Notes under the pieces: generated by a model | Seen by the model: the letters and a program-made list of their open reading frames with translations, nothing else | What the model was told of the DNA's origin: nothing | The model's database searches: none | Position numbers and translations under genes: made by a program | IMG/VR virus record: IMGVR_UViG_3300008954_000001 | Reading direction: 5' to 3' (one strand) | Origin: a virus | Taxonomy: Duplodnaviria; Caudoviricetes | DNA length: 64,000 bases | Shown here: piece after piece, positions 1-64,000 of the stretch | Position numbering within the stretch: the first letter of the stretch is position 1 | Layout: every line of letters starts with the position of its first letter

Positions 1-26
1 TTGCCAACTATGAACTCAATGGGGAA

Positions 27-884
27 GTGCTCAACACTTACGGCACGGGCTGGCACAAGGTAAAGGGAGCCTATATCGTCAACCGCAAAGAGGGCATACT
101 GGTTCATATGTGGGCACCGGAACCAGAAGACCCTGAGATTCGTAAACGCCTCAACGAGATTGAAAACGGTCCTGCCAAATTGGGTCTAACTGGCAACACT
201 GGATTGGATTGGGCGCACCAATGGTTCACGATGAGGTTTCTTCCAGATCAAGATTTGGAAGAAACGATCCGAGAGGTTTACACCGATATTGACCGAGAGG
301 TTTTCGACCCCCACCCCAACGACCCGACTCGCACCTATTGGCAAGAAGCCTGTATGGGTATCCAACATGAAGGGGAAGGCCGAGACATTATGGTTAGTTC
401 GGCTTGTCGGGTGCTTCGGATCATCATCAATTCTGCCCTATACATGACTTCCCCCAAAGCAGACATTGCTCACATTCGGAGTGTGAAGCGGGACAGACTA
501 CTCCAACAGGCCCAAGACCTTACGGAGATCGCCGCACGAAACGGGAATCGGAAAGGCCAGCGCAAGCTACGGAGAGAAGCCAAAAGAAAGGCCCAAAAAG
601 CTGAACGCTACAAATCCCCTGTCGTTTGGATTGGCCCAAAAGTCGAAGAAAAGATGCGTTCTCGAAATGCCACTTCTGACAAGAAAAGGGAACACACCGC
701 TCGTAAGGGGCATGTCCGAAAAGGTCATTGGCACAAGTTTCTAACGGGCCGCAAACTGGACGATCATGGGAACCCCATCCCTTCAGAGGCCCGTGGCTTT
801 ATCTTCCATTGGATTCCGCCCCTGTGGTGCGGGGATCTGAACGATAAGAAGGAAGCCCAAACCTACGCCTTCCGAGAAGTTTAG
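27..884 (+). CDS. Hypothetical phage protein, probably 5'-truncated by the window edge
   Basis: Frame is open back to position 3. Basic C-terminal region has the H-x-R-K-G-H-W...W-I-x-P motif (GHVRKGHWHKF...HWIPPLW) often seen in uncharacterised phage proteins. Followed by a strong terminator. Confidence 0.75.
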   Translation: MLNTYGTGWHKVKGAYIVNRKEGILVHMWAPEPEDPEIRKRLNEIENGPAKLGLTGNTGLDWAHQWFTMRFLPDQDLEETIREVYTDIDREVFDPHPNDPTRTYWQEACMGIQHEGEGRDIMVSSACRVLRIIINSALYMTSPKADIAHIRSVKRDRLLQQAQDLTEIAARNGNRKGQRKLRREAKRKAQKAERYKSPVVWIGPKVEEKMRSRNATSDKKREHTARKGHVRKGHWHKFLTGRKLDDHGNPIPSEARGFIFHWIPPLWCGDLNDKKEAQTYAFREV

Positions 885-899
885 ACACCCTCTCAGAAC

Positions 900-936
900 A
901 AAGCCCCCCGAAGGATCTGATCCTTCGGGGGGCTTT
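900..936. terminator. Bidirectional intrinsic terminator
   Basis: Inverted repeat AAAGCCCCCCGAAGGATC-T-GATCCTTCGGGGGGCTTT (18-bp arms) with A/T tails, between convergent genes. Confidence 0.9.
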
Positions 937-962
937 TTATTACTCTGATTTCTTCGGAGCTA

Positions 963-3900
963 TTAGAGAGAGCTACGAATGTTGAACTTCAGGATAATGT
1001 AAAGCAACGGGAAGATCGGCTGATAGAAAGATTCAACCTCACACGCCGTTGGATCGTTGGGGCTAATGTTCGCCTTGATCCCGGTGTACGCTGAAACAAT
1101 CTGTGCGCTTACCATCTGCTTGTACATCTCGGCCAACCGTCCCTCAACCTGTGAGATAATCTGAGGTAGAAACTTCACGCCAATGAAGCCTTCCAGAGTG
1201 TCACGGGTTTGCTGCTGAACTTCGTCGGCAATCTGAACAACGGAAGGAGTCTTGGTCATAACATTCCCCATGTCCGTAGTGAGGCCCTGCCGCACACGAA
1301 TAAAGGGAGGCTTGTTTTCACAAACCGTAACACCAGCCGAAGCAACCTGATTCATGGTCACGGTATCCAAGTTCCGAGCCACCCCATTCGTACCCACAAA
1401 GGACGTTCCCGTCCATGGAGTAGCGGGGTCACGGTTCGGGCTAACTTGCCGTGCCGCCATCATAGCCGCCAGATACCGACCATCAACCAACTCTTCCTTC
1501 TCGTTTCCGAGTGCGTCAGTAGTCGTGACCGTCAACATATCGGGATACAGACAACGGATTCGAGGGTTACCCGAAACCTTCATGCCGTTTTCATCCTCGC
1601 CCATATCAAGCTGTGCGACCAAATCCGCCGCCTCGGAAGGCTGCGTTCCAGCACTAAAGCCGAGAATACAGGTACGCTCCGCTTGATTACGGATATTGGA
1701 CTGCTCATCCACATGGAGAGAAAGGAAAGTTCCCAACTCGTGTGAATACTCAAGCAAAGGCACGAGGACCGATGGCCGAATACGACCGGGCAACAGACCT
1801 TCAAGTTCCGTGACCGCATCCAAATAGGATGCGATAGAACCGTTTACCTTGCCCTCTTCACGCCGTACCTGCTTCACGCCAACAACGGTAGCACCGTTCA
1901 TAAACATGAGGTAGGAAGCCAGACTGCTCTGATTGGTAGCCCCCACTGATCCGAATGCAGCCTCAATCGAAGCAACCTTCGTAAACAGACGGGGTGAGTA
2001 GTTACGCTTCTCGTACTCATACGAGGCGTAATAGCTCTGTCCAATCGCAGGCTCGTTGCCACCCTTATGGTGAGTCGTGATCGTTGCCGTATCACCTTCT
2101 CCAACGGAACTGGTGTTTGCAACGAACAACTGAACGCCAGGAATCGAGTCAATCGGCACATTGGCATCACAGGTAATCTCATCTGCACAGGTCAACTCAA
2201 AGGTTGAGGTTGCGTTAGATGAGTAGTTACCACCACCAAGCGGAGCCAAAAGCGTGAAGGTAAGACCCGTGACTTCATCACGATAAGTCTGACCAACAAC
2301 ACCATCTTGACCAGTACCGTCGTTGAGGACAGAAGATCCCGAAGAACCTGACCCAACAGGGTTATCAGAAGTGACATGGAAGCCAGTGCGACCCGACTCA
2401 CCATTATCCTGATCCCCATTCGTACCGAGCAAGCCCGTTCCCGAACGGAAAGCGGTGCAATCGCCCACGGCAACACTTGAAGCAAGACCCAAGGTGGGGC
2501 TTTGAATCTGAACATAATCGTCGCCAGAAGCGTCCGTTACGATCATCACCATCGCACCATCTTGATCCAAACCATCGCCAGCCACATCAGCAAACAACGC
2601 CTTCCACGAAGCCGTTGATTCCGTCATCATCGAAGCCGCCAACGCTGCCGCCGAGACTCCTTCACGAACTGAAGACTCATTGTCGGTAAGACGAATCGTG
2701 TTGTTTGCGCTTCCTTCACCGATAGCAACCCGTGAACTCGCACCCTGCGTGGCACTTTCAATCCAGAAAGCTGCGCCTTCTTGGGTCAAAGCACCTACAC
2801 CAGCGGCGACAAGGGCTGCACTAATCTGACCCAAAACCGAAGCGGGTTCGCCAACAGGTCCAAGAGGAGTCGCCGTACCTACATCAGAAGATGTGAACGC
2901 AACCGTTACGGAGGTTCCGTCGATGGTCAAATCAAGCGTGTCGTTTGCGGGGTTAGCCGCCACACCACCATCGAAGAAAGTGAGTTCTGCCTGACCGTCT
3001 GTATCTACACCGCCACCGACAGCCGTTTGGCCTGTACCAAACCCAACATCAGCCTTAACCGCTGCGGGGAGAACAGTAGCCGAGCTTCGAGGCTCTGCAC
3101 TTTCGCCACCTTCCCAACCGAACAGGCTCATTGCGGTTCCCGAAAGAACCTCAAGACCTAAACCAGTGTGTCCACGAGGGTTCACCGAACCAGCGTTTCC
3201 AGGGATAATGCGGTTGCGGAGAATCAAGCGATCATGGGAATCCGCACCAGAGTCGCCGTTTCCACCGTCACCCAACTTCGCAATCGGGCCATGAAGGATT
3301 TGGGTCTGATCCGTATCCGCAAGAGCGGCGGTATCAATACCTGCGACATTTGCAGCGAAATCCGCCTTAGCCGCTACGGAACTCAAGAAGGAGAATCGCC
3401 CGTGCGTGGCATTTACCGCCCTTGCACAAGTGAATACCAACTGACTACTGACATTCGCAGCAACAGTTACCGTTGGATAATCGTCAACATCCGTTGTTCC
3501 AGCCAATACAACGGTAGTAATCCCGCCTTCGATGGCCGCCTGAACAGCCGCCGCCAAGTCACCAACATTCGTGTAAACGCCAGCGGCGATATCAACACTG
3601 ATGGTTTCGGCACCTTCCGCATCGTCATTCCAATGAAGTCGAATGTTGTCAAAAACGCCAGCGGCGATCTCGACTCGATTCCGAACCATAGTTGAAGCGG
3701 TGTACTGAGGAGGAACAGCGTCCGCAGCGGCGTTAAGGGCCGTTACGAAATCTGCGATGCCAGCGTTCGCCGCACCTACCGTGGCCGAAATCGTCTGACC
3801 ATCAACACTCAAAGAAAGAGTGTCATTTGATCCCGCATCAATCGTCCAAGAGGTGTTGTTATCGGGGGCGGCCTCATCATACTGAGCCTTCGCTGATACG

Positions 3901-5882
3901 AGCATCGCAGCAGCGGGGCGGCTTGCGCCGAGCATCGTTCGAGTAGCACCACCATCAACGGTGATAATCATACTGTCCGAGGAACCGTCCACAAAGAAGT
4001 ATGGGCCAGGGTTGCCAAAAGACATCATGGCGGGGGTTTCATCCTTATCCACCAAAGTAACCGTGACAATTTCGCCCACTGGACCCGTAAACAGGTCGGA
4101 ATCGACCGCCTCAAAACGAGCTTGTGGAAGATTGGAGTTTCCAGACTCAAACTGGAGAACCTCAACCAAACCATCGCCCTTATCCGTCAAAGGAGCAGCA
4201 AAAACGGAGTCTCCACCACTATCTGTAATAGAGTAGGTGCCTACTGAAGAAGCCCCTGCCGAAACACAGGTGAGGGTAAAGGTCTCGTCATCAACGCCGT
4301 TGTACCAATGGGTAGCGAACAAGGACATACCTGGCTCAATGGCTTCCGCCAAAGTAACCGTCTTTGTATTAGCATCCACACTGGCAACCGTGACAGCACC
4401 ACGATCCAAGGCATCCTGAACATCATATCCAGCGAAAGCCGTGACCAGTTCGGGGCGGTTTGACCACACATCCCGACGATCATTCGTCATGGCCTTAAAG
4501 GTTGCGGGAGTTAGAGGAAACTCATTCCCCGGTGATCCCACACCATTACCAGAAGTTGGAATACGGCTAAGAGTGAACGCCGTTCGACTCGTCGCCCCAC
4601 CATCCGTAACAGGCTCGCAAAGCTCCATGTGAGTGCGGCAATCCGCCAACTGTGCCGTGATTTGAGTGTCATCAAAAGGCGTGGCGAGTTCCGAAGAGGA
4701 ATCCGCAGCGATAATAGCCGCCGTTCCCCAATGGAGTTTGTCGTCCTGAAGGATGAAGTCACTGCCTGCGAGGTAGTCCATACGACTCGGCTCAAGACCA
4801 CACCGCAACATTCGAGTTACGCCAATGTCGAAAACATAGTCGAAAGTGTCCTGCCAAGAGTTCCAGAAGTAGGTCACCTCTAAAGTTGATCCCGCTGCGG
4901 GAGCAACCGCCAAAGTGATACCACCGTTCTTTCCGTCTACTTCGGAAACCTCAACTTCTGCCCCGTCTACCGTCACTACAACGCCTGTGGTGCTTCCCGT
5001 ATCAAGGGTGCGACCAGCGTTGGTGCCGTCCACAATCGGACGCTGATGGGTAAAGAAGCGGGCATTTCGAGAAGTCTCGTCACCATTGACGATGCCAAGA
5101 GTGTCGTTTGCGAGGCCAGCACCAATCGCAATGCCTTGTTCCGCAGACAAGAGGATAACAGTATCCCCTTCGTTGTTTGTAATGGTGGAAGCCTCCAAGG
5201 AGCCGATTTCTTCAGCATTGATGAAACCGATTACCTGAACGGCTGTCCAAGTACCTTCAGGAAGCTCGAAAGAAGCACTTTCGCCGTCTACCGTCAGTTC
5301 AAGGGTGTCGTTTGTACCTGCTTCAATCTCAAAACCAGCACCTTCGGCACCCGTTCCAGTGATTTCAGCACCGTCACCCGAAACTTGTGCTGACAAGTCA
5401 TCGGTCTGTTGGGTGTCTGTGCGATTGAAGAAGTAGGTGACCATCACCTCATCCTCAAGGGTCGCAGCCACGGCAAGCTCAATAGTGCCGTTGGCACCGT
5501 TGACAGCCAGTACAACGGAAGGTTCTCCATTGATAAACGCTGTCACATCGGCAGGATCGTTAGTGGTTCGGCCATTCCCCTGACCGTCAACAATGGGGAA
5601 ATTACGGACCATAACAACGGTAGCTTCACCGTTGAAATCTCCGAGATTGCCGTCATCGTCAATCACCGCACGGCCAGCCATGTCATCCAAGGGGATGCGC
5701 TGGTCTACGGATTGGGAAGACCCCCGAACAACCTCAAGGCCGTTTCGGGTCAAAATTTCATTTCCAGGACCAATCAACATAGGAATGTTTGTTGATCCCA
5801 AGACTCCTCCAAGGGCGGATTCGTACTCGGTTTCCGTGTACACGCCGGGAGGGGCATAGGGGTTCTTAAAGTCAAAAGCCAT
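963..5882 (-). CDS. Giant contractile tail sheath protein (1639 aa) with inserted repeated beta-domains
   Basis: N-terminal YAPPGVYTET motif. Sheath-like C-terminus (ERTCILG...IRVRQGLTT...QIADEVQQQTRDTLEGFIG...EVESFYQPIFPLLYIILKFNI). SD AAGGAG upstream. Confidence 0.88.
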   Translation of the reverse strand: MAFDFKNPYAPPGVYTETEYESALGGVLGSTNIPMLIGPGNEILTRNGLEVVRGSSQSVDQRIPLDDMAGRAVIDDDGNLGDFNGEATVVMVRNFPIVDGQGNGRTTNDPADVTAFINGEPSVVLAVNGANGTIELAVAATLEDEVMVTYFFNRTDTQQTDDLSAQVSGDGAEITGTGAEGAGFEIEAGTNDTLELTVDGESASFELPEGTWTAVQVIGFINAEEIGSLEASTITNNEGDTVILLSAEQGIAIGAGLANDTLGIVNGDETSRNARFFTHQRPIVDGTNAGRTLDTGSTTGVVVTVDGAEVEVSEVDGKNGGITLAVAPAAGSTLEVTYFWNSWQDTFDYVFDIGVTRMLRCGLEPSRMDYLAGSDFILQDDKLHWGTAAIIAADSSSELATPFDDTQITAQLADCRTHMELCEPVTDGGATSRTAFTLSRIPTSGNGVGSPGNEFPLTPATFKAMTNDRRDVWSNRPELVTAFAGYDVQDALDRGAVTVASVDANTKTVTLAEAIEPGMSLFATHWYNGVDDETFTLTCVSAGASSVGTYSITDSGGDSVFAAPLTDKGDGLVEVLQFESGNSNLPQARFEAVDSDLFTGPVGEIVTVTLVDKDETPAMMSFGNPGPYFFVDGSSDSMIITVDGGATRTMLGASRPAAAMLVSAKAQYDEAAPDNNTSWTIDAGSNDTLSLSVDGQTISATVGAANAGIADFVTALNAAADAVPPQYTASTMVRNRVEIAAGVFDNIRLHWNDDAEGAETISVDIAAGVYTNVGDLAAAVQAAIEGGITTVVLAGTTDVDDYPTVTVAANVSSQLVFTCARAVNATHGRFSFLSSVAAKADFAANVAGIDTAALADTDQTQILHGPIAKLGDGGNGDSGADSHDRLILRNRIIPGNAGSVNPRGHTGLGLEVLSGTAMSLFGWEGGESAEPRSSATVLPAAVKADVGFGTGQTAVGGGVDTDGQAELTFFDGGVAANPANDTLDLTIDGTSVTVAFTSSDVGTATPLGPVGEPASVLGQISAALVAAGVGALTQEGAAFWIESATQGASSRVAIGEGSANNTIRLTDNESSVREGVSAAALAASMMTESTASWKALFADVAGDGLDQDGAMVMIVTDASGDDYVQIQSPTLGLASSVAVGDCTAFRSGTGLLGTNGDQDNGESGRTGFHVTSDNPVGSGSSGSSVLNDGTGQDGVVGQTYRDEVTGLTFTLLAPLGGGNYSSNATSTFELTCADEITCDANVPIDSIPGVQLFVANTSSVGEGDTATITTHHKGGNEPAIGQSYYASYEYEKRNYSPRLFTKVASIEAAFGSVGATNQSSLASYLMFMNGATVVGVKQVRREEGKVNGSIASYLDAVTELEGLLPGRIRPSVLVPLLEYSHELGTFLSLHVDEQSNIRNQAERTCILGFSAGTQPSEAADLVAQLDMGEDENGMKVSGNPRIRCLYPDMLTVTTTDALGNEKEELVDGRYLAAMMAARQVSPNRDPATPWTGTSFVGTNGVARNLDTVTMNQVASAGVTVCENKPPFIRVRQGLTTDMGNVMTKTPSVVQIADEVQQQTRDTLEGFIGVKFLPQIISQVEGRLAEMYKQMVSAQIVSAYTGIKANISPNDPTACEVESFYQPIFPLLYIILKFNIRSSL

Positions 5883-6041
5883 GATGGGTTCTCCTTCTCA
5901 GTTAGTGGCTGTTACAAAACAGTGTTTCTTTCAAATCCACGCCAGTATTGACGGGGTTTTAAGCTCGGTTGATGCACATGCTTCCATACTTGTTTTCTAA
6001 CCAGACCATCACGGTCGGAGAGGGAACCCACCCTCATGCGT

Positions 6042-6500
6042 CTATTGACGCTCTTTAGCTTTCAGCTTCTTCTTGTGTCTATCAATCATTCCCATAGCCT
6101 CGGCATTGAGATTTCGGGCGGTTTCTGCGGCCAACCGTTCGTCTTTATTCAGAATTCGGTAATCGCCAGTGTCCGTCCTACTAAGATCGTGTCCAGAAGT
6201 GCCTGGATTGTCTCGAATGACCTCACGCTTTCGCTCATGTCGTTTTGAAATTTGTTCGTAGCTGCCCTTGGCATGGTCGCCAATGACTCGATCTACATTT
6301 GCGTCATAGGAAGATACGCCCGTGTTCTGTGGGCGGATCGTGCCATCCCCATTCGGAATGTAGGTGGAGGTCATCGTTTCAGGGGGGAGCCTAAGAGCTT
6401 CGGCATCGCAACCCAGACAGGGGTAGGGGTCGGTCCCCATAGCCGCTGTACGGTGAGCATCGAAGCGAAGGCCACAAGCCTGACACTGATAATTATACAA
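6042..6500 (-). CDS. FmdB-like zinc-ribbon protein
   Basis: Y-x-Y-x-C-xx-CG...CxxC (YNYQCQACG...CLGCD). Paralogue of 27454..27846. Start may be ATT at 6506. Confidence 0.75.
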   Translation of the reverse strand: MYNYQCQACGLRFDAHRTAAMGTDPYPCLGCDAEALRLPPETMTSTYIPNGDGTIRPQNTGVSSYDANVDRVIGDHAKGSYEQISKRHERKREVIRDNPGTSGHDLSRTDTGDYRILNKDERLAAETARNLNAEAMGMIDRHKKKLKAKERQ

Positions 6501-6522
6501 AGGAATGACGCACCTCCATCCT

Positions 6523-6538
6523 AATAAGTGGCGTAAGT
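6523..6538 (-). promoter_or_regulatory. Conserved intergenic motif copy (ACTTA-cgcc-ACTTAT-T)
   Basis: Degenerate match to the CRRTA-N4-NCYTAT motif, upstream of the zinc-ribbon/sheath unit. Confidence 0.4.
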
Positions 6539-6556
6539 ATAGACAGAGTACCCACG

Positions 6557-7741
6557 CTATTTGATAAGTTCGTAAGTCCCGCTCCGACCGGAAAAGAAGG
6601 GATCAAGACTCCGCTCGATCCCCAAACTTCGGTTGGCGAGGCTCTCTTCAGTTGCATTAGCGGGGTCTGCCTCCGCCGCTTTCATATCTTCACTGCTGAT
6701 CGCTGAAACAGACCTCATCCACGGCCCCAAAGGAACATGAATAGACCACTCGGTTTCCAAGGAAATGTTGAAGTTCCCGTTGAAGAAGTAGTCGTCGCCC
6801 GTTTCGTCGTAGATTTCTTCCACCTCTCCACCGAGACTCATATCCATGATCTCAATGCCTTCTGTGGAAAGTCGTGGGCGAAGCACACCAAAAATGAATG
6901 TGCAGGTACGATCAATAATCTCTCTCTGAGCGTGAACATCTCTGGAAATCACATCGAATTCCATATTCAGCGTCCAACGACCGCCGTACTCTTGGTATGC
7001 AGGCTCACGCCGATTCGACACAACAACCGCTGCTCGATCCCCCGCCTCCACCTCACGCCCAAACGCCAAGACCACACCAGGAATCGCCGTATTGTCTGCC
7101 CGCATACTCCTAAAAGGAATCGGGCCAAGGCTTGGTACGGCATATCGGTAATCCGCTGAAAGGCTCATCCCTGCTTTCAAGGGCTGAACTAAAGTAATGC
7201 CAGCGGTTTCGGGGTCATAAGTGAAGTTACGCAGCCGAATCCCGCTCGGAACCTCATATAAAGATAAGGTTCCATCCAAGGGCTTCCGCTGAAGAGTCGC
7301 TTCACTGGGACTCACCATAGTTACGGCTTCATTCCGAACCTCTAAAAGACGATCTACATAGAATTCGCCCTCACTGGTGTTCTGATTGTATGCCGTAATC
7401 TCAATGTAATAGACCCCTGCGGGGGAGGGGAAAGAACCTCCGTTGGATTGGATGGCCAGCCCATCCTCCCGAATCCACTCAAGAAAGGTGCCTTGATAAC
7501 TATCTACTTTCGTCAGATAGCAATAACTGTGAACAGTTCCCATGTAGTTATCAGCGGCCATCTTGACGATAGAGCCACCCGACGACTTTACAATGATCCC
7601 ATGTTGAGGGCGTTCGGCAAACGAATACTTACCTTGGATATTATCAACAAGGTCGTCCCTGTACCTCGGATGATAAGACCAGAAGCGACGAAGTTCCTGA
7701 ATGAATCTTCGAGTTAAAGCATGAGTGAGAACGTAGTACAC
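6557..7741 (-). CDS. Putative tail completion/terminator (neck) protein
   Basis: 394 aa, between neck genes and sheath. C-terminal EFDVISRDVHAQREIIDRTCTFIF resembles tail-terminator folds. Function inferred. Confidence 0.55.
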   Translation of the reverse strand: MYYVLTHALTRRFIQELRRFWSYHPRYRDDLVDNIQGKYSFAERPQHGIIVKSSGGSIVKMAADNYMGTVHSYCYLTKVDSYQGTFLEWIREDGLAIQSNGGSFPSPAGVYYIEITAYNQNTSEGEFYVDRLLEVRNEAVTMVSPSEATLQRKPLDGTLSLYEVPSGIRLRNFTYDPETAGITLVQPLKAGMSLSADYRYAVPSLGPIPFRSMRADNTAIPGVVLAFGREVEAGDRAAVVVSNRREPAYQEYGGRWTLNMEFDVISRDVHAQREIIDRTCTFIFGVLRPRLSTEGIEIMDMSLGGEVEEIYDETGDDYFFNGNFNISLETEWSIHVPLGPWMRSVSAISSEDMKAAEADPANATEESLANRSLGIERSLDPFFSGRSGTYELIK

Positions 7742-7754
7742 GACAACTCCAAGG

Positions 7755-8060
7755 TTACTCCTCTTTCAGAGTACCCGTCAGAGTGATTGTACTGCCCTCT
7801 TTGGTCAGAGAAATCGTCGAGTAGTAGCCGAAAAACTTGCGACCCCCTTGGCCGTAATAAACGAGCTTTCCTCGCCCGTGCTCAACGGTTTCCCCATCCT
7901 CTTCTGGGATCGTAACTTGAATCAAAGGCGGCCCCATCGCTGGAATACCTGCCTTTGAGTCATTGAAAGCGTCCCCACTTCCAATTGTCGGGGCATCGGG
8001 ATCTGGTGGGATGATGCCATCCAAGACATCCAGAAAATCTTTACTACTACTCATCATCAT
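7755..8060 (-). CDS. Hypothetical protein
   Basis: 101-aa ORF tightly packed in the operon, overlapping the actin gene stop. Confidence 0.65.
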   Translation of the reverse strand: MMMSSSKDFLDVLDGIIPPDPDAPTIGSGDAFNDSKAGIPAMGPPLIQVTIPEEDGETVEHGRGKLVYYGQGGRKFFGYYSTISLTKEGSTITLTGTLKEE

Positions 8061-9129
8061 ACTCCTGCATGGCCTGAACCAACATTCCGTAAGCCACAGC
8101 GTTTAGCGGTTCGTTTGCGTGTCGAATTTCCGATACTTCAATGGGGAACTTTCGACGCTTCTTGTTAAAAACAGCCTGAAAGAACTCCATGAAGCCCCCT
8201 GCTAAAGAGGTGCCTCCTGAAACCACAATCGGAATCGGACGGGGCAAAGAAAACTGCCCCTCAATCTGCTTAAAGCGGAGGGCGATTTGATCTAAAGCAT
8301 ATTCAATCAAGTTGCGGTAATAGAAAACAATCGCCTCTTGATCTCGCCCCTCAGGACTGTTCAAATCGATCCCCTGCTCCTTAATCGAGCAGATACGGGC
8401 TTGTGTGGACCCAATGCTTCGAGCGGCCCCACCATCAATCCAATCCCCCCCACGGGCGACCGAAAAGCTCAAACCTTCAATAGTGTTCACAGCCAAGGCA
8501 ATATTGGTCATTCCTGAACCGAAACTGATTCCGATCCCCGAAAAACCTTCCTTAGCAGTCTCGGCATAGATAATAGCCATCGCTTCATTCGAGGCATAAG
8601 GCTCATAGCCACATTCCGTCACAATGCGCTCAAAAACCCCTCGGTGATAAATGATGTCTTTATCTGGCTGATCGATGGGGGCGGCGGGAACCGAAAAGTA
8701 ACAGGCTTCATTTTCTACCCGTGGCTCGCCCAAAACATTCTTTACGAGCAACCCCAAAACATCGAGAGCGTCCGTCTCACCCGAAGAAATCAGGCCCGCT
8801 TGTAGTGGTCGCCGTGCTTCTCGGCCAAAGATATTGGCAGTTTCCAATGCGGGATCACCGATAATGATCAATTCGTCAGGTCGCTCAACGTAGCTCACAC
8901 CCGACAATTTCAACATTTTCTTGGAGTCTGGCGGAAGGTCGAGGAAAGCATCTCGAACTCGACGGGACTCAATCTCACCCGACCCGCTTCTACGGGCCGA
9001 AACGATATTCATTGTCCCGATGTCCAACCCTACGCCCTTAGGGAGCACCTTGGCGGGCTTCTTCGAGGCCGCCTTAGGCTTTGCTTGAGGCTTTTCTTGG
9101 GGCGTTTCTGGGGTTTCTGCGTCAGACAT
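8047..9129 (-). CDS. Actin-like ATPase (MreB/ParM/FtsA superfamily)
   Basis: Phosphate-1 GLDIGTMN, connect-1 SNEAMA, phosphate-2 ISFGSGMTN, adenosine VVSGGTSLAGG, connect-2 PLNAVAYG. SD GGAG upstream. Confidence 0.88.
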   Translation of the reverse strand: MSDAETPETPQEKPQAKPKAASKKPAKVLPKGVGLDIGTMNIVSARRSGSGEIESRRVRDAFLDLPPDSKKMLKLSGVSYVERPDELIIIGDPALETANIFGREARRPLQAGLISSGETDALDVLGLLVKNVLGEPRVENEACYFSVPAAPIDQPDKDIIYHRGVFERIVTECGYEPYASNEAMAIIYAETAKEGFSGIGISFGSGMTNIALAVNTIEGLSFSVARGGDWIDGGAARSIGSTQARICSIKEQGIDLNSPEGRDQEAIVFYYRNLIEYALDQIALRFKQIEGQFSLPRPIPIVVSGGTSLAGGFMEFFQAVFNKKRRKFPIEVSEIRHANEPLNAVAYGMLVQAMQEYDDE

Positions 9130-9140
9130 TTTAGGACTCC

Positions 9141-9776
9141 TTATTTTTTCTTCTTAGCTTTCCTGAGTTGCCTTAATGCCTCAGTAGCCGCATCCACAGA
9201 GGAACCCTTTGAAGATGTGCTGGAGGTATCGATATCAGCCTTCAACTCACCTGACACGATACCCTCAGGAATAAACATAGGCGTATCATCGACTAAAGCC
9301 GATGGGTGCTGCCCACCTTGGACGGCACCAGCGTTTTGAACAATGGGTAAATTACCCAACATTTCTTTCAACATGGATGCAAGAACCTCCGTATCGACTT
9401 GGGCCGCTGGAGGAGCGGGGGCGGGAGCGACTACGGGCGCTGGAGCTTTTTGGTTTTCAAGGGTGCTCGAAATCTGAACAAGATGATCCCGGAGAGCACC
9501 AGAAATCATCTCTTTCATACGATCTTCAAAATTTGGTGTCGGAATCTTGTTCTTCGGCTTGCGTTTCTTCGGGGCGTTTCTTCGAGAAGTGTCTCGGATT
9601 CGAGGAGCTTGCTTCGTCTTAAAGGATAAACCTCCGAGCCGAATAGCCCGCTGAACCTCAACTGAGCGCATAGCGTCCTGTTCGGGGATCTCCAACCGCT
9701 CTCCTCTCGTTAGCACAACCCCAAATTCAGGCAGGGAAATCCTGTCCATGCGACACGTTAAAATCACGGTTTTCAT
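9141..9776 (-). CDS. Hypothetical protein (Pro/Ala-rich linker, basic C-terminus)
   Basis: 211-aa ORF with ATGA overlap to the upstream gene, directly upstream of the actin gene. Confidence 0.75.
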   Translation of the reverse strand: MKTVILTCRMDRISLPEFGVVLTRGERLEIPEQDAMRSVEVQRAIRLGGLSFKTKQAPRIRDTSRRNAPKKRKPKNKIPTPNFEDRMKEMISGALRDHLVQISSTLENQKAPAPVVAPAPAPPAAQVDTEVLASMLKEMLGNLPIVQNAGAVQGGQHPSALVDDTPMFIPEGIVSGELKADIDTSSTSSKGSSVDAATEALRQLRKAKKKK

Positions 9777-10297
9777 TGCTTCTTCCCTAAGGCATGGCCG
9801 ACCATTGTGGTCCCGTATTCGTCCAAGATGGCTTTCTTAGCCCTCTGGATAGCCCTCTGGATGAAGGTGTGTTTAGCGATCCCTGGATGACACCAGATAT
9901 TGTCTGAACAAGGCCCCTTCTTTAGTTTGGCGGGCATGGTTCGGAAGATTAACTCTCCCGATTTCTTATCGATGAGCGGAATAACCTTCCCCGGCGCACC
10001 TACTCGCCAGCCTTTCTTTCCCTCCATGTATGCTTCAGGCTTCATATGAGGCCAAGACGATTGAATCTCAATCGTACTTTTACCTCTCAAAGACCACGAA
10101 AAAGAGTTGAAGAACTTTTCAGAGCGGGGGATCGACTTGGAGCGACCGGCTACCTTCATAGCTTCTTGCTTGATGAACTCGATGCACTTATCCCCCAACT
10201 TCGCCAAAATTGTATTGGAGGGGCTGGTTCGGAACCCACCCTTCTTAGCTAAAGGGCCGCCGTAAATACCTTTGACTCGAAACGGTTGCTCTGCCAC
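9773..10297 (-). CDS. Putative HK97 gp10-like neck/tail component
   Basis: Basic 174-aa protein ending in PGIAKHTFIQRAIQRAK, reminiscent of gp10-like proteins. Follows the head-closure gene. Confidence 0.5.
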   Translation of the reverse strand: MAEQPFRVKGIYGGPLAKKGGFRTSPSNTILAKLGDKCIEFIKQEAMKVAGRSKSIPRSEKFFNSFSWSLRGKSTIEIQSSWPHMKPEAYMEGKKGWRVGAPGKVIPLIDKKSGELIFRTMPAKLKKGPCSDNIWCHPGIAKHTFIQRAIQRAKKAILDEYGTTMVGHALGKKQ

Positions 10298-10306
10298 TTA
10301 TCCCCC

Positions 10307-11671
10307 CTACTTCTCAATGTTATCCCACACAGGGGTACGGCCTCGTTTCTCCGTCTCATCGGGGAAATTGCTCTTTTCAGTTTGCATGGGGGTCGTACTA
10401 TCAGTGCCGATAGGAAAGGGGGGAGAATGGTCATGCTGTCCCGCAGCGGGAGCCACAGCACTGTGGCTGTATCGAGTTTCAGGGAAGACCATGGAATCAG
10501 TTCCATCGATGGGAACCTCAAAACGAATGTCCTGTTGGTCAATGATCCCAATCGTAAAGTGCTGCTGTAAAACATTCCCTCGATTAGTGGGGCGACGAAC
10601 GGCCCCTACGCTGTATCTCTCATTTGTTTGCTTAACGATAAAGTCTCGCATCGTAAGCATGGGGCTTGGCCCCATGAAAACCTCGTACTGCATCTCCACT
10701 CGTCGGCCCATCGGGGTTTGGGACACACGACGATCCCCATCTTCGGGGGCGATAATAATGTCGTAAGGGCCTTCGTAGCCCCCGATATAGCCCGTGCCAA
10801 AACACAAACGGCATCGTTGGGAGGCTTGCTTGTTGTATTCAAGATCCTGCTCGTCCATCCCACAAGAACAATGCGTTCCCGTAGTCTTTCGGACAAAAGC
10901 CTTTACTCGCTCGCCACCTTGCTGAAGAATCCACTGATTGCGGCGAACAGCCTCTTTCCAAATGTAATCCAACTCCTCGATGGCCGTTGGCGTAACAGGA
11001 TGGCAGTTCTCTAAAGCCGTCTCAACCAACCCATTTTCGGTGACGGCAACGGTGGTTAGACGGTAAAAAACCTTACGGTCAAGGGCGACCCCTGGCGTAA
11101 GGTTCTTGTTTCGGTAGTACGAAACCGTGACCGATGTGTTTTCGTCTATGGTGGTTGGGTCTGCGTACTTCTCTCGTCCAACATCATAAGTCGCATGGTT
11201 GGTCAGGATTACCTCACCCGTGCGACCAAACACTTGCTGAACCTCAACAGGCTCGCCAGCAATCTCAACAACAAGATCCGAGGGCGAATTCGCAAATACC
11301 CCACGGCCATCTTTTTTGACCATAGGGTGCTTACTGCGAAAGGACCACCTACGACTGTTCGAGGCATCGCCCTTATTGACCCAAGAATTGTCGAAATCGA
11401 CAACCTCTTGCCGCACCAAAACATTAACTGTTCTGTCCCGATAGAAAGCCCCTCCAACGGGGACTTCGTTGACCCGACGATAGGGGCCACGGTCTGATGC
11501 GTCAGACCGATACACATTTACCCCAAGGATAGTCCAAGGAGTATTAGCTGACAGTAGGGCGGGGTTGTCCCATCGAAGATCATAAACCCCTACTTTATAG
11601 GGGCTAAAAGCCATCCCGTTTTGAGGCGGAGAAGGCTTATCTCCCGTCGATGTCTCCCAGCCAGCAGTCAA
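10307..11671 (-). CDS. Putative head-closure/neck protein with FN3-like N-terminus and Zn-finger insert
   Basis: LRWDNP...VNVYRS...FYRLTTV (FN3-like strands), then CSC...CRLCFGTGYIGGY and a beta-barrel-like C-terminus. Neck-module context. Confidence 0.55.
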   Translation of the reverse strand: MTAGWETSTGDKPSPPQNGMAFSPYKVGVYDLRWDNPALLSANTPWTILGVNVYRSDASDRGPYRRVNEVPVGGAFYRDRTVNVLVRQEVVDFDNSWVNKGDASNSRRWSFRSKHPMVKKDGRGVFANSPSDLVVEIAGEPVEVQQVFGRTGEVILTNHATYDVGREKYADPTTIDENTSVTVSYYRNKNLTPGVALDRKVFYRLTTVAVTENGLVETALENCHPVTPTAIEELDYIWKEAVRRNQWILQQGGERVKAFVRKTTGTHCSCGMDEQDLEYNKQASQRCRLCFGTGYIGGYEGPYDIIIAPEDGDRRVSQTPMGRRVEMQYEVFMGPSPMLTMRDFIVKQTNERYSVGAVRRPTNRGNVLQQHFTIGIIDQQDIRFEVPIDGTDSMVFPETRYSHSAVAPAAGQHDHSPPFPIGTDSTTPMQTEKSNFPDETEKRGRTPVWDNIEK

Positions 11672-11683
11672 AGCAACCTCCTA

Positions 11684-12136
11684 CTACCCTTCTGAGGGTG
11701 CTTCGGCTGCCTCTCCCATGGCTCCAGGGGTGCTTTGAACAACTACAGTGCCATCTGGATTCACAGACCAGCCTGACCCTTCAGCGATCCCCAAGGATTC
11801 CCCGATTTCTCGGAGCTTGTTTTGCGAGGCGGATTCCAACTGACCATAAGAAGCGATGATCCGAGCCTTGCGAATTTCAATATTCCCAAGCTCCTTCACA
11901 CAATCCTCGCCCGCCATGCGGAAACGGTTCAAAACCGCCATATCCGCTTCGGGTACGGTCAGGGTTTCAGTTGTCGCTGACACGGCTTCTTCCGTTGCTT
12001 TAGCGACATCTTCAGGTGCAGATACCGAAGCGGTTTCAGTACCATCAGCTTCGGCGGTTACGGTTTCCTCAACTGCTTCGGTGGCTGTCTCAACTGCACC
12101 ATCATCAGTATTCTTGGACTTTTTCTTTCCAAACAT
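11684..12136 (-). CDS. Hypothetical protein (acidic N-terminus, coiled coil)
   Basis: 150-aa ORF with SD GGAG, first gene of the neck/actin unit. Confidence 0.75.
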   Translation of the reverse strand: MFGKKKSKNTDDGAVETATEAVEETVTAEADGTETASVSAPEDVAKATEEAVSATTETLTVPEADMAVLNRFRMAGEDCVKELGNIEIRKARIIASYGQLESASQNKLREIGESLGIAEGSGWSVNPDGTVVVQSTPGAMGEAAEAPSEG

Positions 12137-12201
12137 TATTGAACTCTCCTATCGGGTAAAAGCCAAGCACCAGCTTCGGTGCGCCTTACTTTACCCCCGT
12201 C

Positions 12202-12217
12202 CATAGAGGGCTTACTG
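12202..12217 (-). promoter_or_regulatory. Conserved intergenic motif copy (CAGTA-agcc-CTCTAT-G)
   Basis: Close match to CRRTA-N4-NCYTAT in the spacer upstream of 12136. Confidence 0.55.
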
Positions 12218-12221
12218 AAAC

Positions 12222-12455
12222 TCAAGGACAAATTTCGTTATGTATGGCATCAACATCCTTTTCAAGAGAATCTGCCGTGCGTTGAAGTTCGTCCACAATA
12301 GCTCTTTGCTCTAACACTACCCGTCGTGTTTCCGCCCTTGCGGATGGCACGATCTCAGCTTTCGGGGCTGGTGCGGGGCTTGTCTCACGGAAAGAGAAAA
12401 CGCAAGACAAAACCAAGGCGAAGAAAATGGCCCCGTATATTCGCTTACCTTTCAT
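12222..12455 (-). CDS. Small membrane/lipoprotein, possible o-spanin
   Basis: Basic N-terminus, hydrophobic stretch ending VLSC, Pro-rich segment, short coiled coil. Overlaps the upstream TM gene. Confidence 0.5.
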   Translation of the reverse strand: MKGKRIYGAIFFALVLSCVFSFRETSPAPAPKAEIVPSARAETRRVVLEQRAIVDELQRTADSLEKDVDAIHNEICP

Positions 12456-12756
12456 GGTTCATCTCCGCTTTAATCTCGTCTACTCGGAGCTTCACATAAC
12501 CCATCGCTTCGGACAGGCGTTCTAAAGCTACCGTATTTGATTGGAGAGAGGCCAAAACCGAAGCGTTGTCGTCCGACAACTGCTTCACTTGAACTTGGAG
12601 ATTCTGCCGTTCGACCTCCGCCGTCGCCAACTGAACTTCCAGCCTAACCGCCCATAAAATAAGGGGGATCACCAAGATCGCTAAAATCTTGCTGGCTGTG
12701 TCAATCAGTGCGTGGCTGTTACTCACAAGAATCTCCTTCGGGGGGGCTAATTTCAA
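12445..12756 (-). CDS. Single-TM coiled-coil protein, possible i-spanin or holin-like protein
   Basis: TM KILAILVIPLILWAV followed by a heptad-rich helix. True start may be GTG at about 12726 after AAGGAG. Confidence 0.55.
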   Translation of the reverse strand: MKLAPPKEILVSNSHALIDTASKILAILVIPLILWAVRLEVQLATAEVERQNLQVQVKQLSDDNASVLASLQSNTVALERLSEAMGYVKLRVDEIKAEMNHER

Positions 12757-12825
12757 CCTCTAACGGTAATCCCATTGAGGATGCAGGCCCGTCCAAACAA
12801 TAGGCGGCCCTATAGAGAGGGAACC

Positions 12826-13545
12826 ATGAATGTAAAAGCAATAGCCAAACCACCGATGGATGAACGGTCACAACTTTTTTCCAAATGGACAACGGAGTTT
12901 GTTCGCAAGCATCCCGATATGTTCGAGCTTTTCTGCTCACGGGCAAAGCGGGCCTACTTCACGGCTCGTGACTCTCGGATCGAAAACCTCCCTTGTGTCT
13001 GGTTCAATATGGGCCTGTCTTACATTTTAGCTTGGGAGTACGGATATGACATCCCTTCTCGTATCCTTGCGGGAGCGCAAAGCGACTTCTACTCCTTCAA
13101 TTACTCGATACACTCTCAAAATGAGGGTAAAGCCACCTCATGGGCTGACGAAGCGAACTCCAAGTACCCTGTCACCGTAAAGGGTTTGATTGCGGAAATC
13201 GAAAAGGTGCTCACCGAAGCGCAGAAAGAAGCTGTTGATGAGTACGATCACGATCCAGAGGACTACCTTCGGTATCACCGCTCCAACCCCCACGAAGAAC
13301 ACCCTTGGGGCGAAGACTGTGTCGCCTTGATTCGAGCATGGTGCCAAGCAGATGAGTTTGAGTGGTTCATGGTCCACAGAAACGTCAAAGAAGCCACTGA
13401 ATCCGCCATCTCCGAAAACTTGTGGGAAATGACCATGTGGGAGGATGACAGTACCGCCGCCCCCATCGCTCAAGCGGCTCGTGAAGCCTTGGCTTCGCAG
13501 ATGGGTAAATTCATCGAAGGCGTAAAGGAGTCCTCTAATGGATAA
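12826..13545 (+). CDS. Hypothetical protein
   Basis: Track ORF 12775..13545. ATG at 12826 follows GAGAGGG and avoids the divergent regulatory spacer. Confidence 0.75.
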   Translation: MNVKAIAKPPMDERSQLFSKWTTEFVRKHPDMFELFCSRAKRAYFTARDSRIENLPCVWFNMGLSYILAWEYGYDIPSRILAGAQSDFYSFNYSIHSQNEGKATSWADEANSKYPVTVKGLIAEIEKVLTEAQKEAVDEYDHDPEDYLRYHRSNPHEEHPWGEDCVALIRAWCQADEFEWFMVHRNVKEATESAISENLWEMTMWEDDSTAAPIAQAAREALASQMGKFIEGVKESSNG

Positions 13546-13894
13546 AGCAAAAGAAGCCGTTCAAAACATTCTAAAAGTTTGTACCGCTCTGGAACTTCAA
13601 AGACCTCCCGCAAATGCGGAGAGTGTCCTTGTTTCAGCGGTCAACACCATCGACCTCTACCTAACAGGTAAAGACAAGCGAGACGCTGCCACAGAAATAA
13701 TGGACAAAGAAGCAGCCGCCGCTTTGATCGAGCACAATTCTTTTGATTGGATTGTGTACCTCTCAAACGGAGGCTACTCACGACTTGTGATCTCCCCCTA
13801 CCAAGAGCCTAACAAAATGTGGCTCACAGGGGGTCCACATGCCGGGTACGAAGAGATTCTATCGAAGTGGCAGGAAATACATTCCGAACACTAA
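13538..13894 (+). CDS. Hypothetical protein
   Basis: 118-aa ORF coupled to the previous gene, SD AAGGAG. Confidence 0.7.
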   Translation: MDKAKEAVQNILKVCTALELQRPPANAESVLVSAVNTIDLYLTGKDKRDAATEIMDKEAAAALIEHNSFDWIVYLSNGGYSRLVISPYQEPNKMWLTGGPHAGYEEILSKWQEIHSEH

Positions 13895-14268
13895 TAGTAT
13901 TTGACCCGACCTCTTTCCACGAGAAGGTCGTTCAAACACTCCCCCGTTTCAGGCAAGTACATCTCCACCAAGTAGCGGCCATACTTCCCTGCTTTATTGG
14001 TGGACACGAAAAACTTGGTGCCGACAGGGAACTCTTCTTTCAAGTCTTCCAGTAGTTTGAGGCCAGCCTTTTTCTCGGAAGCTGTCACCCCCGCCTTTCG
14101 GCGGATTTCCGGCGCATCTATCCGAGCAAGACGGTACTTGTTCACGACATGGACGCTCTGCCCAAGGTCCACGCTCAACTCCACCGTATCCCCATCTACC
14201 CAACGAACAATCGTCGCCACATACTTGTTTTGATCATACATATAAACCCTCATCAATGGTGTCTGCAT
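13891..14268 (-). CDS. Thermonuclease (staphylococcal nuclease, SNase-like) family protein
   Basis: Motifs RWVDGDTV, RLARIDAPE, GKYGRYL, LNDLLVERG. True start probably about 14241-14253. Confidence 0.9.
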   Translation of the reverse strand: MQTPLMRVYMYDQNKYVATIVRWVDGDTVELSVDLGQSVHVVNKYRLARIDAPEIRRKAGVTASEKKAGLKLLEDLKEEFPVGTKFFVSTNKAGKYGRYLVEMYLPETGECLNDLLVERGRVKYY

Positions 14269-14281
14269 AGCCTCCCCATTG
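14266..14281. promoter_or_regulatory. Conserved intergenic motif copy readable on both strands
   Basis: Minus CAATG-ggga-GGCTAT-G and plus GCATA-gcct-CCCCAT-T, between divergent genes. Confidence 0.45.
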
Positions 14282-14569
14282 AGAGGTAGGCGAATGTCGA
14301 ATTGCGCTCACTGCCACGGTTTCGGGGAACTGCTCATCTACCGTTATGGGCGAGTTCTTCGTGTGTACTGTGACTGCCCTGTTGGGGATCAAAGAGTGGA
14401 GAAGATCATTTCTTCTTTCGACCGCCCGCCCGCCTTTTCTTGCGAGAGGCTTTCGGACCATCCGACTTTGCTTGAGTATTACGGGGTGGGGGAAACTCCG
14501 TCCAAGGTTGCTTCCAAGTCCGAAGTGCTTTCCGACGCTCCTGACGGGAAACACGATCCAAAAAAGTAA
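14279..14569 (+). CDS. Small putative zinc-finger protein
   Basis: CAHCHGFG...YCDCPVG. SD GAGGT upstream of ATG at about 14294. The 3' half overlaps def on the opposite strand. Confidence 0.5.
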   Translation: MRGRRMSNCAHCHGFGELLIYRYGRVLRVYCDCPVGDQRVEKIISSFDRPPAFSCERLSDHPTLLEYYGVGETPSKVASKSEVLSDAPDGKHDPKK

Positions 14570-14987
14570 TCCCATTGAGGTGGTCTATTTCGTGTTGGAC
14601 GCAGACGGCCAAAGGTAAGCCATCAAACCGACGAACATGCCGTTTCATATTGAGATCAAGATACGCCACATCAACCCAACGGGGTCGGGCGATTTCTATG
14701 AACAGCCCCGGAAAAGAAAGACAGCCCTCACCGAACCAAGTTTTCTTTTTAGAAGACGCTTCTACGACAGGGTTGATTAGGACCAATGGCTCTTCGTCAA
14801 AGCGTTCTTGAACCAAACATACTCGAAGATGGACTCCGACTTGGGGGGCGGCGATCCCGATCCCCTGTTCTTCTCGCATAGTCTTCTTCAAAGATTCGAT
14901 GAAAAGCAAAAGCGAATCGTCCATCCGCTCTACGGGTTCGCATCTTTTAGTAAGCCGCTCATCAGGCCAGTAGGCTAAAGGAAGCAT
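14406..14987 (-). CDS. def: Peptide deformylase
   Basis: All three PDF motifs: GIGIAAPQVG, EGCLSFP, QHEIDHLNG. SD GGAGG. Confidence 0.96.
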   Translation of the reverse strand: MLPLAYWPDERLTKRCEPVERMDDSLLLFIESLKKTMREEQGIGIAAPQVGVHLRVCLVQERFDEEPLVLINPVVEASSKKKTWFGEGCLSFPGLFIEIARPRWVDVAYLDLNMKRHVRRFDGLPLAVCVQHEIDHLNGITFLDRVSRQERRKALRTWKQPWTEFPPPRNTQAKSDGPKASRKKRRAGGRKKK

Positions 14988-15162
14988 GTTATCCTCCCAA
15001 CCTACTGAAACTATAAATGGTAAAGCCTAATATGGGGTCTAAGAAACCGTCCAATGGCGGTGAGGGTGGGAATTGCACCCACGGTCGAGGGTCGCTCGAC
15101 CCGGCATAACCATGCTTTACCTCTGGTCACCACCTTTTGACCAAGGTCGCCCCACCGAGAGA

Positions 15163-15519
15163 TCAGCCGCCCTTTACAAACCGAGCGACCATCTGATTCC
15201 CCCCAGAGCCAGAGCCAGAGACAAGGTGGAGTTGTTCTTCCACGATAATCGGACTCGCACTCTCAGGGTCGGTTCCTGACATCATTGCAAATATGGTAGG
15301 GGCTAAGGAGTATTCAAGATCAATCTGATACGTATACGCATATCGACCGATATCATCTTCTACGGCGACCATTTCTGTACCCGCCGCAACCAACACCACC
15401 TTTGTCCCATTCGCATCGAAAGAAAAGATTTCGATTTCTGGATCGGGCACAATCAGTGGAGCATTGAAGCCATCAAAGAACGCAACCGTGAAGGTATATG
15501 TGTCGCCAACTTGAGCCAT
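15163..15519 (-). CDS. Hypothetical beta-sandwich (Ig-like) protein, possibly virion-associated
   Basis: Alternating beta-strand pattern (YTFTVAFF...IGRYAYTY), loosely like the N-terminal domain of 17020..17913. Confidence 0.65.
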   Translation of the reverse strand: MAQVGDTYTFTVAFFDGFNAPLIVPDPEIEIFSFDANGTKVVLVAAGTEMVAVEDDIGRYAYTYQIDLEYSLAPTIFAMMSGTDPESASPIIVEEQLHLVSGSGSGGNQMVARFVKGG

Positions 15520-15548
15520 GTGAACCCCTACCTTTATTACAGCAAGAG

Positions 15549-15564
15549 GATAAGGCTTTTATCG
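15549..15564 (-). promoter_or_regulatory. Conserved intergenic motif copy (CGATA-aaag-CCTTAT-C)
   Basis: Close match about 30 nt upstream of the 15519 start. Confidence 0.55.
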
Positions 15565-15636
15565 CACTTGATCGCACGAATCGTTTGCTACCCCGCCCAC
15601 AGGTAAAGTCTCTTATTACCGAAGGACGGGTTTCTC

Positions 15637-15864
15637 TTGTCATACAACATACCCAACCACAAAAAAGAGTACGAGGGGGCGGCGAGGTGGCGTACCATCG
15701 GTTGGGTAATTGTAAGTCTAATCGCCCTTGTGGGGTTGATATGGCTCATTTTACACATCACTTTGAACGACGACTATGTGCGGCTGTGTGTCGAAACTTG
15801 TGGGGCGGGGCAGGTGGAACAAGTCACAGCTTTTCATTGTAAGTGTCGAGAAAACGTCCCATAG
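15637..15864 (+). CDS. Small membrane protein with Cys-rich C-terminus
   Basis: TM IGWVIVSLIALVGLIWLIL, then CVETC...CKC. Confidence 0.6.
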   Translation: MSYNIPNHKKEYEGAARWRTIGWVIVSLIALVGLIWLILHITLNDDYVRLCVETCGAGQVEQVTAFHCKCRENVP

Positions 15865-15908
15865 AAGGGGGGCTAAACCTACCTGTCTTTCAGTAAGGGA
15901 CGGGTAGT

Positions 15909-17081
15909 ATGAGGGGAACAAAAGGATACGCTATGTCAATACTCGATCTCTTCGGGGAGCAAACTAAAAAGGAGCCTGTTGTCTCTCATGTTCAGGTAGA
16001 CGAGTTTACGAAACACGCCTCTGCCGCTTTTGACTATGAGTTCGATGGCACCATTTCTTTTGAGCCTTGGGCGGTGCCTCAGGATTTGCCAGAAACCTTT
16101 ACGATTGGTGCTGTTGTAGGCCCAAGCGGAACAGGTAAGTCCTTATTTCTGAACAACTTTGGAAAGCCTGTGCAGCACACATGGGATCGGGATCGAGCGA
16201 TTGTGTCTCATTTCAAGACCCCAGAAGAGGCTCTACAACGTCTTTCCGCTGTGGGTCTAAACTCAATCCCCTCTTGGATGAAGCCGTACCATGTGCTCTC
16301 CGTAGGGGAGTCTTTTCGGGCAGATTTGGCTCGGAGTATGGGGGACGGTGCGGTCTTCGATGAGTTTACTTCGGTCGTTGACCGAGAAACGGCGAAAAGC
16401 TGTTCCAGATCCCTCAAACGGATCGCAACGAATAAAGGGTGGACGAATATCATAGTGGCAACATGCCACGAAGATATACTTCCTTGGCTTCAACCAGATT
16501 GGGTGTTTAACACGGTGGATGGTTCCCTCACCGTGGGGAGGTGGCTTCATCGACCGACCATCAAACTGGACGTCCACCGATGTCGCCATGATGTATGGCC
16601 CCTTTTTGCGTCGGCTCACTATCTGACGGCAGAAATCAGCAAATCCTCACATTGCTACGTGGGGCTGTGGGAGAACGCTCCTGTGGTTTTCGGCTCGGTG
16701 CTATGTTTCCCCCACGCAGTCGTGAAAGGCGGCTGGAGAGAGCACAGGACGGTCGTGCTGCCCCAATATCAGGGCATGGGTATCGGCCCCCGCTTTTCAG
16801 AGATGCTTGGGGAGATTTACCTTGAAAGGGGAGGCCGCTTCTTTAGTCGCACAGCCCACCCTCGCCTTGGTCAGTACCGAGAAGCCTCCCCCAAATGGAA
16901 AGCTACCGCCCACAGCTATCAGCTACGGACAGACCAGAAAGACCGACCTGAAGAGGAGTTCTTCCACAACTGGAAGCACGACACGAACCGTGTCTGTTGG
17001 GCGCACGAATATCTGGGATCTATAGAAAGTTCCGAGGGCCAAGAACACCTCGACCCACATGCGGTCCAAAAGCCGACCTGA
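15909..17081 (+). CDS. ABC-type ATPase fused to a GNAT acetyltransferase
   Basis: Walker A GPSGTGKS, signature LSVGE, Walker B VFDEFTS, H-loop ATCHED, then GNAT motif A RTVVLPQYQGMGIG. Likely start MSILDL at 15933. Confidence 0.88.
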   Translation: MRGTKGYAMSILDLFGEQTKKEPVVSHVQVDEFTKHASAAFDYEFDGTISFEPWAVPQDLPETFTIGAVVGPSGTGKSLFLNNFGKPVQHTWDRDRAIVSHFKTPEEALQRLSAVGLNSIPSWMKPYHVLSVGESFRADLARSMGDGAVFDEFTSVVDRETAKSCSRSLKRIATNKGWTNIIVATCHEDILPWLQPDWVFNTVDGSLTVGRWLHRPTIKLDVHRCRHDVWPLFASAHYLTAEISKSSHCYVGLWENAPVVFGSVLCFPHAVVKGGWREHRTVVLPQYQGMGIGPRFSEMLGEIYLERGGRFFSRTAHPRLGQYREASPKWKATAHSYQLRTDQKDRPEEEFFHNWKHDTNRVCWAHEYLGSIESSEGQEHLDPHAVQKPT

Positions 17082-17913
17082 TACCAACACCGTACTTTGG
17101 TTGGCGTAAACCCCGCATAATCTTGACGGTCATCATCTTGGCTTCCGTTGCTTTATCGAACTGCATGTCCGAAGAGGACTTCATACTTTCGTACTTGCTG
17201 GATTTTTCCAAGGTTAAACTTACACCCCCGATGGAGTAATCAAACTCATCGGCGGTCCAGTTCGCCATCAATGCGAAGCAGGCGTGGGAAATAGCTCCCC
17301 ATAGGACGCAAGTTCGCCAAACGGGTTTACTGCCTACCAGCTTTGTCAGGTTGTTGAGTTCTTCTGTTTCAGGCGGGAACATATTCCACCAATCCAACGC
17401 CCGTTCCAAATACTCAAATAGCTCGGCATCTTCCCAAATCTGACCAAACACTCGGTTGTAGGTGCCGATAGCCCCTTCATGTTCGGGCGGCCTGAAATGA
17501 TAGAACTTATCGGGGTTTTGATCCCTCAAAAGCAATCGGAGCTTATCGATCATGGATTGCTCCTGATCTGTATAAGTGTTCGCTATTAGAGCCGACGACT
17601 CCACCACAGCGAAGCGCATAACGACCTGTTGGATGGGACTTCCCGCAAACTCCCGAAAAGACCAGCGGATTCGATATTCTCCTGGCTCTGCGCTCGGTGG
17701 GATCAAGAGAGCCGCATAGTATTCCCCGACTGCGGGGTTCACGGGAGTTCTCGCAGCGTCTCCGATCAAGACCTCTTCATCGGTATCGGGGTCGTAGAAA
17801 TAAATGGCGAAGGAAATCGAGGCGGCGTTTGAAACGGCCCCGCTATTGTTTGTCAGAAAGATATCTAAGTCGCCACGGCTCAGTTCTTGTCCTGGTGAAA
17901 ATGCAATAGCCAT
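17020..17913 (-). CDS. Putative head-tail adaptor (neck) protein with N-terminal Ig-like domain
   Basis: IDKLRLLLRD...WEDAELFEYLERAL...FDYSIGGVSL pattern typical of gp15/gp6-like adaptors. Confidence 0.6.
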   Translation of the reverse strand: MAIAFSPGQELSRGDLDIFLTNNSGAVSNAASISFAIYFYDPDTDEEVLIGDAARTPVNPAVGEYYAALLIPPSAEPGEYRIRWSFREFAGSPIQQVVMRFAVVESSALIANTYTDQEQSMIDKLRLLLRDQNPDKFYHFRPPEHEGAIGTYNRVFGQIWEDAELFEYLERALDWWNMFPPETEELNNLTKLVGSKPVWRTCVLWGAISHACFALMANWTADEFDYSIGGVSLTLEKSSKYESMKSSSDMQFDKATEAKMMTVKIMRGLRQPKYGVGIRSAFGPHVGRGVLGPRNFL

Positions 17914-18425
17914 TACAACTCCATCCGACCATCGGTAGCCAGTATCAATTTTGTCGCACCAACAGCGTAGCCGACTCTCAGCATTACGGACCCCCGCATA
18001 TCGTAAAAGGCACGATCTTGTGTGACCTCACCCGGAATAATGGACAGAAAAACATCTTCGCCCGCCCTCAACTCTACCCCTTCAGTTACCGCAGGGTTCA
18101 TCACTCTTGACCCTCTGGAAGCCGTCACAATGGGTCGGATACCCTCTCCATCGATGATATTGGTTTGGAAGCCGAGAAACGCTTGTGGCATCCCCGTATC
18201 TTGGAACGCCCCACATAAACGGTACTCCTCATCTCCATCTTCGTTCTCAACTACAGCAACCGCCTTACCGGGGCCGAAGATAACGGGTTGCTCGATAGTA
18301 ATGAATTCCCCTGTTTCAGGGTCGATCACTGTCACGGTCTGGTTATCTGGGATCACCACGCCCGTAGCGATCAACACAACAGATGTCCCTGCTGCTTGGG
18401 CAAACGGTGGGCGACCTACGGCCAT
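17913..18425 (-). CDS. Hypothetical virion-associated protein
   Basis: Track ORF extends to 18524. The TGATG overlap with the upstream gene puts the start at 18425 (MAVGRPP). Confidence 0.7.
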   Translation of the reverse strand: MAVGRPPFAQAAGTSVVLIATGVVIPDNQTVTVIDPETGEFITIEQPVIFGPGKAVAVVENEDGDEEYRLCGAFQDTGMPQAFLGFQTNIIDGEGIRPIVTASRGSRVMNPAVTEGVELRAGEDVFLSIIPGEVTQDRAFYDMRGSVMLRVGYAVGATKLILATDGRMEL

Positions 18426-18742
18426 CAGATATTCCCCTCCAACCATCGGACAGCGGTGTCGGCCACATAGCAAGCAGCGGCGGATACGAAGCAAGCCACC
18501 ACCACAGTTGGGGCTGCTGTCCAATCCAGCGTAGGAACGCCCTTACACAGCCATAGAAGCCCTAAAGACATCCAACCCGTATGGAAGCCCAAGCAATAGG
18601 CGCAGTTCAACAGGCGGTCGATGAAGGTTTCAGCAATCGCTTCCTCACGGAAGGTCTGGCTATAAAGAAAGGGCAGTTTGTTTGCGAGTCCGAAGCACAA
18701 GCCGTAAGACAGCATAATGAAAAGTACGATATCCATGTTCAC
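18425..18742 (-). CDS. DUF1360-like membrane protein
   Basis: Hydrophobic segments and a C-x-Y-C-x-G-F-H-x-G-W motif like the CxxCxSxW of DUF1360. Confidence 0.6.
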   Translation of the reverse strand: MNMDIVLFIMLSYGLCFGLANKLPFLYSQTFREEAIAETFIDRLLNCAYCLGFHTGWMSLGLLWLCKGVPTLDWTAAPTVVVACFVSAAACYVADTAVRWLEGNI

Positions 18743-18744
18743 CT

Positions 18745-19047
18745 CTATTTTTTGCCCTTACGGACACGACGGGTTCCCTTACCTGCGGGTTTCGTTGGCA
18801 TAATTCGGCAGCATGAAGTGGCCGCCGCCTTTTGGAAAATCTCTACGGTATCGGGCATCCCGTCTTCGTTACAATCGAAGCCGAGATCAATCTCAACTCG
18901 GTTTAGGGCATCAAGAAGCAGATCCCGTTCCGTGGTCAGTTCTTCAGTTCTTCCACCATTACGATATCGGATCTCTACCGCAAGAAGGCGGCGTACCGCT
19001 TCGCCCAACCCCATACGCATCTGTTTCTCGAATTTATTTGAAGCCAC
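18745..19047 (-). CDS. Hypothetical protein
   Basis: In-frame GTG at 19047 follows SD GGGAGG. The track start at 19101 runs into the promoter/terminator. Confidence 0.65.
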   Translation of the reverse strand: MASNKFEKQMRMGLGEAVRRLLAVEIRYRNGGRTEELTTERDLLLDALNRVEIDLGFDCNEDGMPDTVEIFQKAAATSCCRIMPTKPAGKGTRRVRKGKK

Positions 19048-19077
19048 TACTAACCTCCCAACGTAACCATGGTGAAG

Positions 19078-19093
19078 TATAAGGCCCGCACCG
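19078..19093 (-). promoter_or_regulatory. Conserved intergenic motif copy (CGGTG-cggg-CCTTAT-A)
   Basis: Immediately downstream of the 19103-19136 terminator and about 30 nt upstream of the next start. Confidence 0.55.
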
Positions 19094-19102
19094 AAAGACA
19101 AT

Positions 19103-19136
19103 AAAAAAGCCCCCCTCTCCCGAAGGAAAGGGGGGC
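19103..19136 (-). terminator. Intrinsic terminator
   Basis: Minus strand GCCCCCCTTTCC-TTCG-GGAGAGGGGGGC-TTTTTT: C(UUCG)G tetraloop plus U6. Confidence 0.9.
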
Positions 19137-19180
19137 TGAAAGAGTTTTGCTTATCTTACAAGTGCAAGCACTTGATTGGA

Positions 19181-22100
19181 TTAGGCATCAAACAAGAACT
19201 GATCGGCAACGATACACTTAAGTTCCATAGCCTTAGTTCCGGTATCAGTCGTAGTCTCAGTTTGACCGTCCAAGAAAAGAGGTGCGCCAGAAGCGTCTCT
19301 CTTTTGCTGTGAAATCATCCGACCAACCAAAACAGCAACACCATCGGTGATTCCCAAGGTGTCATTGTCAGGCAGGACATTAGTCACACGGCCAGCTTCC
19401 ATAGCCGACAAGAACACATGGTCCCCGTCTACCAAGGTCATCCCACTTTCAGCGAGAACCGAGATGCAAGAACGCTTAGGCATCATGTGGATTTTACCCA
19501 ACAAGGATGCTTCATCAAGCGCACCTTCCATGGCCTGACCAGCAAGTTGCCAGTCGTTGACTCGTGCTTTCGCCATCTTACCGGAGTGGTCTACCAATGC
19601 GAGTGCATCGATATTTCCATCCGCTACGAGGTTCAAACAGTTATCAATGAGTTTGCTCTGAGTCAGAGAACCGACCTTGATGTCATCCTCAAAGGAACCT
19701 TCATAGGTGAACCGACCTGTGATTGGATCATAAGACAGACCACTTGTTGAACCTGCCCCGTCGCTTTGAGCATCATTGACTTCCGCACCAAACAAACCTT
19801 TGATGTTTGCACCAGTAACGCCAGTGAATACCCAAGCACCAGTGGTGGCATCGTAAGACAATCCACCAAAAGACACATCGGCAACTTCCTCAACATAGCC
19901 CTCTTGACCTTCTACACCGGATTCAGCCACGAGTGGTGGCACATCAGCCGCAGTCAGACTTTGCATCGCACGGACATCACCAACATTGAACGACTTCAGT
20001 CGATTGGTCATGGTTTCGCTGCCAACGGTAGCGTCCAGCACCTTCTCAAGCACAGCAACCCGAATAGTGTTGTCTTCAGCCGTTCCAGCGAACACCTGAG
20101 CGACACCTGTGAGGTCACCATTCTCGTCAACCTCACCGCCATCCTTGTGAAGATCCTCTACGAGAATATCCACATGGATTTCAGTAGCCTTGACCCGTGT
20201 AAGGGTATGCGTGTTGACATTCTCAGAGACAGCGAAAGCAAGTGAGCCATAAGTCTTTTCAGACTCAGCAGCATCACCAGCGTCCATCAGTGCTTTCAGT
20301 CCACCCACACCATCCGTCATCTGGAAAGTGTTGGTAGGATCAACCTGAAGCGCAAACTGACCGACACCCAAAGCGAGTTTCTGGAGAACCTCCGCACTCA
20401 CCTCTTCGCCGGTCTCCTCGTCGTAAACCGCTGCCTGATAAGTAACTGCGGATTGACCGTCCACACTACCATACTGAATGGAGTTAGAACCAGAAGCCAA
20501 GGCTTTCAGTCCGTAAGTGCCATCTGTAAGTGGGAAAGTGCTATCAGCATCGATGTAAAGACCGAACTGACCTGCGCTTAGAGCAAGTTTGCCCGGAACC
20601 CCTTCAGACTGAACTACCGCATCCTGATCATCCGCACCCGCATACTGAATGGCGTTACCGCCAGACACATCGCCACGAATCATTCGATTCGTAACACGAG
20701 TCAGAGTGATCACACCCTCACTGAACGCAAGACCACCATGAGCAGTGTCGCCCTCGGTAGCTACAACAGCATCAGCCGCACTGAAAGTACCCCAAACATC
20801 ATGGTTTGTTGGCAACACAGCCGTAAGAGCACCCGTAGAGGGGGCATAGGCCAAGCTACCAAAATCAGCCGCATCCACTGTATAGCCTTCAGGTGCATCT
20901 GCACTTGAAACACTAAGCGAGTACGAAGCGTATAGACCGTCCACACCAGCAGTCAGTGGAATCTGAGTACCAGACTCCTCCGATGCGGATGTTGGGGGAA
21001 CATACCCATTGTAGCTCTCGTTAGCTGCAACCCCACCAGCACCGTCAGCAAAACCGTCCATGAAGGCCGTATTGCTGGTCATAATATCGTACCCATTCTC
21101 ACTGAGCCATAAGACTCCAGATCCGGGACTTCCCAAACTCAACCACTGAACCCCAGCAGCGTGACCGCTGTCGTAATCAGCTTGTTCTTGTGGGTCGCCC
21201 GATCCTGAGCCAGCACTTACAGCAGCCGCATACGAATCAATCGTAAGACTGAGAGTTTTGACATTATTCGCAATCAATTCATCGATGGCGTTTCCGTCAG
21301 CGACAGTGGCAGTGTGAACACGAGCAGCCGTGAAGTACATGGTTCCCGAAGTAACCGACGCATTTGGATCTTCATCCAAACCCGCAGTGCTATGACGAAC
21401 AGGCGTATTGCTACCTACTGGCAAGTATTCCGAAATACTCGAAATACCACCACGGAAGGTACGAGCTTCAAGATCAAGCAAAGCACCTGCTGTGGTTTCT
21501 GGAGTAGTAATCTGTCCAAATCTCCAGTGACCACCACGAATCGCTGGATCGCCGTTTTCAAGGGCATCCCCCTCAGAGGAATCCAGAGGGTCCATTACCC
21601 AAAGCATTGCTGCATCGTGCAACCCTCGCTCAACACGAAGTCCAGCGAAGAAGGGGTCAATATCAGCCTGTGAGCCGTCAGCTTTTCGTGCCAGGTGAAT
21701 CACATTGTCTTCAAGCGTAGTCACCTCTGTATTTACAGCGGTCTGAGTGCCATTTACGACGAGATCACCCGTTAGGGTCATGTTTCCAGCGACCGCAAGG
21801 CCACCACTCAGATTCAAACCACGAGAGGATGAAATCCTGTTCTGGTCATCAGCCGCATCGGATTGCTCGCTGCCAGCGTCTTGTCCGGCGATTGACACCG
21901 AGCTACTTCCCGCAGGGGGGTTAGCTGGATCAATCGACGTGTCTTCGTTTTCCGAATAGAACATCGAGTTGACAGGTTCGCCTGGATCAGCGGCTTGACC
22001 ATGGCTTACGCCTTGGTCAAATTGCGGATTTCCTTGCCACATATCATACTCAGAAAACTCGCTGCCGAACAACCAAGTCGAGAAATCGGCCTCACCTGAA

Positions 22101-25100
22101 AGCTGAAAGGCTTGTCCAATAGAATAGCCAAGCTCATAGTCGCCTTGTGCTGGCTGTGCGGCCACCATGTACTCAATAGTAAAGGTACGATCTTCTACCG
22201 GAATCGCTGTAAGATCCTCAAAAGGTGCCTCATACTTCCAAGTCGAAGGCCCCTCATTTGTCGTAAGCGTTCCAACAGCGGGGCTGCTTACAGGGTTGAG
22301 GTATCCACCATTAGCTTCTGCGAGGCTGCCCTCAACAACTGTACTGGCAGGTATGGCATCTACACTTACAAGAGCCAACATCGGCACTTCAAGTGCATAA
22401 GTCTCAGACCCTTCAGCGAGGTTGTCCTCGATCCGAACCCGACCCTCATTAATCGTGAGATTACCTGTCAGGTCAGTGACACCTTCAACGGTGAGATCAC
22501 CAGTCAACTCAGTCCGACCAGTCAACTGAAGGAGAGTGTAGGCGTTATCGTTGCCCGTCGCACCCGCTGCCAACACCTGAAAGCTCGCACTCCCCTGTGA
22601 TGGAAGCATGATGCGCTTGTCGGCCTTCAAAGACTCAAGAGTAACAATGTCGCCGTCAGCCTTGATGGACTTCTGCGTCACAATGGAGTGCCACTGGGCA
22701 TCACCAGCGTTTGCTGGTGTACCAAAGGTAGCCAAACCACCGACACCCAAACTACCAGCGAGGTCTAAACCACGGGTAGAAAGCATGTTGTGAACAGCAT
22801 CATCAGCAGGACGAGCACCTTCCATGATTGGATCGAATGCAACGAACTCTTCGCCGCTTAATCCGTTATCAGCTTCCGTAGTTGCGATGCCTTCAGCATC
22901 CGAATAAAGAAGCTCACCACCACCAATGACGTTCCCGCCCTCATCGTATTCTAAGGGCATTGTAGCCTGAACACCGTTGTTTGCTTCCAACACTGGAACA
23001 TAGAAGCCATGGATACCTGTGCCGCCTTCATTCGGACGGATCTTCAAGCTGTGACCAGCTTGGAGAAGCCCGTCTGCATAAACACTACCGAATTCAGCAT
23101 GAACCTGAGCACCGGATGCGCCTACGAACAAACCGCCATCGTGGATGTTCAAATGACCATCTGAATTCCCATGGGAATACATATCAAGGTCGCCCTTGAG
23201 GTACAGGTGGTGATTGTGGCCCTCATTGTCCAGTCGCTTGTCCAACTTGAACAAGAACTCAGAACCGTCCCAAATAGCATCTACACTCTTGGAGACTTGA
23301 AAGTTATCGGCTCGGAAACCGCCGCTGCTGCTTATGGTTTCCCGTGCTTCAATCCAACCAACAACCAACATATCTGCGGCGGCAGTCATGGGCCAAGCGG
23401 TTTCATCAAGAGAGTCAAACTCTCCTAAACGGATTTTCTGAGTCTCACCAGTCCGAACATGGAAGCCAGGAGCTTTCAGTTCCATAGCACTGTCGGCTGC
23501 GACCCTTACAAGGTCACCTTTAACTTGTGCTCCTACGGAGGATTCTACGTTCACACCAATCGAAGATTGGAGGTCGATTTTCTCTGCCTCAACCTTTAGG
23601 TCGCCCGAAAGTCGAGTGTCGCCTTTAAGGTCAAGATAAGAAGCATTGAGCTTGATTTCGCTGGCCTCTAAGTCAACACGATCAATCGTAGCGTAAGTCT
23701 CTTCCAAAATCATGGAAGGATCGACCTGTGCCAAAAGACCGGGATCAAACGTAGCTGATTGAGTCGTAGTAGACCCATCCCCAGAGTAAACGTAGGTCGC
23801 AGTCAGAGGGATCTCCCGATAGGAAGAATCTTCTTCCATCAACCGACGAAGATCCTTATCTGCTTCGTAAATCCAATCATCGCCCTGCGTTGTTACCCAT
23901 CCCACACTGGGATCGTTATCAACCGTAAAGCTCTCAAGAACCATCGTCTGCACACCGATTGGAGCGCCAAGGTCGTATTGGATCGAAGCGGGGAAAGAAT
24001 CCGCCAGTTCGCCTGAAATCTTGACGTATCCATTATCAGCAGTGTTCTCCGCCGTATCCACTCTAAGTTTTCCGTCAGCAACCATGAACTCATTGAGTCG
24101 GGCGTTGTTGGAAATGTGGACAAAGCCAGCGGCCATCGACATTGAACTGAGAATAGTGTCGTCACCATCTCTCAAAGAAATGATTGCGAGCATTTCCTCT
24201 TGGGCCAGCGCATCCGCATGTTTGACGTAAAAGTCGCCATCAACCGAAGTGGTTGGGGCGGCAATCGCAACAGACTTACGAATAGCTTCATTTTCCGCAA
24301 TAATAGCGACACCAGCTACGCCTCTACTAAATTGGTCATCAAAAAGAGTGACCACATCTGCCATCTGGGTCTCTGAATGACCATCGGTGTAAACCATCGT
24401 AATGATAAGCTCACGCTGCCAAGAGGCGGCTTCTCGTAGACCTCGAAGATCCGCTTGGAAGGCTGCCCCATCCTCTACCATAGTAGAGAAAATGATGGTG
24501 CCATCGCCATTGTCAATAAACGCAGCAGATCCCGAATAAGCAACCGCCGGGGCAGATTGCTGAGAATAGCCATCAGGAGAGGTGGCGGGGAACGCTTCTT
24601 GAACATTGACCAAGAGTTGCACATCACCAGGGGTTTCTCCGTCTCCGATTTCGCCAGCCAAGCCAGCACCATCAAGAGTAATCAATCCCATAAGGTTGGT
24701 AAGAGCAACATCCTGTGTGAAAATCGCCTGTGAGTTAGCCAATAAAATCTGACTGCCTGCGCCAGACACATTCAAAGTAATAGCGGAAGACGCTGCACTT
24801 GTATCAAGAGCAATAGAATTAGCCGCACTCTGAATGATTGCGTCAGCACTTAGAGACAACTGCGCCGCAGAAGCGTTGCTTGACTCCAAATTCAACTGAT
24901 CCGCTGTAATAGTTACATTGGTATCGGTGATGGAAGTCGATGCCGCATTTCGGTCATAAGTGAAACGCCCATCGCCTAATGTGAGGCTTTTGGGGTTTGC
25001 GCTTAAGATAGCGTCATCCGCCTCAGATACAGTTTCATCCGTAAAGGAAAAGAATGGAATCCTTTTACCCATCGTGGTTTGGTCTGCACCAATGATGTTC

Positions 25101-25711
25101 AAACTACCCAAAGCGAGAATGTCGCCAAGATGGGGTTTGCAATCAGTAGGCATCCGTGGGTTTGGGGCATCCTGTCCAACCATCTTGCGAGCGAGAACGC
25201 TTACGAAGTTGGTAAGGGCGGGAGCAACAACCTCGACAGTTTCGCCATTGCTATCGAAAGATGGGGTAACGATACCGTTATCCACCGCTGCGAGAGCAGA
25301 ACCGTCGTCAGGCCCTTGATCAAGACCAGCAGTAGGAACAAGAGCAGCCCGAAGTGCTACCTCGGCATCCCCGTCCATGTAAGGTACAGTACCTGCCAAC
25401 GGAAGAGTGTAGCTGTAAACAGCAAAGGTAGCTCCCACGTCGCCGCCCATCATGACGATGCCAGAGGCATCCTGAAGGGAAACGGTGTAATCTACACTCC
25501 GCACAAGGCCGTCCAAATTGAGGAAGTTGTTATCCATAATCGCTTGGGCGGTTTCGTTACCGTCAGCGGTTGCCAGATAGAACTGTGTGATATTTTCGGG
25601 AATGTCCCCGTTGTCCAGAAAATCAACCCCTTCATTATCGATTGTAAAATCAACCTGAAGTTCTTGATTCTCAAGATCAACGGAAATCCCGTTAATGATT
25701 AAAATAGCCAT
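19181..25711 (-). CDS. Giant virion fibre/structural protein (about 2176 aa)
   Basis: Start MAILIING after AAGGAG. Contains the fibre-type motif TTLEDNVIHL...AGLRVERG...AAMLW, repeated G(G/S)L(S/A)Y/F..TG..T units and a DUF2190/cement-like C-terminal domain. Confidence 0.7.
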   Translation of the reverse strand: MAILIINGISVDLENQELQVDFTIDNEGVDFLDNGDIPENITQFYLATADGNETAQAIMDNNFLNLDGLVRSVDYTVSLQDASGIVMMGGDVGATFAVYSYTLPLAGTVPYMDGDAEVALRAALVPTAGLDQGPDDGSALAAVDNGIVTPSFDSNGETVEVVAPALTNFVSVLARKMVGQDAPNPRMPTDCKPHLGDILALGSLNIIGADQTTMGKRIPFFSFTDETVSEADDAILSANPKSLTLGDGRFTYDRNAASTSITDTNVTITADQLNLESSNASAAQLSLSADAIIQSAANSIALDTSAASSAITLNVSGAGSQILLANSQAIFTQDVALTNLMGLITLDGAGLAGEIGDGETPGDVQLLVNVQEAFPATSPDGYSQQSAPAVAYSGSAAFIDNGDGTIIFSTMVEDGAAFQADLRGLREAASWQRELIITMVYTDGHSETQMADVVTLFDDQFSRGVAGVAIIAENEAIRKSVAIAAPTTSVDGDFYVKHADALAQEEMLAIISLRDGDDTILSSMSMAAGFVHISNNARLNEFMVADGKLRVDTAENTADNGYVKISGELADSFPASIQYDLGAPIGVQTMVLESFTVDNDPSVGWVTTQGDDWIYEADKDLRRLMEEDSSYREIPLTATYVYSGDGSTTTQSATFDPGLLAQVDPSMILEETYATIDRVDLEASEIKLNASYLDLKGDTRLSGDLKVEAEKIDLQSSIGVNVESSVGAQVKGDLVRVAADSAMELKAPGFHVRTGETQKIRLGEFDSLDETAWPMTAAADMLVVGWIEARETISSSGGFRADNFQVSKSVDAIWDGSEFLFKLDKRLDNEGHNHHLYLKGDLDMYSHGNSDGHLNIHDGGLFVGASGAQVHAEFGSVYADGLLQAGHSLKIRPNEGGTGIHGFYVPVLEANNGVQATMPLEYDEGGNVIGGGELLYSDAEGIATTEADNGLSGEEFVAFDPIMEGARPADDAVHNMLSTRGLDLAGSLGVGGLATFGTPANAGDAQWHSIVTQKSIKADGDIVTLESLKADKRIMLPSQGSASFQVLAAGATGNDNAYTLLQLTGRTELTGDLTVEGVTDLTGNLTINEGRVRIEDNLAEGSETYALEVPMLALVSVDAIPASTVVEGSLAEANGGYLNPVSSPAVGTLTTNEGPSTWKYEAPFEDLTAIPVEDRTFTIEYMVAAQPAQGDYELGYSIGQAFQLSGEADFSTWLFGSEFSEYDMWQGNPQFDQGVSHGQAADPGEPVNSMFYSENEDTSIDPANPPAGSSSVSIAGQDAGSEQSDAADDQNRISSSRGLNLSGGLAVAGNMTLTGDLVVNGTQTAVNTEVTTLEDNVIHLARKADGSQADIDPFFAGLRVERGLHDAAMLWVMDPLDSSEGDALENGDPAIRGGHWRFGQITTPETTAGALLDLEARTFRGGISSISEYLPVGSNTPVRHSTAGLDEDPNASVTSGTMYFTAARVHTATVADGNAIDELIANNVKTLSLTIDSYAAAVSAGSGSGDPQEQADYDSGHAAGVQWLSLGSPGSGVLWLSENGYDIMTSNTAFMDGFADGAGGVAANESYNGYVPPTSASEESGTQIPLTAGVDGLYASYSLSVSSADAPEGYTVDAADFGSLAYAPSTGALTAVLPTNHDVWGTFSAADAVVATEGDTAHGGLAFSEGVITLTRVTNRMIRGDVSGGNAIQYAGADDQDAVVQSEGVPGKLALSAGQFGLYIDADSTFPLTDGTYGLKALASGSNSIQYGSVDGQSAVTYQAAVYDEETGEEVSAEVLQKLALGVGQFALQVDPTNTFQMTDGVGGLKALMDAGDAAESEKTYGSLAFAVSENVNTHTLTRVKATEIHVDILVEDLHKDGGEVDENGDLTGVAQVFAGTAEDNTIRVAVLEKVLDATVGSETMTNRLKSFNVGDVRAMQSLTAADVPPLVAESGVEGQEGYVEEVADVSFGGLSYDATTGAWVFTGVTGANIKGLFGAEVNDAQSDGAGSTSGLSYDPITGRFTYEGSFEDDIKVGSLTQSKLIDNCLNLVADGNIDALALVDHSGKMAKARVNDWQLAGQAMEGALDEASLLGKIHMMPKRSCISVLAESGMTLVDGDHVFLSAMEAGRVTNVLPDNDTLGITDGVAVLVGRMISQQKRDASGAPLFLDGQTETTTDTGTKAMELKCIVADQFLFDA

Positions 25712-25891
25712 AATTAATGACTCCTTTTTGAGTAAGAATTGTGAGGCATAGGTTTCGCACCGTGCGAACCTACGCATGTTTGTTTTCGTGTGTTGTCTGT
25801 TCCTTAAGATCGAGGTTTAGAGATCGGAAGCCGTAGCTTCGTGTCTCTGCAACTCACCATCTGTCTATTTCAGACCCAGAACACGACTTAG

Positions 25892-25918
25892 AAAAAAGCC
25901 CCTGTGGGTGGTTGGGGC
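25892..25918 (-). terminator. Possible weak terminator or attenuator
   Basis: Minus GCCCC-11 nt-GGGGC-TTTTTT. Confidence 0.5.
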
Positions 25919-26047
25919 CTCATTAATAGGGTTGGTGGGTCGTGGACCGCACCCGCACCTATACGAGTCACCTATAGGAATCCCGTATCGGGCACGGATT
26001 GAAATAAAGTGGGTTTGTGCCGCACTGACGGGGAAAAGGCTTCCCGG

Positions 26048-26389
26048 TCAGTCTTTTAGGGACGTTTTCTCGCCCGCTTCTTCCGCTCGGTAGGCTTTCA
26101 AACGGTCGGCCAAATAGTTTCTAATAAGAAGGATTTGATCCTTCTGGCCGTTCAACCGTTGGAGTTGCTTATCCATCTCTTGTCGGAGAAGAACTTTTCG
26201 ATGCCGTAAGTCTTGGTGTTCTTGATAGATCCCCGCTCGCTGAAGGAGCTTGGTGATCTCAACATCGATTTCTTTGATCTTATCAACAGCTTCTTGTTGA
26301 TAGTGCTCTCGTTGATCGGAAATCCCTCGGACACCCCCATCAAGGATTTCGATTTCTCGAAGCAGAACTTCAACCGCCGTATTCGCCAT
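26048..26389 (-). CDS. Hypothetical coiled-coil protein
   Basis: 113 aa, heptad pattern, coupled to the upstream gene by a stop/start overlap. Confidence 0.75.
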   Translation of the reverse strand: MANTAVEVLLREIEILDGGVRGISDQREHYQQEAVDKIKEIDVEITKLLQRAGIYQEHQDLRHRKVLLRQEMDKQLQRLNGQKDQILLIRNYLADRLKAYRAEEAGEKTSLKD

Positions 26390-26643
26390 TACATATGAGT
26401 CAGTGCCTTCATATTCCTAATCTCATCAGCATAGGTCAGCGCAGGCACTTTCGCTTTTCGGTTGAAGTAGTCGTTCTTGAGATCACGAATATTTGGAGTG
26501 TGCTCAAAGATAAAGAACACCCGATTTTGATCTCGAATCGTTTCAATTAGCGAAACCCCTGCAACCCGCAGATAAGCGGCATAATACAAGTCGGACGTTC
26601 GGTAACGCCTTTCTTCTACTGGCTCGCTCATAAGGTTCTCCAA
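26389..26643 (-). CDS. DUF5659-like small phage protein
   Basis: YRTSDLYYAAYLRVAG...RVFFIFE...DYFN pattern. Confidence 0.7.
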   Translation of the reverse strand: MENLMSEPVEERRYRTSDLYYAAYLRVAGVSLIETIRDQNRVFFIFEHTPNIRDLKNDYFNRKAKVPALTYADEIRNMKALTHM

Positions 26644-26690
26644 AAAGGGGTCATGTTATCTCCAGCCTCCCCTATACAAATGGGGGAGCC

Positions 26691-26706
26691 TATCGGTAGC
26701 TTATCG
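26691..26706 (-). promoter_or_regulatory. Degenerate intergenic motif copy (CGATA-agct-ACCGAT-A)
   Basis: Directly after the stop of 26708..27457, followed by a leader hairpin at 26667-26688. Confidence 0.4.
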
Positions 26707-26707
26707 A

Positions 26708-27457
26708 TCAAGGGCCGTTTTGAAGCCCAAAAACCATGTTGAAGGTAGGTACGCTTTCCGCACCCCCCGCATTTCTATTGCTGGATACCAACACCTCCAT
26801 AGCATTGACATCGTATAAGCCGAGTTCTTCGCCCGAAGTAAGTTGGATCATCGGCATCCCCGGATGGAAGGCCACATGAAGATCCTCACCCGCCGCACCC
26901 AGATTCTTGATCCAGATCGAAGAGGAAAACATCGGCAAATGGAAGTGCATCGCCGCTTCGGGGGGGAAATCCCCCGGCGATGAAGCAAGCCCTGGTGCGG
27001 TCCCGTGCAAAGTTAGAACTGGCCGCACCCCTTGAATATAGTCCTTCGGCAAAACGATGTTGATCGGACCTTGGGCCTCAAAATCATCCAAAGCATCCGA
27101 GAACTTCTCGATCCGCATGAACATGATCTGGTCATCACTCGGAATCAGCGGAGCACCAACAGGGTCGAAGAAATCGTCGGGATCGAAGATCATCCGTGTG
27201 ACCCCTCGATCTCGACCAGCCCCGTGAACCACATGACGCTTGTTCTTCTTAATCGAATGTGAACGGAACCCCACACCAGCGGGAGCCGTGAATAGGCTTT
27301 CTGTTCCTGAACCACCTACGCCGTTAGTGTTGCCATACGCATGATCCAAGGTGTTCGCAGCACTAACTCGATACTGTGACACCCCACCCTCTTGCGAGAG
27401 CATCATGTCGATATAGTTGTTCTGGCGCTCTCGGACGTTGCCAATTACCCCTCTCAT
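26708..27457 (-). CDS. Hypothetical (probably structural) protein
   Basis: 249-aa ORF with ATGA overlap and a beta-rich C-terminal half. Confidence 0.75.
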   Translation of the reverse strand: MRGVIGNVRERQNNYIDMMLSQEGGVSQYRVSAANTLDHAYGNTNGVGGSGTESLFTAPAGVGFRSHSIKKNKRHVVHGAGRDRGVTRMIFDPDDFFDPVGAPLIPSDDQIMFMRIEKFSDALDDFEAQGPINIVLPKDYIQGVRPVLTLHGTAPGLASSPGDFPPEAAMHFHLPMFSSSIWIKNLGAAGEDLHVAFHPGMPMIQLTSGEELGLYDVNAMEVLVSSNRNAGGAESVPTFNMVFGLQNGP

Positions 27458-27846
27458 GCGTCACCTCTTTTTTCTTTACGGATCAAGGAATCGTAGGATG
27501 ATGTGTCTTTCCCTTTCGAGCCAGCCAACTTTTTCGCATCCGACCAAGAAGCCACTCGCTCACCCTCTACATTCGGAGCAAGTTGAACGGGAGGAGCATC
27601 CCTTTTCTTCTCGTTTTCTTTCCCCGCCAATCGTTGATTCTTCGCTGCCATTTGACTTTTGATCCGAAGATTCTTACCCGGCCACGAGTCGCCTTTCAGG
27701 ACAAACCCTACGGGAGTGATCTGTTTGTCGGCGGATGTTTCACACACAGGACAAACCTGTGTTTTGTCATACTCAGCAAAAGGGAGATGTAATTCAAACT
27801 CCTTTTCGCACTCGTCGTTTGTGCATTGGTAAGCGTATATCGGCAT
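27454..27846 (-). CDS. FmdB-like zinc-ribbon protein
   Basis: MPIYAYQC...C...CPVC...GFVLKGDSW, the classic FmdB-family pattern. Confidence 0.85.
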   Translation of the reverse strand: MPIYAYQCTNDECEKEFELHLPFAEYDKTQVCPVCETSADKQITPVGFVLKGDSWPGKNLRIKSQMAAKNQRLAGKENEKKRDAPPVQLAPNVEGERVASWSDAKKLAGSKGKDTSSYDSLIRKEKRGDA

Positions 27847-30401
27847 CAGTCTTTTCCCGTTAGATATCTATGAGCTACGTTACCCGCCTTCAGTTCCCCA
27901 CCCTGGAGCTTTCTACGGGGTTTGGCGGGCCGTTTTGCTCTGAAAGATACATTTTTGGAACTCATATAGGAGAGAGTTGCCAAAACGTGCTTGCAGGCTT
28001 TGTGCTGCCCTTCGGGGTCTTTCATATCGGGGCGGGTCGCCGTACCTCTTGGTTTACCGTATAAGTAACCACCAACCTTGGCCCAATGCTCCGGTCCTTG
28101 CCATTGCCAAAAGTTGCAATCACAGGACACGAGGACATCGGCTTTAGCCAGCGTTCTCAAATTGTTCTTACGAATGGCCTTGAGGCGCACTCGATGGGTG
28201 TCTTCGCCACCACTTACATCGAAAAGCCAAACCGCATTTCTGGGATCGACTCGCCGCCTTGCAACACTCAGGCTTCGAGATCGCTCGTGGATGTTCTCTG
28301 AACACCCCGACATAATCTCGGCCATCTTCGCCGCTACGATTTCTCGATGTGCTTGTTTGAGTCGGGCCGTTTTGCCTACGAACCCTTGGCCTCTCGGAAT
28401 CACTTTCGCTGATCCCGGCGCACCTGGACGATCTCTGTCCACGGGCATCCCATGTGCGGGGCTACGGTTCTCCCGTTCTTCCTTGAGCTTGTTTGGTCCA
28501 ACCCAAGTGGGCAGACCTTCGTGGGCCGCTTCTTCTTCGCCATCGGGCAAGCTCGTGGGGGACTTCTCTTTGGGGTTAGTTTCCCTTCGAGCCAGATCAG
28601 CCTTCTCAAAGTAGAAATCAGCCAACCTTTCTAAGTCAGCGGCTCGGCTGGCTACTCTGGCGGGTCCGTTTGGCATCGGCTCCGAGTCTTCCTCAGGAAA
28701 GGAGACCTGTCCAAAATATAGTGGGGCTTTTCCAAGAGCCGCATCAGCGTCCTCGGTGTCTCGTGGGAAAAGATCCCCCTCAGGAGTCCTCGTAATCTGT
28801 CGGCTCCCGCCCACTAAAACCTTGTGCATCAAGATTGAGGCTACAGACCCAAGCTGGTCTGCGGTCATCGTGTCGATGCTGGCTACCCCTGTTTCGGTCA
28901 TACACATGGCTTGGAACTCTTCGGAATTGCCACCTTCTTCCAGCAATTCCATGCACATACGCATCATATCGGCGTTTAGCTCCAGCCCAAAGGCTTCTTG
29001 GCCGACTTCTACATCAATCAAATCAAACATCGCCTCAACATCGGCCTCGGTCAAAAGAACAACCGAGTGCCAAAAAGCAGGTAGGGGCATAGAAGCGATC
29101 CGACCAGACTCCAAACGATAAGTAACATAGCCCGTCATGGTCGAGATGTTTCTGACGAAGCCCAAAGTCAGCTTTGCGCCAGTGACGAAAGCGATCTCTG
29201 GGGTGGTCAAAACCTCGGCGGTACGGACCTTGAATCGACGGGGGTTCGCCTTTTGGAGCTTCCTACGGACAGCTTGAATACGCTTGAACTTCGGGTTTCG
29301 CTTCAAACGTGCTCGGTAGATCCTCTGACGGGCCTTGATCTTGCCCTTATTCTTCCTACGGTAATTGCGAGACTTAACCCTCGCAAGCCCACGCTTCCGC
29401 TTACGACGGCCCCAACCTTTTCTCTGCGCTTTGTAAGCGGTTTTGTCCATAGCCAACACCTCTTCAGAATCAAGATATAGGCAATCCAGCGTTTCTACGA
29501 CTTCAAGGAAATCGGAAGAGTAAAGAAAGGTGCTTCGCAAAAAGAAATCTTGAAGGCTGATCTTACGAAACTTGCCCTTGTATTCGTAAACGACCTTTTC
29601 GGTATCCCCGTTCACCCCTCGAAGCTGACAAAGACCCTCCCCTGTCATGTAAACAGGGATATCGTAAAAAATCACGAACGAAGGGTTTTCGACCAAACTT
29701 GCCTTCTTCTTATCATCTTGCTTTTTGGTGTTGTGCTTAGTTGTGGTTCGAGCACGGCCTTTACGAGCATCCGAAGCTCGTTGTTTGGCGGAGTTGTAGC
29801 CCCCGCCGGGTTTGCGAGCAAACCATTGAGGGTGCTTCCTACGAAGCATTTTGTCTCTCTTGAACAGGCCCTTTTTACGGATGCGTCGATACCGAAGCAT
29901 TTGCTTTCGGATCACCTGCTTTCGGTTCTTCAAATACCAAAGGTGAGACTTCTTCTTGGCTGGACCCTTTTGACTTCTTTGGCGGGCCTTACCGGGGGGT
30001 TTCTTCCCCATAGCCGACCCCGCCTCGTGGTCCTCATCCCCCGTAAGAGTCCTACGGCGGAAAAGACCTTTGGACTGATCGATAGTCTCTGGTTTGTATT
30101 GATCCCCCGGCTTCCCCTTCGTCCTCACACGGTCCTCATGGAGGTTACCGTCAGGGTGGGAGCCAGACTCCCCAGGAGCGTTGTAAACGGGCTGTGCGGG
30201 GCGGTTAACTTGCCTACCTGGACCTCGTGGTGCAGGTAAAGCCTGTTCCCGCTGGTCGGGCTTTGAGGAAGGGTTTCTTGGGTCGCCTCCCGAATCCCCT
30301 AAAGATCGCTCTTTATGAGCATCAGGAGGGATGTTTTTCTCGCTGTCCTCATCAACCCAAGTCTTTTGGCCGGGAAGACTTTGAGGATTTCGATACCCCA
30401 T
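27846..30401 (-). CDS. Large basic multidomain protein with C-terminal SWIM zinc finger
   Basis: VSCDC...ACKH (SWIM CxC...CxH). Two Arg/Lys-rich helices, each followed by a beta-rich domain. Confidence 0.8.
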   Translation of the reverse strand: MGYRNPQSLPGQKTWVDEDSEKNIPPDAHKERSLGDSGGDPRNPSSKPDQREQALPAPRGPGRQVNRPAQPVYNAPGESGSHPDGNLHEDRVRTKGKPGDQYKPETIDQSKGLFRRRTLTGDEDHEAGSAMGKKPPGKARQRSQKGPAKKKSHLWYLKNRKQVIRKQMLRYRRIRKKGLFKRDKMLRRKHPQWFARKPGGGYNSAKQRASDARKGRARTTTKHNTKKQDDKKKASLVENPSFVIFYDIPVYMTGEGLCQLRGVNGDTEKVVYEYKGKFRKISLQDFFLRSTFLYSSDFLEVVETLDCLYLDSEEVLAMDKTAYKAQRKGWGRRKRKRGLARVKSRNYRRKNKGKIKARQRIYRARLKRNPKFKRIQAVRRKLQKANPRRFKVRTAEVLTTPEIAFVTGAKLTLGFVRNISTMTGYVTYRLESGRIASMPLPAFWHSVVLLTEADVEAMFDLIDVEVGQEAFGLELNADMMRMCMELLEEGGNSEEFQAMCMTETGVASIDTMTADQLGSVASILMHKVLVGGSRQITRTPEGDLFPRDTEDADAALGKAPLYFGQVSFPEEDSEPMPNGPARVASRAADLERLADFYFEKADLARRETNPKEKSPTSLPDGEEEAAHEGLPTWVGPNKLKEERENRSPAHGMPVDRDRPGAPGSAKVIPRGQGFVGKTARLKQAHREIVAAKMAEIMSGCSENIHERSRSLSVARRRVDPRNAVWLFDVSGGEDTHRVRLKAIRKNNLRTLAKADVLVSCDCNFWQWQGPEHWAKVGGYLYGKPRGTATRPDMKDPEGQHKACKHVLATLSYMSSKNVSFRAKRPAKPRRKLQGGELKAGNVAHRYLTGKD

Positions 30402-30835
30402 TATTCCCCCCGATTTATGTGGACCTTCTTCGCCGCCACCCTCTTTTGATGTCGATACGCCACTTTTTGAGCAGAAACGGAGACTCCTTTTGAGAAGCCT
30501 TGAGTGGCATGAACCGCCTCATCGACATGGGTGCGATCTGGGATCGGAATCCGCCCACGCAAGAAATCTTGCCCCATCTTCGACAGGGCATAGCTGGTCT
30601 TGTCGAGAATACGCTCCAACGAAGCTATCCGGTTGGGCAGCCCCTCCAGAACATCTCCAAGATACTGATACAATAGTTCGTCGTGCTCGGATGAATTCGC
30701 CAGCTTCACCAAACGGTCCACAAGATGACGGATTCGGTGGGCCTCCACACGGGACTCACCCACACCACACGTCAATAGTGCCCACGCTGCTTGGCTACTT
30801 GCTGTTTTTTCTGACACGCCATTCTCCCTTGGCAC
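30401..30835 (-). CDS. Hypothetical helical protein
   Basis: 144 aa, coupled to the next gene. Carries KTA and KVAYRH motifs shared with head-module proteins. Confidence 0.75.
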   Translation of the reverse strand: MPRENGVSEKTASSQAAWALLTCGVGESRVEAHRIRHLVDRLVKLANSSEHDELLYQYLGDVLEGLPNRIASLERILDKTSYALSKMGQDFLRGRIPIPDRTHVDEAVHATQGFSKGVSVSAQKVAYRHQKRVAAKKVHINRGE

Positions 30836-30861
30836 AACACATGGTTCTACCAGTGAACTCC

Positions 30862-30877
30862 AATAGGGAGGATACCG
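30862..30877 (-). promoter_or_regulatory. Conserved intergenic motif copy (CGGTA-tcct-CCCTAT-T)
   Basis: AACGGTA-N4-CCCTATY is shared exactly with the 60795-60810 copy. Confidence 0.6.
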
Positions 30878-30879
30878 TT

Positions 30880-31677
30880 TCAGGACTTCGAGAGGCGTTC
30901 CGTAATCATCTTGACAACAGAGGGAACTTCAACAGCTTGGATTAGAGAGAGGGTTTCGGTGTCTGAACCATAACTCTTCGTGGCATCACGACCACGAGTG
31001 CGCCAATGGCGACCCATATCCCATTCAACACCATTAGAAAGAGTAACGACCTTTGATTTCGCCGTCTTAGCCGTCTTTTTTGGAGTGGTGCTTGAAGCAG
31101 TCGCCGCATTTGGCAAAACATCTTCCAAAGTGTCTCCAACAATCGCCTCATCGACATCCCCCGTAGCGGTGGCAGTCTTTGTCACCGCTGGAGGAGGGTT
31201 ATTCGACAGCCGATTGATCTCTTGTTGCGCTGCCGAAGTGTCCGTCAGGGTAGTGCGTTGGCGAGCGGGAGTAGCGATTTTCCCTACTGTTTCCCCCTCT
31301 CCCGAAACCTCACCGCCGCCCTCAGTCGTCGATGTCGAATGAACCGTGCCGACTACCTTATTATCATCATAGGCTTGCGTCACGGGCATAGGCTTGCCCC
31401 GATCCTCAATGTTGGCCGCTTGAGCGGGACGGATATGGATATTGGCCGATTTCGGCTTGTAGGTTGAAGTTGTGTCCGTGGATGGAACGAGCCAACCTGA
31501 CATGACGGCCCCCCGTAGTTGAGGCAAGGCATGATTATCCCCCTCATACTTCAAGGTGTGTCCGTCAAACTCAATCTCTTCGTCCTTTTCAAGATACCTC
31601 TCCAATCGCCCCAAATGGATTTGGGTTACGACTCGGAAAGTCTCGAACTCACCTTTTACGAAATTGTGCTTGGACAT
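30880..31677 (-). CDS. Hypothetical protein (Thr/Ala-rich linker)
   Basis: 265-aa ORF with SD AGGAGG. Confidence 0.8.
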   Translation of the reverse strand: MSKHNFVKGEFETFRVVTQIHLGRLERYLEKDEEIEFDGHTLKYEGDNHALPQLRGAVMSGWLVPSTDTTSTYKPKSANIHIRPAQAANIEDRGKPMPVTQAYDDNKVVGTVHSTSTTEGGGEVSGEGETVGKIATPARQRTTLTDTSAAQQEINRLSNNPPPAVTKTATATGDVDEAIVGDTLEDVLPNAATASSTTPKKTAKTAKSKVVTLSNGVEWDMGRHWRTRGRDATKSYGSDTETLSLIQAVEVPSVVKMITERLSKS

Positions 31678-31743
31678 AGGGAATGCCTCCTAAGGAAAAA
31701 ATCTTGCCATATCATACCCACCCCAAAACGGTAGATAAGGATA

Positions 31744-33090
31744 TCAGCGGGTTTGCCGAAGGAGTCTAATCTCCGCTTTGAGGGTTTCGATCTGATCTTG
31801 TTGTTCTTGGACAGCTTTGACCAAAGGGGCAAGCAATTCGGTGTAAATCATGCCGATTCCTTCTTCCGATTCAGATACCCCGGCAAAAGCCTTCCCTTTC
31901 AGTGCGGTCTTTACTTGATCTCCAAGAAATCCGTAGTGGCGATCATCATCTGCTCCCGCTCGGAATTTATAGGATACGGGCCTTACTGACATGATGAAGT
32001 CTAACCCAAGGTCACAATCATTGATAAGCCGCTTCTTCTGAGAGTCAGAAACAGTTGCTACACCATTGATCGAATAAATACCGTCCCACGGGCGAATGGG
32101 TGTGCCGAGATAGTGCTTGTACTTTCCTTGGCCGCCAACATCGGGTATCTCCCACCCGTTGTTCTTCATAATGTCCAGAACCACATCAAGGAAGTCTTTT
32201 TGGGAAGGGGGCTTTCCAGAAAAGATCCTCGTCCACCTATCCCAATTTGAAGCATCCCATCTTCGGTCCTTGGATGCCGTTACCGTAGAAACCAATCGGG
32301 AATCTTTACCTTGAAACTGCAATAGGAACTGTTGAGGGTGCGAGAGGCCGCCTTTTTGTATGCTTGCGGATAGATCCTCAATCGTCTCATACACCTTCTC
32401 ATATAGATACAGTATGTGCTTTTGGTGCTTTTCGACCTGCGATGCGATTTCATGTTGAAGCTCTTTGAGCTTCGTTTTGTGCTCAACGATCTGGTGCTGT
32501 AGCACCGCCATCTTCTTACTCAGAGTGGCTTTTATATCCTCGGACTCCTTTTGGAGCAGTTGTATCTGCTTATGCTTCTTGTCCATAGAAGCCTGATAAA
32601 AACTCATCGCCTCTGCGATCTGTTGATCAAGGTCTTTTATGCTGTTTTGAAGGGACTCAATTAGGGTTGTGTCGCCCGCCACATGAGCGGCTTTCAATTG
32701 TTGCTCTAAAGAAGCCTTCGTATTGTCAAAGGCCATCATCTGGAGTTTATGGCTCTCTTGAAGGGCCTTTATGCTCATATGAAGAGCATAGATTTGTTGA
32801 TCTTTTTCCTGAAGCGACTTGCTTAATTCCTCTTGGACGGACGCTAATTCCGCTTGGGCGGCTTTAATGGCCGCCTGAGTTTCCGCCGATGCTTTCGCCC
32901 CTTCTTCTTTTACCTTTTCCAAGGTGCGTTCGATATCCGCAATCTCTGTGTTGAGTTTGAGAAGGATCTCATGCTCATCCCCTCGACCTCCCAACTGTAA
33001 GAAAGTGGTGGCAACTAACTTCGCTTCGGTCATAGCCTGATCGAAGTCTATGTCGGCATCCTTGTACTTGTTCACATAATTGGTAGCCAT
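31744..33090 (-). CDS. Coiled-coil fibre protein with C-terminal intramolecular chaperone (Peptidase S74)
   Basis: LGT..RPW..IY..NG..TV-SDSQKK...GLDFIMSVRPVSYKF...HYGFLGDQV...YTELLAPLVKAVQE, the S74 autocleaving chaperone signature. Confidence 0.85.
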   Translation of the reverse strand: MATNYVNKYKDADIDFDQAMTEAKLVATTFLQLGGRGDEHEILLKLNTEIADIERTLEKVKEEGAKASAETQAAIKAAQAELASVQEELSKSLQEKDQQIYALHMSIKALQESHKLQMMAFDNTKASLEQQLKAAHVAGDTTLIESLQNSIKDLDQQIAEAMSFYQASMDKKHKQIQLLQKESEDIKATLSKKMAVLQHQIVEHKTKLKELQHEIASQVEKHQKHILYLYEKVYETIEDLSASIQKGGLSHPQQFLLQFQGKDSRLVSTVTASKDRRWDASNWDRWTRIFSGKPPSQKDFLDVVLDIMKNNGWEIPDVGGQGKYKHYLGTPIRPWDGIYSINGVATVSDSQKKRLINDCDLGLDFIMSVRPVSYKFRAGADDDRHYGFLGDQVKTALKGKAFAGVSESEEGIGMIYTELLAPLVKAVQEQQDQIETLKAEIRLLRQTR

Positions 33091-33099
33091 TTCTTACTC

Positions 33100-36000
33100 C
33101 TACCCAAGGGCATCGTGATCTGTGTCGGGATCATCGGGGTTAGTAAAATCGTCGTTCAGGCCGCTATCGTCACCGCCAGTGTCGCCGCTATCGTCACCGC
33201 CAGTGTCGCCGCTATCGTCACCGCCAGTGTCGCCGCTATCGTCACCGCCAGTGTCGCCGCCATCAGGAGCACCCCCTTCTTGGAGCACCAAGACAGGAGC
33301 GGAGGCTTCAGACTGGTTCAGACCCACTGTTACGGACACCTTAATGGTCGCCGTACCTGCCCTCTTCCCTGTCACCACCCCATCTGATGATATGGTCGCC
33401 GTAGTTGGATCACTACTATTCCAAAGAATGCCGTGCGTTGTCGTCAAAGTCTGTACGAAGCCGTCAGACCACACAGCTTCCGCTTTGAGAATAAGGTCTT
33501 GACCCGCAGGGACAGCGAAACCGGAATCCTTACCTTGAAGATCCTTAATCGTGAGTGTTGTTATGGTAGCTGCCGGAGCGGTGATAACCGCTAAAGAAAC
33601 CGTGTCGTTGAAGCTACCGTCAACCGTAGCTGTTATATCAACCACCGTCTCGTCTGTGTTGGCGGTATAAACACCATCTGCCGTAATGGTTCCAGCCCCC
33701 GCAGGGCTGATAGACCAACTGGTGGTGTAAGCCGCAGTTTCGAGATTTTGCTCCATGCCATTGTTCCAAATCCCAACGACGGTCAGATCCAACTGGCCCG
33801 CTTGGTCAATCTGCGTGGGAACCGTGTTCGTAGCACTATCCTCAATCCTAATGCTCGTCATGATCGGTTGTGCTGCTTTTGCGGTAAGAGCCACATCTGT
33901 CGTCTTGGTGCCGTATGTGGCGTACACAGTTTCACTACCCTCTACGCTCGCCTTCAAAGTAACGATCCCAGAGATATCGTCGTAGTTATCAATAGTAAAA
34001 GCCCCGCTGTCCGACACGGACCAAGAAAGGTCAGTGCCGTTGAGAGCGGCTTGGGAGCTATCGCTGTAAGTCCCAAGAGCCTTTAGTTGAAGCGCATCCC
34101 CCACGGTCGCTGCGAAGTCAAAATGGCCATCGGCATCCACAATATGGATAGAACTAAGCGTCACAACAGGGTCAGTCACGGTAATGGCAATACTGTCTGA
34201 TGCGTCCATCACTTTAGCAGAAATCTCGGTCGCAAAGGTCGAAGCAAGAACGCCTGTCACCAAACCATTATCGTCAACCAAAGCATTTGTCTCAGATGAA
34301 CTGTTCCACTGGAGGCCAGTGGAACTTGTAATATCGCCAGTGCTCCCATCTGAATAAGTAGCCGTGACCTTTAGCTGAAGCGTTGAACCCTCTTCTAATG
34401 AAGCGGTGTCGCTCCCATCAGCCGTAGTCACATCAATCGAGGCCACATAAACATGCGGGGTGTAGCCCACAATGGCTTGACGATCCCACACAAACGATTT
34501 GCGATTCGAGTGTTGTGTGAGGTTAAGATCCGCATTGGCGAACTCGAATGTCCGACCCAACGCAGTATCGTTGTTGGGCCAATAAACACTTCGGTCAGTG
34601 GACTCAACATCGTTGTGCGCCCACCAATCGACATCCCAACTATCTGTGAGATCAACCCCTTCATCACTAATCCCGTTCCATAGCAACCAGAAGGTTATGC
34701 GATCAGGGCCAAGGGTTGTGTCGTAAGGGCCTTCCTTTTGCCGAATCTCCAAGCAGATAGGAATCCCGTATTGATCGGGGTGTCCCGGAACTGGCATCAC
34801 CGAAACCTTCCCGAACAACATACTCTCAAAGTTCAATGCTACTCGAACGACCTTGCCCACCGTTCCTTCGGATGTCCAAAGACGGGTATCCCCTCGGTCT
34901 GTTCGTGAGATGCCACCAACTTCGGATGGGGGATCATACGTTCCCATCGATCCCGCATAGTAGTTGAAGTCAGCAGTCGCCGTTTCCAACCCCTTCTCAC
35001 AGAGCTTGATAAAGCACATTTCATCCGAAGCAACCGTAACCCCATCAAGACTTGCTCGATGGATAACATAGGTCTGCGAAATGTCTTTTAGCTCCGTACT
35101 CCAAGGGGTGCTCACGGGGTAGGGATCAAAATAGCTGCCACCTTTCCCTGCGTTCATCTGTACTTTAGGGACCAGTGGTTTTGGCACCCCAAAGAAATAG
35201 GTGGGGGTTTTGGGGCCGCTGAAGTCTCCACCAAGCATGGGCCATGGGAGGATCGGAGCAAAGTGCTCACCATGAAGGATAACCTCTGGCGAATGCTCCA
35301 ACGCCTCTGAATAATGAAGCTCAAGAACCACTGTCTTCGTAGAACAACTCGCTTCGTAAAAAGTGTCTGTCGCATACTGCTTCCAGTGATCTACTCCAGG
35401 AAGGGCATAAGAGTTGCCTGTGGCTTCATATGAGAAATGTTGTGTCGATCTGTTAACAACATCCGACCATTGTTGATCTCCATCAACAGTCCATGTTGAA
35501 ACATCCCCCTCCATATGGATGATCCCACCAAATCGACCCTTGTACACATAATCTTGAGGGGCCGCATCGATATTTACATCCTCCGGGGTGAGGTTCCTAA
35601 CATCGACCAAAATAGGCTTGTCGATCTTCTCCATGAATACCTTTTGAGAAGTCCAACTGTTTTGACGGTTCCCATAAATATCTGCGGCGGCAGTCTCCCT
35701 AATTTTGCGGTATTGGTAGTTATCATCACTACTGAAAATCCCCCAATCCACGTGTTTCTTCCAATCGTCCCAACCAGTTGAGGTTCGAGGGTCGGGAAGT
35801 GACTTAACCTTCAAGGTGTCTGTATCCATCGCCTCGTCATAATGAAGAGTCAAAGCGTTGAAGGCGGGATCATAAAAAGAATGTTGAGGGGCGTAATGGT
35901 CTCCTGAAGCGAGGAACCTCCACATACTTGTGGTGGTGTATTGGTCGCCATTTTCCTCACTCCCGTAGTTTTGGGTAATGGCCCCGGAGACGGCCCCTGT

Positions 36001-39000
36001 ATTTGAATACCGTGGAGCCATCACATCAATCGTGTAGTCTTTGTAATTAAGACCGCCGATTAGCGTGGTTTTATCCGCTTCCCGCATTGTCAGCCAAAGC
36101 CTGTATGTCCCTTTAGTTAGGAGAGGGAAATTCTCGTGAGACCACGACTTTTCAACCTCCCCTTCCGCAGTAAGGTCCACATACCCCTCATCGATTACGA
36201 GAGAGCCATTGAGAGGTTCGAGCTTGTAATGAACCCAAGGAGGGTTTGTATAAGTCTCCTGATCCGCTTTAGGGCTGAACTTGATGTAAATGGTTCCAGC
36301 ACTGCTTGTTGAACCTTGCTTTACGGGCAGTTCTTCATTTGGGTTGTAGGAAGGCACATAATAAGTATCCCCACTGTCTGTGCGGTACTCAGCATCCCAA
36401 CTGTAAACCGTAGGCTTCTTGTTCTGAACTTCAAAAGTGCCTTCCCAACGATACATGGCGTAATCTGCAAAAGGTGAAGTTGCCCCACTCTCCTCAGTGT
36501 CGCTGTAACCCTCAACCACATAGTTGTAGGTGCCGTTCTCAAGCTCACTGGTGGTGTAGGTAGACCCCACATCCATTGCTGCGCTACCGCCCACAGGGAG
36601 TAGGATATCGTTGTACAACCAAATCGTGTCCATCTTACCGTTCGGGTCATCTTCCGTAACAGTGACTTCAACTCGGCCATCGTCTCCGATTTCGTTGAAC
36701 ACTACATGGAGGCCGTGATCCTTGATCTCAACATCCATGATCTCTGTAGTTCCGCTTGACCAAGCAAAGGTCGCCTTATGAACCCCCGCCAAAACATGAG
36801 TAGGTGTTCCAGTTTGGGCGTTCGGGGGGTTGTTCCCATAAGCATAGGAAGTGTCCAAATCCTCACCACCATTTGTGTCCACATCCCAATGGAAAGGACC
36901 AAAAATGAAAGCGGGTTTCCCACTATCCGTAACCGAATGGCTGTATGCCCCACTGAAACTTTTATCTCCGTCAGGCGTTTCAAGTGTCAGTAGGCAGGTG
37001 CTCATGTAAGACACACCCGCCGGGGCGAGCTTGATCCCATGGCGGCCATGTTGAAACCAAGTGTCTCCGATTTCCTCAATATCAAAGGAAACCCCTGTCG
37101 GCACCCCACAGGTAACCGTGCCTGAAGAGTCAAAGCTCCCTTGAGTGGTGAAAATATATGTGCCTGGAACCATCTGACCCAAAGCATCATCAAAAGGCTG
37201 GTCTACGGTAAAGGAATACTGACGGGCATAGTTCTCCAGCCCCGCAAAGTCAGTTTCGTTCCCAACACTTCCAAACGGAATCTCTACGATGGGGAAGTTG
37301 TATGTCGCCGTTGGGTTGGACCCTGTTCGGACCAAGAAAGAAACATCTTCGCCCGCCCCAAACGCAAGATCGATCTTAGTGGGTTCGGGGGTCTGGTTAG
37401 CTTCTACTTGCTCATAAATAACATTGTAAAAGACTTCAATTGAGTAATCGAAGTCAACCGTAGCGGTGGCTTCAAAACCAGACCAGCCACCAACCACTTG
37501 TGTCTCAACTGCGATTGTATAGGCTCCTGTCAAATCAAAGTCCCAAGGGATCTCCACTTCCGTATTAGCAGTAGACCAATCCCAATCCATGTAGAAATAT
37601 TGATCTTCATCCTCCCAAGAAATGATCTTCACCCGCCAATTACTTACATCTGCGCCAAGGGAAACAGAAAGGGTGACCTTGTTGTCGTTTTTGACCAAAT
37701 CTGTGATTGCAATCTCACCGTCCACGAAAACGTACTCGGCTTCCCACGGGCCGTAAGCAAGCGAACCGTCAGCGGCTAAAGTAATCTCATCAACACAGAA
37801 TTTAACTGCCTCTCCCGCAGGGTACAGACCACCATTAGGCCCGTAATAAGTAAGAGATGCGGATGACCCGCTAATAATGACATTTACATACTCTTGAGGG
37901 TCGTACAGCACCCAATCACCGTTTGCGTCCTTGACCTTCACATACGCAGAATTGATGCTGGTGATTGCTTGGTTGAATGTGAAGGTGGTCACACCACCGT
38001 CGTTCGAGATTGTGCTCCCCTCTGAAGGAGTAACACTCAATACTTCCAAGGGGGGTACAGGTTCGGGGTGGTTTTGAACATCGATATAAACCACACCGTC
38101 CCAGCTATCGGAAAAAATGTCCGAGTAGAGGCCCGAAGACAGTGGGTTACCCCAACCTGCACACTGCATGTGCGGGGCGAGAGCGTCGGGGTTTGTTTCA
38201 CTTGGGTTGCCACGAGGAACCTGAGGGTAGCCTTTGCCATCATAAGTGTACAAAGGCTTCAATGTGAGTCGAATTCGATACAGCCCATCCCCGTAAGGAA
38301 TCGGGGTTCCGCTCACGGTTGTAAGGTCGAACGATAGTTTGTGCGCCCAAATCTGTTCGGAAACGTCCTTCTTCTGCTCGTCTGTCAGTTCCGCAAATCG
38401 TGGGTGGGAGTCCTTCATTGGTTGAACAAACTTAAGAGAAGCAACCACATCTGTTGCGACAGTCTCTACGCCATTGGTGCCAACCGTATAAACTGTAACT
38501 CCAGCCCCCTCGTAAAAGGCCAAGAGAGCGTTTGGCTCCATATGTTTAACGGCAGTCGTAAATTGGACGGGTGCCTCACCGTCCCAATCGCCGTTAGTTT
38601 CATGGTTGATGTGGTAAACCCCTTGCGCCCCAGTTTGAGCCAACTGTGGGTACTGAGCTTCCATCAACACTAAAGGCAATTCCGTAGCTGTGTTGCCGTT
38701 AGCATCTGTTAAAAAGTGCGACAGTTTGAACTTTGCGTTTGGTGCTGTTGTGGCGTTAGCCTCAAACTTCACAGTAATGGCTTGGACATGCTCGTGGCTA
38801 TCCACCAAATGTACTTCCGAAATGGTTAGGCCAGACTCCCCATTTACGCTCCACATACTTGGATCGGTGGGGTTTTCAACCGCTTCATCAAACCCTACCA
38901 ACACTGACCGCACGTTTGAGATCAAAGCGTTGTCCGAAGTTCGAGCAACATTACCAATATATGTAACGACTGGTGAAGGGTTGATGAAAGTCGCCACGGG

Positions 39001-40050
39001 GGAGGTCGTGTCCGAAGACACCCACTTCACATTCCAAACATAAACTGAACTCTCTGGTTGAAAGCTGTTCCCCGCCCGATCTGTCATCGTATAAGGGTGC
39101 CTCAAGACAAGCTCTAACCTGTCATAAAAGGCCGCCGCATCCGCAGGTATGCCGTAATACTCGAAGGGGTCTACGGTATAAAGACCGATTTTAAGGAACC
39201 CGTCTTCAGGGCCGAAGTTCCCGGAATCCCAATCAAGAGCCTCTACCGCTTTCAACTTAACATCAAGAGGGGCCTGTTGGCCCCCACTCGCTTTCAGCGT
39301 AAACCCCCACTGAGAATTGGCACTCCAAGAATTATTCGGCAAATGTTCCGAAAACCGCATCTCAAACACCCAATTAAAGGTGTTTGTCATAAGGGTGGCT
39401 AACTGTGGGTCGGGGTAGAGGTATTCAATCCATGGTGTAATATGCTCCGCATACCAATCCACGGATTCTGTTTGAAGCATGTTCCCAGCATCGTCTTGAA
39501 TGGGGCTTCGAGAATACGAAGGGTGGTTGAGCGTCAAAGTCAGATATTGATCGGGGAAGCTAAAAGTCCCGTCAGGCTCAAACACACTCCCCGCAAAAAT
39601 AAGGTGTGCGGACCTCCTGTCAGGGGACACCACAACACGTTCAATATAGAGACTTCCAATCCCTACACTACCTTGAAAAAGGTAGTTGCTGACCAGTTCC
39701 GCATTTTGCACGGCTTCCGTAAAGATGACTCGAATCCCATTGTTGAGAAGATAGGCTCCGTTGAAAAAGCCTTGATCTGACGGAACGGTGGCCAAAATCC
39801 TTGGGGCCTGAAGATCCACATCTTTTCGAGGGGGGACAATATGGCCATAAATAGTAGCTTGGGGAAAACCATTCGCCGTAGCGGAATCTGTATCAACGCC
39901 CGGCTTGAAAGGAACCTTCAACAAATTTTCGTGGGTGGCACTCATCGTGTTTGGGTTGAATACCGCTTTCCCGATACTCGCACCCCCAGAAAGGCGGTTG
40001 CCTGTGCTCTTCCCATAGTAAAATTTATCGTCAGCCACGGTCGCCTCCAT
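33100..40050 (-). CDS. Giant Ig-like repeat protein (about 2310 aa), probable virion adhesin/fibre
   Basis: SbsA/Big_5-like repeats (P.....P......V.F.EAV) at the N-terminus, four Big_2-like repeats (LQLK..ATYSD...W.SS....TV...G.VT) near the C-terminus, acidic GDDS tail. Probable start GTG at 40038 after GGAGG. Confidence 0.8.
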   Translation of the reverse strand: MEATVADDKFYYGKSTGNRLSGGASIGKAVFNPNTMSATHENLLKVPFKPGVDTDSATANGFPQATIYGHIVPPRKDVDLQAPRILATVPSDQGFFNGAYLLNNGIRVIFTEAVQNAELVSNYLFQGSVGIGSLYIERVVVSPDRRSAHLIFAGSVFEPDGTFSFPDQYLTLTLNHPSYSRSPIQDDAGNMLQTESVDWYAEHITPWIEYLYPDPQLATLMTNTFNWVFEMRFSEHLPNNSWSANSQWGFTLKASGGQQAPLDVKLKAVEALDWDSGNFGPEDGFLKIGLYTVDPFEYYGIPADAAAFYDRLELVLRHPYTMTDRAGNSFQPESSVYVWNVKWVSSDTTSPVATFINPSPVVTYIGNVARTSDNALISNVRSVLVGFDEAVENPTDPSMWSVNGESGLTISEVHLVDSHEHVQAITVKFEANATTAPNAKFKLSHFLTDANGNTATELPLVLMEAQYPQLAQTGAQGVYHINHETNGDWDGEAPVQFTTAVKHMEPNALLAFYEGAGVTVYTVGTNGVETVATDVVASLKFVQPMKDSHPRFAELTDEQKKDVSEQIWAHKLSFDLTTVSGTPIPYGDGLYRIRLTLKPLYTYDGKGYPQVPRGNPSETNPDALAPHMQCAGWGNPLSSGLYSDIFSDSWDGVVYIDVQNHPEPVPPLEVLSVTPSEGSTISNDGGVTTFTFNQAITSINSAYVKVKDANGDWVLYDPQEYVNVIISGSSASLTYYGPNGGLYPAGEAVKFCVDEITLAADGSLAYGPWEAEYVFVDGEIAITDLVKNDNKVTLSVSLGADVSNWRVKIISWEDEDQYFYMDWDWSTANTEVEIPWDFDLTGAYTIAVETQVVGGWSGFEATATVDFDYSIEVFYNVIYEQVEANQTPEPTKIDLAFGAGEDVSFLVRTGSNPTATYNFPIVEIPFGSVGNETDFAGLENYARQYSFTVDQPFDDALGQMVPGTYIFTTQGSFDSSGTVTCGVPTGVSFDIEEIGDTWFQHGRHGIKLAPAGVSYMSTCLLTLETPDGDKSFSGAYSHSVTDSGKPAFIFGPFHWDVDTNGGEDLDTSYAYGNNPPNAQTGTPTHVLAGVHKATFAWSSGTTEIMDVEIKDHGLHVVFNEIGDDGRVEVTVTEDDPNGKMDTIWLYNDILLPVGGSAAMDVGSTYTTSELENGTYNYVVEGYSDTEESGATSPFADYAMYRWEGTFEVQNKKPTVYSWDAEYRTDSGDTYYVPSYNPNEELPVKQGSTSSAGTIYIKFSPKADQETYTNPPWVHYKLEPLNGSLVIDEGYVDLTAEGEVEKSWSHENFPLLTKGTYRLWLTMREADKTTLIGGLNYKDYTIDVMAPRYSNTGAVSGAITQNYGSEENGDQYTTTSMWRFLASGDHYAPQHSFYDPAFNALTLHYDEAMDTDTLKVKSLPDPRTSTGWDDWKKHVDWGIFSSDDNYQYRKIRETAAADIYGNRQNSWTSQKVFMEKIDKPILVDVRNLTPEDVNIDAAPQDYVYKGRFGGIIHMEGDVSTWTVDGDQQWSDVVNRSTQHFSYEATGNSYALPGVDHWKQYATDTFYEASCSTKTVVLELHYSEALEHSPEVILHGEHFAPILPWPMLGGDFSGPKTPTYFFGVPKPLVPKVQMNAGKGGSYFDPYPVSTPWSTELKDISQTYVIHRASLDGVTVASDEMCFIKLCEKGLETATADFNYYAGSMGTYDPPSEVGGISRTDRGDTRLWTSEGTVGKVVRVALNFESMLFGKVSVMPVPGHPDQYGIPICLEIRQKEGPYDTTLGPDRITFWLLWNGISDEGVDLTDSWDVDWWAHNDVESTDRSVYWPNNDTALGRTFEFANADLNLTQHSNRKSFVWDRQAIVGYTPHVYVASIDVTTADGSDTASLEEGSTLQLKVTATYSDGSTGDITSSTGLQWNSSSETNALVDDNGLVTGVLASTFATEISAKVMDASDSIAITVTDPVVTLSSIHIVDADGHFDFAATVGDALQLKALGTYSDSSQAALNGTDLSWSVSDSGAFTIDNYDDISGIVTLKASVEGSETVYATYGTKTTDVALTAKAAQPIMTSIRIEDSATNTVPTQIDQAGQLDLTVVGIWNNGMEQNLETAAYTTSWSISPAGAGTITADGVYTANTDETVVDITATVDGSFNDTVSLAVITAPAATITTLTIKDLQGKDSGFAVPAGQDLILKAEAVWSDGFVQTLTTTHGILWNSSDPTTATISSDGVVTGKRAGTATIKVSVTVGLNQSEASAPVLVLQEGGAPDGGDTGGDDSGDTGGDDSGDTGGDDSGDTGGDDSGLNDDFTNPDDPDTDHDALG
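33161..33260. repeat. Perfect 24-bp tandem repeat (about 4.2 copies) encoding GDTGGDDS
   Basis: CCGCTATCGTCACCGCCAGTGTCG at 33161, 33185, 33209 and 33233. Confidence 0.95.
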
Positions 40051-40184
40051 TCACAAGGCCAGATGAAGCCCCTGTTCTATGGATAGTGGGCTATAGACCT
40101 TCCAACGGAGAGCGACCTCAAAAGTCCTCGGTAAAGTGGCAATCTTTTGGTTAGTGTGGAGCAACTACTGTATAGGAGACTTGA

Positions 40185-41243
40185 ATGGGCGATCTCAAAA
40201 ATGTCGTCATGGTATTAGGCCCGTCCGCTGGACGGTGGCCTTTGCTATTGGGGACAGCATATGAGACTCGCAAAATCCTTCAAGAAAATGGCTACAACCT
40301 CATAGCGGTCGGGGGAGACTCCGGGGGTGCTTTAGTCGCCGCCATGCTCGCAGCAGACGTTGATCCTATCACTTGGATCAACGACCACGGCCATCGCCTC
40401 AAAGGGGCGAAGATTGGCGGAAGCTTTATTGGTTGGATCAACGCCTTCTACAACTTCTTCAAATACGGGGGATTCCTTCAAGCGAACAAGCTGTACGAAG
40501 AAATCGGCAAGGTCGCCATCGAGCCGCACCAACCGAAAATCCCATGCTACGCCTATGCTTGGTCCTTATCTTCGGAAAGAGAAGTGGTGTTTCCAGTACA
40601 CAAAATGGCACTGCATCGGGACACCAGAGATCATTGGGCCATGCCTATCTTTGCTTCCATGGCTTTGCCGGGAGCACTATGCCCCATGGTAATCCCAAAC
40701 CAACTTATCTTGGACAACGAATTCGACACGCTCCATATCCCCCCCGAATACCGAACACATGGGGTTTCTTGTTTCGGAGATGGGGGGACATCATCTTATT
40801 GCCCTTACGATATGTGTTTAGATGTTGGGGAGTTATATCCCCCCGAAGACGGCCACCGAGACGACCCTCCTATGTGGGTCCAATCCGAAATCGATGATGT
40901 TGAGATCCGCCACGAAATGCCTTTAACTTTGGCGGTTGTCTTAGATGACCCACAGCCTCCATACGACCCAAACTTTATGGAACGGCCAGCCCTTACCAAA
41001 TTCTTCAACTCTTGTTGGGGGGCCTTAAGAGCGAACGCAAATGAAGATCGTGAAGATATGGCCGGGAACCCATGCTTTACTATGTGGTCCCGCACTCCAG
41101 AGCGACATTGGAAATGGTTGCTGCGATTCGATGCCCCATTAGAGGCCCTTCACGATATGTTTGAGGCGGGGCGAGAAAGTGCTCGTACCGAAATGGTGGG
41201 CATCCTTGAAAAGATGCACCACGGCATGTCGGATTGCGATTAG
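40185..41243 (+). CDS. Patatin-like phospholipase
   Basis: Nucleophile elbow GGDSGGA (GxSxG), ASMALPG, and the DGG motif (FGDGG). Confidence 0.85.
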   Translation: MGDLKNVVMVLGPSAGRWPLLLGTAYETRKILQENGYNLIAVGGDSGGALVAAMLAADVDPITWINDHGHRLKGAKIGGSFIGWINAFYNFFKYGGFLQANKLYEEIGKVAIEPHQPKIPCYAYAWSLSSEREVVFPVHKMALHRDTRDHWAMPIFASMALPGALCPMVIPNQLILDNEFDTLHIPPEYRTHGVSCFGDGGTSSYCPYDMCLDVGELYPPEDGHRDDPPMWVQSEIDDVEIRHEMPLTLAVVLDDPQPPYDPNFMERPALTKFFNSCWGALRANANEDREDMAGNPCFTMWSRTPERHWKWLLRFDAPLEALHDMFEAGRESARTEMVGILEKMHHGMSDCD

Positions 41244-41557
41244 GACTCGTACACGGCCATCACAGCCCCATTGTAGGTTTCGCAGTGATACCCGTTCAAG
41301 GACTCCGTAACTTTGGTCCAGCCTTCAGTGATCGGCCAACCACCACCACACTCATAGGCAGGGTTAGGGATGCCTGACTCGGTGTGAATCACGACCGCTG
41401 CGGTCGGGGACCAACCTCCAGGGTCGCCTTTCCCTGTAAAGGTAGCCTTACGGATAACGGCCATCTTCTCGGCTTTGGTGTTGCCTGGGATATACCCCTC
41501 GAACACCTCAAAAATTGACTCCCGTACTTGGGTTATTACTCGTTTCGCCATACTCAC
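41240..41557 (-). CDS. Hypothetical protein
   Basis: About 103 aa. Likely start ATG at 41551 after GAGGTG. Divergent from the HTH gene. Confidence 0.7.
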   Translation of the reverse strand: MSMAKRVITQVRESIFEVFEGYIPGNTKAEKMAVIRKATFTGKGDPGGWSPTAAVVIHTESGIPNPAYECGGGWPITEGWTKVTESLNGYHCETYNGAVMAVYES

Positions 41558-41565
41558 CTCTTTCT

Positions 41566-41617
41566 AACTTTGCGCCTTAAAGTTCAACTTTGCGCCTTAA
41601 AGTTGGGGATTATCCCC
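41566..41617. promoter_or_regulatory. Tandem palindromic operator-like array
   Basis: AACTTT-GCGCCTT-AAAGTT at 41566-41584 and 41586-41604, then the palindrome GGGGAT-T-ATCCCC at 41605-41617, in the spacer before an XRE regulator. Confidence 0.7.
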
Positions 41618-41699
41618 GCATATTCAAACTACCGCTGAACCGTAAAATCGGCCCCCCCTGACCATCCTGCATATTTATCAGTAAGATAGAAGCCAGCCG

Positions 41700-42332
41700 T
41701 TGCTGGTGAATAACTACTCTAAGAGGAATAGACTTATGCTCTCCATTGTCTGCAAGCACTGGCAAATCAGTGCGGAGGAGTTCGGACGGATCTTCAATGT
41801 CCCCGAACCCGATGTGGAAAAGATCCTTTCAGGACAAGGGACTCTTCCCCACCACACCTACGAACGATTTACCCGTGTCATCCAAACAGCGGAGTCCATT
41901 ACGGGGGACGGGGATGTTGCTGCCGCTTTGCGCCAATACCAAGAGGACAACGGTCTGAACTTGGTAGATGTCGCTAACAAGTTGGGTATGGAACGGGATT
42001 CCGTTCGCCGTTGGGTTCGAGAAGAGGCCGCCCCAAAGCGCAACAGTCTTTTGAAGATTGCCGCTATGATCAACCAATCCCCTATCGAGGAAGAATGGAT
42101 GTATGAAATGGAAGGCTTTCGCCGCCATTCCAAGATCCTCGGCATCTCTCAAAGCTGGCTGGCGAAGCAGCTTGAGTCGAGCACTCCCACGGTAAACCAG
42201 TGGATCAATGGCAAGACCGTTCCTCGTAAGGCCACTATCGAGCGATGGCTTCCGTGGGTGCGGCGATTCAATGAGAACGCCAAGACTCTTTCAGAAGGGG
42301 TGTTGGACATCCCACCTAAAGACAACCAGTAG
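41700..42332 (+). CDS. XRE/Cro-family regulator with three tandem HTH domains
   Basis: ISAEEFGRIFNVPEPDVEKILSG; LNLVDVANKLGMERDSVRRWVRE..P; ISQSWLAKQLESSTPTVNQWINGKTVP. Confidence 0.85.
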   Translation: MLVNNYSKRNRLMLSIVCKHWQISAEEFGRIFNVPEPDVEKILSGQGTLPHHTYERFTRVIQTAESITGDGDVAAALRQYQEDNGLNLVDVANKLGMERDSVRRWVREEAAPKRNSLLKIAAMINQSPIEEEWMYEMEGFRRHSKILGISQSWLAKQLESSTPTVNQWINGKTVPRKATIERWLPWVRRFNENAKTLSEGVLDIPPKDNQ

Positions 42333-42600
42333 CGTAAGCGTGGTCGTATAAGCTGGTCACGTGCTGGTGAAGCCTTCTTTCCGAAGCTAACCAAGTCTGA
42401 AACTCTGACTCATGTTCTTGGCGGGTAATTGTACCTGCCTCGAACGCTTGGGTTGCCATACCCATCTGACCAGAAAGCCTGTCCCTTTCAGCTTGTACAG
42501 CTAAAATCTCCCCCACAAGGGGGCGGCAACGCTTTTCAAGAGCAGAGGTGTGAGCACACCCCACACAAGCAAGCAAGATGGACAGGAAGGCAATCCTCAT
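42316..42600 (-). CDS. Small lipoprotein
   Basis: MRIAFLSILLACVGC signal peptide with lipobox VGC. The track start upstream overlaps the capsid terminator. Confidence 0.7.
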   Translation of the reverse strand: MRIAFLSILLACVGCAHTSALEKRCRPLVGEILAVQAERDRLSGQMGMATQAFEAGTITRQEHESEFQTWLASERRLHQHVTSLYDHAYATGCL

Positions 42601-42618
42601 ACTGGATTGTACCCACAC

Positions 42619-42661
42619 AAAAAAAGAAGCCCCCTCACACCACAAGGGCATGAGGGGGCTT
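42619..42661 (-). terminator. Intrinsic terminator after the major capsid gene
   Basis: 11-bp stem AAGCCCCCTCA/TGAGGGGGCTT followed on the minus strand by CTTTTTTT. Confidence 0.88.
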
Positions 42662-42689
42662 GAATCTCGGTTTAGAACCGAAGCTCGAC

Positions 42690-43559
42690 TTAGCGAGTAA
42701 TGCTGAGTCGTGTCAACCCACGGGGGTTGAAGGCACCAAGTCCAAGGTTCTCGAACACGGAGAATCCGATAGTACGAGCCTTGGGATCATCGGCACTGAG
42801 CACGGTAAGCTCGGTACGAACCGGGATACGACCGAACATCTCTGGCTCACAGCAGACATAAGTCACGCCGTTAGGAACCAAACGAGACACGATCACCTGA
42901 GCACCCCAAAGGGTTCCCATGAGACCAGTCTTGAGGAGAGCCGCTTGGCTCTCGATGTCCAGAATGTCCCGACCAAACTTACGAAGGTCAGCATAGTCAC
43001 GAGCGTTCATGAACACACGAGCAACACGAAGGTCGTGACGCTCAATCAGGGCGAAAGCGTCAGCCAGCACGGAGCCACTAATCGGGGCAACGACGGACTG
43101 ATTCTGCTCAACCTGAATGGAGTCAAAACCATTGGAAGCAATGGTGTCAAGAACTGCGAATACTCGCTCATCTTCAGCGGCCTGGATCTGGGCACGGGCC
43201 AAGTCCTGAGCACGTTCAATGAGGTCGAATCGACGTTCCTTGATCTGGGTTAGTGGAATTTCGGGATTACTGGCGATCTCGAAAAGAGGGAAGATCACAC
43301 GACGAGGCTTGGTGACAGCGACGATATTCTCGCCTTCCTCACCAACCACATACGCAGTCACATCGGGGTCTTTATCGTAGATCGGCAAAGCACCATCCGG
43401 CAACTGCTCGACCAAAAAGGTCTTACGGCCAACGGCGGTGTAATCTCGACGGGTACGGAGCGGCTGTGTCATCGAAGCTGCGAGCTTGGCACGACCCTGA
43501 GGGGTCTTGATGTACTCACTGATGATACGCTGCTTTACGGCATTTGATACGTTCGACAT
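42690..43559 (-). CDS. Major capsid protein (HK97 fold, 289 aa)
   Basis: Start MSNVSN after AAGGAGG. HK97-like pattern (RRVIFPLFEIASNPEI...AQIQAAEDERVFAVL...VFMNARDYADL...GTLWGAQVIVS...FSVFENLGL). Last gene of the head module, followed by a strong terminator. Confidence 0.88.
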   Translation of the reverse strand: MSNVSNAVKQRIISEYIKTPQGRAKLAASMTQPLRTRRDYTAVGRKTFLVEQLPDGALPIYDKDPDVTAYVVGEEGENIVAVTKPRRVIFPLFEIASNPEIPLTQIKERRFDLIERAQDLARAQIQAAEDERVFAVLDTIASNGFDSIQVEQNQSVVAPISGSVLADAFALIERHDLRVARVFMNARDYADLRKFGRDILDIESQAALLKTGLMGTLWGAQVIVSRLVPNGVTYVCCEPEMFGRIPVRTELTVLSADDPKARTIGFSVFENLGLGAFNPRGLTRLSITR

Positions 43560-43569
43560 GATAACCTCC

Positions 43570-44187
43570 TTATACCCGCTGGTCGTAGACGATTTCGTCT
43601 TGGGTTGCGTCAGCAGGCATCTTGAGAACGCCGATAACGATATCCGTTGCGCCACCTGCACCAGCATAGCCATTGGCCTGAAGGTGCGAGTTGTTAGCAT
43701 CTGCAACATTCGTGAGATAGCCGTTCTGGGAAGCAACCAACTCTTCGCCACATGCGTAGGTCAAGTCGTCAGTCGTATCCAAGTTCTGCGTCTCAAAAAG
43801 TGCGTTTGCGTAACAGCCCTGTGCAGAAACATACGGTCCCTTACCACTGGCGGTGCCAGGGGTGTTCTCGAAACTGTTTCCGTTTGCGGTGTTAATGAAG
43901 CAACCGAGGGGAAGAGCCGTAGCGGTGGCCGAGGGGCCTCCGATTTGGTTCGATCCGCCGCCGCTGCCTGCGTCACGGGTGAAAGCTACGCTACCGCTCA
44001 GAACACCTAAAGTAGAGGTGTCGGTCTGATCGGAGATCGTAGCCGCTGTGGTAACGATTGGGGGGTTCGCCTGAGTGAAAGCATCGTCACAAAGTACACC
44101 AACGGTATTACGAACACCGATATGCAAAATGCGAAGAGCTGAACTACTCTCAGTGAAACCGCCACTCGCCTGTCCAAGTAGAGCCAT
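43570..44187 (-). CDS. Putative head decoration/cement protein
   Basis: 205 aa, Gly/Ala/Thr-rich, immediately upstream of the MCP in its own two-gene unit. Confidence 0.65.
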   Translation of the reverse strand: MALLGQASGGFTESSSALRILHIGVRNTVGVLCDDAFTQANPPIVTTAATISDQTDTSTLGVLSGSVAFTRDAGSGGGSNQIGGPSATATALPLGCFINTANGNSFENTPGTASGKGPYVSAQGCYANALFETQNLDTTDDLTYACGEELVASQNGYLTNVADANNSHLQANGYAGAGGATDIVIGVLKMPADATQDEIVYDQRV

Positions 44188-44306
44188 GATATTCTCCTTC
44201 TGGCTTTACTCCCTGTTCGGGAGGGTGGTTGAAAAACGCCCCAAAAAAATCTCTAAGGCGGTGCTCTTTCAAAAGGGACGAGCAGCCCCTATGTATAAGA
44301 CTCGCC

Positions 44307-44322
44307 TATTGACGGCCTATTG
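44307..44322 (-). promoter_or_regulatory. Putative promoter/motif for the decoration-capsid unit (CAATA-ggcc-GTCAAT-A; TCAATAGGC twice)
   Basis: Directly downstream of the 44326-44364 terminator. Degenerate match to the shared motif. Confidence 0.5.
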
Positions 44323-44325
44323 AAC

Positions 44326-44364
44326 AAAAACCCCCCCGTTGCGAAAAAACAACGGGGGGGTTTT
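44326..44364. terminator. Intrinsic terminator after the scaffold gene
   Basis: AAAACCCCCCCGTTG-8 nt-CAACGGGGGGGTTTT (15-bp arms including A/T tails). Confidence 0.9.
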
Positions 44365-44390
44365 ACGAATCAAGGGATAATCAGCGACTT

Positions 44391-45602
44391 TTAGTTGCCG
44401 AAAACATCCGAGACATCAGGAGCCACCGCCCAGAGCTTCGAGAGATCGTTGACCTCTGAAGTTGCCTGTTTGGTAACCGTACCAAGAGACTTGGCACCCT
44501 TACTGGCCTTGCGAGCCTTGGGCTTCAAGTTGGCCTTTTTAGCCGAAGCCTGCTTCACAGCCGCTTCCTTGCCACCCTCGTCGTCACCTTCGTCGGCATC
44601 GGCATCGTCGTCACCTTCGTCGGCATCGTCGTCACCTTCATCCGCATCCTCATCGTCTGCGGTCTTGCCACCGAAAAGCTGTGCAAGAAGATCATCGTTG
44701 GCTTCGATCTGATCGCCAAGACCCATAGGATCTTCATCAGCAACCATCTCAAGGCCAATCTCTCCACCCATGTCGTCCATCGGAGCACCCATCGGAGCAC
44801 CGTCGTCTTCCAAGAGAGGAGCCTCTTCTTCAAGAGCCTCGTCAAGAGCGTCGGCTTCGGGAGCCAGCATTTCAGCCAACATCGCCTCAACTTCGTCATC
44901 ACCAGCTTCCAAGCCTTCGGGGGCTTCAGCTTCCATACCACAAGCCACAGGCTCGTCCTCTTCAGCGAAAAGGGTCGCTTCGGGTTCTGGCTCTGGCTCG
45001 CCTTCTTCGGCCAACATAGCGGCAAGCAGTTCCTCGGCTACCATATCAGCAGCGTCGGCTTCCTTGCCCCCATAACCAAGTTCAGGGTCGTTCTGAGCAC
45101 GGCTGTAGGCTTCCTTGTCATCCTCATCACCTTCATCATCGGCCAAAAAAGCGGCAGAAAGACGATCCATGGTGGCGTTGATGGCATCACGGGTCAGGTC
45201 CATAAAGTCTACGGCCTGATCTTCCACAGTCTCCGCAGTAGCGGCCTTACCTAAAAGGGCCTGTGCAATACGGATACACTTGGCAGCCTTACGCTCGGCA
45301 GCTTTACGCTGCATAGCGGCCTTCTTCTCGGAAGGTGCGGCACCCTTGGCATCAGCCTTCGCTGCGGGGTGATCGGGATCCCAGCCATACGAGGCGGGGG
45401 CCGGTCCCTGTGCGTAGGGGCCAGGTGCAACATCTTCAGCGAAGTCACTCGGCTCAGAGCCAGTACCGTTGCCGTCATTATCAATCAGATAATCATCGAC
45501 TTCGGGATCGGCCTTATGAGCAGGGTGCTCAGGCTCCCAGCCATAGGAGGCTGGAGGTTGTGCTGCATTACGTTGAGTCATTCGGATTCGGGATTTTGCC
45601 AT
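44391..45602 (-). CDS. Putative scaffolding protein
   Basis: Very acidic low-complexity protein between protease and capsid genes, with a basic C-terminal tip and DADEG repeats. Confidence 0.7.
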   Translation of the reverse strand: MAKSRIRMTQRNAAQPPASYGWEPEHPAHKADPEVDDYLIDNDGNGTGSEPSDFAEDVAPGPYAQGPAPASYGWDPDHPAAKADAKGAAPSEKKAAMQRKAAERKAAKCIRIAQALLGKAATAETVEDQAVDFMDLTRDAINATMDRLSAAFLADDEGDEDDKEAYSRAQNDPELGYGGKEADAADMVAEELLAAMLAEEGEPEPEPEATLFAEEDEPVACGMEAEAPEGLEAGDDEVEAMLAEMLAPEADALDEALEEEAPLLEDDGAPMGAPMDDMGGEIGLEMVADEDPMGLGDQIEANDDLLAQLFGGKTADDEDADEGDDDADEGDDDADADEGDDEGGKEAAVKQASAKKANLKPKARKASKGAKSLGTVTKQATSEVNDLSKLWAVAPDVSDVFGN

Positions 45603-45630
45603 GGTAAAGTCCTCCTTGTAGGCGTTTTTG

Positions 45631-47019
45631 TTAATCCGTGTGCGAGATGAGCTTGCCCAGACGGACTAACGCCTTGGCTTCTGTCAAAGAGGGCTTACGT
45701 CCAAGTGCTCTCGTACATGCACTTAGATACCCAGTTAAATTGTCGTACTTCTTTGTTGAACCGAGTTTTAAGGCGGCTCGATAGATTTCCACAGGAAACA
45801 TGATTTTGTGATGGTTGTTATAGGTGGCTACCCGGTTGATAAGATCAGCAGGTTTCGTGGAAGTGTCTAAAATCGCTTGTAGTCCAATAAGATACGTCTG
45901 TTTATCTGCGCCACGGGCTTCCCGCTGAAGCGTATCGTTCGGGGCCATTGAAGAGTCGCCGTCCCCTTCGGGGGCACCCTCCAAGTCCTTTTCAATACGC
46001 TGACGAGCTTTGGAAAGAATCTTTCCAACAATCTTATCTTCCAGTTCTTGGAGTGGAGAAGCATCTTCCTCCCCACCCACCTCATCTGGAACATCAGGAT
46101 CATCCCAACCAGCGAAAACGAGTGAGGAGGCTGCGGCTTTCGCCAAGCCCCCATCGGCCCATTCTTTCGGGAGGGAAGATAATACTTCTTGAGCTTGCTT
46201 CTTCGCAGAATCGCTCATCTCCAACGGGGAGACAATATTTCGCATAACCGCACCCGCAAATGCGGGAGTTGCTACCCAACTGGCTTCGATGAAGGTCACT
46301 CCCCCTGTGGGATCAAGGGTTTGATGTCCACAGAGTTCAGCAATCCGATGTTGGCGGCCTTGATCATCAAAAAAGGTATTCCCCTTTTCGTATTTGATAT
46401 GACCACACATTTCGGTTTCATCGGCGGCAACATTTCCGCATTTTGTACATACGGTAAAGTCCACCGAACAGCCCATCGACATAGCTGCCATTCTGCCATT
46501 CTCAATCGCCTTTACTAAATCAGTGTGTTTGCGATTGGTGGCAATCAGAATGTCGATGTAAACGCTGTCCCCAATATCACGAGCAACCGCATCAATGATC
46601 CTGCCTTTCGACAGGTTTTCAATCTGAACATGCTCAACGAAGTTATGCGCCCCAATGAAAGTCTTGTAGGACTTCATTAGAACCTCACGGCTCCAAGCAT
46701 CCAGATTATTATTGATGAACTTATCGCAATCAGGAACGATCCTATAATCCGTATAGTTACGGACCACTTGTTGACCATCTTCTTGAGAAGACCCGACCTT
46801 TACTCCGGGGACATCTTCAACATCCACCGAGCAAACAATCGTCGCATGGGTCAAAAGGTGATCTTTGGGATCAAAGCTCGACCCAAGAAGCTCCGCCGCT
46901 CGTGCGGAAACCTTCGTAGCAAGTTCTGTGTCCTGTGCCGCTGTGCGAATCTTCTGCCAACTCTTCGGAGAGAGTTGTGGAGATACTACTTTCGCCTTCG
47001 CATACTTTAGAAAAGCCAT
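45631..47019 (-). CDS. Prohead (capsid maturation) protease with Cys/His insert
   Basis: HNFVEH...GRIIDA...MSMGC (His/Ser dyad-type motifs), CTKCG...CGH insert, FIEASWVATPAFAGA. Canonical position in the head module. Confidence 0.78.
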   Translation of the reverse strand: MAFLKYAKAKVVSPQLSPKSWQKIRTAAQDTELATKVSARAAELLGSSFDPKDHLLTHATIVCSVDVEDVPGVKVGSSQEDGQQVVRNYTDYRIVPDCDKFINNNLDAWSREVLMKSYKTFIGAHNFVEHVQIENLSKGRIIDAVARDIGDSVYIDILIATNRKHTDLVKAIENGRMAAMSMGCSVDFTVCTKCGNVAADETEMCGHIKYEKGNTFFDDQGRQHRIAELCGHQTLDPTGGVTFIEASWVATPAFAGAVMRNIVSPLEMSDSAKKQAQEVLSSLPKEWADGGLAKAAASSLVFAGWDDPDVPDEVGGEEDASPLQELEDKIVGKILSKARQRIEKDLEGAPEGDGDSSMAPNDTLQREARGADKQTYLIGLQAILDTSTKPADLINRVATYNNHHKIMFPVEIYRAALKLGSTKKYDNLTGYLSACTRALGRKPSLTEAKALVRLGKLISHTD

Positions 47020-47020
47020 A

Positions 47021-47524
47021 CTATTCGCCCCCGTGCATGTGAATGTCCAAGTTCTTGATCAAGAACATGCAATTAGGACATGCGTATAGGTGCTCACTGG
47101 CACCTTCCCTACGCTTATAGATTGCTTTCTTCAAGCCACCCTCTTTGCATCGAGGACACCCGTAAACGCCCGAATCACACTCACTTTTCGTAGCGTGATA
47201 CTGGCGATCTTTGGTTTTCCAATACAAAGCAACCCTCTCTGGAGAGGCTGCGGCTTTTTTGGCGGGAACAGTACCTGCTCCGCCAGGAACAGAGTTGGTC
47301 TTCGGAGGTGCGAGCCAGATATCAGGGTTAGTCCGTTGCAGATCCTCAACAGGATACCGTGTGGCACCCCACGCAGTCTGCACATCAGCCATACCAATAG
47401 CGGGGTAGAGAGCCACAATGGTCCCTACGACATCCAAGCCATGTCCGAAAGGGACTACATAATCCCCTACGGCAAACTCAGTAGCCCGCTCTTGATAATG
47501 GGTTTGTCCGCTGGCCTGCTTCAC
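47021..47524 (-). CDS. Hypothetical head-module protein (SH3-like N-terminus, C-terminal zinc ribbon)
   Basis: FAVGDYVV...GTIVALYP...; CPRC...CPNC. SD AGGAG. Confidence 0.75.
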   Translation of the reverse strand: MKQASGQTHYQERATEFAVGDYVVPFGHGLDVVGTIVALYPAIGMADVQTAWGATRYPVEDLQRTNPDIWLAPPKTNSVPGGAGTVPAKKAAASPERVALYWKTKDRQYHATKSECDSGVYGCPRCKEGGLKKAIYKRREGASEHLYACPNCMFLIKNLDIHMHGGE

Positions 47525-47532
47525 GGGAACTC

Positions 47533-48114
47533 CTAAAGGGCATAACCGTGAGCGAAAGAGGCTTCCTTGCCACCTTCATCAGCGTCCTCATCATCCCCAT
47601 CGTCGCCTTCGTCAGCGTCTTCGTCGCCTTCGTCAGCGTCTTCGTCGTCACCAGCCAATCGGAGGAGGCTATTAGCAAGGTTGACCAAAGTTGCCTTCTT
47701 GTCGGCATCTTCTTCTTCCTCGTCATCAGCGTCCTTCTCGTCCTCATCCTCATCGGATGCCTTCAAGAGTTCAGCGACTTTTGCGGCGATCTCCTTTAGG
47801 GCTGCTTTGCCAAGACCACCACTCTCGACCATATTTCCAAGCTCATAAAGCTCATCCTGATGGGTCTTAGTGGCCATATAAGGCTCATCCGACTCGTGCT
47901 GAGTATCCACTTCCTGATTGAATTCCTTCTGAATGGAGTCAGACTCCTCATTGGAACGCTTCTCAACGAAGTCGGAAAGCAGATCGCATCGGTATGCGAA
48001 GTCCTTCGCAACATTGGTTGGAATACCAAGTGCTTTGTGGTCTGCCTCAAAGAGTTGGGCCAGACGGTCCAGATCGGCGGTAATAGCTTGTGCGGCTTCT
48101 TTTGTTAGGGCCAT
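47533..48114 (-). CDS. Acidic head-module protein (second scaffold-like or internal protein)
   Basis: SD AGGAGG. DADEG repeats ending GGKEA, as in 44391..45602. Confidence 0.75.
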   Translation of the reverse strand: MALTKEAAQAITADLDRLAQLFEADHKALGIPTNVAKDFAYRCDLLSDFVEKRSNEESDSIQKEFNQEVDTQHESDEPYMATKTHQDELYELGNMVESGGLGKAALKEIAAKVAELLKASDEDEDEKDADDEEEEDADKKATLVNLANSLLRLAGDDEDADEGDEDADEGDDGDDEDADEGGKEASFAHGYAL

Positions 48115-48223
48115 GATGTATCCTCCTAAAAATTAGTTGTTCCCTAAAGGTCTACGCAGGAGAATACCCCTGCGAAAGATGGCTCACCTTTCACATGGGT
48201 AGCCCTCAATAAAAGGGCGGTGA

Positions 48224-48239
48224 TATAGGAAAGCCATTG
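48224..48239 (-). promoter_or_regulatory. Conserved intergenic motif copy (CAATG-gctt-TCCTAT-A)
   Basis: In the spacer upstream of the scaffold/protease unit, followed by a leader hairpin at 48155-48174. Confidence 0.45.
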
Positions 48240-48249
48240 AACCGAGACT

Positions 48250-51200
48250 TCATTTATTTTCTTTCCGCCTTCCCCCGAATGGAGGGGGCGGGGGCGGAAG
48301 CGTCTTTTGTGACAATGCTTCGGCGTTGCCTGTGTCGGCGTGTTCCCGAACTTTATCCGCCAAAAGAAATAGGTCATCTGACAATTTCTCTTGGTCTTGC
48401 TTTTTTTCAGCGAAAATCGAGAGGACGGTGGCGGAAATACTTTTCCGAAGTGTCCCCCCAATGTCCTCCGGTGGCTCTTCTTCGTTGAGCAAATTGTCGT
48501 GAGCCTCTTTAATCAGACCTTTACACGCCTCTAAGTATGCGAAATCGCCCCCATCTTCCTCTTGTAAGCCTATTTCAGCGAGCAGGGGGGAGTACACTGT
48601 GATGCTATCCAACGCCATTGCCATCGCCCAATCTCGTAACGTCCCTCTTTCTTCTGGGTCATGTCCCAAAGGAACTCGGCCCGCCATGATCCCGGACGGG
48701 GTGGCCGAATCGAAGAAATCTTGAAACTGCTCGTCTGGAACTTCTTCCATGACTGCAAAAAAGACCTCACGACTCTCTTGGGTATGCCACTCTTGTAATG
48801 GGGTACATAAGGCGGCGTGGCCGTCCTCTGTTTCTGCCATCTTCCGAACAAACCGTTTGGTTTCTTTACTCGGAGACACCCCACCGGGGGATTCATGTCC
48901 TTTAAGGATCGCCGCTAAATGGTGACCCTCAATTCTGGCTTCAATCTCAGCGACTCGCTTTGACCTCTCAGGTAAAGTATCGGCCTCTGCTTCTAACGCC
49001 ATTACAAGCACTTGGCGGTCGTCCCCAGAATACTTCCGAGAATCTTCTATGGTTGAGGAAACCTGAGCGAAGCGAGCATCTTTTGTGAGTTCTGACTTAT
49101 CTTTAGGGTCTGAAAGGTCTTTAGCTGGGTTAAAGTAGGTTTTCTTGGCATATTCCGCACGGGCAAGGGCCTCCCCTATAAAAGCTGCGGGGGAACCCTC
49201 ATCCTCAAAAAACCTCTCTGCCGCATACTCCCCACTCAAAGCTGCCCGTGCATCGATGAGCTTCATAGGGTTTTGCTTCAACCCTTCGGTTTCAGCTTCA
49301 AAAGCGGCCTCGAAAGCTCCAAAGTCAAACGCTTCCGACAAGATTGCGTTTTCCTCCAACGCCTCCACCAAGTCTGGTAGCAAAGCCTCTAATCGAGAAG
49401 CCAACTCTTCACGAGACGCTAATTCTTCCTCAACGTGTTGTTTGTTTTTGACCCTTTGGGTTTCAATGACCTGTTCAGGAAATGTTTGTAAGAGGTCTAA
49501 ACCCTCTTCGGTAGACGGGTCTAAAGACACCTCATCTTTTGTTCCGTCCACATGATCAACCGTGATTGTGTATTTCCCATCAACGGGACCGGACACAGAC
49601 ACATCTGGCCTTGGAAAGTCTGTTTCGGGGTCATCAAACGCCTCTAAATCCAAAAGCCCTTTAAGCCCTTCTGGGATCGACTCTTCCGAATCGACCTTAG
49701 CTACCTCTGGCCCGTCCCCGATTTCTTCTTCTCCACCCCCGCCTTCATCGTCATCTTCTCCGGGGTCTTCGGCCAACCATGCTTCGGCTTCTTCTCGTGT
49801 TGAAAAGTGTTCGGTCTTATCCCCTTTAGTGGCTTTGAAGCCTTCGTCATCCCCCAACTCTTCAATCCCGTCAGCAGTCAGCCACCGTTGAGCAATTCGC
49901 TTATAGTTCATGCTCAAATCGTCATCGCCTTCAGCCCCAAGATCCTCAACGTCCGAATCTTCCGCATCCACACGCTCTTTTCGTAAGTCTTTGCGTGGGG
50001 GCTTCTTCTTCGGAGAGGGTCGCACAAGGCGGCCCGCTTCTTCGTCTTCTTTCTCAGCGAGAGTTTTTGTCGCTACCCTATGAAAGCGAACGGCGTTGAC
50101 CGCAGCGGATTCGTTGGTGAAGCGTTTAGGGGTGTTTGAATCTCCGGGGGAAGCCCACCACTCCTTACCGATTTGCCAAACAAATCCTTGGGGGATCATT
50201 CCTCCAATGTCATGAGAGCCTTTCGTAACGTCAGCAACGCCCCAATCGTGGACAGCCTTCACCGTTGTCGCTCTCGACAAGAGGTTCATCAACCATCGTT
50301 TCAAACCACCCATTTTCAGTGTTTCTTCATGAGGACACGGATACGAGCGATCTACAACACGCTCTATATTAGCCTGTCGATAAACACCTAAAAGAGCAGT
50401 GGGGTCGAGTTCCTTCCGAATTGAGCGAAGGGCTTGCGCTATCCATTGGGGGTCGGACTCCTCCAACCATGCCCGCTGAAGCAATCGAATACGATCCGCC
50501 ATCTGCGATAAATCTGTTTGGTTTGTTTCCCAAACCTCGTTGATTTTATCGAGCGTAACGGCCTCTTCTAAAAAGCCTTCGATAGTCAAAAAATGCTTCG
50601 CTATACAATCTGGACAGCGTTTGCGGGGATGAAAGAGGTGATCCTCCAATAAAACGCATTGTTTGACCACTTCTCGAAGGTTGAACCACGGCGACATAAT
50701 CGGAAGCAAACTGGCTAACCGCAACTTGTCTACTGAACGGCGAATCTCACTTTTCAACTGATTTGGGGATTTCAAAAGCTCCGGGTTCTCTAAAAGAACC
50801 AAGCGAGAAAGCTCCTGTACTCTTGGGAAAAAAGACTTCAAATCCTTTTTCTCAATGCCCTTCTCTTTCGCCAACATTGGCATGAAGCTCTTATCTTTGA
50901 TGGCATTACCGGGATTCTTCAAAGCCGAAACAAGATGGTCTTGCTCCTCACGGGTCATCTCAAACGCAATATCAGCAACCCGCTTACGGCCCGCCGCATC
51001 AAGAAATCCGAGATCGTGGCGAACGGGCAGGCCGAGGTCGGTCAACGTAAAGAAAAACTGAACTGGCAATTTCGCAGCCCTCCCTTTCATGGTGGCGGCA
51101 AACATCTTGTCCTTTTGAAGCATCACCTTCAGCGGCTCAATCAACCCCAAACGGTCAAGTTGGGCCAATGTTTGTTTCCACGTATTCTCTTCCAATAGCT

Positions 51201-52026
51201 TGAATAACTCCTGGGCCACACGAGAGGGGCTTACTTTCAGGAGGGCCATCCGCTTACGGCGGATTGAAGCTACGGTATCTGGTGGTATCTTCAGGCCATA
51301 TTTGACCAAGAACTTGATTGCTCGAAGCATTCGAGTCGGGTCATCTTGAAAAGTCGTGTCAGGGTCAAGGGGGCAACGTGCTTCACCTGCCTTCAAATCC
51401 TCCAAGCCGCAACCCGTCATATCAATGATCTCGGCTTTATCTGGACCCTTCGCTAAATCCGATAGCCGCCACATCAACGTGTTGAAGGTGAAGTCCCTCC
51501 GCATGATATCTTCTTTGATCCCAGACCATTCAACAGAGGGTTTGTACCCCCCGCCGGAATCGTCCGAATAAGTCTCTGACCGAGCGTTAACGATCTCAAT
51601 GGCAGCATCGCCCTCGGCACTAAACTCACTGAGGTCCACACCGTCCACAACCCACGAACTTTTCACTACAATCTTGGCAACTCCGTAGTTGTCCGTGATC
51701 AACTCCGTAGAGGCTGGAATCATGCGCTCTAACCGCTTGGCGAGCCAAGCCGAGTCTTTACCCAAGTGTTTTGAGTCTATGACCATATCCACATCTTTAA
51801 TGGGTTGGTCGATTACGAAGTTTCGGACAGCCCCGCCCACCACATACACATGCTTTCCCACATCAGGACCAAGACGGCCCACAGCCTCTGCCATCCACCG
51901 CATTAGAGCGGTCGAGTGTTGGCTGGACACAGATTTCTTGTGGAAGGCTGAGACAACCCTTTGAACTGTGTCTTTATGTTGTGTGGTAAGGGTCACAAAA
52001 GCATCCTTCATCGGTCGGTAATACAC
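48250..52026 (-). CDS. Multidomain protein: N-terminal class II nucleotidyltransferase (CCA-adding enzyme) plus Cys/His domain plus long acidic region
   Basis: VYVVGGAVRN...KDVDMV, ARSETY...P.V, EDIMRRDFTFN, DDPTRMLRAIKF motifs in the first ~430 aa. About 820 aa of extra sequence follows. Confidence 0.88.
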   Translation of the reverse strand: MYYRPMKDAFVTLTTQHKDTVQRVVSAFHKKSVSSQHSTALMRWMAEAVGRLGPDVGKHVYVVGGAVRNFVIDQPIKDVDMVIDSKHLGKDSAWLAKRLERMIPASTELITDNYGVAKIVVKSSWVVDGVDLSEFSAEGDAAIEIVNARSETYSDDSGGGYKPSVEWSGIKEDIMRRDFTFNTLMWRLSDLAKGPDKAEIIDMTGCGLEDLKAGEARCPLDPDTTFQDDPTRMLRAIKFLVKYGLKIPPDTVASIRRKRMALLKVSPSRVAQELFKLLEENTWKQTLAQLDRLGLIEPLKVMLQKDKMFAATMKGRAAKLPVQFFFTLTDLGLPVRHDLGFLDAAGRKRVADIAFEMTREEQDHLVSALKNPGNAIKDKSFMPMLAKEKGIEKKDLKSFFPRVQELSRLVLLENPELLKSPNQLKSEIRRSVDKLRLASLLPIMSPWFNLREVVKQCVLLEDHLFHPRKRCPDCIAKHFLTIEGFLEEAVTLDKINEVWETNQTDLSQMADRIRLLQRAWLEESDPQWIAQALRSIRKELDPTALLGVYRQANIERVVDRSYPCPHEETLKMGGLKRWLMNLLSRATTVKAVHDWGVADVTKGSHDIGGMIPQGFVWQIGKEWWASPGDSNTPKRFTNESAAVNAVRFHRVATKTLAEKEDEEAGRLVRPSPKKKPPRKDLRKERVDAEDSDVEDLGAEGDDDLSMNYKRIAQRWLTADGIEELGDDEGFKATKGDKTEHFSTREEAEAWLAEDPGEDDDEGGGGEEEIGDGPEVAKVDSEESIPEGLKGLLDLEAFDDPETDFPRPDVSVSGPVDGKYTITVDHVDGTKDEVSLDPSTEEGLDLLQTFPEQVIETQRVKNKQHVEEELASREELASRLEALLPDLVEALEENAILSEAFDFGAFEAAFEAETEGLKQNPMKLIDARAALSGEYAAERFFEDEGSPAAFIGEALARAEYAKKTYFNPAKDLSDPKDKSELTKDARFAQVSSTIEDSRKYSGDDRQVLVMALEAEADTLPERSKRVAEIEARIEGHHLAAILKGHESPGGVSPSKETKRFVRKMAETEDGHAALCTPLQEWHTQESREVFFAVMEEVPDEQFQDFFDSATPSGIMAGRVPLGHDPEERGTLRDWAMAMALDSITVYSPLLAEIGLQEEDGGDFAYLEACKGLIKEAHDNLLNEEEPPEDIGGTLRKSISATVLSIFAEKKQDQEKLSDDLFLLADKVREHADTGNAEALSQKTLPPPPPPFGGRRKENK

Positions 52027-52041
52027 CTACCGTTGAAAGAT

Positions 52042-52057
52042 GATAGGCAGACTATGG
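52042..52057 (-). promoter_or_regulatory. Conserved intergenic motif copy (CCATA-gtct-GCCTAT-C)
   Basis: In the short spacer between portal and the CCA polyprotein. Confidence 0.5.
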
Positions 52058-52069
52058 AGGACACCTGTA

Positions 52070-53761
52070 TTAGAAGCGGCTACCGCCATCGTCCTTCTTC
52101 TCGTACTCCAAGCCCATGCTCTCAGCGACCTTCTGAGCCACATCAGAGCTTTCGGCCAAAGCCCGACCAACCTCACTGTACACTGACCGCATAACCTCAT
52201 TGAAAGAGGAGTCGTTCAAAGTGAATAGATCCCGTTGTAGTTTGAGCTTGGTTGTCTCTGGGTCGATATTTAGCAACTCCAAGATAATGTCGATATCGAG
52301 ACTTCCCTTTTGATAAAGGTTGAACAAGGCATCGAAAGTATCTGAGTTGTCCCGCAAGGCCAATCGAGTGAACGAGAGTTTAGGGTAAATCACATTCTCC
52401 AACCCGTCCTCATCCGTCTCAACGAACCCCATGCGAGCACACATCGGCTTGAAAACGTACTCTTCAATGAAATCTTGGAGGAGTTCCCGAAGCAACATAT
52501 AGCGAGTGTTGATCACCTCAAGGTTGATCCTATCCCCCGAATACGAAGACTCACCTGAAAGCAAAGACTCCGTTACCCCAAGGCCCGCATATAGCTGGCG
52601 GTCAGTCAGGTCATACTCAGTGGTCAAATCCAACAGGCGTTGATCCGCCCCCATTTCTTCCCAACGAATCTCGAAGTTGGCGATGATTGAGTAGTCGGGG
52701 TCTTGTAGAGATAGGTCCACCTGATCCCGTAACTCCTCAACATCCTGAATATCCATACCTTCGGCATAAATCACTCGAATGGGGGTCATGTGGCGGCTGG
52801 CGATAGAAGTCTGAGCCTGTCGGAGCTTGTCCCTAAACACCAATGTTCGGATACAGCGTTCGAGGATCGAGTGTCCACGGGCCTCGTATTGGCTCTTTTT
52901 GCGGGACATGTAGTAAACGAACGACCCCGCTTCGGGGTCTGTGTTCAAGGAAATGTTCTGGCCGCCTCGAATTGAATTGACCACATCGGAGGGCATCGAA
53001 TCCACAACACGCTTGGCGTTGGAGTCGCCCATATCCGCTTGGTTGATCAGATCCTTGGTCTTCGAGTCAGGGATAAGCTCAACAATCCTTTCATCCGTAA
53101 AAGGAAACGCTTCCATGTGGACTTGTTCGGGAGGCAATATACGAATGGCAGTCCAACCATTGTAGTTCTCCTTTAGCCAAGTAACGGCTCGATCATCTGC
53201 GTCTGGTCGCTCGTGCCATTGGACATCCACCTCTTGAGTCTCGTCATTCAAAACACGGACTTCTTCTTGTCGAATATCTTGGGGCATGTCCGGGGAGGTG
53301 TCTTCAACAAAGATAAACACCTCTCCAATCAAATGATAGTCATGGACAATCTCAATCAGCCGATGCAGCAGCCCCGTGCTCTTTGACCATTTCTGGCAAA
53401 AGGCCAACGCTTTCTCCGCTAATTGGTGATCTTCCGCTTTCGGGATATTCAACCGAAGTTTGCTCAGGGGAAGCTCTGTGTGTAGGTCAATCGCTTGACC
53501 TACAAAAGGGTCGGCCCGATAAAAGAAGCGATAGTAGTTACGCTGTTCATCAAGACTTTGAGGAAGCTCCAAGAAGTCTGTCGAAAGCTCAGGGCTATAA
53601 AAGTTGCCCCCCGCCCCAGTCATGCTTCCACCCACTTGTGGGAAAGAAGCCATCTTGATCCCGCCCGTTGCGATTTTTCTCGGCTTCCCTGTCGTGACTT
53701 TCGCACGATTTGGAACCTTGGCTACCTCTTTGCCTTCTTGTTCCTCGATCTTTCTACTCAT
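52070..53761 (-). CDS. Portal protein
   Basis: 563 aa downstream of TerL. Portal-like pattern (FFYRADPFVGQAIDLHTELP...DYHLIGEVFI...GHSILERCIR...YAGLGVTESLL...YMLLRELLQDFIEEYVFKP). Confidence 0.85.
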   Translation of the reverse strand: MSRKIEEQEGKEVAKVPNRAKVTTGKPRKIATGGIKMASFPQVGGSMTGAGGNFYSPELSTDFLELPQSLDEQRNYYRFFYRADPFVGQAIDLHTELPLSKLRLNIPKAEDHQLAEKALAFCQKWSKSTGLLHRLIEIVHDYHLIGEVFIFVEDTSPDMPQDIRQEEVRVLNDETQEVDVQWHERPDADDRAVTWLKENYNGWTAIRILPPEQVHMEAFPFTDERIVELIPDSKTKDLINQADMGDSNAKRVVDSMPSDVVNSIRGGQNISLNTDPEAGSFVYYMSRKKSQYEARGHSILERCIRTLVFRDKLRQAQTSIASRHMTPIRVIYAEGMDIQDVEELRDQVDLSLQDPDYSIIANFEIRWEEMGADQRLLDLTTEYDLTDRQLYAGLGVTESLLSGESSYSGDRINLEVINTRYMLLRELLQDFIEEYVFKPMCARMGFVETDEDGLENVIYPKLSFTRLALRDNSDTFDALFNLYQKGSLDIDIILELLNIDPETTKLKLQRDLFTLNDSSFNEVMRSVYSEVGRALAESSDVAQKVAESMGLEYEKKDDGGSRF

Positions 53762-54054
53762 GCTTCACGTCCCTTAGTGGCCCGATCAACAACCCTGTCT
53801 TGCAAGTCGGGATCGTCCAAATCATAATTAGGGGCCATTGGCCGAGCAGAGGACAGGGCATTTAACGCATTTTTAAGGTGGCGATGAATGTCTTTCAACC
53901 TACGCTTTTGTTGGCCCGAAGCCGTCTTTGACGCTTGGGAATATACTCCCAAGGCTTGACGAAGGGAATTCTCGGCACTGGCCATATGACCAAGTGCCTC
54001 TCGATCCACATCATTCTTTGCAAGTCTGGCTCGAAGTTTTCCCATGTTCCACAA
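53758..54054 (-). CDS. Hypothetical helical protein
   Basis: 98 aa with ATGA overlap to portal. Confidence 0.65.
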   Translation of the reverse strand: MWNMGKLRARLAKNDVDREALGHMASAENSLRQALGVYSQASKTASGQQKRRLKDIHRHLKNALNALSSARPMAPNYDLDDPDLQDRVVDRATKGREA

Positions 54055-54063
54055 TACCCTCGG

Positions 54064-54387
54064 CTACCCACGACCTTTTCGAGGTTCATCCGACTTAAAC
54101 CCTGACCGTGTAATATGCCCTGTCTTGTAAGCCGTTTTCACAACTTTCTTCAAGAGAGTAATATGGGGAACACTACCTGAAAAGAGCCTTCTCCAAGAAC
54201 CACCAGCCCGCTTAAACACCCGTATGATCTCATCATACTCGGCCCCAATATGCACGGCATCAGGACCATACTTATCGATGAAATCTTTGATAAGACGGTA
54301 ATCAGCCCGTACAGGATCAGTGGGGTCTTTGTTGGGCATCTTATCTCCTCTTCTTCCCAGGCACTTGCCGAGACTCGTGTGAGCCAC
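54064..54387 (-). CDS. Hypothetical protein
   Basis: Operon-packed ORF. Probable start MPNKD at about 54339 after GGAG. Confidence 0.65.
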   Translation of the reverse strand: MAHTSLGKCLGRRGDKMPNKDPTDPVRADYRLIKDFIDKYGPDAVHIGAEYDEIIRVFKRAGGSWRRLFSGSVPHITLLKKVVKTAYKTGHITRSGFKSDEPRKGRG

Positions 54388-56161
54388 CTCGCATAGCCTT
54401 GAGTCGGGCCTTCCTTCTGTGCCTTGTTATAGAAGCCTCATTGTTGTTAACGCCCCCTCGATGGCCCACCATGTACTTCTGGTTCCCCAAATGCTGTGAG
54501 GCAAGCCAGATCATTCGGCAAAGAGCATCCGCCATATCATCGTGTTTCCCTTCTGTATTGGGGGCCTCCACCGTAGTCACAAACTTTGAGTGGTAGTGGG
54601 CTTGAAGCTCTAAAAGCTCCTTTATGTATGCACAGTGCTGTTCGCCTTCGGGGATCGGGTGGTCGTATAGCTCCAACCTTTTATCGAAAAGCATATCTTT
54701 GAAGTTCTTGAACATTTCACTGGTTTTAGGTTTCGTCATCGCCTCGGAACGGAGCTTCCTCAAACCTCGCTTGATAAGGGCCTGCTCCAAAGGAATCCCC
54801 GCCCATTGATCAAAAAGACCCTCCGAGAAGTAAAACTTCTTACTCAACGCAAGAATCCAATCGGCCACGTCATCGAACTCAAGACGATCTTTATCGGCGT
54901 ACTGCCCCTCACCCGCTTTAATGCTGTCCACCAAATCCACCACAATCTTATTGTTTGTGTCTATGTGTCCAATAGCAATAGCGGTGCCGTCACCTACAAG
55001 GCCAAGGTCGATCCCGACAAAATGGGGGGCCTTTGATTTGGCCCCTGTGCGAGCTTTACGGTCTGGGATCACGCAATCCATAAGATCAGACTCCCGCTCA
55101 ATCCAACCTTTTGTTCGGTCAGTGAAAACACCGCCGTACTCCGTAAAGAATACGTTCGGGTCTTTGATGTAGTGCTTTTCAAACTCTGTGGCGGGAACCG
55201 TTGGGTTCACTTCCCATGTAGGGGCCTGAACACACAGCATGTTTTCCGCAGCCTTCCCACCCCTCATTCCAATTTGGAACAGTTTGTAGAACTGGCCTTG
55301 GCGACCTAAAGGGGAGGAAATCAAAATGATACGGCCCTCTACAGGGCCGATTGGAATCCGAGAATCGGTCGGGTCTTTGGGCGAGAACGCTGAAGTAGAG
55401 GGTGTTACGGCGTTATAGACCGCTTCGGCCCCGGACTGCCCCTTGTCTGTGAAGTGGGCAACCTCATCAAGAATCACCACCAAGTTACCTGCACCACGCA
55501 AACCTTTGGCTACGCAGGAGCGAAAAGTTACCTTAAGGGTAGCTTTTGCATTGGGGTCATCCGCATAAGTCCCATACCTCTTGATATCGTCTGGAGTCTG
55601 AAACCTCGCATAAGACATCGTATTGTTTGCCGTATAGGGATGGAAAAACGCCGTGTTGCGAAAATGGCCTGACACCTCTTGATATAAAAGGCCCGCCTGA
55701 TCCTTATCTGTAGCAACCGAAATGATCTGAATGTTATTAGATGCGGGCAATCCGTAATACTGTTGAGGGTTCTCTTTCTTAATCAGCCTGTATGTCTCAT
55801 AAGCAGCAATACAGGATGAGAGAAGGGTCTTTCCAGAACGGCGACCAATACTCAGGATCATCTCTCGTCGCTCATGCCCCGGCACCACCTCCCGAATGTT
55901 GCATCGGCCCTCATCATACAACCACTCAAGATATGTTTTCTCGGTGTAGTCCTTGAAGTCTTCTCTGCGCCAATCGGAAATCTTGAATGTGGTTGTATCG
56001 TCCAATTCAAGCCCATAGTGGATCTTGAGAATGATCCGCTGAATGGGAAACAGCTTCATTTTCAAGCCCCAAGAGGACTCTACAAACTCAATGATGTTTG
56101 CGTCTTTCTGTAAAGAAGCGTCTACTTTTCCAGCAGATTTAGCGATATCTGAAAGGGCCAC
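54341..56161 (-). CDS. terL: Terminase large subunit
   Basis: Walker A GRRSGKT, Walker B VVILDEVAH, coupling motif ILISSP, RNase H-like VGIDLG...D, C-terminal HDDMADAL. Confidence 0.95.
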   Translation of the reverse strand: MALSDIAKSAGKVDASLQKDANIIEFVESSWGLKMKLFPIQRIILKIHYGLELDDTTTFKISDWRREDFKDYTEKTYLEWLYDEGRCNIREVVPGHERREMILSIGRRSGKTLLSSCIAAYETYRLIKKENPQQYYGLPASNNIQIISVATDKDQAGLLYQEVSGHFRNTAFFHPYTANNTMSYARFQTPDDIKRYGTYADDPNAKATLKVTFRSCVAKGLRGAGNLVVILDEVAHFTDKGQSGAEAVYNAVTPSTSAFSPKDPTDSRIPIGPVEGRIILISSPLGRQGQFYKLFQIGMRGGKAAENMLCVQAPTWEVNPTVPATEFEKHYIKDPNVFFTEYGGVFTDRTKGWIERESDLMDCVIPDRKARTGAKSKAPHFVGIDLGLVGDGTAIAIGHIDTNNKIVVDLVDSIKAGEGQYADKDRLEFDDVADWILALSKKFYFSEGLFDQWAGIPLEQALIKRGLRKLRSEAMTKPKTSEMFKNFKDMLFDKRLELYDHPIPEGEQHCAYIKELLELQAHYHSKFVTTVEAPNTEGKHDDMADALCRMIWLASQHLGNQKYMVGHRGGVNNNEASITRHRRKARLKAMRGGSHESRQVPGKKRR

Positions 56162-56162
56162 C

Positions 56163-56843
56163 CTAAGCCTCCTTCACACGCTTACTCGCCTCGGCTTTCC
56201 ACTCGTCATCGAGTTTACTTGCAAACTTAGAAATGACAGTCTCCACCATTTCAGGGCGAGAACCACACTCCAACATTGATTCTTTGAAGGTTTCCACCAA
56301 AAGCTCAAACACCGCCCCAAACTCAGGGCCGTCTACATCCAAGGCTTGTTGGGCCAACTGAGACTTTCGCTTAAGCCAAGTGTCTCCAACCGCTTGAAGA
56401 ATCCGTGCTCGACGGATGGATAGTTGTGATGTGGCATCCCCTTTTCGTTCGGCTTCTTCTCGCTCAAACTTCAAACTGGCGGCTTCTTCCGCCAGTTCGG
56501 ACATCACATTACGAAGCACCTCAGGGGATTCAGGGGCTTCCTGTGTAGCGATTAAAATGGAATCGCAATCACGGGCCGCATCCTTCCGACGAATGGAGTT
56601 AGCAACCGCCTCGTTCGCTATGGGGGCGGATCGGGGAGCATACTTCCGTCCCGGCTTACCCTTCATTGTGATGGGTGCGCCCTTCTTATCTGTCTGGATT
56701 ACATCCGTTTCGATGACATCTTGAAGGTTGCGGTACTTCTCTTTACCGAATTCATCGGTAACTTTGACCCGCATAGCATCGTCTGGACACATCCGAAGCA
56801 GGCGGTAACGCTCTTCTTTCGTCTGCTTTTTGTTGGCTGCCAT
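56163..56843 (-). CDS. Possible terminase small subunit
   Basis: 226-aa helical protein directly upstream of TerL. Assignment is positional only. Confidence 0.45.
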   Translation of the reverse strand: MAANKKQTKEERYRLLRMCPDDAMRVKVTDEFGKEKYRNLQDVIETDVIQTDKKGAPITMKGKPGRKYAPRSAPIANEAVANSIRRKDAARDCDSILIATQEAPESPEVLRNVMSELAEEAASLKFEREEAERKGDATSQLSIRRARILQAVGDTWLKRKSQLAQQALDVDGPEFGAVFELLVETFKESMLECGSRPEMVETVISKFASKLDDEWKAEASKRVKEA

Positions 56844-56857
56844 TCCCTCTCCACAGG

Positions 56858-57325
56858 TTAGAAGTCTGGCCCCGTAATAGCCGGGGAGCCTTCAGACATT
56901 ACCCCTGTGGTGGGATCAAGCGTGAGGTTTTCTGTGTAATCGACCAACTCCAAGGTAATATCTTGGGGGCCGTTTGGACCACTAATGGTCACATCAGCAT
57001 CTACCGCCACTGCGCTGAACCCTGCGATACCGTCATTAAGGGTAGCTCCAATCGCATCAGCGATATTTGAAGCGGTATCGTTCACATTACCGGCAATCTC
57101 CCAATGAGTGCCTTCAACCAGTTCAATGTCCCCTAATGTAATTCGGGAACCTTTTGATGAAATGGCGTTCGTTGCGATTACCGTAAGGGTAGCTTCACAG
57201 GCGGTGGGGTTTCCGGTCAAATTTGCATTGATAACCTTCCCCCCACCGAGATCAATGTGTTGATAGGTCACTGTCCCCAATGCGGGGGAGATAATTTCAA
57301 AGCGACCTTTTGTTTTGCGTGTCAT
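56858..57325 (-). CDS. Hypothetical virion structural protein
   Basis: Beta-rich, TASNIADAI...AVDADVTISG pattern like sheath-associated domains. Confidence 0.6.
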   Translation of the reverse strand: MTRKTKGRFEIISPALGTVTYQHIDLGGGKVINANLTGNPTACEATLTVIATNAISSKGSRITLGDIELVEGTHWEIAGNVNDTASNIADAIGATLNDGIAGFSAVAVDADVTISGPNGPQDITLELVDYTENLTLDPTTGVMSEGSPAITGPDF

Positions 57326-57921
57326 TCGATGTCTCCTATGGGTTCACCCACCAGACTAAAATCGTAGGGCGGTTTTTCAATTCCTGGGCGGCCTTCGGAG
57401 TCTGTCATTCGTTGTTGTAACAGGTAAATAAAGACCTCATGTTGATTTGCTAATGTCATTAGATAATCATCCATACCAAGAGACAGGCTATCCATGCCTT
57501 TTAGTAGGTCATAGGCAGTGCGAATCGTGACTTGTAGGTCTTCTTCCCCCGCCAAAGCTCTCAAAAGCGGGCAATCCACTTCTTTGAACCTTGAGATATG
57601 TGCTTGCGCTTTATCCATTTGGGAGAAAGGGCTGACCGAATCGGGGCCAAATAGCCCAACACACTTTTCGGCAAGCTGGTCAATCTCTCCCGTCATCTGG
57701 TTATACATGCGCTCAAACAACTGGTGATCCCCATAGCTGGATTGGCCTTTTGCTGACCAATGCGCTGACCAGTGCATCCACCGCAACCCTCGAAGCGTTG
57801 CGAGAGTTACCGTAAGAATAGTCTGTGCTGCATGAACGTGCGTAGGGACACCTACCAAATAGGCTTTCTTTAGGTGTCGTGACGCAACTCTGGCAGCAAG
57901 TCTACTCATCATCTTCCCCAA
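57322..57921 (-). CDS. Dps/ferritin-like protein
   Basis: H-x-x-x-HW...G...DHQLFERMY...EIDQLAE ferroxidase-centre pattern, C-terminal HEVFIYLL helix. Confidence 0.85.
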   Translation of the reverse strand: MGKMMSRLAARVASRHLKKAYLVGVPTHVHAAQTILTVTLATLRGLRWMHWSAHWSAKGQSSYGDHQLFERMYNQMTGEIDQLAEKCVGLFGPDSVSPFSQMDKAQAHISRFKEVDCPLLRALAGEEDLQVTIRTAYDLLKGMDSLSLGMDDYLMTLANQHEVFIYLLQQRMTDSEGRPGIEKPPYDFSLVGEPIGDIE

Positions 57922-60139
57922 GGCTCATCCCACCAAAGAACACCCCCGCCAACTCTTCGTGTTCGGGAGTGTCGTTGAAATCGAACCCTGTCATGGAATC
58001 GTTCGACAGTTGAAACTCGGATGGGTCGTAGCCCGAAAACAAAGAAGCCGTGATTTCTGCATCACTGGCTCTGGCAAGCCGAAGAGCCTCTGCTTGATAC
58101 TTCTTCGGGTTCTCAACCGGAGCTTCCTCTACCAGAATCTTATTGTACTTCTGACAAACAGAAAGCCCGTCAGGGAGTTTGTTTGCGAACTTACAAGTCC
58201 CACATCGAGGCATACACAAAGCGAACTTCAAGCCGTTCGTTCTGTGCCTGTCTGCGCCCCTGTCACAGCCTTTGGTTCCTTCGGGAGTGGCGTAGGCTTC
58301 GGTGTCTACATAAACTTGCCCTGAAAGGCCCTCGTGGGCCTCACGAATCTGAATAAGCTCATGACCAGCCGCCTCTACCAAACGCTTTGAAAAGCGAGCG
58401 GAAAGAAGGTCGTCGAAATCCTTGCCCAACACGCCCTCAGACATCTGAATCCGAGACCACTTAACGAGCTTCCGAACATCTACGCTACTGGTTTTGGTGG
58501 TTCGACTCTCTGGGATCGCCTCTGTGTAAATGGCTTCCGAATACTCTCGAACAGGTGTAGCGGTAATCTCGCCACGCTTCGAGTTGTTCAAAGCCACCAC
58601 CGCAGATGCAGCGTGTACTAACTCGCCCGCATTACGCTTGGACTTGAGTAGCCTATCCGCTTGTCGTTGTGTGATTTGAGCCTTATCCGCCAAAGCCTGA
58701 ACATGCTCTTTGGCCTGATCCAACTTGCTTTTCTTCAAGTCAGCCGTGACCTTCTTGGCCCACTCATGCTTGAGCTTACGAGCCTGACCTACATCCTTCG
58801 TATGGATGCCACTCGGCTTGTAGTCTTTACCCGCTGTCGGAAAGGCCGCTGCGGTAGCAAAGCGAAGCATCTCTTTAGGACTCGCCCCACTATTGATGAT
58901 CTCTTTAGCGGCCTTTTTCGTCAGTGAACCATTCCGCACCAACTCAAGGACATGCTTCTGAGCACGGGTCTTCAACACCGTGTCCAGCGTATCGCCCGTA
59001 ATCTTAGCTTGCGCTTGCTTCTTAGAAGCCGAGAACTTCTCTTTTGCCTCGGCCATACTGACCGACTCTACGGGCGTTTTGTGTGTCGTAAAGGCTTCTC
59101 TGCGCCTCGGCTTCCTCGTAGGCTTCGTAGTAAAGGCGGTTTTAAGGGCTGTGCGAGGGTCCGAACCAGCGACCTTGATGCCCAAGGCTTTGAGTCGTGG
59201 GGCATAAACCCTCAACGCTTCCTTCCAAGGAATATCAAGAACAACTCGCTTACCGAGGTAGTTCTCAAAAGCGGCCATCTTCGTGTTTGGCTCTGCCAAA
59301 ATATAGGCGGCGGAGGCACACTTCGTCTTAATGAGAGAGTCCCATTTTCCGTTGTGCATCCCAGGAAAGGCTGACGCTCGAATAAACACGTTTCCAGCTA
59401 AACCGTGCTCCTCTGAAATCAGGCCAGCCAAAAGCCGTGCCGTGGTGTCGGGAGTTTCAAGCTCTTCGGCGGCTTCTTTCAGCAACGCCTCCATCGAATA
59501 ACCACAAGCGGATCGCCGCATAGCTTTTTGCATGGCGGCTTTTACATTGTCGTAGCCTGGAAGCCCTGATGTTTGGCCGGGATCACGAACTTCAGCTTGA
59601 TACCGCTCAACCTCTTTGTTCCGATTAGGAATCAGTTCCAACCCGTTTGTTCGAGTCTCTACCCACGCTTGTTGGAGAGCAGCCTGAGCCTTATCCACAG
59701 GATTGACAGGAAGCCTGTCTTCATCTTGTTCGAGCGAGGGATCAAGCCAATCGAGATTGGCGAGGGAGGATTTCTTCCCAAGCTGCGAGTTCTCTTCCTC
59801 TGAAAGAACAGCACCAGAAGCCAGCAGTCCCCAAGGATCGCCCATATGTTTATGGAGGGGGCCGCTGCGCTGCTTCACTTGGACGGCTGGCCCTGTGTAG
59901 TTGCTGGGGGCGGAAGGGGGTCCAGCTTCAGCATCTTTTTCATCGGGGCTTTCGGGAAGGATGCCTTCAGGAAGCTCGGCCATGCCGTAGGCTTCAGGTA
60001 ACACGGCCCCGTCTTCAACGCCGTCTCCGTAATCCATATCAAAATCAAAGCCGTCTAAGCCGTAATTGAAACCGGAAGTTGGGACATGGCCGCCATCGGG
60101 GAGATGAGACTCGCTCTGCTTCGCTTTTTTCTTACTCAT
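57902..60139 (-). CDS. Large hypothetical head-module protein with internal duplications and Cys-rich C-terminal domain
   Basis: 745 aa. HGLAGNVFI/HEGLSGQVYV duplication; C...CxxxCxxC...C. Confidence 0.8.
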   Translation of the reverse strand: MSKKKAKQSESHLPDGGHVPTSGFNYGLDGFDFDMDYGDGVEDGAVLPEAYGMAELPEGILPESPDEKDAEAGPPSAPSNYTGPAVQVKQRSGPLHKHMGDPWGLLASGAVLSEEENSQLGKKSSLANLDWLDPSLEQDEDRLPVNPVDKAQAALQQAWVETRTNGLELIPNRNKEVERYQAEVRDPGQTSGLPGYDNVKAAMQKAMRRSACGYSMEALLKEAAEELETPDTTARLLAGLISEEHGLAGNVFIRASAFPGMHNGKWDSLIKTKCASAAYILAEPNTKMAAFENYLGKRVVLDIPWKEALRVYAPRLKALGIKVAGSDPRTALKTAFTTKPTRKPRRREAFTTHKTPVESVSMAEAKEKFSASKKQAQAKITGDTLDTVLKTRAQKHVLELVRNGSLTKKAAKEIINSGASPKEMLRFATAAAFPTAGKDYKPSGIHTKDVGQARKLKHEWAKKVTADLKKSKLDQAKEHVQALADKAQITQRQADRLLKSKRNAGELVHAASAVVALNNSKRGEITATPVREYSEAIYTEAIPESRTTKTSSVDVRKLVKWSRIQMSEGVLGKDFDDLLSARFSKRLVEAAGHELIQIREAHEGLSGQVYVDTEAYATPEGTKGCDRGADRHRTNGLKFALCMPRCGTCKFANKLPDGLSVCQKYNKILVEEAPVENPKKYQAEALRLARASDAEITASLFSGYDPSEFQLSNDSMTGFDFNDTPEHEELAGVFFGGMSLGEDDE

Positions 60140-60762
60140 TTGGTTCTCCCATTAGTTCGGCCAAGGACTCGATTGATGGCGGCGGTTTTCCTGTGGGCTT
60201 GCCTACCTGAAAATTGATCTTCAACAACCTCATCGGCGGCGGCCTCTGGATTCTCTTTGATCTCCTCCACATCTTCCATGATGTCTTTGACCTCATCCCT
60301 CTGTCGATCCACGGTAGGGTTATCCATAGACCAATGGGGAGCATTGATTTCGTCGTACAAGGTGTCCGTAAGGGAAGAAAGGGCTTCGGAGCAGTTCATA
60401 AACTGCCGTCGCATCGCACGGATTTCTTGAATATAGCCCTTACCGCCAAGATTGCCGTCTGGTGAGATCAAGGCTGATTTGAGTTTCGCAAACTCATGAT
60501 AAGAGCTTTGTGTGTGGCCCAAGGCCATAAGACATGAACGAAGGCATTTCGCCAAAGGCTTTAGTCGAGCGGGTGAAAACTCAAACTCAACATTCAAATC
60601 TCGCTCGGACGGCCCTGTATCGGCGTAGGCCCAGTTTTTCTCATCTGAACCACGGTCCTTGATGAAACGAACTTCACCCGCTGTCTTGGACATAGCGGCT
60701 GTTTTTGAGCGCAGATACCGTGTCACTACACGACTCGCCATCCTATTGCGTTTATCGGCCAT
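60136..60762 (-). CDS. Hypothetical head-module protein
   Basis: 208 aa, SD GGAGG. N-terminal RVVTRYL..KTA motif. Confidence 0.8.
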   Translation of the reverse strand: MADKRNRMASRVVTRYLRSKTAAMSKTAGEVRFIKDRGSDEKNWAYADTGPSERDLNVEFEFSPARLKPLAKCLRSCLMALGHTQSSYHEFAKLKSALISPDGNLGGKGYIQEIRAMRRQFMNCSEALSSLTDTLYDEINAPHWSMDNPTVDRQRDEVKDIMEDVEEIKENPEAAADEVVEDQFSGRQAHRKTAAINRVLGRTNGRTK

Positions 60763-60794
60763 ACGGCAAACCTCCGTTTCTACAATCGACTATA

Positions 60795-60810
60795 GATAGG
60801 GACTTTACCG
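60795..60810 (-). promoter_or_regulatory. Conserved intergenic motif copy (CGGTA-aagt-CCCTAT-C)
   Basis: About 33 nt upstream of the 60762 start; near-identical to the 30862 copy. Confidence 0.6.
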
Positions 60811-60830
60811 TTGGACGGGCAGGGCCAGAT

Positions 60831-61373
60831 TTATGTTTGAAGCGGACCATCAGATTCCTCGAACAGACGTTCAATGACCCAAGCATCACCGTCTTGCTGG
60901 AGGGACCACATATCGTCCGTAGATTTATGAACAAGCTCGCCCTCAACTTGGTTGCCAGCAACCAATAAGAACTCACTAAGATCCCCAAGGCTGGCGACTC
61001 GCATCTTATCTACTCGAAGATGCCGCCGATCCACGGGCATTACATCATGGTTACCGTCCCACCGTACAAAAACCATCTCATCATGGCTGGTCTTATTACC
61101 AAGCGACGTATGAACTCGGACAACCGTGCCAATCGTGCCTGCTTCGGGAGGGTCGGGGTATGAAAGAACAGAGCCGACATTCACGATGAAGGCGACCCGT
61201 GTACCTTCCGCTACGGGAAGAGGGATCGCATGGGCCGCACGGCCCTTGTCGGTCAAGGCTTGCATGGAGGACGTTCGAGCGTCACCAAGCTGTTTACCCT
61301 TCAAATGAGAGTCGATAGCCTCGTTTACTCTGGCAACATAGTTACCTGTCAGTTCGTCCCAAAATTCGCTCAT
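60831..61373 (-). CDS. Hypothetical protein with SH3-like barrel
   Basis: GTRVAF...GTVVRV...VFVRWDG pattern. SD GGAGG. Confidence 0.75.
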   Translation of the reverse strand: MSEFWDELTGNYVARVNEAIDSHLKGKQLGDARTSSMQALTDKGRAAHAIPLPVAEGTRVAFIVNVGSVLSYPDPPEAGTIGTVVRVHTSLGNKTSHDEMVFVRWDGNHDVMPVDRRHLRVDKMRVASLGDLSEFLLVAGNQVEGELVHKSTDDMWSLQQDGDAWVIERLFEESDGPLQT

Positions 61374-61388
61374 TTTCTGCCTCCAAAA

Positions 61389-61742
61389 TCACTCATGGAA
61401 ATCCACACCAATCTTTCTCTGATGAGCATCCCAACGATCCATCATCTTCAAAAGATCCCGCTGGAAAGCCGCAAGCACCCCATGGACCGCCTTCCTCATT
61501 GATTTGGGATAGCCCGTGTTACCCGTAATCGAGTACAAAATGGCCTCATGCAGTCCTGTCCCATCATAGTAACGAGACTTTTTCATCAAATCGTCCAAAG
61601 GGTTGTCTACAAGTTGTTCAAGCCCCTTGGCCCACTCGTCTGTGTCATACGCCTCTGACCCCTTCTTCACTAATGGAAGAAGGTCTTTCCGCAATTCTGG
61701 ATGCTCATAAGCCAGCTTAATGATCTGATTTCTTAAGCTCAT
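61389..61742 (-). CDS. Hypothetical protein
   Basis: ATGA overlap at 61739-61742 gives the start MSLRNQIIKLAYEHPELRKDLLPLV. Confidence 0.7.
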   Translation of the reverse strand: MSLRNQIIKLAYEHPELRKDLLPLVKKGSEAYDTDEWAKGLEQLVDNPLDDLMKKSRYYDGTGLHEAILYSITGNTGYPKSMRKAVHGVLAAFQRDLLKMMDRWDAHQRKIGVDFHE

Positions 61743-62917
61743 AGTGTGCTCCGTACAACTGACCAGCCCACCGTACCCGTTTGAACCCCATCGAAAGTGA
61801 TTGTAAAGCCTTCGCTTGTCTTCGCTCCAATGGCGGGTGCGGCGTTCATAGAACACTCAGTACAAACGAAGTATTGATTATCAGGTTGGGAGACAGCAAA
61901 GGTCACGGTTTCAGCAGCACTCGCAGCAAAGGCGATTTCTCCTGTGGAACCACTCTCTGAAAGCGTCCCGTCACCCGCCAGATCCCCGTGAGACGATCCC
62001 ACGGAAACAGCAGTTACGGTGTTGTTCAGGGTCAAATCCCCAATCATGCAGCCGATTACCCGTGCCGACCTATCTCCACCAATAGTTACATCCCCAACAT
62101 TCGGGCATCCGGCAATAACGACAGAATTCCCACCAGTTAGGTTGATCAGAACATCTCCCACTTCACCACATTCCTCAATACGGTGGCTGGTGGCCGCAAT
62201 ATCGGACACCGCCGAAGCGGTCGTATAAGCAATCTGAATGTCAGAAAGTCGCTGGATGCCTTTGAGAAGGACACTGGCACACTGGTCAATCTCAATCAAA
62301 GTCGTTGCCACAGGGTTCCAATCGCCCCCCACCGCTACAATGTTGCCCACAGTGGAAGCTCGCAAAGGCCGAGAACCTACTCCCGACGCTTGCAGTTCAC
62401 AGTTTTGAATACGAATACGGTCCTCTCCGATTGTCGATCCCGCCCCGCCGATTACTCGAACGCACGAGGAAGAGTCCTCAGATGACTGAACTCGTAGATC
62501 CACCAAATCTAAAGTTTTGGGGGTGGTGGAAACACCAGCCTGGATGGTGAACGTGTCGCCCGCTGCTGCGGAAACTACAGGTCTACCGATCCCAACAACG
62601 CTGATCCCATCCTTATCAATAGTGATGTTTTCGCTGTAAGTTCCAGAGGTTACAAGGATTGTGTGGGGATTTGTTGCGCTGGAAGTGGCCGAAACCGCAT
62701 CCACAGCGTCTTGAATTGTGCTGTATTGAGCATTGTCCCCAACCACCAAGACAGTCGCATTGGCGGTAACTCCCGCAAGGCGGGCCAGCCCGATCCCGTC
62801 CGTAACCTTCGCATCGACAAACTCAAGGTCGCCATCGGTTGAACGAGAAATCGTCAGGGTGTCGCCACTGGAAGCCTCTATTTGGATTGCGTCTAACTGG
62901 ATTGGGTCTTGCGCCAT
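61739..62917 (-). CDS. Virion protein with pectin-lyase-like beta-helix and small C-terminal beta domain
   Basis: YSTIQDAVDA...TILVTSGTYSENITI (pectinesterase-like N-cap) followed by beta-helix-like repeats. C-terminal VTF...Y.V...KT.EGFTI. Confidence 0.7.
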   Translation of the reverse strand: MAQDPIQLDAIQIEASSGDTLTISRSTDGDLEFVDAKVTDGIGLARLAGVTANATVLVVGDNAQYSTIQDAVDAVSATSSATNPHTILVTSGTYSENITIDKDGISVVGIGRPVVSAAAGDTFTIQAGVSTTPKTLDLVDLRVQSSEDSSSCVRVIGGAGSTIGEDRIRIQNCELQASGVGSRPLRASTVGNIVAVGGDWNPVATTLIEIDQCASVLLKGIQRLSDIQIAYTTASAVSDIAATSHRIEECGEVGDVLINLTGGNSVVIAGCPNVGDVTIGGDRSARVIGCMIGDLTLNNTVTAVSVGSSHGDLAGDGTLSESGSTGEIAFAASAAETVTFAVSQPDNQYFVCTECSMNAAPAIGAKTSEGFTITFDGVQTGTVGWSVVRSTL

Positions 62918-62928
62918 GATCTCAACTC

Positions 62929-63357
62929 CTACACGAACACGTCATAGCCAACGGAACCTGTGAAGGTTGCGCCAAGCTCGACAGTGAAGCCCGTAATGGT
63001 CTTGTTTGTGACCCGGATAGGGACAAACTCGCCAACCGAAACATGGACTCGATAGGTTGCGGCGTTTAGGGCCGATGAAAAGACAACATCTTTAGATGCC
63101 TCAGTGTCGAATTCAAGCGTCCCGCTTACAGATGAAGATGCCATAAGATCCTCCAACTCAGCCATGGCGGTCTGAATGTCGTCCGTCACTTCTTGTGGAA
63201 GCTCGATGTAAGCGTCAGCAATCGACCCTTGGGGCGTAATAATATTACGGACGGAAACGACCCCTGAAATGTCTTGAACAACAGTGAATGTGTACTCCTC
63301 ACTTAAAGCCGTGATGGAGCGATACGTGGATTCTGTTTTGTACCTTGTCAGAGCCAT
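62929..63357 (-). CDS. Small virion protein with a gp53/H-lectin-like C-terminal domain
   Basis: VVFSSAL...TYRV...VTNKTITGFTV, homologous to the C-terminus of 61739..62917. Confidence 0.65.
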   Translation of the reverse strand: MALTRYKTESTYRSITALSEEYTFTVVQDISGVVSVRNIITPQGSIADAYIELPQEVTDDIQTAMAELEDLMASSSVSGTLEFDTEASKDVVFSSALNAATYRVHVSVGEFVPIRVTNKTITGFTVELGATFTGSVGYDVFV

Positions 63358-63678
63358 CTACCAGATCCCCGTAGTCAGATACCCTCGGTCGGTGAGCCAC
63401 TTATCGAGCTTCACCAATTCGGAATGATTGGAGGACCAGATCGTAAGGGAACCAGCGTTTTCTTCTTTACCCATACCAAGGTCAGTTATCGGCTCGATCC
63501 CTCGGATACGGGCCTTCCCATCCCTGAAAGATCGCAGCAGATTGTTGATGTTCTTGATGGGCTTAGATGACCCTGCTTCATATACCGTCACACGGTATTC
63601 AGGCGTAGCATGGCTCTGTAGCCATCGCTCGGCTACCTCCTTGGCCATTACTACCCGTTTTTTGCAGGGCTTACTCAT
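63358..63678 (-). CDS. Hypothetical protein
   Basis: 106 aa, SD AAGGAGG. N-terminal EVAERWL motif. Confidence 0.75.
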   Translation of the reverse strand: MSKPCKKRVVMAKEVAERWLQSHATPEYRVTVYEAGSSKPIKNINNLLRSFRDGKARIRGIEPITDLGMGKEENAGSLTIWSSNHSELVKLDKWLTDRGYLTTGIW

Positions 63679-63716
63679 TTAGTTCGCCTCCTTCGGCTCT
63701 CCTGTAAAGAAATGCC

Positions 63717-63732
63717 AATAGGCTACGAACCG
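63717..63732 (-). promoter_or_regulatory. Conserved intergenic motif copy (CGGTT-cgta-GCCTAT-T)
   Basis: About 39 nt upstream of the 63678 start. Confidence 0.5.
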
Positions 63733-63738
63733 ACAACC

Positions 63739-64000
63739 TCAATCCACCGTGAAGATGGGGGTCTCCTCTTTCTCAATGCGTCGAATCTCTCGCAAAATCG
63801 ACAAATTCTGTGAGATCACTCGAAACAGTGAGGCGTAAGTCTCCATTGTGGGGACCACCGCCATCCGTTCGATAGTTCTAATGAACCTGTGTCGAACGAA
63901 TCCTTGGGACACGTTGAGCTTCTTAGCAACCGTGCTCTGACATTTCGTGTCGTACATCCCAACCATGACTTCGACATCGATAGGATCGGTCAAAAATCCC
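63739..64000 (-). CDS. C-terminal fragment of an HTH (sigma region-4-like) protein, truncated by the window edge
   Basis: Frame is open to position 64000. CQSTVAKKLNVSQGFVRHRFIR is an HTH pattern like sigma-70 region 4. Confidence 0.55.
   Translation of the reverse strand, partial: GFLTDPIDVEVMVGMYDTKCQSTVAKKLNVSQGFVRHRFIRTIERMAVVPTMETYASLFRVISQNLSILREIRRIEKEETPIFTVD

Follow-up and report, generated by a model that had tools for sequence, protein, structure and literature searches.

A volactin-family actin and a candidate adaptor in the neck/tail operon of uncultured huge phages

Huge, as yet uncultured phages of a very large clade with global distribution encode a true actin at a fixed place in the virion neck/tail operon. 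The actin gene was analysed in a 64,000-nucleotide stretch of viral DNA (the window; IMG/VR record IMGVR_UViG_3300008954_000001), where it lies on the minus strand at 8047..9129, position 8047 taking in the stop codon. The 360-residue product was assigned to the volactin family from its match to PF25216, its AF2 model, and Foldseek and profile-versus-PDB searches. Late in infection, phages that carry the gene probably assemble actin filaments as an optional system. What is known of phage cytoskeletons comes mainly from the PhuZ spindle of nucleus-forming jumbo phages and from a few actins that handle DNA, and our literature search found no description of a volactin-type actin in a huge-phage neck/tail operon.

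Results

Two minus-strand open reading frames fill the segment 8047-9776, namely the actin gene and, upstream of it, a 211-codon gene at 9141-9776 (g211). The actin matched the Volactin family PF25216 with an E value of 1.6e-72 and a score of 245.2 bits (cut-off 35), covering profile positions 3-321 of 321; among 14 control genomes, this cut-off was passed only in H. volcanii. The AF2 model (pLDDT 94.2, pTM 0.89) adopts the four-subdomain actin fold, and its best Foldseek matches were MreB (1jcf), the MamK filament (5ljv) and the BeeR filament (8r2n), with E values of about 1e-14, actin being matched as well. The top structural matches were all filament-forming actins. Because a PDB search with the single actin sequence returned only a chance match to ALIX (E 0.01), we used a profile of the family, which identified MamK as the closest solved structure (3e-14; 5jyg, 5ljv). 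Judged by sequence and predicted structure, the product is a true actin-fold protein from a filament-forming lineage, and we infer from its homology to volactin, MamK and MreB that it polymerises. The actin fold is preceded by a Lys/Pro-rich N-terminal tail (residues 1-31; 9037..9129, minus strand), predicted to be disordered (pLDDT 55-81, without secondary structure), which varies in length among relatives and is missing in some.

All five actin-fold motifs reported in the original prediction were located on the minus strand. Phosphate-1 (VGLDIGTMNIV with D36, G38 and T39; 9001..9033) is invariant in the family and the outgroups. Connect-1 (SNEAMAIIYAE; 8560..8592) aligns to the SEP motif of MamK and contains the putative catalytic residue E182, present in 125 of 125 family members and in every MreB and MamK-like sequence. 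Phosphate-2 (GIGISFGSGMTNIA; 8497..8538) carries the signature residues S202 and N209, the adenosine motif (IPIVVSGGTSLAGGF; 8191..8235) is invariant and includes G305 and G306, and connect-2 (EPLNAVAYGMLVQ; 8074..8112) includes the invariant G348. In the joint alignment of family and outgroups, the universal nucleotide-site residues are D36, E182, G204, G206, G305, G306 and G348. The Ser that had been reported at the position of the phosphate-2 Asp is real, and N209 additionally substitutes the terminal Asp/Glu; the Ser is, however, not peculiar to this gene, because S202 and N209 are invariant across the family. Both residues occur in 125 of 125 phage and cellular members of the signature alignment, which excludes H. 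volcanii HVO_2015, whereas all 10 MreB/MamK-like outgroups have Asp and Asp/Glu instead. At the level of the alignment, S-x-G-x-G-M-x-N, with Ser for Asp and Asn for Asp/Glu, is the phosphate-2 signature of the volactin family, and the loss of both acidic residues could alter or slow hydrolysis. Inteins typically invade sites that are highly conserved and matter for function. In relatives of the actin, the phosphate-2 loop is an intein hot-spot, with insertions at four sites in or near it, among them after S202, G204 and M207/T208, and we count these insertions as a sign of strong constraint on the loop.

The genes around the actin, all encoded on the minus strand, form a syntenic block. Its first conserved gene is g150 (11684..12136; 43 of 80 loci), followed by the synteny anchor g454 (10307..11671; 61 of 80 loci, median identity 50.5%), a conserved virion-module protein with Cys motifs whose atlas matches were viral hypothetical clusters only. 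The next gene, g174 (9773..10297), lies upstream of the actin in 69 of 80 viral loci and encodes an HK97-gp10-like or YomN-like tail-completion protein, as indicated by atlas feature scores of 0.95-0.96 against clusters with PF27376 and PF04883 (YomN/HK97-gp10-like). Beyond the actin lies g394 (6557..7741), a conserved structural protein (61 of 80 loci, median identity 47.8%), for which phrog_2729, a virion structural protein (E 0.008), and an SP10_terminator cluster at 0.79 provide leads. The gp10-like name given earlier to g174 is backed by atlas resemblance, and the tail-terminator name given to g394 is a weak lead. Between g394 and the sheath gene, gZn152 (6042..6500; 60 of 80 loci) encodes a Zn-ribbon protein, its match to PF09723 (E 1e-4) being under the curated cut-off and recurring on the homologue in locus L003. 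The giant tail sheath protein g1639 (963..5882; 58 of 80 loci) was recognised by its last 490 residues, which match the tail sheath family phrog_2839 (7.9e-23); whole-protein Pfam and PDB searches with g1639 gave no match. In PHROGs, no family corresponds to the actin, g211, g174, g454 or g101. The last of these, a small lineage-specific ORF (7755..8060), overlaps the actin stop by 14 nt; we rejected it as a second actin partner, its homologues occurring in loci L007 and L085 only.

The operon is tightly packed, with successive gaps of 10, -4, 11, -14 and 13 nt along g454, g174, g211, actin, g101 and g394, and AAGGAG precedes the actin ATG. Scanning for signals inside the operon gave no convincing promoter (1 promoter-like site versus 6.2 expected) and no convincing terminator (13 terminator-like sites versus 7.7 expected, sd 3.1, all within coding sequence), in agreement with the earlier claim that no terminator separates the actin from its neighbours. 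From this operon position, the actin would be expressed late. The order g454, gp10-like g174, g211, actin, terminator-like g394, Zn-ribbon, sheath is clade-wide, and the neck/tail-completion context is kept across about 80 viral loci. Linkage of the actin to the tail genes is not absolute, because in some relatives the actin is not followed by g394 and the sheath, and the 595-kb phage LR756511 carries a divergent copy in a different context, with no recognisable FIP-tail neighbour (see below). With a median identity of 67% over the 80 loci, the actin is the best-conserved gene (27-50% for its neighbours), and, by this comparison of sequences, is under strong purifying selection, stronger than that on any neighbouring structural gene.

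Nine relatives lack the actin in an otherwise intact operon. These loci were found by a scan based on a g454 alignment, a scan with the single g454 protein having given nothing. One 536-kb contig, rated 100% complete, contains no actin anywhere, and on the g454 tree the actin state switches at least five times. As read from these genomes, the actin is an accessory gene, gained or lost repeatedly. Because of the repeated switches and the complete 536-kb relative, we conclude that it cannot be essential for building the virion.

At least 501 viral contigs in IMG/VR, up to 619 kb in size, encode a relative of the actin. The source phage is itself a giant marine bacteriophage. IMG/VR lists one relative as a provirus. 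A 100% complete relative carries direct terminal repeats, which fits a virulent packaging genome. Five actin-bearing huge-phage genomes have exactly one volactin gene each and tubulin in none of the five, and a search for tubulin (PF00091) gave no match in 8 related huge-phage records. In the phylogeny, the syntenic phage actins form one clade (99% support) apart from all cellular members, with a Magnetococcales-dominated clade as its sister (97% support) and MreB as the outgroup (100% support). Family members L085-L087, nominally bacterial, have full phage synteny around the actin. The phage-only clade sits on a long stem, so the actin is not a recent pick-up from a host; together with the phage synteny, this led us to reject recent acquisition of a host MreB or FtsA. 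Neither clustering with such host genes nor loss of synteny, the sequence-level outcomes that the original prediction had set against itself, was found. Identity with MreB is ruled out by the outgroup position and by the Pfam search, in which the MreB family PF06723 was not reported and PF25216 was the sole family at E values up to 0.01. Identity with MamK is ruled out by a long branch (3.19 substitutions per site, 99% support) that splits off the MamK-like genes of magnetotactic genomes, and by Ser/Asn instead of Asp/Asp. Cellular relatives are 30-44% identical, come from Magnetococcales, Planctomycetota, Omnitrophota and Desulfobacteraceae/Syntrophales, and are enriched in magnetotactic lineages; they are chromosomal and have no phage neighbours. 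This cellular group possibly includes Mad28 of deep-branching magnetotactic bacteria. A magnetosome-cluster location of the Magnetococcales homologue was unsupported, the neighbours in its locus (L100) not being magnetosome genes.

The candidate adaptor g211 (9141..9776, minus strand) is separated from the actin gene by 11 nt and has a homologous ORF in 55 of 61 dereplicated loci. Its AF2 model and alignment agree with the globular head, flexible linker and basic tail described for it before, dividing the protein into an N-domain, a linker and a tail. The N-terminal domain (residues 1-56; 9609..9776; pLDDT 95-98) has the predicted topology bbbb-aa-b. Foldseek against the PDB returned nothing for g211 at E values up to 1e-3, the VIA-wide structural search reached a best Z of only 4.4, and BFVD gave no significant match (best E 4e-3, a 51-residue Xanthomonas phage protein); YqbF (Z 4.2) and small myophage proteins are weak leads for the fold. 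The C-terminal module (residues 160-211; 9144..9299), the proposed actin-docking tail, comprises PMFIPEGIV, an acidic/Ser-rich spacer and a VDAATEALRQLRKAKKKK helix, with the consensus PxFIP...DDAxxALRAxRKKK. Four residues of this module (F168, I169, P170 and L201) show little or no variation, whereas identity over the rest of the protein is about 20%. Segments rich in Lys and Arg also occur in the protein, which ends in a polybasic stretch.

The C-module is found in 70 of 71 actin-positive loci and in none of the 9 actin-negative relatives, 7 of which retain the N-domain. All five independent contrasts agree on this co-variation (sign test, p = 0.0625), which is confounded because the tail is coded directly 5' of the actin, such that one deletion or recombined cassette could move both. 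Actin-less g211 proteins still finish in a polybasic stretch and hence are not simple 3' truncations. Complex prediction for actin and g211 gave an ipSAE of 0.50, at a level where a pass is likelier to be false than true, versus 0.00 for the best control; partner pLDDT was 54 or higher and contact agreement 49% or higher. The score mark was reached by 58 of 80 solved complexes and by 2 of 110 mismatched pairs, with 7 of the 80 and both mismatches at or below 0.60. The model thus lends weak support to physical binding of g211 to the actin, and the earlier proposal of g211 as an adaptor gains real backing from the comparative data.

Proteins encoded just upstream of cellular actin homologues end in similar FIP-type tails, and their N-terminal parts differ widely, one being a putative 2-TM protein and another FimV_N-like. 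A first regular expression for the tail matched 0 of 67 phage tails; the FIP-tail pattern gave 32 matches in 2,172 ORFs, 31 of the 32 upstream of an actin gene. Against the ORFs of the cellular loci, a tail-only HMM reached a best E value of 0.024 and the full-length g211 HMM 2e-3 to 5e-3. Since the tail-only HMM picks up the cellular tails only marginally, homology between phage and cellular tails was judged from the full-length matches and motif inspection, and depends on a short motif.

Discussion

The actin may act in virion assembly or capsid trafficking, and we tentatively propose, at somewhat under an even chance for the explanation as a whole, that late actin filaments with g211 as adaptor serve as an accessory to virion assembly. 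The actin would be made together with the late neck/tail-completion genes, bind and hydrolyse ATP, and polymerise to filaments in the infected cell. The adaptor g211 would couple it to the virion-assembly machinery, its N-domain belonging to the neck/tail module independently of the actin, and its 'PxFIP ... DDAxxALRAxRKKK' tail docking on the actin. Filaments might then position, gather or move large assembly intermediates, be it heads, tails or neck complexes. Such an accessory device, in very large phages without a tubulin spindle, would raise virion production without being required for it.

Several known systems frame this proposal. MamK forms a cytoplasmic filament that places large cargo via adaptor proteins. 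It is among the top fold matches of the phage actin (TM 0.65/0.71) but belongs to a separate family, with about 20% identity and Asp/Asp where the phage protein has Ser/Asn. The H. volcanii volactin (VolA, HVO_2015) forms dynamic filaments in vivo whose tips touch the membrane, acts in the rod-to-disk change of cell shape and is apparently essential (PMC10869688); its gene adjoins that of the 4-TM, CdpA-like HVO_2016 (PMC12126565). The phage protein shares its actin fold and Pfam family, having been matched through the PF25216 model rather than the HVO_2015 sequence, and likewise has a candidate anchor or adaptor encoded next door. In contrast to the haloarchaeal gene, it is phage-encoded, falls in a phage-only clade, sits in a neck/tail operon and is accessory, and its partner g211 is small and soluble rather than a membrane protein. 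The cellular volactin-like actins share the family, the Ser/Asn signature and a FIP-tailed upstream neighbour, but are chromosomal and have putative 2-TM and FimV_N-like partners. PhuZ, the tubulin of nucleus-forming jumbo phages, positions the replication compartment and delivers capsids (PMC8314001, PMC9067925). As a cytoskeletal polymer protein encoded by very large phages it offers a working analogy for a trafficking role, although it has a tubulin rather than an actin fold and its gene lies outside the neck/tail operon.

To our knowledge, every experimentally studied phage or prophage actin works on DNA, ParM/Alp7A-type systems included. One example is the Corynebacterium prophage CGP3, where the gene for an adaptor, AlpA, lies beside that for the actin AlpC (PMC4446434). 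The phage actin and g211 resemble AlpC/AlpA and ParM/ParR in arrangement and might similarly act on phage DNA, moving or anchoring it while it replicates or once it can be packaged, or partition a plasmid-like prophage, with g211 binding DNA via its basic segments. The Lys/Arg-rich segments and polybasic end of g211, the Lys-rich actin N-tail and the relative classed as a provirus fit this reading. AlpC/AlpA and ParM/ParR, however, employ a DNA-binding adaptor and a centromere-like site, whereas no iteron or centromere-like repeat array lies near our pair: a search for parC-like repeats from g454 to g394 found only short chance repeats within coding sequence and no intergenic region longer than 60 nt. 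The g211 domain, predicted as bbbb-aa-b, appears to differ from the ParR ribbon-helix-helix, and the searches of PDB and VIA structures yielded no DNA-binding fold for it. Moreover, the pair is fixed within a structural operon, away from replication genes, the N-domain stays in this module when the actin is missing, and the complete relative with direct terminal repeats looks like a virulent packaging genome. We therefore regard genome positioning as unlikely. Remodelling of the host cell, by membrane- or envelope-anchored filaments that make the infected cell larger, stiffer or differently shaped, or arrange the site of lysis, without handling virion parts, is less probable still. It would accord with the role of H. 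volcanii volactin in cell-shape transitions and its membrane-touching filament tips (PMC10869688), and with the membrane- or envelope-type look of the FIP-tailed cellular neighbours and the four TM segments of HVO_2016. Polybasic tails can also bind acidic lipids. Phage g211, by contrast, has no hydrophobic segment. Host-takeover genes are usually early and not set between tail-completion and terminator genes, and the g211 N-domain remains in the structural module without the actin.

A more serious competitor, though one we still consider improbable on balance, takes g211 as an ordinary neck/tail-module protein whose 3' end travels with the actin as a recombination cassette, the actin acting alone or with other partners. 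The C-module is coded right beside the actin start, so that co-loss or co-gain could be one DNA event; the error-prone range of the complex score, the weak tail-only HMM and the actin of LR756511, which lacks a FIP-tailed neighbour, point the same way. Yet actin-less g211 retains its polybasic end, four residues of the tail are (near-)invariant in an otherwise divergent protein, FIP-type tails recur on unrelated N-terminal architectures beside cellular homologues, nearly always upstream of the actin, and the complex controls all scored 0.00. It is very improbable that the protein is a non-polymerising ASKHA ATPase, an Hsp70- or EutJ-like chaperone for the giant sheath or neck proteins. Its place among structural genes, the replacement of both acidic phosphate-2 residues and the presence of EutJ among the structural and profile matches could be read in this way, but filament-forming actins head the list of matches, with EutJ at rank 36 and no Hsp70 among the first 50. 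The actin also has no substrate-binding domain, the one characterised family member polymerises in vivo, and a protein with many self-contacts would be expected to exceed its neighbours in conservation by far, as this one does.

Returning to late filaments with a g211 adaptor, natural actin-plus and actin-minus relatives and a short co-varying tail make the docking idea directly testable. A broader and more doubtful extension is that many tubulin-less huge phages run their own volactin cytoskeleton, in which a short tail of universal type, composed of an acidic run, FIP and an amphipathic helix, would dock the filament on a neck/tail-module protein for the late gathering or transport of heads, tails or neck complexes. 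The same tail would tether cellular family members, to membrane or FimV-like anchors in Magnetococcales and perhaps to the CdpA-like neighbour in haloarchaea, amounting to a new actin-adaptor system across phages, bacteria and archaea. Volactin thereby grows from a determinant of cell shape in haloarchaea into a family with members in phages, magnetotactic bacteria, Planctomycetota and archaea, marked by a distinctive Ser/Asn signature in the nucleotide site. If the filaments organise virion assembly, they would represent a second, independent solution for moving very large particles through the crowded bacterial cytoplasm.

A volactin-family actin among the structural genes of a very large phage

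The window comes from a very large phage, whose structural region it represents, and carries genes for the tail fibre (31744-33090), prohead protease (45631-47019), portal (52070-53761) and large terminase (54341-56161). Its actin ORF (8047-9129, minus strand) encodes a 360-residue protein, and a search of 5.8 billion proteins recovered an identical protein on a 323.5-kb contig. The protein matched the Pfam family Volactin (PF25216) over the entire profile (E 1.6e-72) and had no family match in PHROGs. All five actin-fold motifs claimed in the original prediction were found and their coordinates verified. An AlphaFold2 model calculated with 86 relatives as input reached a pLDDT of 94.2 and a pTM of 0.89, with disorder limited to a Lys/Pro-rich N-terminus of about 30 residues. 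The top structural matches were the filament-forming actins MreB (1jcf), the MamK filament (5ljv; TM 0.65/0.71) and the BeeR filament (8r2n), followed by eukaryotic actin and FtsA; EutJ ranked 36th, and Hsp70 was absent from the top 50. A sequence-profile search of the PDB likewise returned MamK (3e-14), BeeR (4e-10), MreB (5e-7) and FtsA (2e-6), whereas the single sequence retrieved no genuine match.

To place the unusual phosphate-2 motif, we aligned 125 family members (69 from the phage clade, 55 cellular and the divergent copy of the huge phage LR756511) with an outgroup of ten MreB and MamK-like genes from magnetotactic genomes. All 125 members carry S202 and N209, while the ten outgroup sequences all had Asp at the first position and Asp/Glu at the second. 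The Ser predicted in place of the phosphate-2 Asp is thus real, but it is a trait of the family rather than a peculiarity of this gene. Universal across the alignment were D36, E182, G204, G206, G305, G306 and G348, with E182, the connect-1 Glu, aligning with the SEP motif of MamK. The nucleotide site is thus intact, yet with family-specific chemistry. Nine relatives (P0121, P0123, P0125, P0126, P0128, P0149, P0186, P0207 and P0267) carry inteins that encode homing endonucleases of the HNH or LAGLIDADG type. Of the four insertion sites, after S202, G204, M207/T208 and R226 (equivalent to 8434-8538), three lie inside the six-residue phosphate-2 loop. The loop is an intein hot-spot within the actin ATP-binding motif, and the clustering is in keeping with a site that is strongly conserved and important for function.

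The actin gene is embedded in a conserved neck/tail operon

Across 80 viral loci, the gene order g150, g454, g174, (g211), actin, variable stretch, g394, Zn-ribbon and giant g1639 was maintained on a single strand, bearing out the placement of actin in a neck/tail operon. Median identity to the window was 67.3% for actin (range 62.6-85.7), 50.5% for g454 (10307-11671), 47.8% for g394 (6557-7741), 40.5% for g1639, 36.3% for the Zn-ribbon protein, 32.2% for g150 (11684-12136), 29.9% for g174 (9773-10297) and 26.7% for g211, all encoded on the minus strand. The predicted names of the neighbours held unevenly: g174 resembled YomN/HK97-gp10-like tail-completion clusters (score 0.95-0.96), but tail terminator is a weak lead for g394 (0.79). 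The final 490 residues of g1639 matched the PHROG tail-sheath family (7.9e-23). Tight packing was also confirmed, as spacing between genes of the block runs from -14 to 13 nt. Actin is preceded by a ribosome-binding site (AAGGAG), and the block contains no convincing internal promoter or terminator.

The block showed further features. The sheath protein (963-5882, minus strand) is a giant of 1639 residues that matches the sheath family only in its last ~490; the remainder is a long Thr/Ala/Gly/Asp-rich insertion region, about 40% conserved among relatives. The 152-residue Zn-ribbon protein (6042-6500, minus strand) lies between the terminator-like and sheath genes in 60/80 loci. In a subset (L031, L032, L041, L050-L052, L054, L065, L070, L073-L077, L079, L080 and L082-L084), actin still follows g454 and g174, but the next 8 kb downstream contain none of g394, the Zn-ribbon gene and the sheath gene; the module is thus split there. 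On one 265,895-bp IMG/VR contig (L223 and L021), g454 lies ~90 kb from the g174-actin block; the neck module is therefore open to rearrangement.

Distribution and origin of the phage actin

The 5.8-billion-protein search yielded 2,234 actin relatives, of which the best 120 showed 69-93% identity, and many of these lie on contigs 100-413 kb long. An exhaustive search gave 1,100 clusters (50% identity) at E <=1e-3 and 340 at E <=1e-30, and in IMG/VR a relative was encoded on at least 501 viral contigs of up to 619 kb. Only two deposited phage records matched, both from unannotated huge phages: LR745208 (485 kb, 71%) and LR756511 (595 kb, 32%). Each of five huge-phage records of the family (381-619 kb; at least 90% complete in two cases) had a single volactin gene and lacked any tubulin-family match, in a tubulin search that was positive in 13/14 cellular control genomes. 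In species-representative genomes, the family occurred at 30-44% identity in many Magnetococcales, in Planctomycetota, Omnitrophota and Desulfobacteraceae/Syntrophales, and in a few archaeal bins.

A maximum-likelihood tree with MreB as root set the volactin family apart from MamK-like genes by a branch of 3.19 (99% support). Every syntenic viral sequence fell into one clade (99% support), distinct from the cellular members; the sister of this viral clade is dominated by Magnetococcales (97%). Three phage-clade members came from bacterial bins (L085, Legionellales; L086, uncultured bacterium; L087, Methylobacter). Because each lies in complete huge-phage neck/tail synteny, these contigs are mis-binned phage DNA, or possibly host hints. 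The phage neighbours were not found around true cellular volactin loci. The gene thus represents an old phage lineage, not a host MreB/FtsA captured recently.

Several relatives depart from this pattern. The copy in LR756511.1 (L002/L148; 548798-549799, 32% identity) keeps the Ser/Asn signature, falls outside the syntenic clade on a long branch whose placement is poor, and lies in another context, near weak GT9, MptE-like and tail-lysin-like matches, with no recognisable FIP-tail neighbour beside it. Another huge-phage lineage may have acquired it separately. In P0165 (1160 residues), the volactin domain is N-terminal to a fused Wzz/GNVR/ParA-like module with polysaccharide co-polymerase/BY-kinase architecture, which suggests a cellular tie to envelope polysaccharide machinery. 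P0124, P0133, P0137, P0140, P0142 and P0148 have N-terminal extensions of ~200-580 residues matching no Pfam family.

The upstream protein g211 as candidate partner

In nearly every locus, an ORF of ~190-270 residues ends at the actin start, homologous by HMM in 55/61 loci; in the window, this is g211 (9141-9776, minus strand; 211 residues). Alignment and AlphaFold2 modelling delineated an N-terminal domain (residues 1-56, pLDDT 95-98, topology bbbb-aa-b), a disordered, Pro-rich and basic linker with one or two helices, an invariant P-x-F-I-P peptide and a C-terminal DDAxxALRAxRKKK helix. Fold searches gave no assignable fold for the N-domain, the best leads being YqbF, a protein of a B. subtilis prophage (Z 4.2, rmsd 2.0 Å over 50 residues), and small myophage proteins.

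With g454 (alignment A4) as anchor, we recovered 283 viral contigs. Actin was present in 63 and missing in 13 of the 76 loci that had 3.5 kb or more of downstream sequence, and in nine of these 13 it was precisely missing from an otherwise intact operon. One of the nine belongs to a contig of 536 kb, rated 100% complete, with neither volactin nor tubulin anywhere. Actin is thus accessory, not essential. In seven of the nine, a homologue of g211 persists (E 1e-17 to 1e-23); it is 121-181 residues long, matches only HMM positions 3 to ~83-116 of 210 and has a basic end, without FIP peptide or helix. In total, the C-module (residues 160-211, peptide plus helix) was found in 70/71 actin-positive and 0/9 actin-negative loci. 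On the g454 tree, actin state requires seven changes, at least five on well-supported branches, and all five independent contrasts pointed in the same direction (p = 0.0625 by sign test, the lowest value that five pairs can give).

Complex prediction weakly supported the pairing of actin with g211, with an ipSAE of 0.50 against 0.00 for the best of three controls, with partner pLDDT >=54 and contact agreement >=49%. The mark used was reached by 58/80 solved complexes and 2/110 mismatched pairs, and scores up to 0.60 included only seven of those 80 complexes, yet both mismatches. The proposed adaptor role of g211 gains from the co-occurrence of C-module and actin, but this is confounded by adjacency, and the complex score is weak.

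FIP-type tails beside cellular volactins

Magnetococcales loci (L094-L113, L135) encode two distinct proteins upstream of the actin homologue with a similar tail: an acidic run, T/P-F-I-P-S/T and, ~25 residues further on, a helix such as SL-x-D-x-AKKL (for example, L100:3473-5595). One has a FimV_N domain (~550-750 residues); the other (~130-150 residues) has two hydrophobic N-terminal segments. The tail pattern matched 32 of 2,172 ORFs in these loci, 31 of them upstream of the actin gene. In cellular loci, the phage g211 HMM matched solely such upstream ORFs, weakly (2e-3 to 5e-3), and a tail-only HMM was weaker still (0.024). Magnetosome genes were not among the immediate neighbours; in genome G004, a MamK-like gene lies ~11 kb from the volactin homologue. 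At 5417-7035 of L089 (54.5 kb, binned as Thermoplasmatales), a volactin homologue follows a g211-like ORF that combines the N-terminal segment with a DIFIPP...LLSEIQKEKK tail. The surrounding genes, tightly packed and all in one direction, are mostly unknown but include a NUDIX hydrolase and glycosyltransferases; this contig may be viral. In H. volcanii, a 4-TM CdpA-like protein adjoins volactin, and CdpA pull-downs enriched volactin (log2FC 2.5, p = 0.06; PMC12126565). Volactin filaments contact the membrane by their tips (PMC10869688).

Possible functions of the actin-g211 pair

In full-text searches, volactin appeared only in haloarchaeal contexts, and no paper tied the family to phages; the huge-phage paper mentions tubulin/PhuZ and not actin, and neither phages nor volactin appear in the Mad28 papers. 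Actin filaments could remodel the host cell or its membrane, actin and g211 could position DNA, or the actin could be a non-polymerising chaperone. Alternatively, g211 might be a mere hitch-hiker: its tail-coding end adjoins the actin gene, so that a single DNA event could have removed or added both, although the short proteins of actin-minus loci keep a polybasic end, unlike a simple truncation. Set against these rival readings, a phage actin filament system is the best-supported interpretation of actin and g211, in which the actin would polymerise, probably expressed together with the late neck/tail genes, and the g211 tail would tether it to whatever the g211 N-domain binds.

Follow-up and report, generated by a model that had tools for sequence, protein, structure and literature searches.

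The internal proteins IPI-III and Alt of phage T4 carry a capsid-targeting sequence (CTS), which is removed by the prohead protease gp21. Encapsulins load their cargo by way of short peptides. The herpesvirus scaffold has a C-tail that is severed by the maturation protease between A and S, and the scaffold of Staphylococcus phage 80alpha and the SaPI1 protein CpmB have one tail in common. Polyvalent proteins and MuF or portal-associated effector fusions (Iyer et al. 2017, PMC5512222) combine several modules in one large protein, whose gene adjoins those for portal and terminase. Here, we describe a short peptide tag in an uncultured jumbo phage of the Caudoviricetes, of which 64,000 nucleotides were analysed (IMG/VR record IMGVR_UViG_3300008954_000001, hereafter the window).

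Like the CTS, the tag is common to unrelated proteins, and its copies are enriched near N-termini without being confined to them; an ADP-ribosyltransferase (ART) is among the tagged proteins of a relative, and a head protease gene lies nearby, with cleavage between tag and body a possibility. Its sequence is unrelated to the CTS, however, it also occurs at C-termini and inside polyproteins, and it comes from a phage of another lineage and is known here from sequence. The T4 prohead-protease site L/I-x-E was not found after the tags. As in encapsulins, a short N- or C-terminal peptide sits on a ferritin-superfamily (Dps-fold) protein and on unrelated enzymes, the container is of HK97-type capsid protein, and among homologues of the Dps-fold protein the terminal peptide switches between the N- and C-terminus. 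Encapsulin cargo peptides are Gly/Ser/Leu-rich, whereas ours reads R-V-A-x-R-Y-L, and its putative capsid binding would take place in a DNA-filled tailed-phage head with a scaffold and a protease. The predicted terminal amphipathic helix recalls the capsid-binding tails of scaffolds, as do a small-residue site ([KR]-T-A-[S/G]) between helix and body and a handle common to several candidate head proteins. Unlike in those systems, the scaffold-like protein here ends in a tail that differs from the tag, the tag is instead carried by enzymes and by a helical 208-aa protein distinct from the scaffold, and cleavage is suggested by the recurrence of a motif.

The polyvalent proteins resemble the tagged proteins in gene content, with ART-PolyVal, 2H phosphoesterase, RNA-repair HAD and nucleotidyltransferase modules that are mosaic among relatives. 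In the window, a multi-module protein with a CCA-adding module adjoins the portal, and relatives have conflict-type modules; the published description (PMC5512222) does not include a tag that recurs in linkers or at termini, and our tag is also found on small single-domain proteins. Phages of the phiKZ/SPN3US type are likewise jumbo phages that have numerous candidates for internal head proteins, along with a protease dedicated to the prohead, but their propeptides are long, have no single common motif and are cut at S/A/G-x-E, a cleavage with mass-spectrometry support (PMC5694885, PMC10052503), whereas the evidence for our tag is comparative.

Consensus and distribution of the tag

The tag has a consensus of about A-x-R-V-A-x-R-[Y/H/F/W]-L-x-[R/K]-[R/K] and is predicted to form a basic amphipathic helix of about 10 residues. 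It is joined to the termini and inter-module linkers of many unrelated proteins, both in this phage and in hundreds of huge-phage relatives. The preliminary description of the window had reported the same short motif on otherwise unrelated proteins, and all of the strings that it quoted were found where it had placed them. It had also named a comparison with shuffled sequences, and here the core [VI][AV]xR[HYW]L proved far commoner in the real proteins, with five occurrences in 20,748 aa against a mean of 0.076 and a maximum of 1 in 500 per-protein shuffles. A PSSM made from relatives of the 208-aa protein, with the window copy left out, gave seven window matches at the threshold of at least 10 bits and one on reversed sequences. 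The tag copies differ in their codons, so they are not a DNA repeat and selection acts at the protein level. Positions V-A and aromatic-L are near-invariant, and conservation extends to the flanks outside the defined core (R at −1 in 88/111 instances and A at −3 in 49/111). The motif is real, conserved, modular and biased towards termini.

All of the window matches lie within 27.8–64 kb (p = 0.02), and the tail and accessory genes at 1–27.8 kb gave zero PSSM matches, in keeping with an earlier failure to notice the motif in accessory, fibre or sheath genes. The complete relative LR745208.1 (485 kb) has 24 PSSM matches of at least 10 bits, compared with five on reversed and 2.0 on shuffled sequences, and 12 non-redundant related loci have 32 against three. 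The more distant Tunturi_5 and L022 have no matches of at least 10 bits, and 41,410 aa of major capsid protein (MCP) homologues gave two weak ones. Twenty of 63 matches fall within 30 residues of the N-terminus (11.9% expected, p = 2.7e-5), with 33 internal and 10 C-terminal. One LR745208.1 match, inside the PIN domain of a PIN-PhoH protein, looks like chance.

Enrichment in head-module genes was a check proposed for a capsid cargo-loading role, and its outcome was divided: tag density in LR745208.1 is 3.6-fold higher in the head-syntenic region (p = 0.013), but 18 of its 24 matches (17 of 22 tagged proteins) lie outside that region. The cargo-loading idea is supported in part, as far as one modular, transferable tag with N-terminal and head-gene enrichment is concerned, while the matches outside the region speak against a strictly head-module signal. 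An unrelated second N-terminal leader is present in the same clade, and it could be the true capsid signal instead of the tag.

The head module and its tagged proteins

The head genes of the window are:

42690..43559, minus strand: MCP (PHROG major head protein, 1e-48)
44391..45602, minus strand: acidic scaffold-like protein that ends in a conserved tail of its own, LSKLW..AP..SD[LV]F
45631..47019, minus strand: head maturation protease (PHROG head maturation protease, 1e-12)
47533..48114, minus strand: acidic 193-aa protein, with an Asp/Glu repeat common to the scaffold-like protein
52070..53761, minus strand: portal protein (PHROG portal, 5e-31)
54341..56161, minus strand: large terminase (weak Pfam TerL_ATPase match)

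The true start of the MCP is near residue 65 of the long ORF 42690-43751, the residue from which relatives align; the MCP has no propeptide, and no tag was found in 150 MCP homologues. The portal is 64.6% identical to that of LR745208.1 (unannotated, metagenomic), 39% to that of Tunturi_5 and 27% to that of Bacillus phage G, the sole database phages with a related portal, and the large terminase is 66–72% identical to relatives at the syntenic position. In L012, the acidic 193-aa protein and the post-portal polyprotein form a single fused protein.

The RVAxRYL tag is absent from the protease and the scaffold-like protein. Both carry a separate [KR][TV]A[SAG] motif, which in the protease is [IV]R[TV]A[SA] at residue 25, conserved in five orthologues, and in the scaffold-like protein is K-[TVQ]-A-[ST] just before the tail. 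Tail and tag are distinct peptides, and hence the tag is no simple copy of the scaffold's handle.

Strong and supported tag copies are:

57862..57891, minus strand: RVASRHLKKA, residues 11-20 of the Dps-like protein (gene 57322-57921; 23.5 bits)
60697..60732, minus strand: RVVTRYLRSKTA, residues 11-22 of the 208-aa core protein, followed by KTAGEVRF (gene 60136-60762; 24.2 bits)
63607..63639, minus strand: EVAERWLQSHA, residues 14-24 of the 106-aa protein (gene 63358-63678; 17 bits)
49873..49899, minus strand: RIAQRWLTA, residues 710-718 of the 1258-aa post-portal polyprotein, at a module junction (gene 48250-52026; 10.5 bits)
27855..27881, minus strand: NVAHRYLTG, residues 841-849, C-terminal in the 851-aa SWIM-like protein (gene 27846-30401; 11.8 bits)
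30446..30466, minus strand: KVAYRHQ, C-terminal in the 144-aa protein (gene 30401-30835; 16.0 bits)

The first five, all noted previously, are strong core matches, and their cores start at residues 12, 12, 15, 711 and 842, respectively. KVAYRHQ is a weaker instance, and its orthologue in LR745208.1 (LR_387673) has the full tag SRVAKRFL at the equivalent place, straight after the homologous region; the 144-aa protein has a second, weak copy, RVAAKKV (9.7 bits). The 106-aa tag is kept in the orthologues of L001, L012, L015, L033, L034 and LR745208.1, and both the 208-aa and 106-aa proteins belong to the conserved core of the head module rather than to accessory cargo. The LR745208.1 orthologue of the SWIM-like protein stops just past the zinc-finger C-x-H, without the basic linker and tag.

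The 208-aa family is the most regular. The N-terminal tag is present in 98 of 119 members, about 13 residues ahead of an invariant KTAGEVRF block, and a second, C-terminal tag, starting 11 residues from the end, in 90 of 119; this C-terminal copy is degenerate in the window protein, whose AF2 model has a helix covering the tag (residues 2-21, pLDDT ~82). The family layout is tag, [KR]-T-A-G/S, core, [KR]-T-A, tag, and in 49 of 86 members a [KR][TV]A precedes the C-terminal tag by no more than 18 residues. KTA is enriched 2.5-fold in the window, and a cleavage motif consistently adjoining tags was not found outside this family.

In the AF2 model of the 199-aa Dps-like protein (pLDDT 88), the tag is a separate short helix (residues 7-17) joined by a linker to a four-helix bundle that begins at residue 26. 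Dps structures fill the first 33 places among its PDB matches (target-normalised TM up to 0.81), so that the model has the four-helix-bundle Dps fold; homologues match PF00210 or PF19174, while the window protein itself falls under the Pfam cut-off. The tag is N-terminal in close orthologues and P0142; distant homologues lack it or have it at the C-terminus (P0153, P0157 and P0158), and the LR745208.1 orthologue is also untagged. L034 has an untagged Dps-like gene at the equivalent head-module position, so the tag is not obligatory there.

Post-portal polyproteins and decayed copies

The polyprotein gene lies 43 nt downstream of the portal gene and is co-oriented with it. A Pfam scan found PolyA_pol and its RNA-binding domain (PolyA_pol_RNAbd) at residues 60-299, a CCA-adding nucleotidyltransferase module, and no MuF (SPP1 gp7-like) domain. 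The earlier placing of the tag on a Dps, a CCA polyprotein and Zn-finger proteins is borne out for all three. The junction NYKR[VI]A..WL recurs in L015 (residue 1560), L034 (residue 217) and L001 (residue 486), with a different module after each. The post-portal slot of relatives holds HAD_SAK_1, TopoIB and 2H modules, and across these polyproteins the tag borders TopoIB, HAD, 2H and CCA-adding modules; the pair of tag and TopoIB module opens the protein in L011 and lies within it in L012, L015 and LR745208.1. Tagged proteins of relatives also include an ART-PolyVal protein (at the head), 2H/LigT/Acb1-like proteins and HAD_SAK_1 with TopoIB.

Three further strings had been listed as instances:

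51931..51960, minus strand: RVVSAFHKKS, polyprotein, before the CCA-adding module (probable decayed tag, 5.8 bits)
50341..50361, minus strand: RVVDRSY, polyprotein, residue 556 (probable decayed tag, −6.5 bits)
47210..47236, minus strand: RVALYWKTK, 167-aa Zn-ribbon protein (gene 47021-47524; probable remnant, 0.4 bits)

Alone, RVVSAFH, RVVDRSY and RVALYW are below the PSSM threshold, but they lie exactly at the sites of full tags in relatives, and we read them as decayed copies from this positional match. The counterparts of RVVSAFHKKS are full tags, at residue 8 in L006 and at residue 197 in L015, and both precede by some 10 residues the conserved start of the CCA-adding module, S-x-x-L-M-[KR]-F/W. 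RVVDRSY comes after the module at residues 440-545. In L006 this module precedes RVASRWL; in L020 its last residues, KVARRRW, also close the protein. Orthologues of the Zn-ribbon protein have a full tag directly before KKALYW (L001 13.4, L015 16.7 and LR745208.1 13.7 bits). RVASR in the 851-aa protein (residue 582, 3.5 bits), also listed before, found no support. KVVYEYK was considered as a tag copy and is unsupported.

A proposed docking tag and its alternatives

We give an even chance to the reading that the tag is a modular address or docking tag for head-associated cargo in a large huge-phage clade. The hydrophobic face of the helix (V, A, aromatic, L), with a stripe of arginines alongside, would bind some component of the assembling prohead at a conserved site. 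Docking would recruit core internal proteins (the 208-aa, 106-aa and 167-aa Zn-ribbon proteins) together with swappable nucleic-acid-enzyme cargo, namely the Dps-like protein, the CCA-adding/RNA-repair polyprotein and the SWIM protein here and TopoIB, HAD, 2H and ART modules in relatives. More tentatively, because the 208-aa family has KTA-type sites between its tags and core, the head protease may remove the tags once docked.

A distinctly unlikely alternative is that the motif is itself a head maturation protease site (e.g. [KR]-V-A-x-R-Y-L, cut after the A) for propeptide removal and polyprotein cutting, of one class with the [KR]-T-A-[SG] sites and with no docking. Processing sites typically lie where many copies do, some 10 residues from an N-terminus or at a polyprotein junction; the R-V-A-[S/A] half is similar to [IV]R[TV]A[SA] of the protease, to K[TVQ]A[ST] before the scaffold tail and to the K-T-A-[S/G] of the 208-aa family, related herpesvirus assemblins cut after the A of (V/L)-x-A-S, and with an MCP lacking a propeptide the protease must act on internal proteins. 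However, the strongest conservation (R, aromatic, L) would be on the P′ side, the segment is predicted to be helical where protease sites are usually extended, a cut at the C-terminal copies, 11 residues from the end, would remove almost nothing, and the 208-aa family has both the tag and a separate KTAGE block ~13 residues away. We think it unlikely that the tag is a linear motif with no capsid role that organises the tagged enzymes inside the infected cell by binding another conserved hub, such as a chaperone, a host target or a phage factory protein for replication, transcription or repair. The 3.6-fold enrichment adjoining head genes, the tags on small conserved non-enzymatic head-module proteins and their concentration in the gene next to the portal speak against this, and the tag is not known to resemble a clamp, Tat, ClpX or DnaK motif; yet tagged genes are spread across the whole 485-kb relative, many tagged modules (CCA-adding, 2H, HAD, TopoIB) work on cytoplasmic nucleic acids, and N-terminal, C-terminal and internal placement is as in typical linear motifs.

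That the tag is a small basic helix tethering proteins to phage DNA, with co-packaging a by-product, seems very improbable: the near-invariant V-A and aromatic-L point to a hydrophobic protein interface, a lone 10-residue helix is a poor DNA binder, and ART-PolyVal and many proteins of unknown type are also tagged. Such a tether would nevertheless fit the Arg/Lys-rich composition, the N- or C-terminal placement on the Dps core (bacterial Dps proteins carry terminal DNA-binding tails) and the many DNA- or RNA-directed tagged proteins (Dps, TopoIB, SWIM, Zn-ribbon). Chance, or the composition of Arg/Ala-rich helices, is effectively refuted by the shuffled and reversed controls, the independent recurrence in relatives and the conservation of unconstrained flanks, even though the motif was defined post hoc and some low-scoring matches, such as that in PIN-PhoH, are surely chance.

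If the tag is a docking address, the recruited proteins would be delivered together with the DNA. Domains of this kind, encoded beside packaging genes, have been argued to be delivered along with the DNA, and the same work notes that the T4 head takes up Alt, which is an ART (PMC5512222). The tagged effector-type modules of relatives (ART-PolyVal, 2H/Acb1-like, HAD and TopoIB) would suit such an injected payload.

Head genes of the window and the reality of the tag

The 64-kb window comes from an uncultured jumbo phage, and nearly all its genes lie on the minus strand, including the head genes listed here.

Head genes in the window
42690-43559, minus strand, major capsid protein
45631-47019, minus strand, head maturation protease
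52070-53761, minus strand, portal
54341-56161, minus strand, large terminase

The portal is 64.6% identical to that of LR745208.1 (an unannotated 485-kb metagenomic phage), 39% to that of Tunturiibacter phage Tunturi_5 and 27% to that of Bacillus phage G. When the head region was compared by megablast with the phage collection, no near-identical DNA was returned. A protein encoded on a 323.5-kb contig matches part of the Dps-like gene (57322-57921) with full identity. The longest open reading frame for the capsid protein (42690-43751) spans 353 aa, yet all relatives align from residue 65, and the alignments indicate that the actual protein is ∼289 aa without an N-terminal propeptide. An Asp/Glu-rich repeat ending D-E-G-G-K-E-A is common to the scaffold-like protein (44391-45602) and a 193-aa protein (47533-48114), the latter being fused to the post-portal polyprotein in the related locus L012; another relative, L020, has the 167-aa Zn-ribbon protein (47021-47524) in fusion with a 1178-aa protein. 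In L006/L007 (3519-6848 and 7439-10807), alignment of the terminase (1109 aa) and of the portal (1122 aa) to the window proteins is interrupted in each case by an insertion of ∼430-520 aa, probably an intein.

The preliminary description proposed that a short peptide tag is shared by otherwise unrelated head-module proteins. Each string that it quoted was found in its place, and the motif is real: the 20,748 aa of the window contain five copies of the core [VI][AV]xR[HYW]L, compared with a mean of 0.076 (maximum 1) over 500 shuffles. The Arg, Val/Ile and Leu codons vary among these five copies, which rules out a DNA-level repeat and places the conservation at the protein level. Homologues of the 208-aa protein (60136-60762) supplied 111 different instances, the window copy left out, for a 13-column PSSM, which was applied at a threshold of ≥10 bits. 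Columns left free by the selecting pattern were also kept, with Arg at -1 in 88/111 and Ala at -3 in 49/111. The PSSM gave seven matches in the window versus one on reversed sequences; all seven fall within 27.8-64 kb and none in the tail, fibre or accessory part, in agreement with the preliminary description, which noticed no tag there.

The quoted instances fared unequally. KVAYRHQ scored 16 bits, and RVASR in the 851-aa SWIM-like protein (27846-30401; residue 582) was unsupported. RVVSAFH, RVVDRSY and RVALYW fell below the PSSM threshold on their own, but because relatives have the full tag at exactly the same places we read them as putative decayed copies. A Tat signal (S-R-R-x-F-L-K) was ruled out by the single Arg, the wrong spacing and the absence of a hydrophobic region from most tagged proteins. 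All portal orthologues contain a conserved tag-like segment, S-I-A-S-R-H-[LM]-T-P-I-R (residues ∼318-329; 52775-52810; 2-7 bits), which probably belongs to the portal fold.

Modularity of the tagged proteins

Every close orthologue of the Dps-like protein begins with the tag, and more distant homologues are untagged, have the tag fused straight to the bundle (P0142) or carry it at the extreme C-terminus (P0153, P0157 and P0158). The LR745208.1 orthologue, located at 480 kb and away from the head genes, is untagged, and the related locus L034 has an untagged Dps-like gene in the head-module slot that the tagged gene occupies in the window. The public gene call (P0121, 151 aa) starts at residue 49 and so leaves the tag out; conservation of the N-terminal 48 residues in 15 orthologues indicates that the longer reading, starting at TTG or at Met4/Met5, is right. 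The window copy of the SWIM-like protein has a basic linker and tag past its zinc finger, where the LR745208.1 orthologue ends. A tag leading into a TopoIB module stands at the N-terminus in L011 and within the protein in L012, L015 and LR745208.1. The 'NYKR[VI]A..WL' junction of the post-portal polyprotein recurs in L001, L015 and L034 with different modules after each.

In the AlphaFold2 model of the Dps-like protein, whose best PDB matches are all Dps proteins, the tag is predicted to form a short separate helix (residues 7-17), followed by a linker and a four-helix bundle from residue 26. The tag of the 208-aa protein is modelled as a helix (residues 2-21, pLDDT ∼82) ahead of a conserved stretch without structure and then a long hairpin of helices; a fold search of this model against PDB and BFVD gave generic helical hairpins alone, all at E≥0.08. 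The small domain DUF5661 (PF18905) is C-terminally fused to some members of the 208-aa family (P0097, P0115 and P0116) and is also present on a Dps-like homologue (P0137) and a HAD/2H polyprotein after the portal in L033 (18192-20780), making it a further module common to the protein set that bears the tag.

Distribution among relatives and across a complete genome

Related loci were taken from IMG/VR using the portal and terminase as queries, and in them the motif sits on proteins that are not orthologous. It is N-terminal on small proteins of L003, L006, L011, L012, L015 and L018, and repeated internally in long post-portal proteins (residues 8 and 568 in L011; 418 and 688 in L012; 197, 1039, 1090 and 1560 in L015). 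Across 12 non-redundant loci there were 32 PSSM matches versus 3 on reversed sequences; scans of the more distant Tunturi_5 and L022 gave zero, and 150 capsid-protein homologues (41,410 aa) gave two weak matches. The 208-aa protein has >740 database homologues, on contigs of up to 530 kb. Among 119 members with an invariant A-G-E-V-R-F block, the tag lies upstream of the block in 98 (median 13.5 residues), a second tag begins 11 residues before the C-terminus in 90, and both are present in 78; these counts are descriptive only, as the PSSM derives from the same family. With all data sets pooled, 20 of the 63 matches fall ≤30 residues from the N-terminus (11.9% expected; p=2.7e-5), and C-terminal matches in the same set show no enrichment. 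The more AT-rich L020 is without canonical tags, and four paralogues upstream of its terminase (3705-10038, minus strand) end in [LV]-[IL]-A-D-K-F-M-x-I-I, possibly the form that the tag takes in this lineage. A search of a paper library found no description of an R-V-A-x-R-Y-L tag.

The genome-wide test was run on the complete LR745208.1, where 24 matches (≥10 bits) on 22 proteins compare with 2.0 on shuffled and 5 on reversed sequences. An association with the head module is borne out in part: six matches, a 3.6-fold higher density, lie in the region syntenic to 26.7-64 kb of the window (p=0.013), but the other 18 are scattered. Pfam searches of 20 tagged proteins were mostly empty. Among the exceptions, an ART-PolyVal ADP-ribosyltransferase is tagged at its N-terminus and a 2H/LigT (Acb1-like) protein at residues 196 and 407. 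Another combines HAD_SAK_1 with TopoIB, and its tag falls exactly at the boundary of the two domains. Its gene is ∼0.4 kb downstream of the portal gene, the gap holding only a 134-aa homologue of residues 440-540 of the window polyprotein (1258 aa, 48250-52026). One match falls inside the PIN domain of a PIN-PhoH protein and is apparently fortuitous.

A second, unrelated leader of ∼28 residues, '(M)TLRSKLIRLAHENP[AE]LRPHLLPLLKEA', heads at least 10 dissimilar LR745208.1 proteins, including one whose gene lies between those of the capsid and the scaffold. It has no Pfam family, and a homologue search with the 117-aa window protein that bears a diverged copy found only itself and one near copy. 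Co-clustering of the two peptides in LR745208.1 was not significant (p=0.14). The second leader could be another address tag.

Genes with the second leader
14562, 20283, 30891, 226068, 351465, 351838, 389893, 398171, 431502, 433231, LR745208.1
1918-3090, L033
61389-61742, minus strand, window, diverged copy at the start of the 117-aa protein

Possible processing, proposed head loading and rival readings

Members of the 208-aa family are ordered as tag, [KR]-T-A-G-E, core, [KR]-[TV]-A and tag, with [KR][TV]A ≤18 residues upstream of the C-terminal tag in 49 of the 86 that have one. KTA shows a 2.5-fold enrichment across the window (14 vs 5.5). At residue 25 of the head protease, [IV]R[TV]A[SA] is conserved, and K[TVQ]A[ST] lies directly ahead of the conserved tail that the scaffold-like protein has of its own. 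Herpesvirus assemblins trim internal proteins at small residues, and by analogy the [KR]-[TV]-A pattern and the propeptide-less capsid protein would fit a protease acting likewise. A consistent cleavage motif adjoining tags was looked for outside the 208-aa family and not found. The scaffold was rejected as a bearer of the same tag, its conserved 'KCIRIAQALL' being below threshold and its C-terminal tail a different peptide.

The best reading of these sequences, whose chances we put at roughly even, is that the tag is a candidate modular docking helix, which would draw both core internal proteins and an exchangeable set of enzymes into the prohead, with possible proteolytic release after docking. 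The capsid cargo loading originally proposed is partly supported. The enzyme types and post-portal position match the virion-delivered polyvalent proteins of Iyer et al. (PMC5512222), and T4 Alt, itself an ART, is loaded via a targeting peptide (PMC5512222); against it, most tagged LR745208.1 genes are not beside head genes. Complex prediction of the capsid protein with residues 1-30 of the 208-aa protein returned 'no answer' (score 0.00), which is evidence neither way. Three rivals retain some weight because of those distant genes, the untagged Dps-like gene of L034 and the different scaffold tail. The tag might be a hub-binding motif unrelated to the capsid, which we consider unlikely; that it is the head protease site itself appears quite unlikely, and that it is a small nucleic-acid-binding helix very improbable.

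More tentatively, docking and cutting may form a clade-wide two-part 'dock-then-cut' code, in which the helix R-V-A-x-R-Y-L is followed by a protease site, [KR]-T-A↓[S/G], before the protein body, shared by a helical core protein tagged at both ends and a rapidly changing set of cargo enzymes that counter host defence or act on nucleic acids. On that reading, sequence alone could reveal which proteins the clade injects. The tag would belong with known capsid-targeting or processing peptides, and it stands out by its breadth across huge phages and by its placement at either terminus and between modules. The clade that bears it comprises uncultured huge phages on hundreds of contigs of up to 530 kb.

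Huge phages are almost wholly uncultured and most of their genes are without assigned function. If the tag addresses the head, it would provide a sequence-only list of the proteins that each phage carries into its next host, with RNA-repair enzymes, a topoisomerase, ADP-ribosyltransferases, 2H/Acb1-like phosphodiesterases and the Dps-like protein as candidates, and a small, transferable handle by which foreign proteins could be loaded into large HK97-type capsids. Cargo sets would then be seen evolving through plain gain and loss of a 10-residue tag. Even with a receptor other than a head protein, a lineage-wide linear motif on ∼3% of the phage proteome would point to an unrecognised interaction hub.

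Follow-up and report, generated by a model that had tools for sequence, protein, structure and literature searches.

Organization of the locus

The window, i.e., the whole stretch of 64,000 nucleotides analysed here, belongs to a phage-G-like marine huge phage (megaphage) and carries on its minus strand, between the portal and prohead protease genes as first described, an intact ORF open over 1258 codons whose product we call P0001 (Table 1). Its translation starts at GTG 52026, from which residues are counted here, or at ATG 52011; the latter is more likely because AGGTG lies upstream of it and it aligns with the start in relatives. The M45 start chosen by at least one gene caller truncates the protein and drops conserved residues.

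Table 1. Features of P0001 and of the head module in the window
Feature	Position	Strand	Remarks
MCP	42690-43559		two acidic proteins also among the neighbours
Prohead protease homologue P0004	45631..47019	-	phrog_18299, 1.1e-12; phage G gp19, 2.5e-19
P0007, Zn-ribbon protein	47021..47524	-	
P0003, acidic protein, 193 aa	47533..48114	-	next gene after P0001
45-codon spacer, P0001 to P0003	48115..48249	-	same frame; three stops (TGA, TGA, TAA)
P0001, whole ORF, 1258 aa	48250..52026	-	from GTG 52026; stop TGA 48250-48252
Acidic C-terminal domain, aa 720-1258	48253..49869	-	pI 4.4; AF2 pLDDT 84
Strict tag RIAQRWL, aa 710-716	49879-49899	-	C-terminal end of Lk
Conserved linker motif Lk, aa 652-717	49876..50073	-	ATKTLAEKEDE..SPKKKPPRKDLRKERVD..DLSMNYKRIAQRWL; mostly disordered by prediction
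Lineage-specific insert, aa 568-651	50074..50325	-	only in P0001 and P0012
Cys/His four-helix-bundle module, aa 444-549	50380..50697	-	CVLLEDHLFHPRKRCPDC...KH
Class II nucleotidyltransferase unit, aa 30-440	50707..51939	-	head, neck, body and tail; Pfam, PHROG, AF2
Degenerate N-terminal tag QRVVSAFH, aa 22-29	51940..51963	-	outside the folded NTase; low pLDDT
Portal protein P0002	52070..53761	-	directly upstream of P0001; phrog_16240
TerL	54341-56161		
199-aa protein, N-terminal tag ARVASRHL	57322..57921	-	Pfam: weak DUF5856 match only
208-aa head-module protein, N-terminal tag MASRVVTRYL	60136..60762	-	tag kept on L001 and L002 homologues

P0001 consists of four parts: a nucleotidyltransferase (NTase) unit, a Cys/His four-helix bundle, a linker of about 66 aa with a tag peptide, and an acidic domain; outside the NTase there was no Pfam or PHROG match at E<=0.01. 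The sequence-only reading of this DNA had recognized most of this anatomy. Its Cys/His domain is the bundle at aa 444-549, its acidic C-terminal half (aa 721-1258) was recovered, and its shared peptide tag occurs in strict form within the linker and in degenerate form as RVVSAFH at aa 23-29, where relatives have RVVEAHLKR or RVASRFL. Its "low-complexity charged linker" has to be revised, since aa 652-717 are no filler of low complexity and form the most conserved element of a protein family, with invariant P..KPPRxDL and D.S.NYK. The Cys/His module, with CPDC at aa 471, is mobile and occurs in 25 family proteins, often N-terminally; its structure search returned generic helical bundles only (Z 10-12). 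The acidic domain comprises a small beta subdomain (about aa 720-835) and a helical domain (about aa 840-1240), and its C-terminal end LSQKTxP..PxFGG is conserved. Zero fold matches were found for it in PDB, BFVD, AFDB and the ESM Atlas, and we regard it as a predicted new fold that is confidently modelled. It is present in about 21 members of the linker family and missing from most linker proteins, and the close relative LR745208.1 lacks it as well.

The gene order TerL, two small genes, portal, long protein, proteins of about 200 aa and about 170 aa, protease, scaffold, a protein of about 210 aa and MCP recurs in L001, L002 and the 520-kb contig L007. A long or enzyme gene directly follows the portal gene in the window, L001, L002, L007 and L014, while in L009, L010, L011 and L013 an enzyme gene lies inside the portal-to-protease island; in L009, L010, L011, L013 and L014, some of which have additional island genes, the genes for NTase, topoisomerase (Topo) IB or 2H phosphoesterase stay between portal and prohead protease. 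The joining of some 820 aa to the NTase is genuine, as the fusion occupies the same slot in at least eight close relatives and dozens of distant ones, which excludes the assembly artefact that had been considered as its source. Compared with L001, the identity is 99% for MCP, 91% for the portal, 90% for TerL and 76% for the protease, and drops to 49% for the fusion protein, so that P0001 is the fastest-diverging gene product of the head module. Fast divergence beside conserved neighbours is typical of host-interaction proteins. The first reading had noted that the slot after the portal often holds MuF/head-morphogenesis proteins that can carry enzymatic domains. In these comparisons it is a highly variable island of enzyme modules, similar to what is known for polyvalent proteins of the MuF type. 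The C-terminal half showed no Phage_Mu_F signature in Pfam or PHROG and no fold match, although with a model of more than 400 residues a weak relationship to MuF is still conceivable.

The nucleotidyltransferase unit

The motifs of a class II NTase lie where the first reading had seen them (GGAVR at aa 64, DVD at aa 78-80, RRDFT at aa 176 and DDPTR at aa 228-232, with E144 as the third carboxylate), and the profile searches agree: the Pfam PolyA_pol head PF01743 matches aa 60-214 with 54 bits against a gathering cutoff of 23, PolyA_pol_RNAbd PF12627 matches aa 244-299 with 38.7 bits against 22, and PHROG 2244, "tRNA nucleotidyltransferase", matches at 1.6e-30. The residues GG, DxD, E, RR[DE] and [DE]DxxR are kept in 38-40 of 40 NTase units, and in the relative P0027 an intein sits inside the NTase. 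The unit was modelled with an AF2 pLDDT of 90, and Foldseek, applied to the separate domains as had been suggested, matched it to the full-length Thermotoga maritima enzyme at 4e-12. In VIA-align, model residues 7-416 were superposed on residues 12-424 of 3h38 (Z 21.7, rmsd 6.9, 341 aligned residues), which matches the head-neck-body-tail layout of about 400 aa. Judged by sequence and model, the NTase is complete and under constraint, and aa 1-440 are a complete and probably active class II tRNA nucleotidyltransferase of the CCA- or A-adding type; the suspicion that it might be inactive is countered by the conserved catalytic and templating residues.

The score-based assignment to a subfamily is less clear-cut, as all curated profiles stayed below their cutoffs: the NCBIfam CCA equivalogs TIGR02692, NF009814 and NF008137 gave 90, 88 and 46 bits against 439, 290 and 451, and the PcnB models TIGR01942 and NF008634 gave 106 and 77 bits against 306 and 702. 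The best NCBIfam score thus belongs to the pcnB subfamily, and the top PDB sequence match is the E. coli poly(A) polymerase (PAP). Both would suit an offensive effector, packaged or not, i.e., a polymerase adding poly(A) or other tails, or a nucleotidylating enzyme, that targets the host by marking its RNAs for decay or by blocking its tRNAs, and Pol-beta NTases are indeed carried by polyvalent proteins as predicted effectors (PMC5512222). We consider such a role improbable, because the curated pcnB cutoff was missed threefold, the full-length structural alignment including the tail favours CCA- and A-adding enzymes (Z about 19-22) over PAP (Z 17-18, reaching only about residue 355-399), and in relatives the NTase is joined to end-healing enzymes and not to nucleases.

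The linker family and its payloads

The linker and tag define a large, uncharacterised and hitherto undescribed protein family with 217 cluster representatives (50% clustering) and proteins of up to 3381 aa. The linker, not the C-terminal half, is the constant part, around which the payload varies. In the architecture table of 178 proteins, all enzyme modules are N-terminal to the linker; they include topoisomerase IB, which is the commonest, one to three NTase units, a 2H phosphoesterase, a HAD_SAK_1 phosphatase and GNAT. A Pfam search of 30 of the 217 representatives gave Topoisom_I in 22 and PolyA_pol in 7, plus GNAT, 2H, ChaC and tRNA_lig_CPD. In relatives, HAD_SAK_1 and 2H or CPD domains are frequent fusion partners of the NTase, a combination consistent with RNA-end healing; HAD and 2H domains are carried by P0019, P0024 and P0027, and neither was found by Pfam in P0001 itself.

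The exchange of payloads could also mean that P0001 is primarily morphogenetic, with the linker and C-domain serving as a portal-vertex assembly factor like MuF or gp7 and the enzymatic domains being dispensable passengers gained by fusion. The gene position, which is equivalent to that of MuF/SPP1 gp7, would fit, as would the link to the P0003-type acidic protein described below and the members that are hardly more than the linker and downstream regions. We nevertheless hold this to be very improbable, since the catalytic residues of the supposed passengers are strictly conserved, the C-domain is itself dispensable in relatives and Pfam detected no MuF signature.

Tag peptide and in-frame fusion to the next genes

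The strict tag, defined as R[VI][AV]x[RK][WYHF][LM], occurs 50 times in 187,268 residues compared with 0.23 in shuffles. It is found at N-termini, C-termini and module junctions and at the termini of separately encoded modules. Two unrelated head-module proteins of the window carry it, as do their homologues, and the free-standing NTases of the post-portal island have it at a terminus (L011, L013, L014), while an NTase copy among replication genes is without it. The gene splits observed in relatives coincide with module boundaries.

The genes downstream of P0001 are connected with it by a Rosetta stone relationship. In at least 27 linker-family proteins from other phages the C-terminal part is a homologue of P0003, and in two, P0074 and P0093, the C-terminal end is a homologue of P0007. 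The spacer between P0001 and P0003 contains an element (..AFLYHRPFIEG..) that is also conserved in relatives, whose spacer is open. Two of the P0003-type fusions were verified under table 11, and each has retained a separate Shine-Dalgarno sequence and ATG for the P0003-like part. Taken together, the shared tags, the splits at module boundaries and the in-frame fusion to a homologue of the next gene link P0001 to head-assembly components, and we read the remainder of the protein after the NTase as the portion through which the enzyme is tied to the assembly of the prohead.

Free-standing copies of the same clade

The NTase clade of P0001 also includes at least 414 clusters of shorter proteins (<690 aa), many of about 400-450 aa, and free-standing members show 42-59% identity over 86-100% of the P0001 NTase region. 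At least one sits among replication genes beside a free-standing Topo IB, which indicates that packaging is not needed for the enzyme to be useful. Jumbo and huge phages are known to encode free-standing CCA-adding enzymes (PMC7824862; PMC7162821).

All this would suit a cytoplasmic, non-packaged enzyme, made late with the head genes, that matures phage tRNAs or repairs tRNA 3' ends. In that case the linker, tag and C-domain would serve to regulate the enzyme or to bring it into an RNA-repair complex with the Topo IB, 2H and HAD proteins, and the place next to the portal gene would reflect a variable island tolerant of recombination. The NTase, 2H, HAD_SAK_1 and tRNA_lig_CPD domains form a coherent RNA-end-healing set for which a capsid is unneeded, and the C-domain has no relative among head proteins. 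We consider a cytoplasmic role rather unlikely, however, as it leaves unexplained the tag on unrelated head-module proteins, the long ORFs running into a P0003-type head-module gene, and the fixed place of the island between portal and protease in phages as diverged as 85-88% identity in MCP and about 62% in the portal.

Proposed function and significance

The explanation that we favour, tentatively and as quite possible, is that P0001 is a polyvalent head-internal protein delivering a tRNA 3'-end repair enzyme. The lack of similarity of its C-domain to MuF/gp7 or known head proteins in sequence and fold searches speaks against a place in the head. For packaging, cleavage, substrate and timing we infer the following course. 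The linker and tag, and possibly the C-domain, would bind a prohead component, so that P0001 and the acidic P0003-type protein are built into the prohead jointly. Cleavage at disordered boundaries by the prohead protease may follow; tags at module junctions and gene splits at the same boundaries in relatives are indirect evidence for it, whereas we know of no protease cleavage motif for this phage group. The NTase would enter the cell together with the phage DNA and restore tRNA 3' ends that are damaged or missing. Its counterparts in relatives would work jointly with the 2H cyclic phosphodiesterase and the HAD phosphatase, which would heal 2',3'-cyclic-phosphate ends. The phage would gain by having translation secured ahead of any expression of its genes.

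The NTase may thereby act against tRNA-targeting defences. That relatives so often join the NTase to the end-healing domains 2H and HAD_SAK_1 strengthens the case for this role, whereas the case is weakened by the many members of the clade that stand free, at least one of which lies among replication genes. If true, the proposal would explain, in a form open to test, how huge phages outlast such defences before their own gene expression.

A broader hypothesis, possible but doubtful, is that phage-G-like megaphages have a general capsid cargo-loading system, in which the short amphipathic tag RVAxR[WYHF]L, with or without the KPPRxDL linker of about 66 aa, directs unrelated enzymes into the prohead. 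The cargo (tRNA nucleotidyltransferase, topoisomerase IB, 2H and HAD end-healing enzymes, GNAT) would be made either one by one, each enzyme with its own tag, or within giant polyproteins that are nested with a scaffold-like protein, and the virion would inject a ready-made nucleic-acid repair kit.

The linker family accounts for the giant post-portal ORFs in many metagenomic megaphage contigs. If P0001 is packaged, it would be the first case known to us of a tRNA 3'-end nucleotidyltransferase, and hence of repair of the translation apparatus, inside a phage head; a type IB topoisomerase would travel likewise in relatives, and the repertoire of injected proteins would grow from anti-restriction and host-takeover factors to RNA repair. 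In practical terms, a short and portable peptide that targets proteins to very large HK97-fold capsids would also be attractive for loading phage-derived containers with cargo.

Comparison with known systems

The nested layout of lambda C/Nu3 and herpesvirus UL26/UL26.5 loads protein into procapsids. The same layout is seen in the at least 27 relatives whose long ORF ends in a P0003-like module with its own RBS and ATG, so that long and short products would have a common C-terminus. The differences are that the two genes of the window are parted by three stop codons, that the long product bears nucleic-acid enzymes and not a protease, and that P0003 is only a putative scaffold.

Swiss-Army-Knife RNA repair (HAD_SAK_1, PF10307) resembles the relatives that fuse the NTase to HAD_SAK_1 and 2H/CPD, whereas P0001 has none of these domains; the head-module context and the linker are, to our knowledge, no part of that concept. 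The free-standing CCA enzymes of jumbo phages, of about 400-450 aa, belong to the same superfamily and clade as the P0001 NTase, which differs in its roughly 820 further residues fixed in the head module.

Polyvalent and MuF-fused effector proteins of tailed phages, predicted to be packaged and injected, were described by Iyer, Burroughs, Anand, de Souza and Aravind in 2017 (PMC5512222). Like these, the members of the P0001 family are long multidomain proteins encoded beside portal and head genes, with interchangeable enzymes shuffled among relatives, and the 2H, GNAT and Pol-beta NTase domains are common to both. Unlike them, P0001 lacks recognizable MuF, portal-fusion and embedded peptidase domains, its family is defined by the linker and the RVAxRWL-type tag, and the class II tRNA NTase, topoisomerase IB and HAD_SAK_1 payloads are not described in that work.

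In T4, internal proteins and Alt with their capsid-targeting sequence, and in phiKZ- and SPN3US-like phages the ejection proteins, enter the prohead and are processed by the protease (PMC5694885, PMC9026906). Cleavage motifs like those of T4 and phiKZ (L/IxE; S/A/GxE) are not apparent here, and the tag of the P0001 family differs in sequence and is also internal and C-terminal. What the systems share is a short terminal peptide common to unrelated proteins, for which entry into the prohead is in our case a prediction from sequence. Encapsulin cargo-loading peptides likewise differ in sequence from the tag, which occurs N-terminally, internally and C-terminally and whose shell binding is putative; the resemblance lies in a short peptide on unrelated enzymes that are tied to an HK97-fold shell.

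Head-gene region and phage placement

The window covers a structural gene region of a tailed phage. Judged by its major capsid protein (MCP) and portal, this phage groups with Bacillus phage G, with Tunturi_5 of Tunturiibacter and with the uncultured phage LR745208.1. The MCP is 38% identical to that of Bacillus phage G, and comparison with the 485-kb LR745208.1 gives 85% identity for the MCP and 65% for the portal. The prohead-protease homologue P0004 is related to phage G gp19, a head maturation protease whose detection in the virion is stated inconsistently (PMC12484599). A database look-up gave P0004 a weak lead to S78/S77 prohead proteases (0.89-0.90), and the same kind of look-up yielded weak leads only for P0003 and for the Cys/His module of P0001, the fusion protein under study.

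The three stop codons TAA (12), TGA (11) and TAG (10) are all in use in the window, thus the genetic code is standard. An alternative code producing false giant ORFs is thereby ruled out here, and likewise in the relatives' loci L001, L002, L007, L009 and L010, which are readable under table 11. The mechanically called MCP frame has a GTG start, comprises 353 aa and extends into the upstream gene; judging by relatives and the alignment, the true MCP has 289-290 aa with its start at ATG 43559. No tRNA gene was found in the 64-kb window. Downstream of the head genes lie three giant ORFs of 2198, 2316 and 1639 aa (19181-25777, 33100-40050 and 963-5882 (-)), among which recognisable domains were seen in the 2316-aa one only, a Big_2/Ig-like structural protein.

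Head-module features of the window, in the listed gene order where one applies
Feature	Coordinates	Strand	Remark
Tagged head-module protein	60136-60762	-	unrelated to P0001
Tagged head-module protein	57322-57921	-	unrelated to P0001
TerL	54341-56161	-	first in listed head-gene order
Portal	52070-53761	-	after TerL, directly before P0001
P0001, fusion protein	48250-52026	-	1258 codons without interruption
P0001-P0003 spacer	48115-48249	-	45 codons
P0003, 193-aa acidic protein		-	next after P0001
P0007, 167-aa Zn-ribbon protein		-	after P0003
P0004, prohead-protease homologue		-	after P0007
P0005, 403-aa acidic scaffold-like protein		-	after P0004
205-aa protein		-	between P0005 and MCP
MCP	42690-43559	-	last in listed order
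MCP, mechanical ORF	42690-43751	-	GTG start

Domain anatomy of P0001

P0001 consists of five parts (aa 30-440, 444-549, 568-651, 652-717 and 720-1258). The first is a class II nucleotidyltransferase (NTase) with intact motifs, as the sequence-only reading had proposed: Pfam PolyA_pol and PolyA_pol_RNAbd both match above threshold, the PHROG family 'tRNA nucleotidyltransferase' matches at 1.6e-30, and GGAVR, DVD, E144, RRD and DDPTR are all present and retained in 38-40 of 40 homologous units. Residues 7-416 of an AlphaFold model (56 sequences, pLDDT 90) align to full-length tRNA nucleotidyltransferases, best to T. maritima 3h38 (Z 21.7, 341 residues); Z is 19-21 for CCA- and A-adding enzymes, and lower, over a shorter stretch, for E. 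coli poly(A) polymerase. The unit stays below every NCBIfam equivalog cutoff for CCA-adding, A-adding and PcnB enzymes.

The noted attachment of the NTase to a Cys/His domain and an acidic C-terminal half was also confirmed. The former (aa 444-549), a mobile module that occurs in 25 related proteins, frequently at the N-terminus, forms a bundle of four helices in which Cys and His residues are conserved. The following insert (aa 568-651) is common to P0001 and its relative P0012 only. The charged linker (aa 652-717), predicted to be mostly disordered, had been taken for low-complexity sequence but is instead the best-conserved element of P0001, with the consensus ATKxxAExEDE..P..KPPRxDLR..D.D..DLSxNYKR[VI]AxRWL. 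The acidic part (aa 720-1258, pI 4.4) is modelled as a confident fold (pLDDT 84) with a small beta subdomain and a large helical domain. Its model matched nothing in PDB, BFVD, AFDB clusters or ESM Atlas at E<=0.001 or TM>0.3, with a 609-residue query from which a domain-level match could escape, and searches revealed no homology of the C-terminal half to phage G gp15, Tunturi_5 gp8 or any of 50,697 phage records. Aa 440-1258 gave no match among PDB sequences, nor did sub-segments in NCBIfam and Pfam.

Recurrence of the fusion and of its genomic slot

Twenty long homologues of P0001 (781-2084 aa) were found on contigs of up to 261 kb from TARA and other marine samples, and seven of them (P0008, P0009 and P0012-P0016) have the full architecture of NTase, Cys/His bundle, linker and C-terminal domain. 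As these derive from independent samples, a fusion created by assembly or sequencing is ruled out. The placement between portal and scaffold/protease noted from the sequence holds as well, since L001, L002 and L007 share an identical order of TerL, two small genes, portal, long protein, ~200 aa, ~170-200 aa, protease, scaffold, ~210-230 aa and MCP; on the 520-kb contig L007 the protein after the portal reaches 3381 residues. Of three refuting conditions named at the outset, two fall away with the architecture recurring, the gene order conserved and the motifs retained: the ORF is no assembly fusion, and the NTase is probably active.

In a comparison of the window with L001, identity is 99% for the MCP, 91% for the portal, 90% for TerL, 76% for the protease, 53-84% for the other head-module genes and 49% for P0001 and its counterpart, the lowest value in the head module. 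Rapid diversification and replacement by recombination are both common in proteins that meet the host, and the 49% identity is compatible with either.

A linker family with exchangeable enzymatic modules

With aa 655-1258 as query, phmmer found 217 matches among 1.8 billion representatives, nearly all of which have the linker alone in common with P0001. The proteins measure 73-3381 aa, and their linker can be N-terminal, central or C-terminal. Pfam assigned Topoisom_I to 22 and PolyA_pol to seven of 30 linker proteins, along with GNAT, 2H, ChaC and tRNA_lig_CPD. According to local HMMs on 178 proteins, enzymatic modules (Topo IB, one to three NTase units, 2H, HAD, Cys/His bundle) are N-terminal to the linker without exception and the regions C-terminal to it are diverse, the C-domain of P0001 being found in about 21 proteins only. 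Among the architectures seen in relatives are HAD_SAK_1-NTase, 2H-NTase-DUF5661 and 2H-NTase-Topo IB-linker, and in P0027 the NTase is interrupted by an intein/homing-endonuclease domain (aa 332-778). Such a domain also interrupts the prohead protease gene of L014 (16157-18898). P0010 and P0011 (1326 aa) contain three or two tandem complete NTase units within a single polypeptide, likewise P0017 (923 aa), and have no linker; addition of C, C and A could be divided among the units, or they could reflect simple duplication.

The modules can also be separate genes within this island, as in L011 (portal, 144 aa, 2H, NTase), L014 (portal, NTase, Topo protein) and, similarly, L009, L010 and L013. 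LR745208.1 lacks the P0001 C-domain, and two ORFs occupy its slot, one with the Cys/His module and one of 508 aa that is Topo IB-like and has the linker at its end. These two ORFs (11718-12146 and 10205-11788 (-)) overlap in different frames; they could be two independent genes, or a frameshift that is either programmed or due to a sequencing error.

The peptide tag

The shared peptide said to punctuate P0001 recurs among its family members. Its strict form R[VI][AV]x[RK][WYHF][LM] (looser form, [RK][VI][AV]xR[WYH]L) occurs 50 times in 168 family proteins, compared with 0.23 in shuffled sequences. The sites are the linker end, directly upstream of the linker, between modules and the extreme N- and C-termini. 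Two head-module proteins of the window unrelated to P0001 are tagged N-terminally, one with MASRVVTRYL, retained in L001 and L002, and the other with ARVASRHL in a protein with a weak Pfam DUF5856 match only. In a small sample of five contexts, free-standing NTases of the post-portal island are tagged at a terminus (N-terminal in L011 and L013, a C-terminal double tag in L014), P0187, which lies among replication genes, is untagged, and P0186, which lies outside a head context, is tagged at the C-terminus.

Because separately encoded modules are also tagged, the tag seems, from its distribution, more likely to serve interaction or targeting than to be a mere cleavage site. It could conceivably be both, as targeting and cleavage are combined in the T4 capsid-targeting sequence. 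A complex prediction of linker/tag with MCP scored 0.00, from which the method gives no verdict. Other peptide classes recur at C-termini in the linker family (..KKASHGFNL(F/Y)x, WDFTPW, ..TDPPL.., YMGTF..DEPYM..GRPLAP and terminal RVAxRYL tags), the first of them shared with the P0003 end ..ASFAHGYAL; these may be additional short motifs for interaction.

Nesting with the P0003-type gene

At least 27 linker proteins end in ~110-200 residues with homology to P0003 (blastp 1e-20 to 1e-3), and two have a C-terminal end homologous to P0007. Two fused linker/P0003-like ORFs, in L009 and L010, are readable under table 11, and in each the P0003-like part has its own canonical Shine-Dalgarno and ATG (AAGGAGGcattcacATG and TAGGAGAcattcaATG, respectively). 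In lambda C/Nu3 and herpesvirus UL26/UL26.5, long and short products with a common C-terminus bring a protein into the procapsid; the L009 and L010 long ORFs resemble these systems in enclosing a part with its own start.

Unlike these fused ORFs, P0001 and P0003 are separate products in the window. The in-frame spacer between them contains TGA, TGA and TAA, and its length is not a multiple of three in L001, L002 and L007, therefore programmed read-through is unlikely. The spacer includes an element reading AFLYHRPFIEG (DNA ..TTCCTATATCACCGCCCTTTTATTGAGGGC..), which relatives also have, ~35-40 codons before the P0003-like start and in a spacer that is open, and which could be a conserved promoter, an RNA element or a real peptide.

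Interpretation and relation to known systems

The most economical reading is that phages of this group have an island of enzyme cargo between portal and protease and that its products are polyvalent proteins sensu Iyer et al. 2017 (PMC5512222); P0001 would be a member with a tRNA nucleotidyltransferase as payload. We hypothesize that P0001 would be packaged in the head, cut by the prohead protease, and its enzyme delivered to the host. Since a 2H cyclic phosphodiesterase and a HAD_SAK_1 phosphatase often partner the NTase in relatives, its company suggests healing of cyclic-phosphate tRNA 3' ends followed by re-addition of CCA. The rival reading, in which P0001 is an ordinary repair enzyme of the cytoplasm encoded in a variable island, keeps substantial weight, because NTases of its clade are very often free-standing (at least 414 clusters) and can sit among replication genes.

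CCA-type enzymes encoded by free-standing genes of huge phages (PMC7824862, PMC7162821) and polyvalent head proteins are already known. In the literature searched, we found no report of a CCA enzyme in a head module or virion, and no description of a fusion fixed in the slot after the portal, of the linker family, of the tag, of Topo IB and NTase as payloads, or of the nesting with a P0003-type gene. Compared with the polyvalent proteins (PMC5512222), the P0001 family carries payloads absent from that paper's description, and its proteins would be anchored, with no MuF, by the linker together with the tag.
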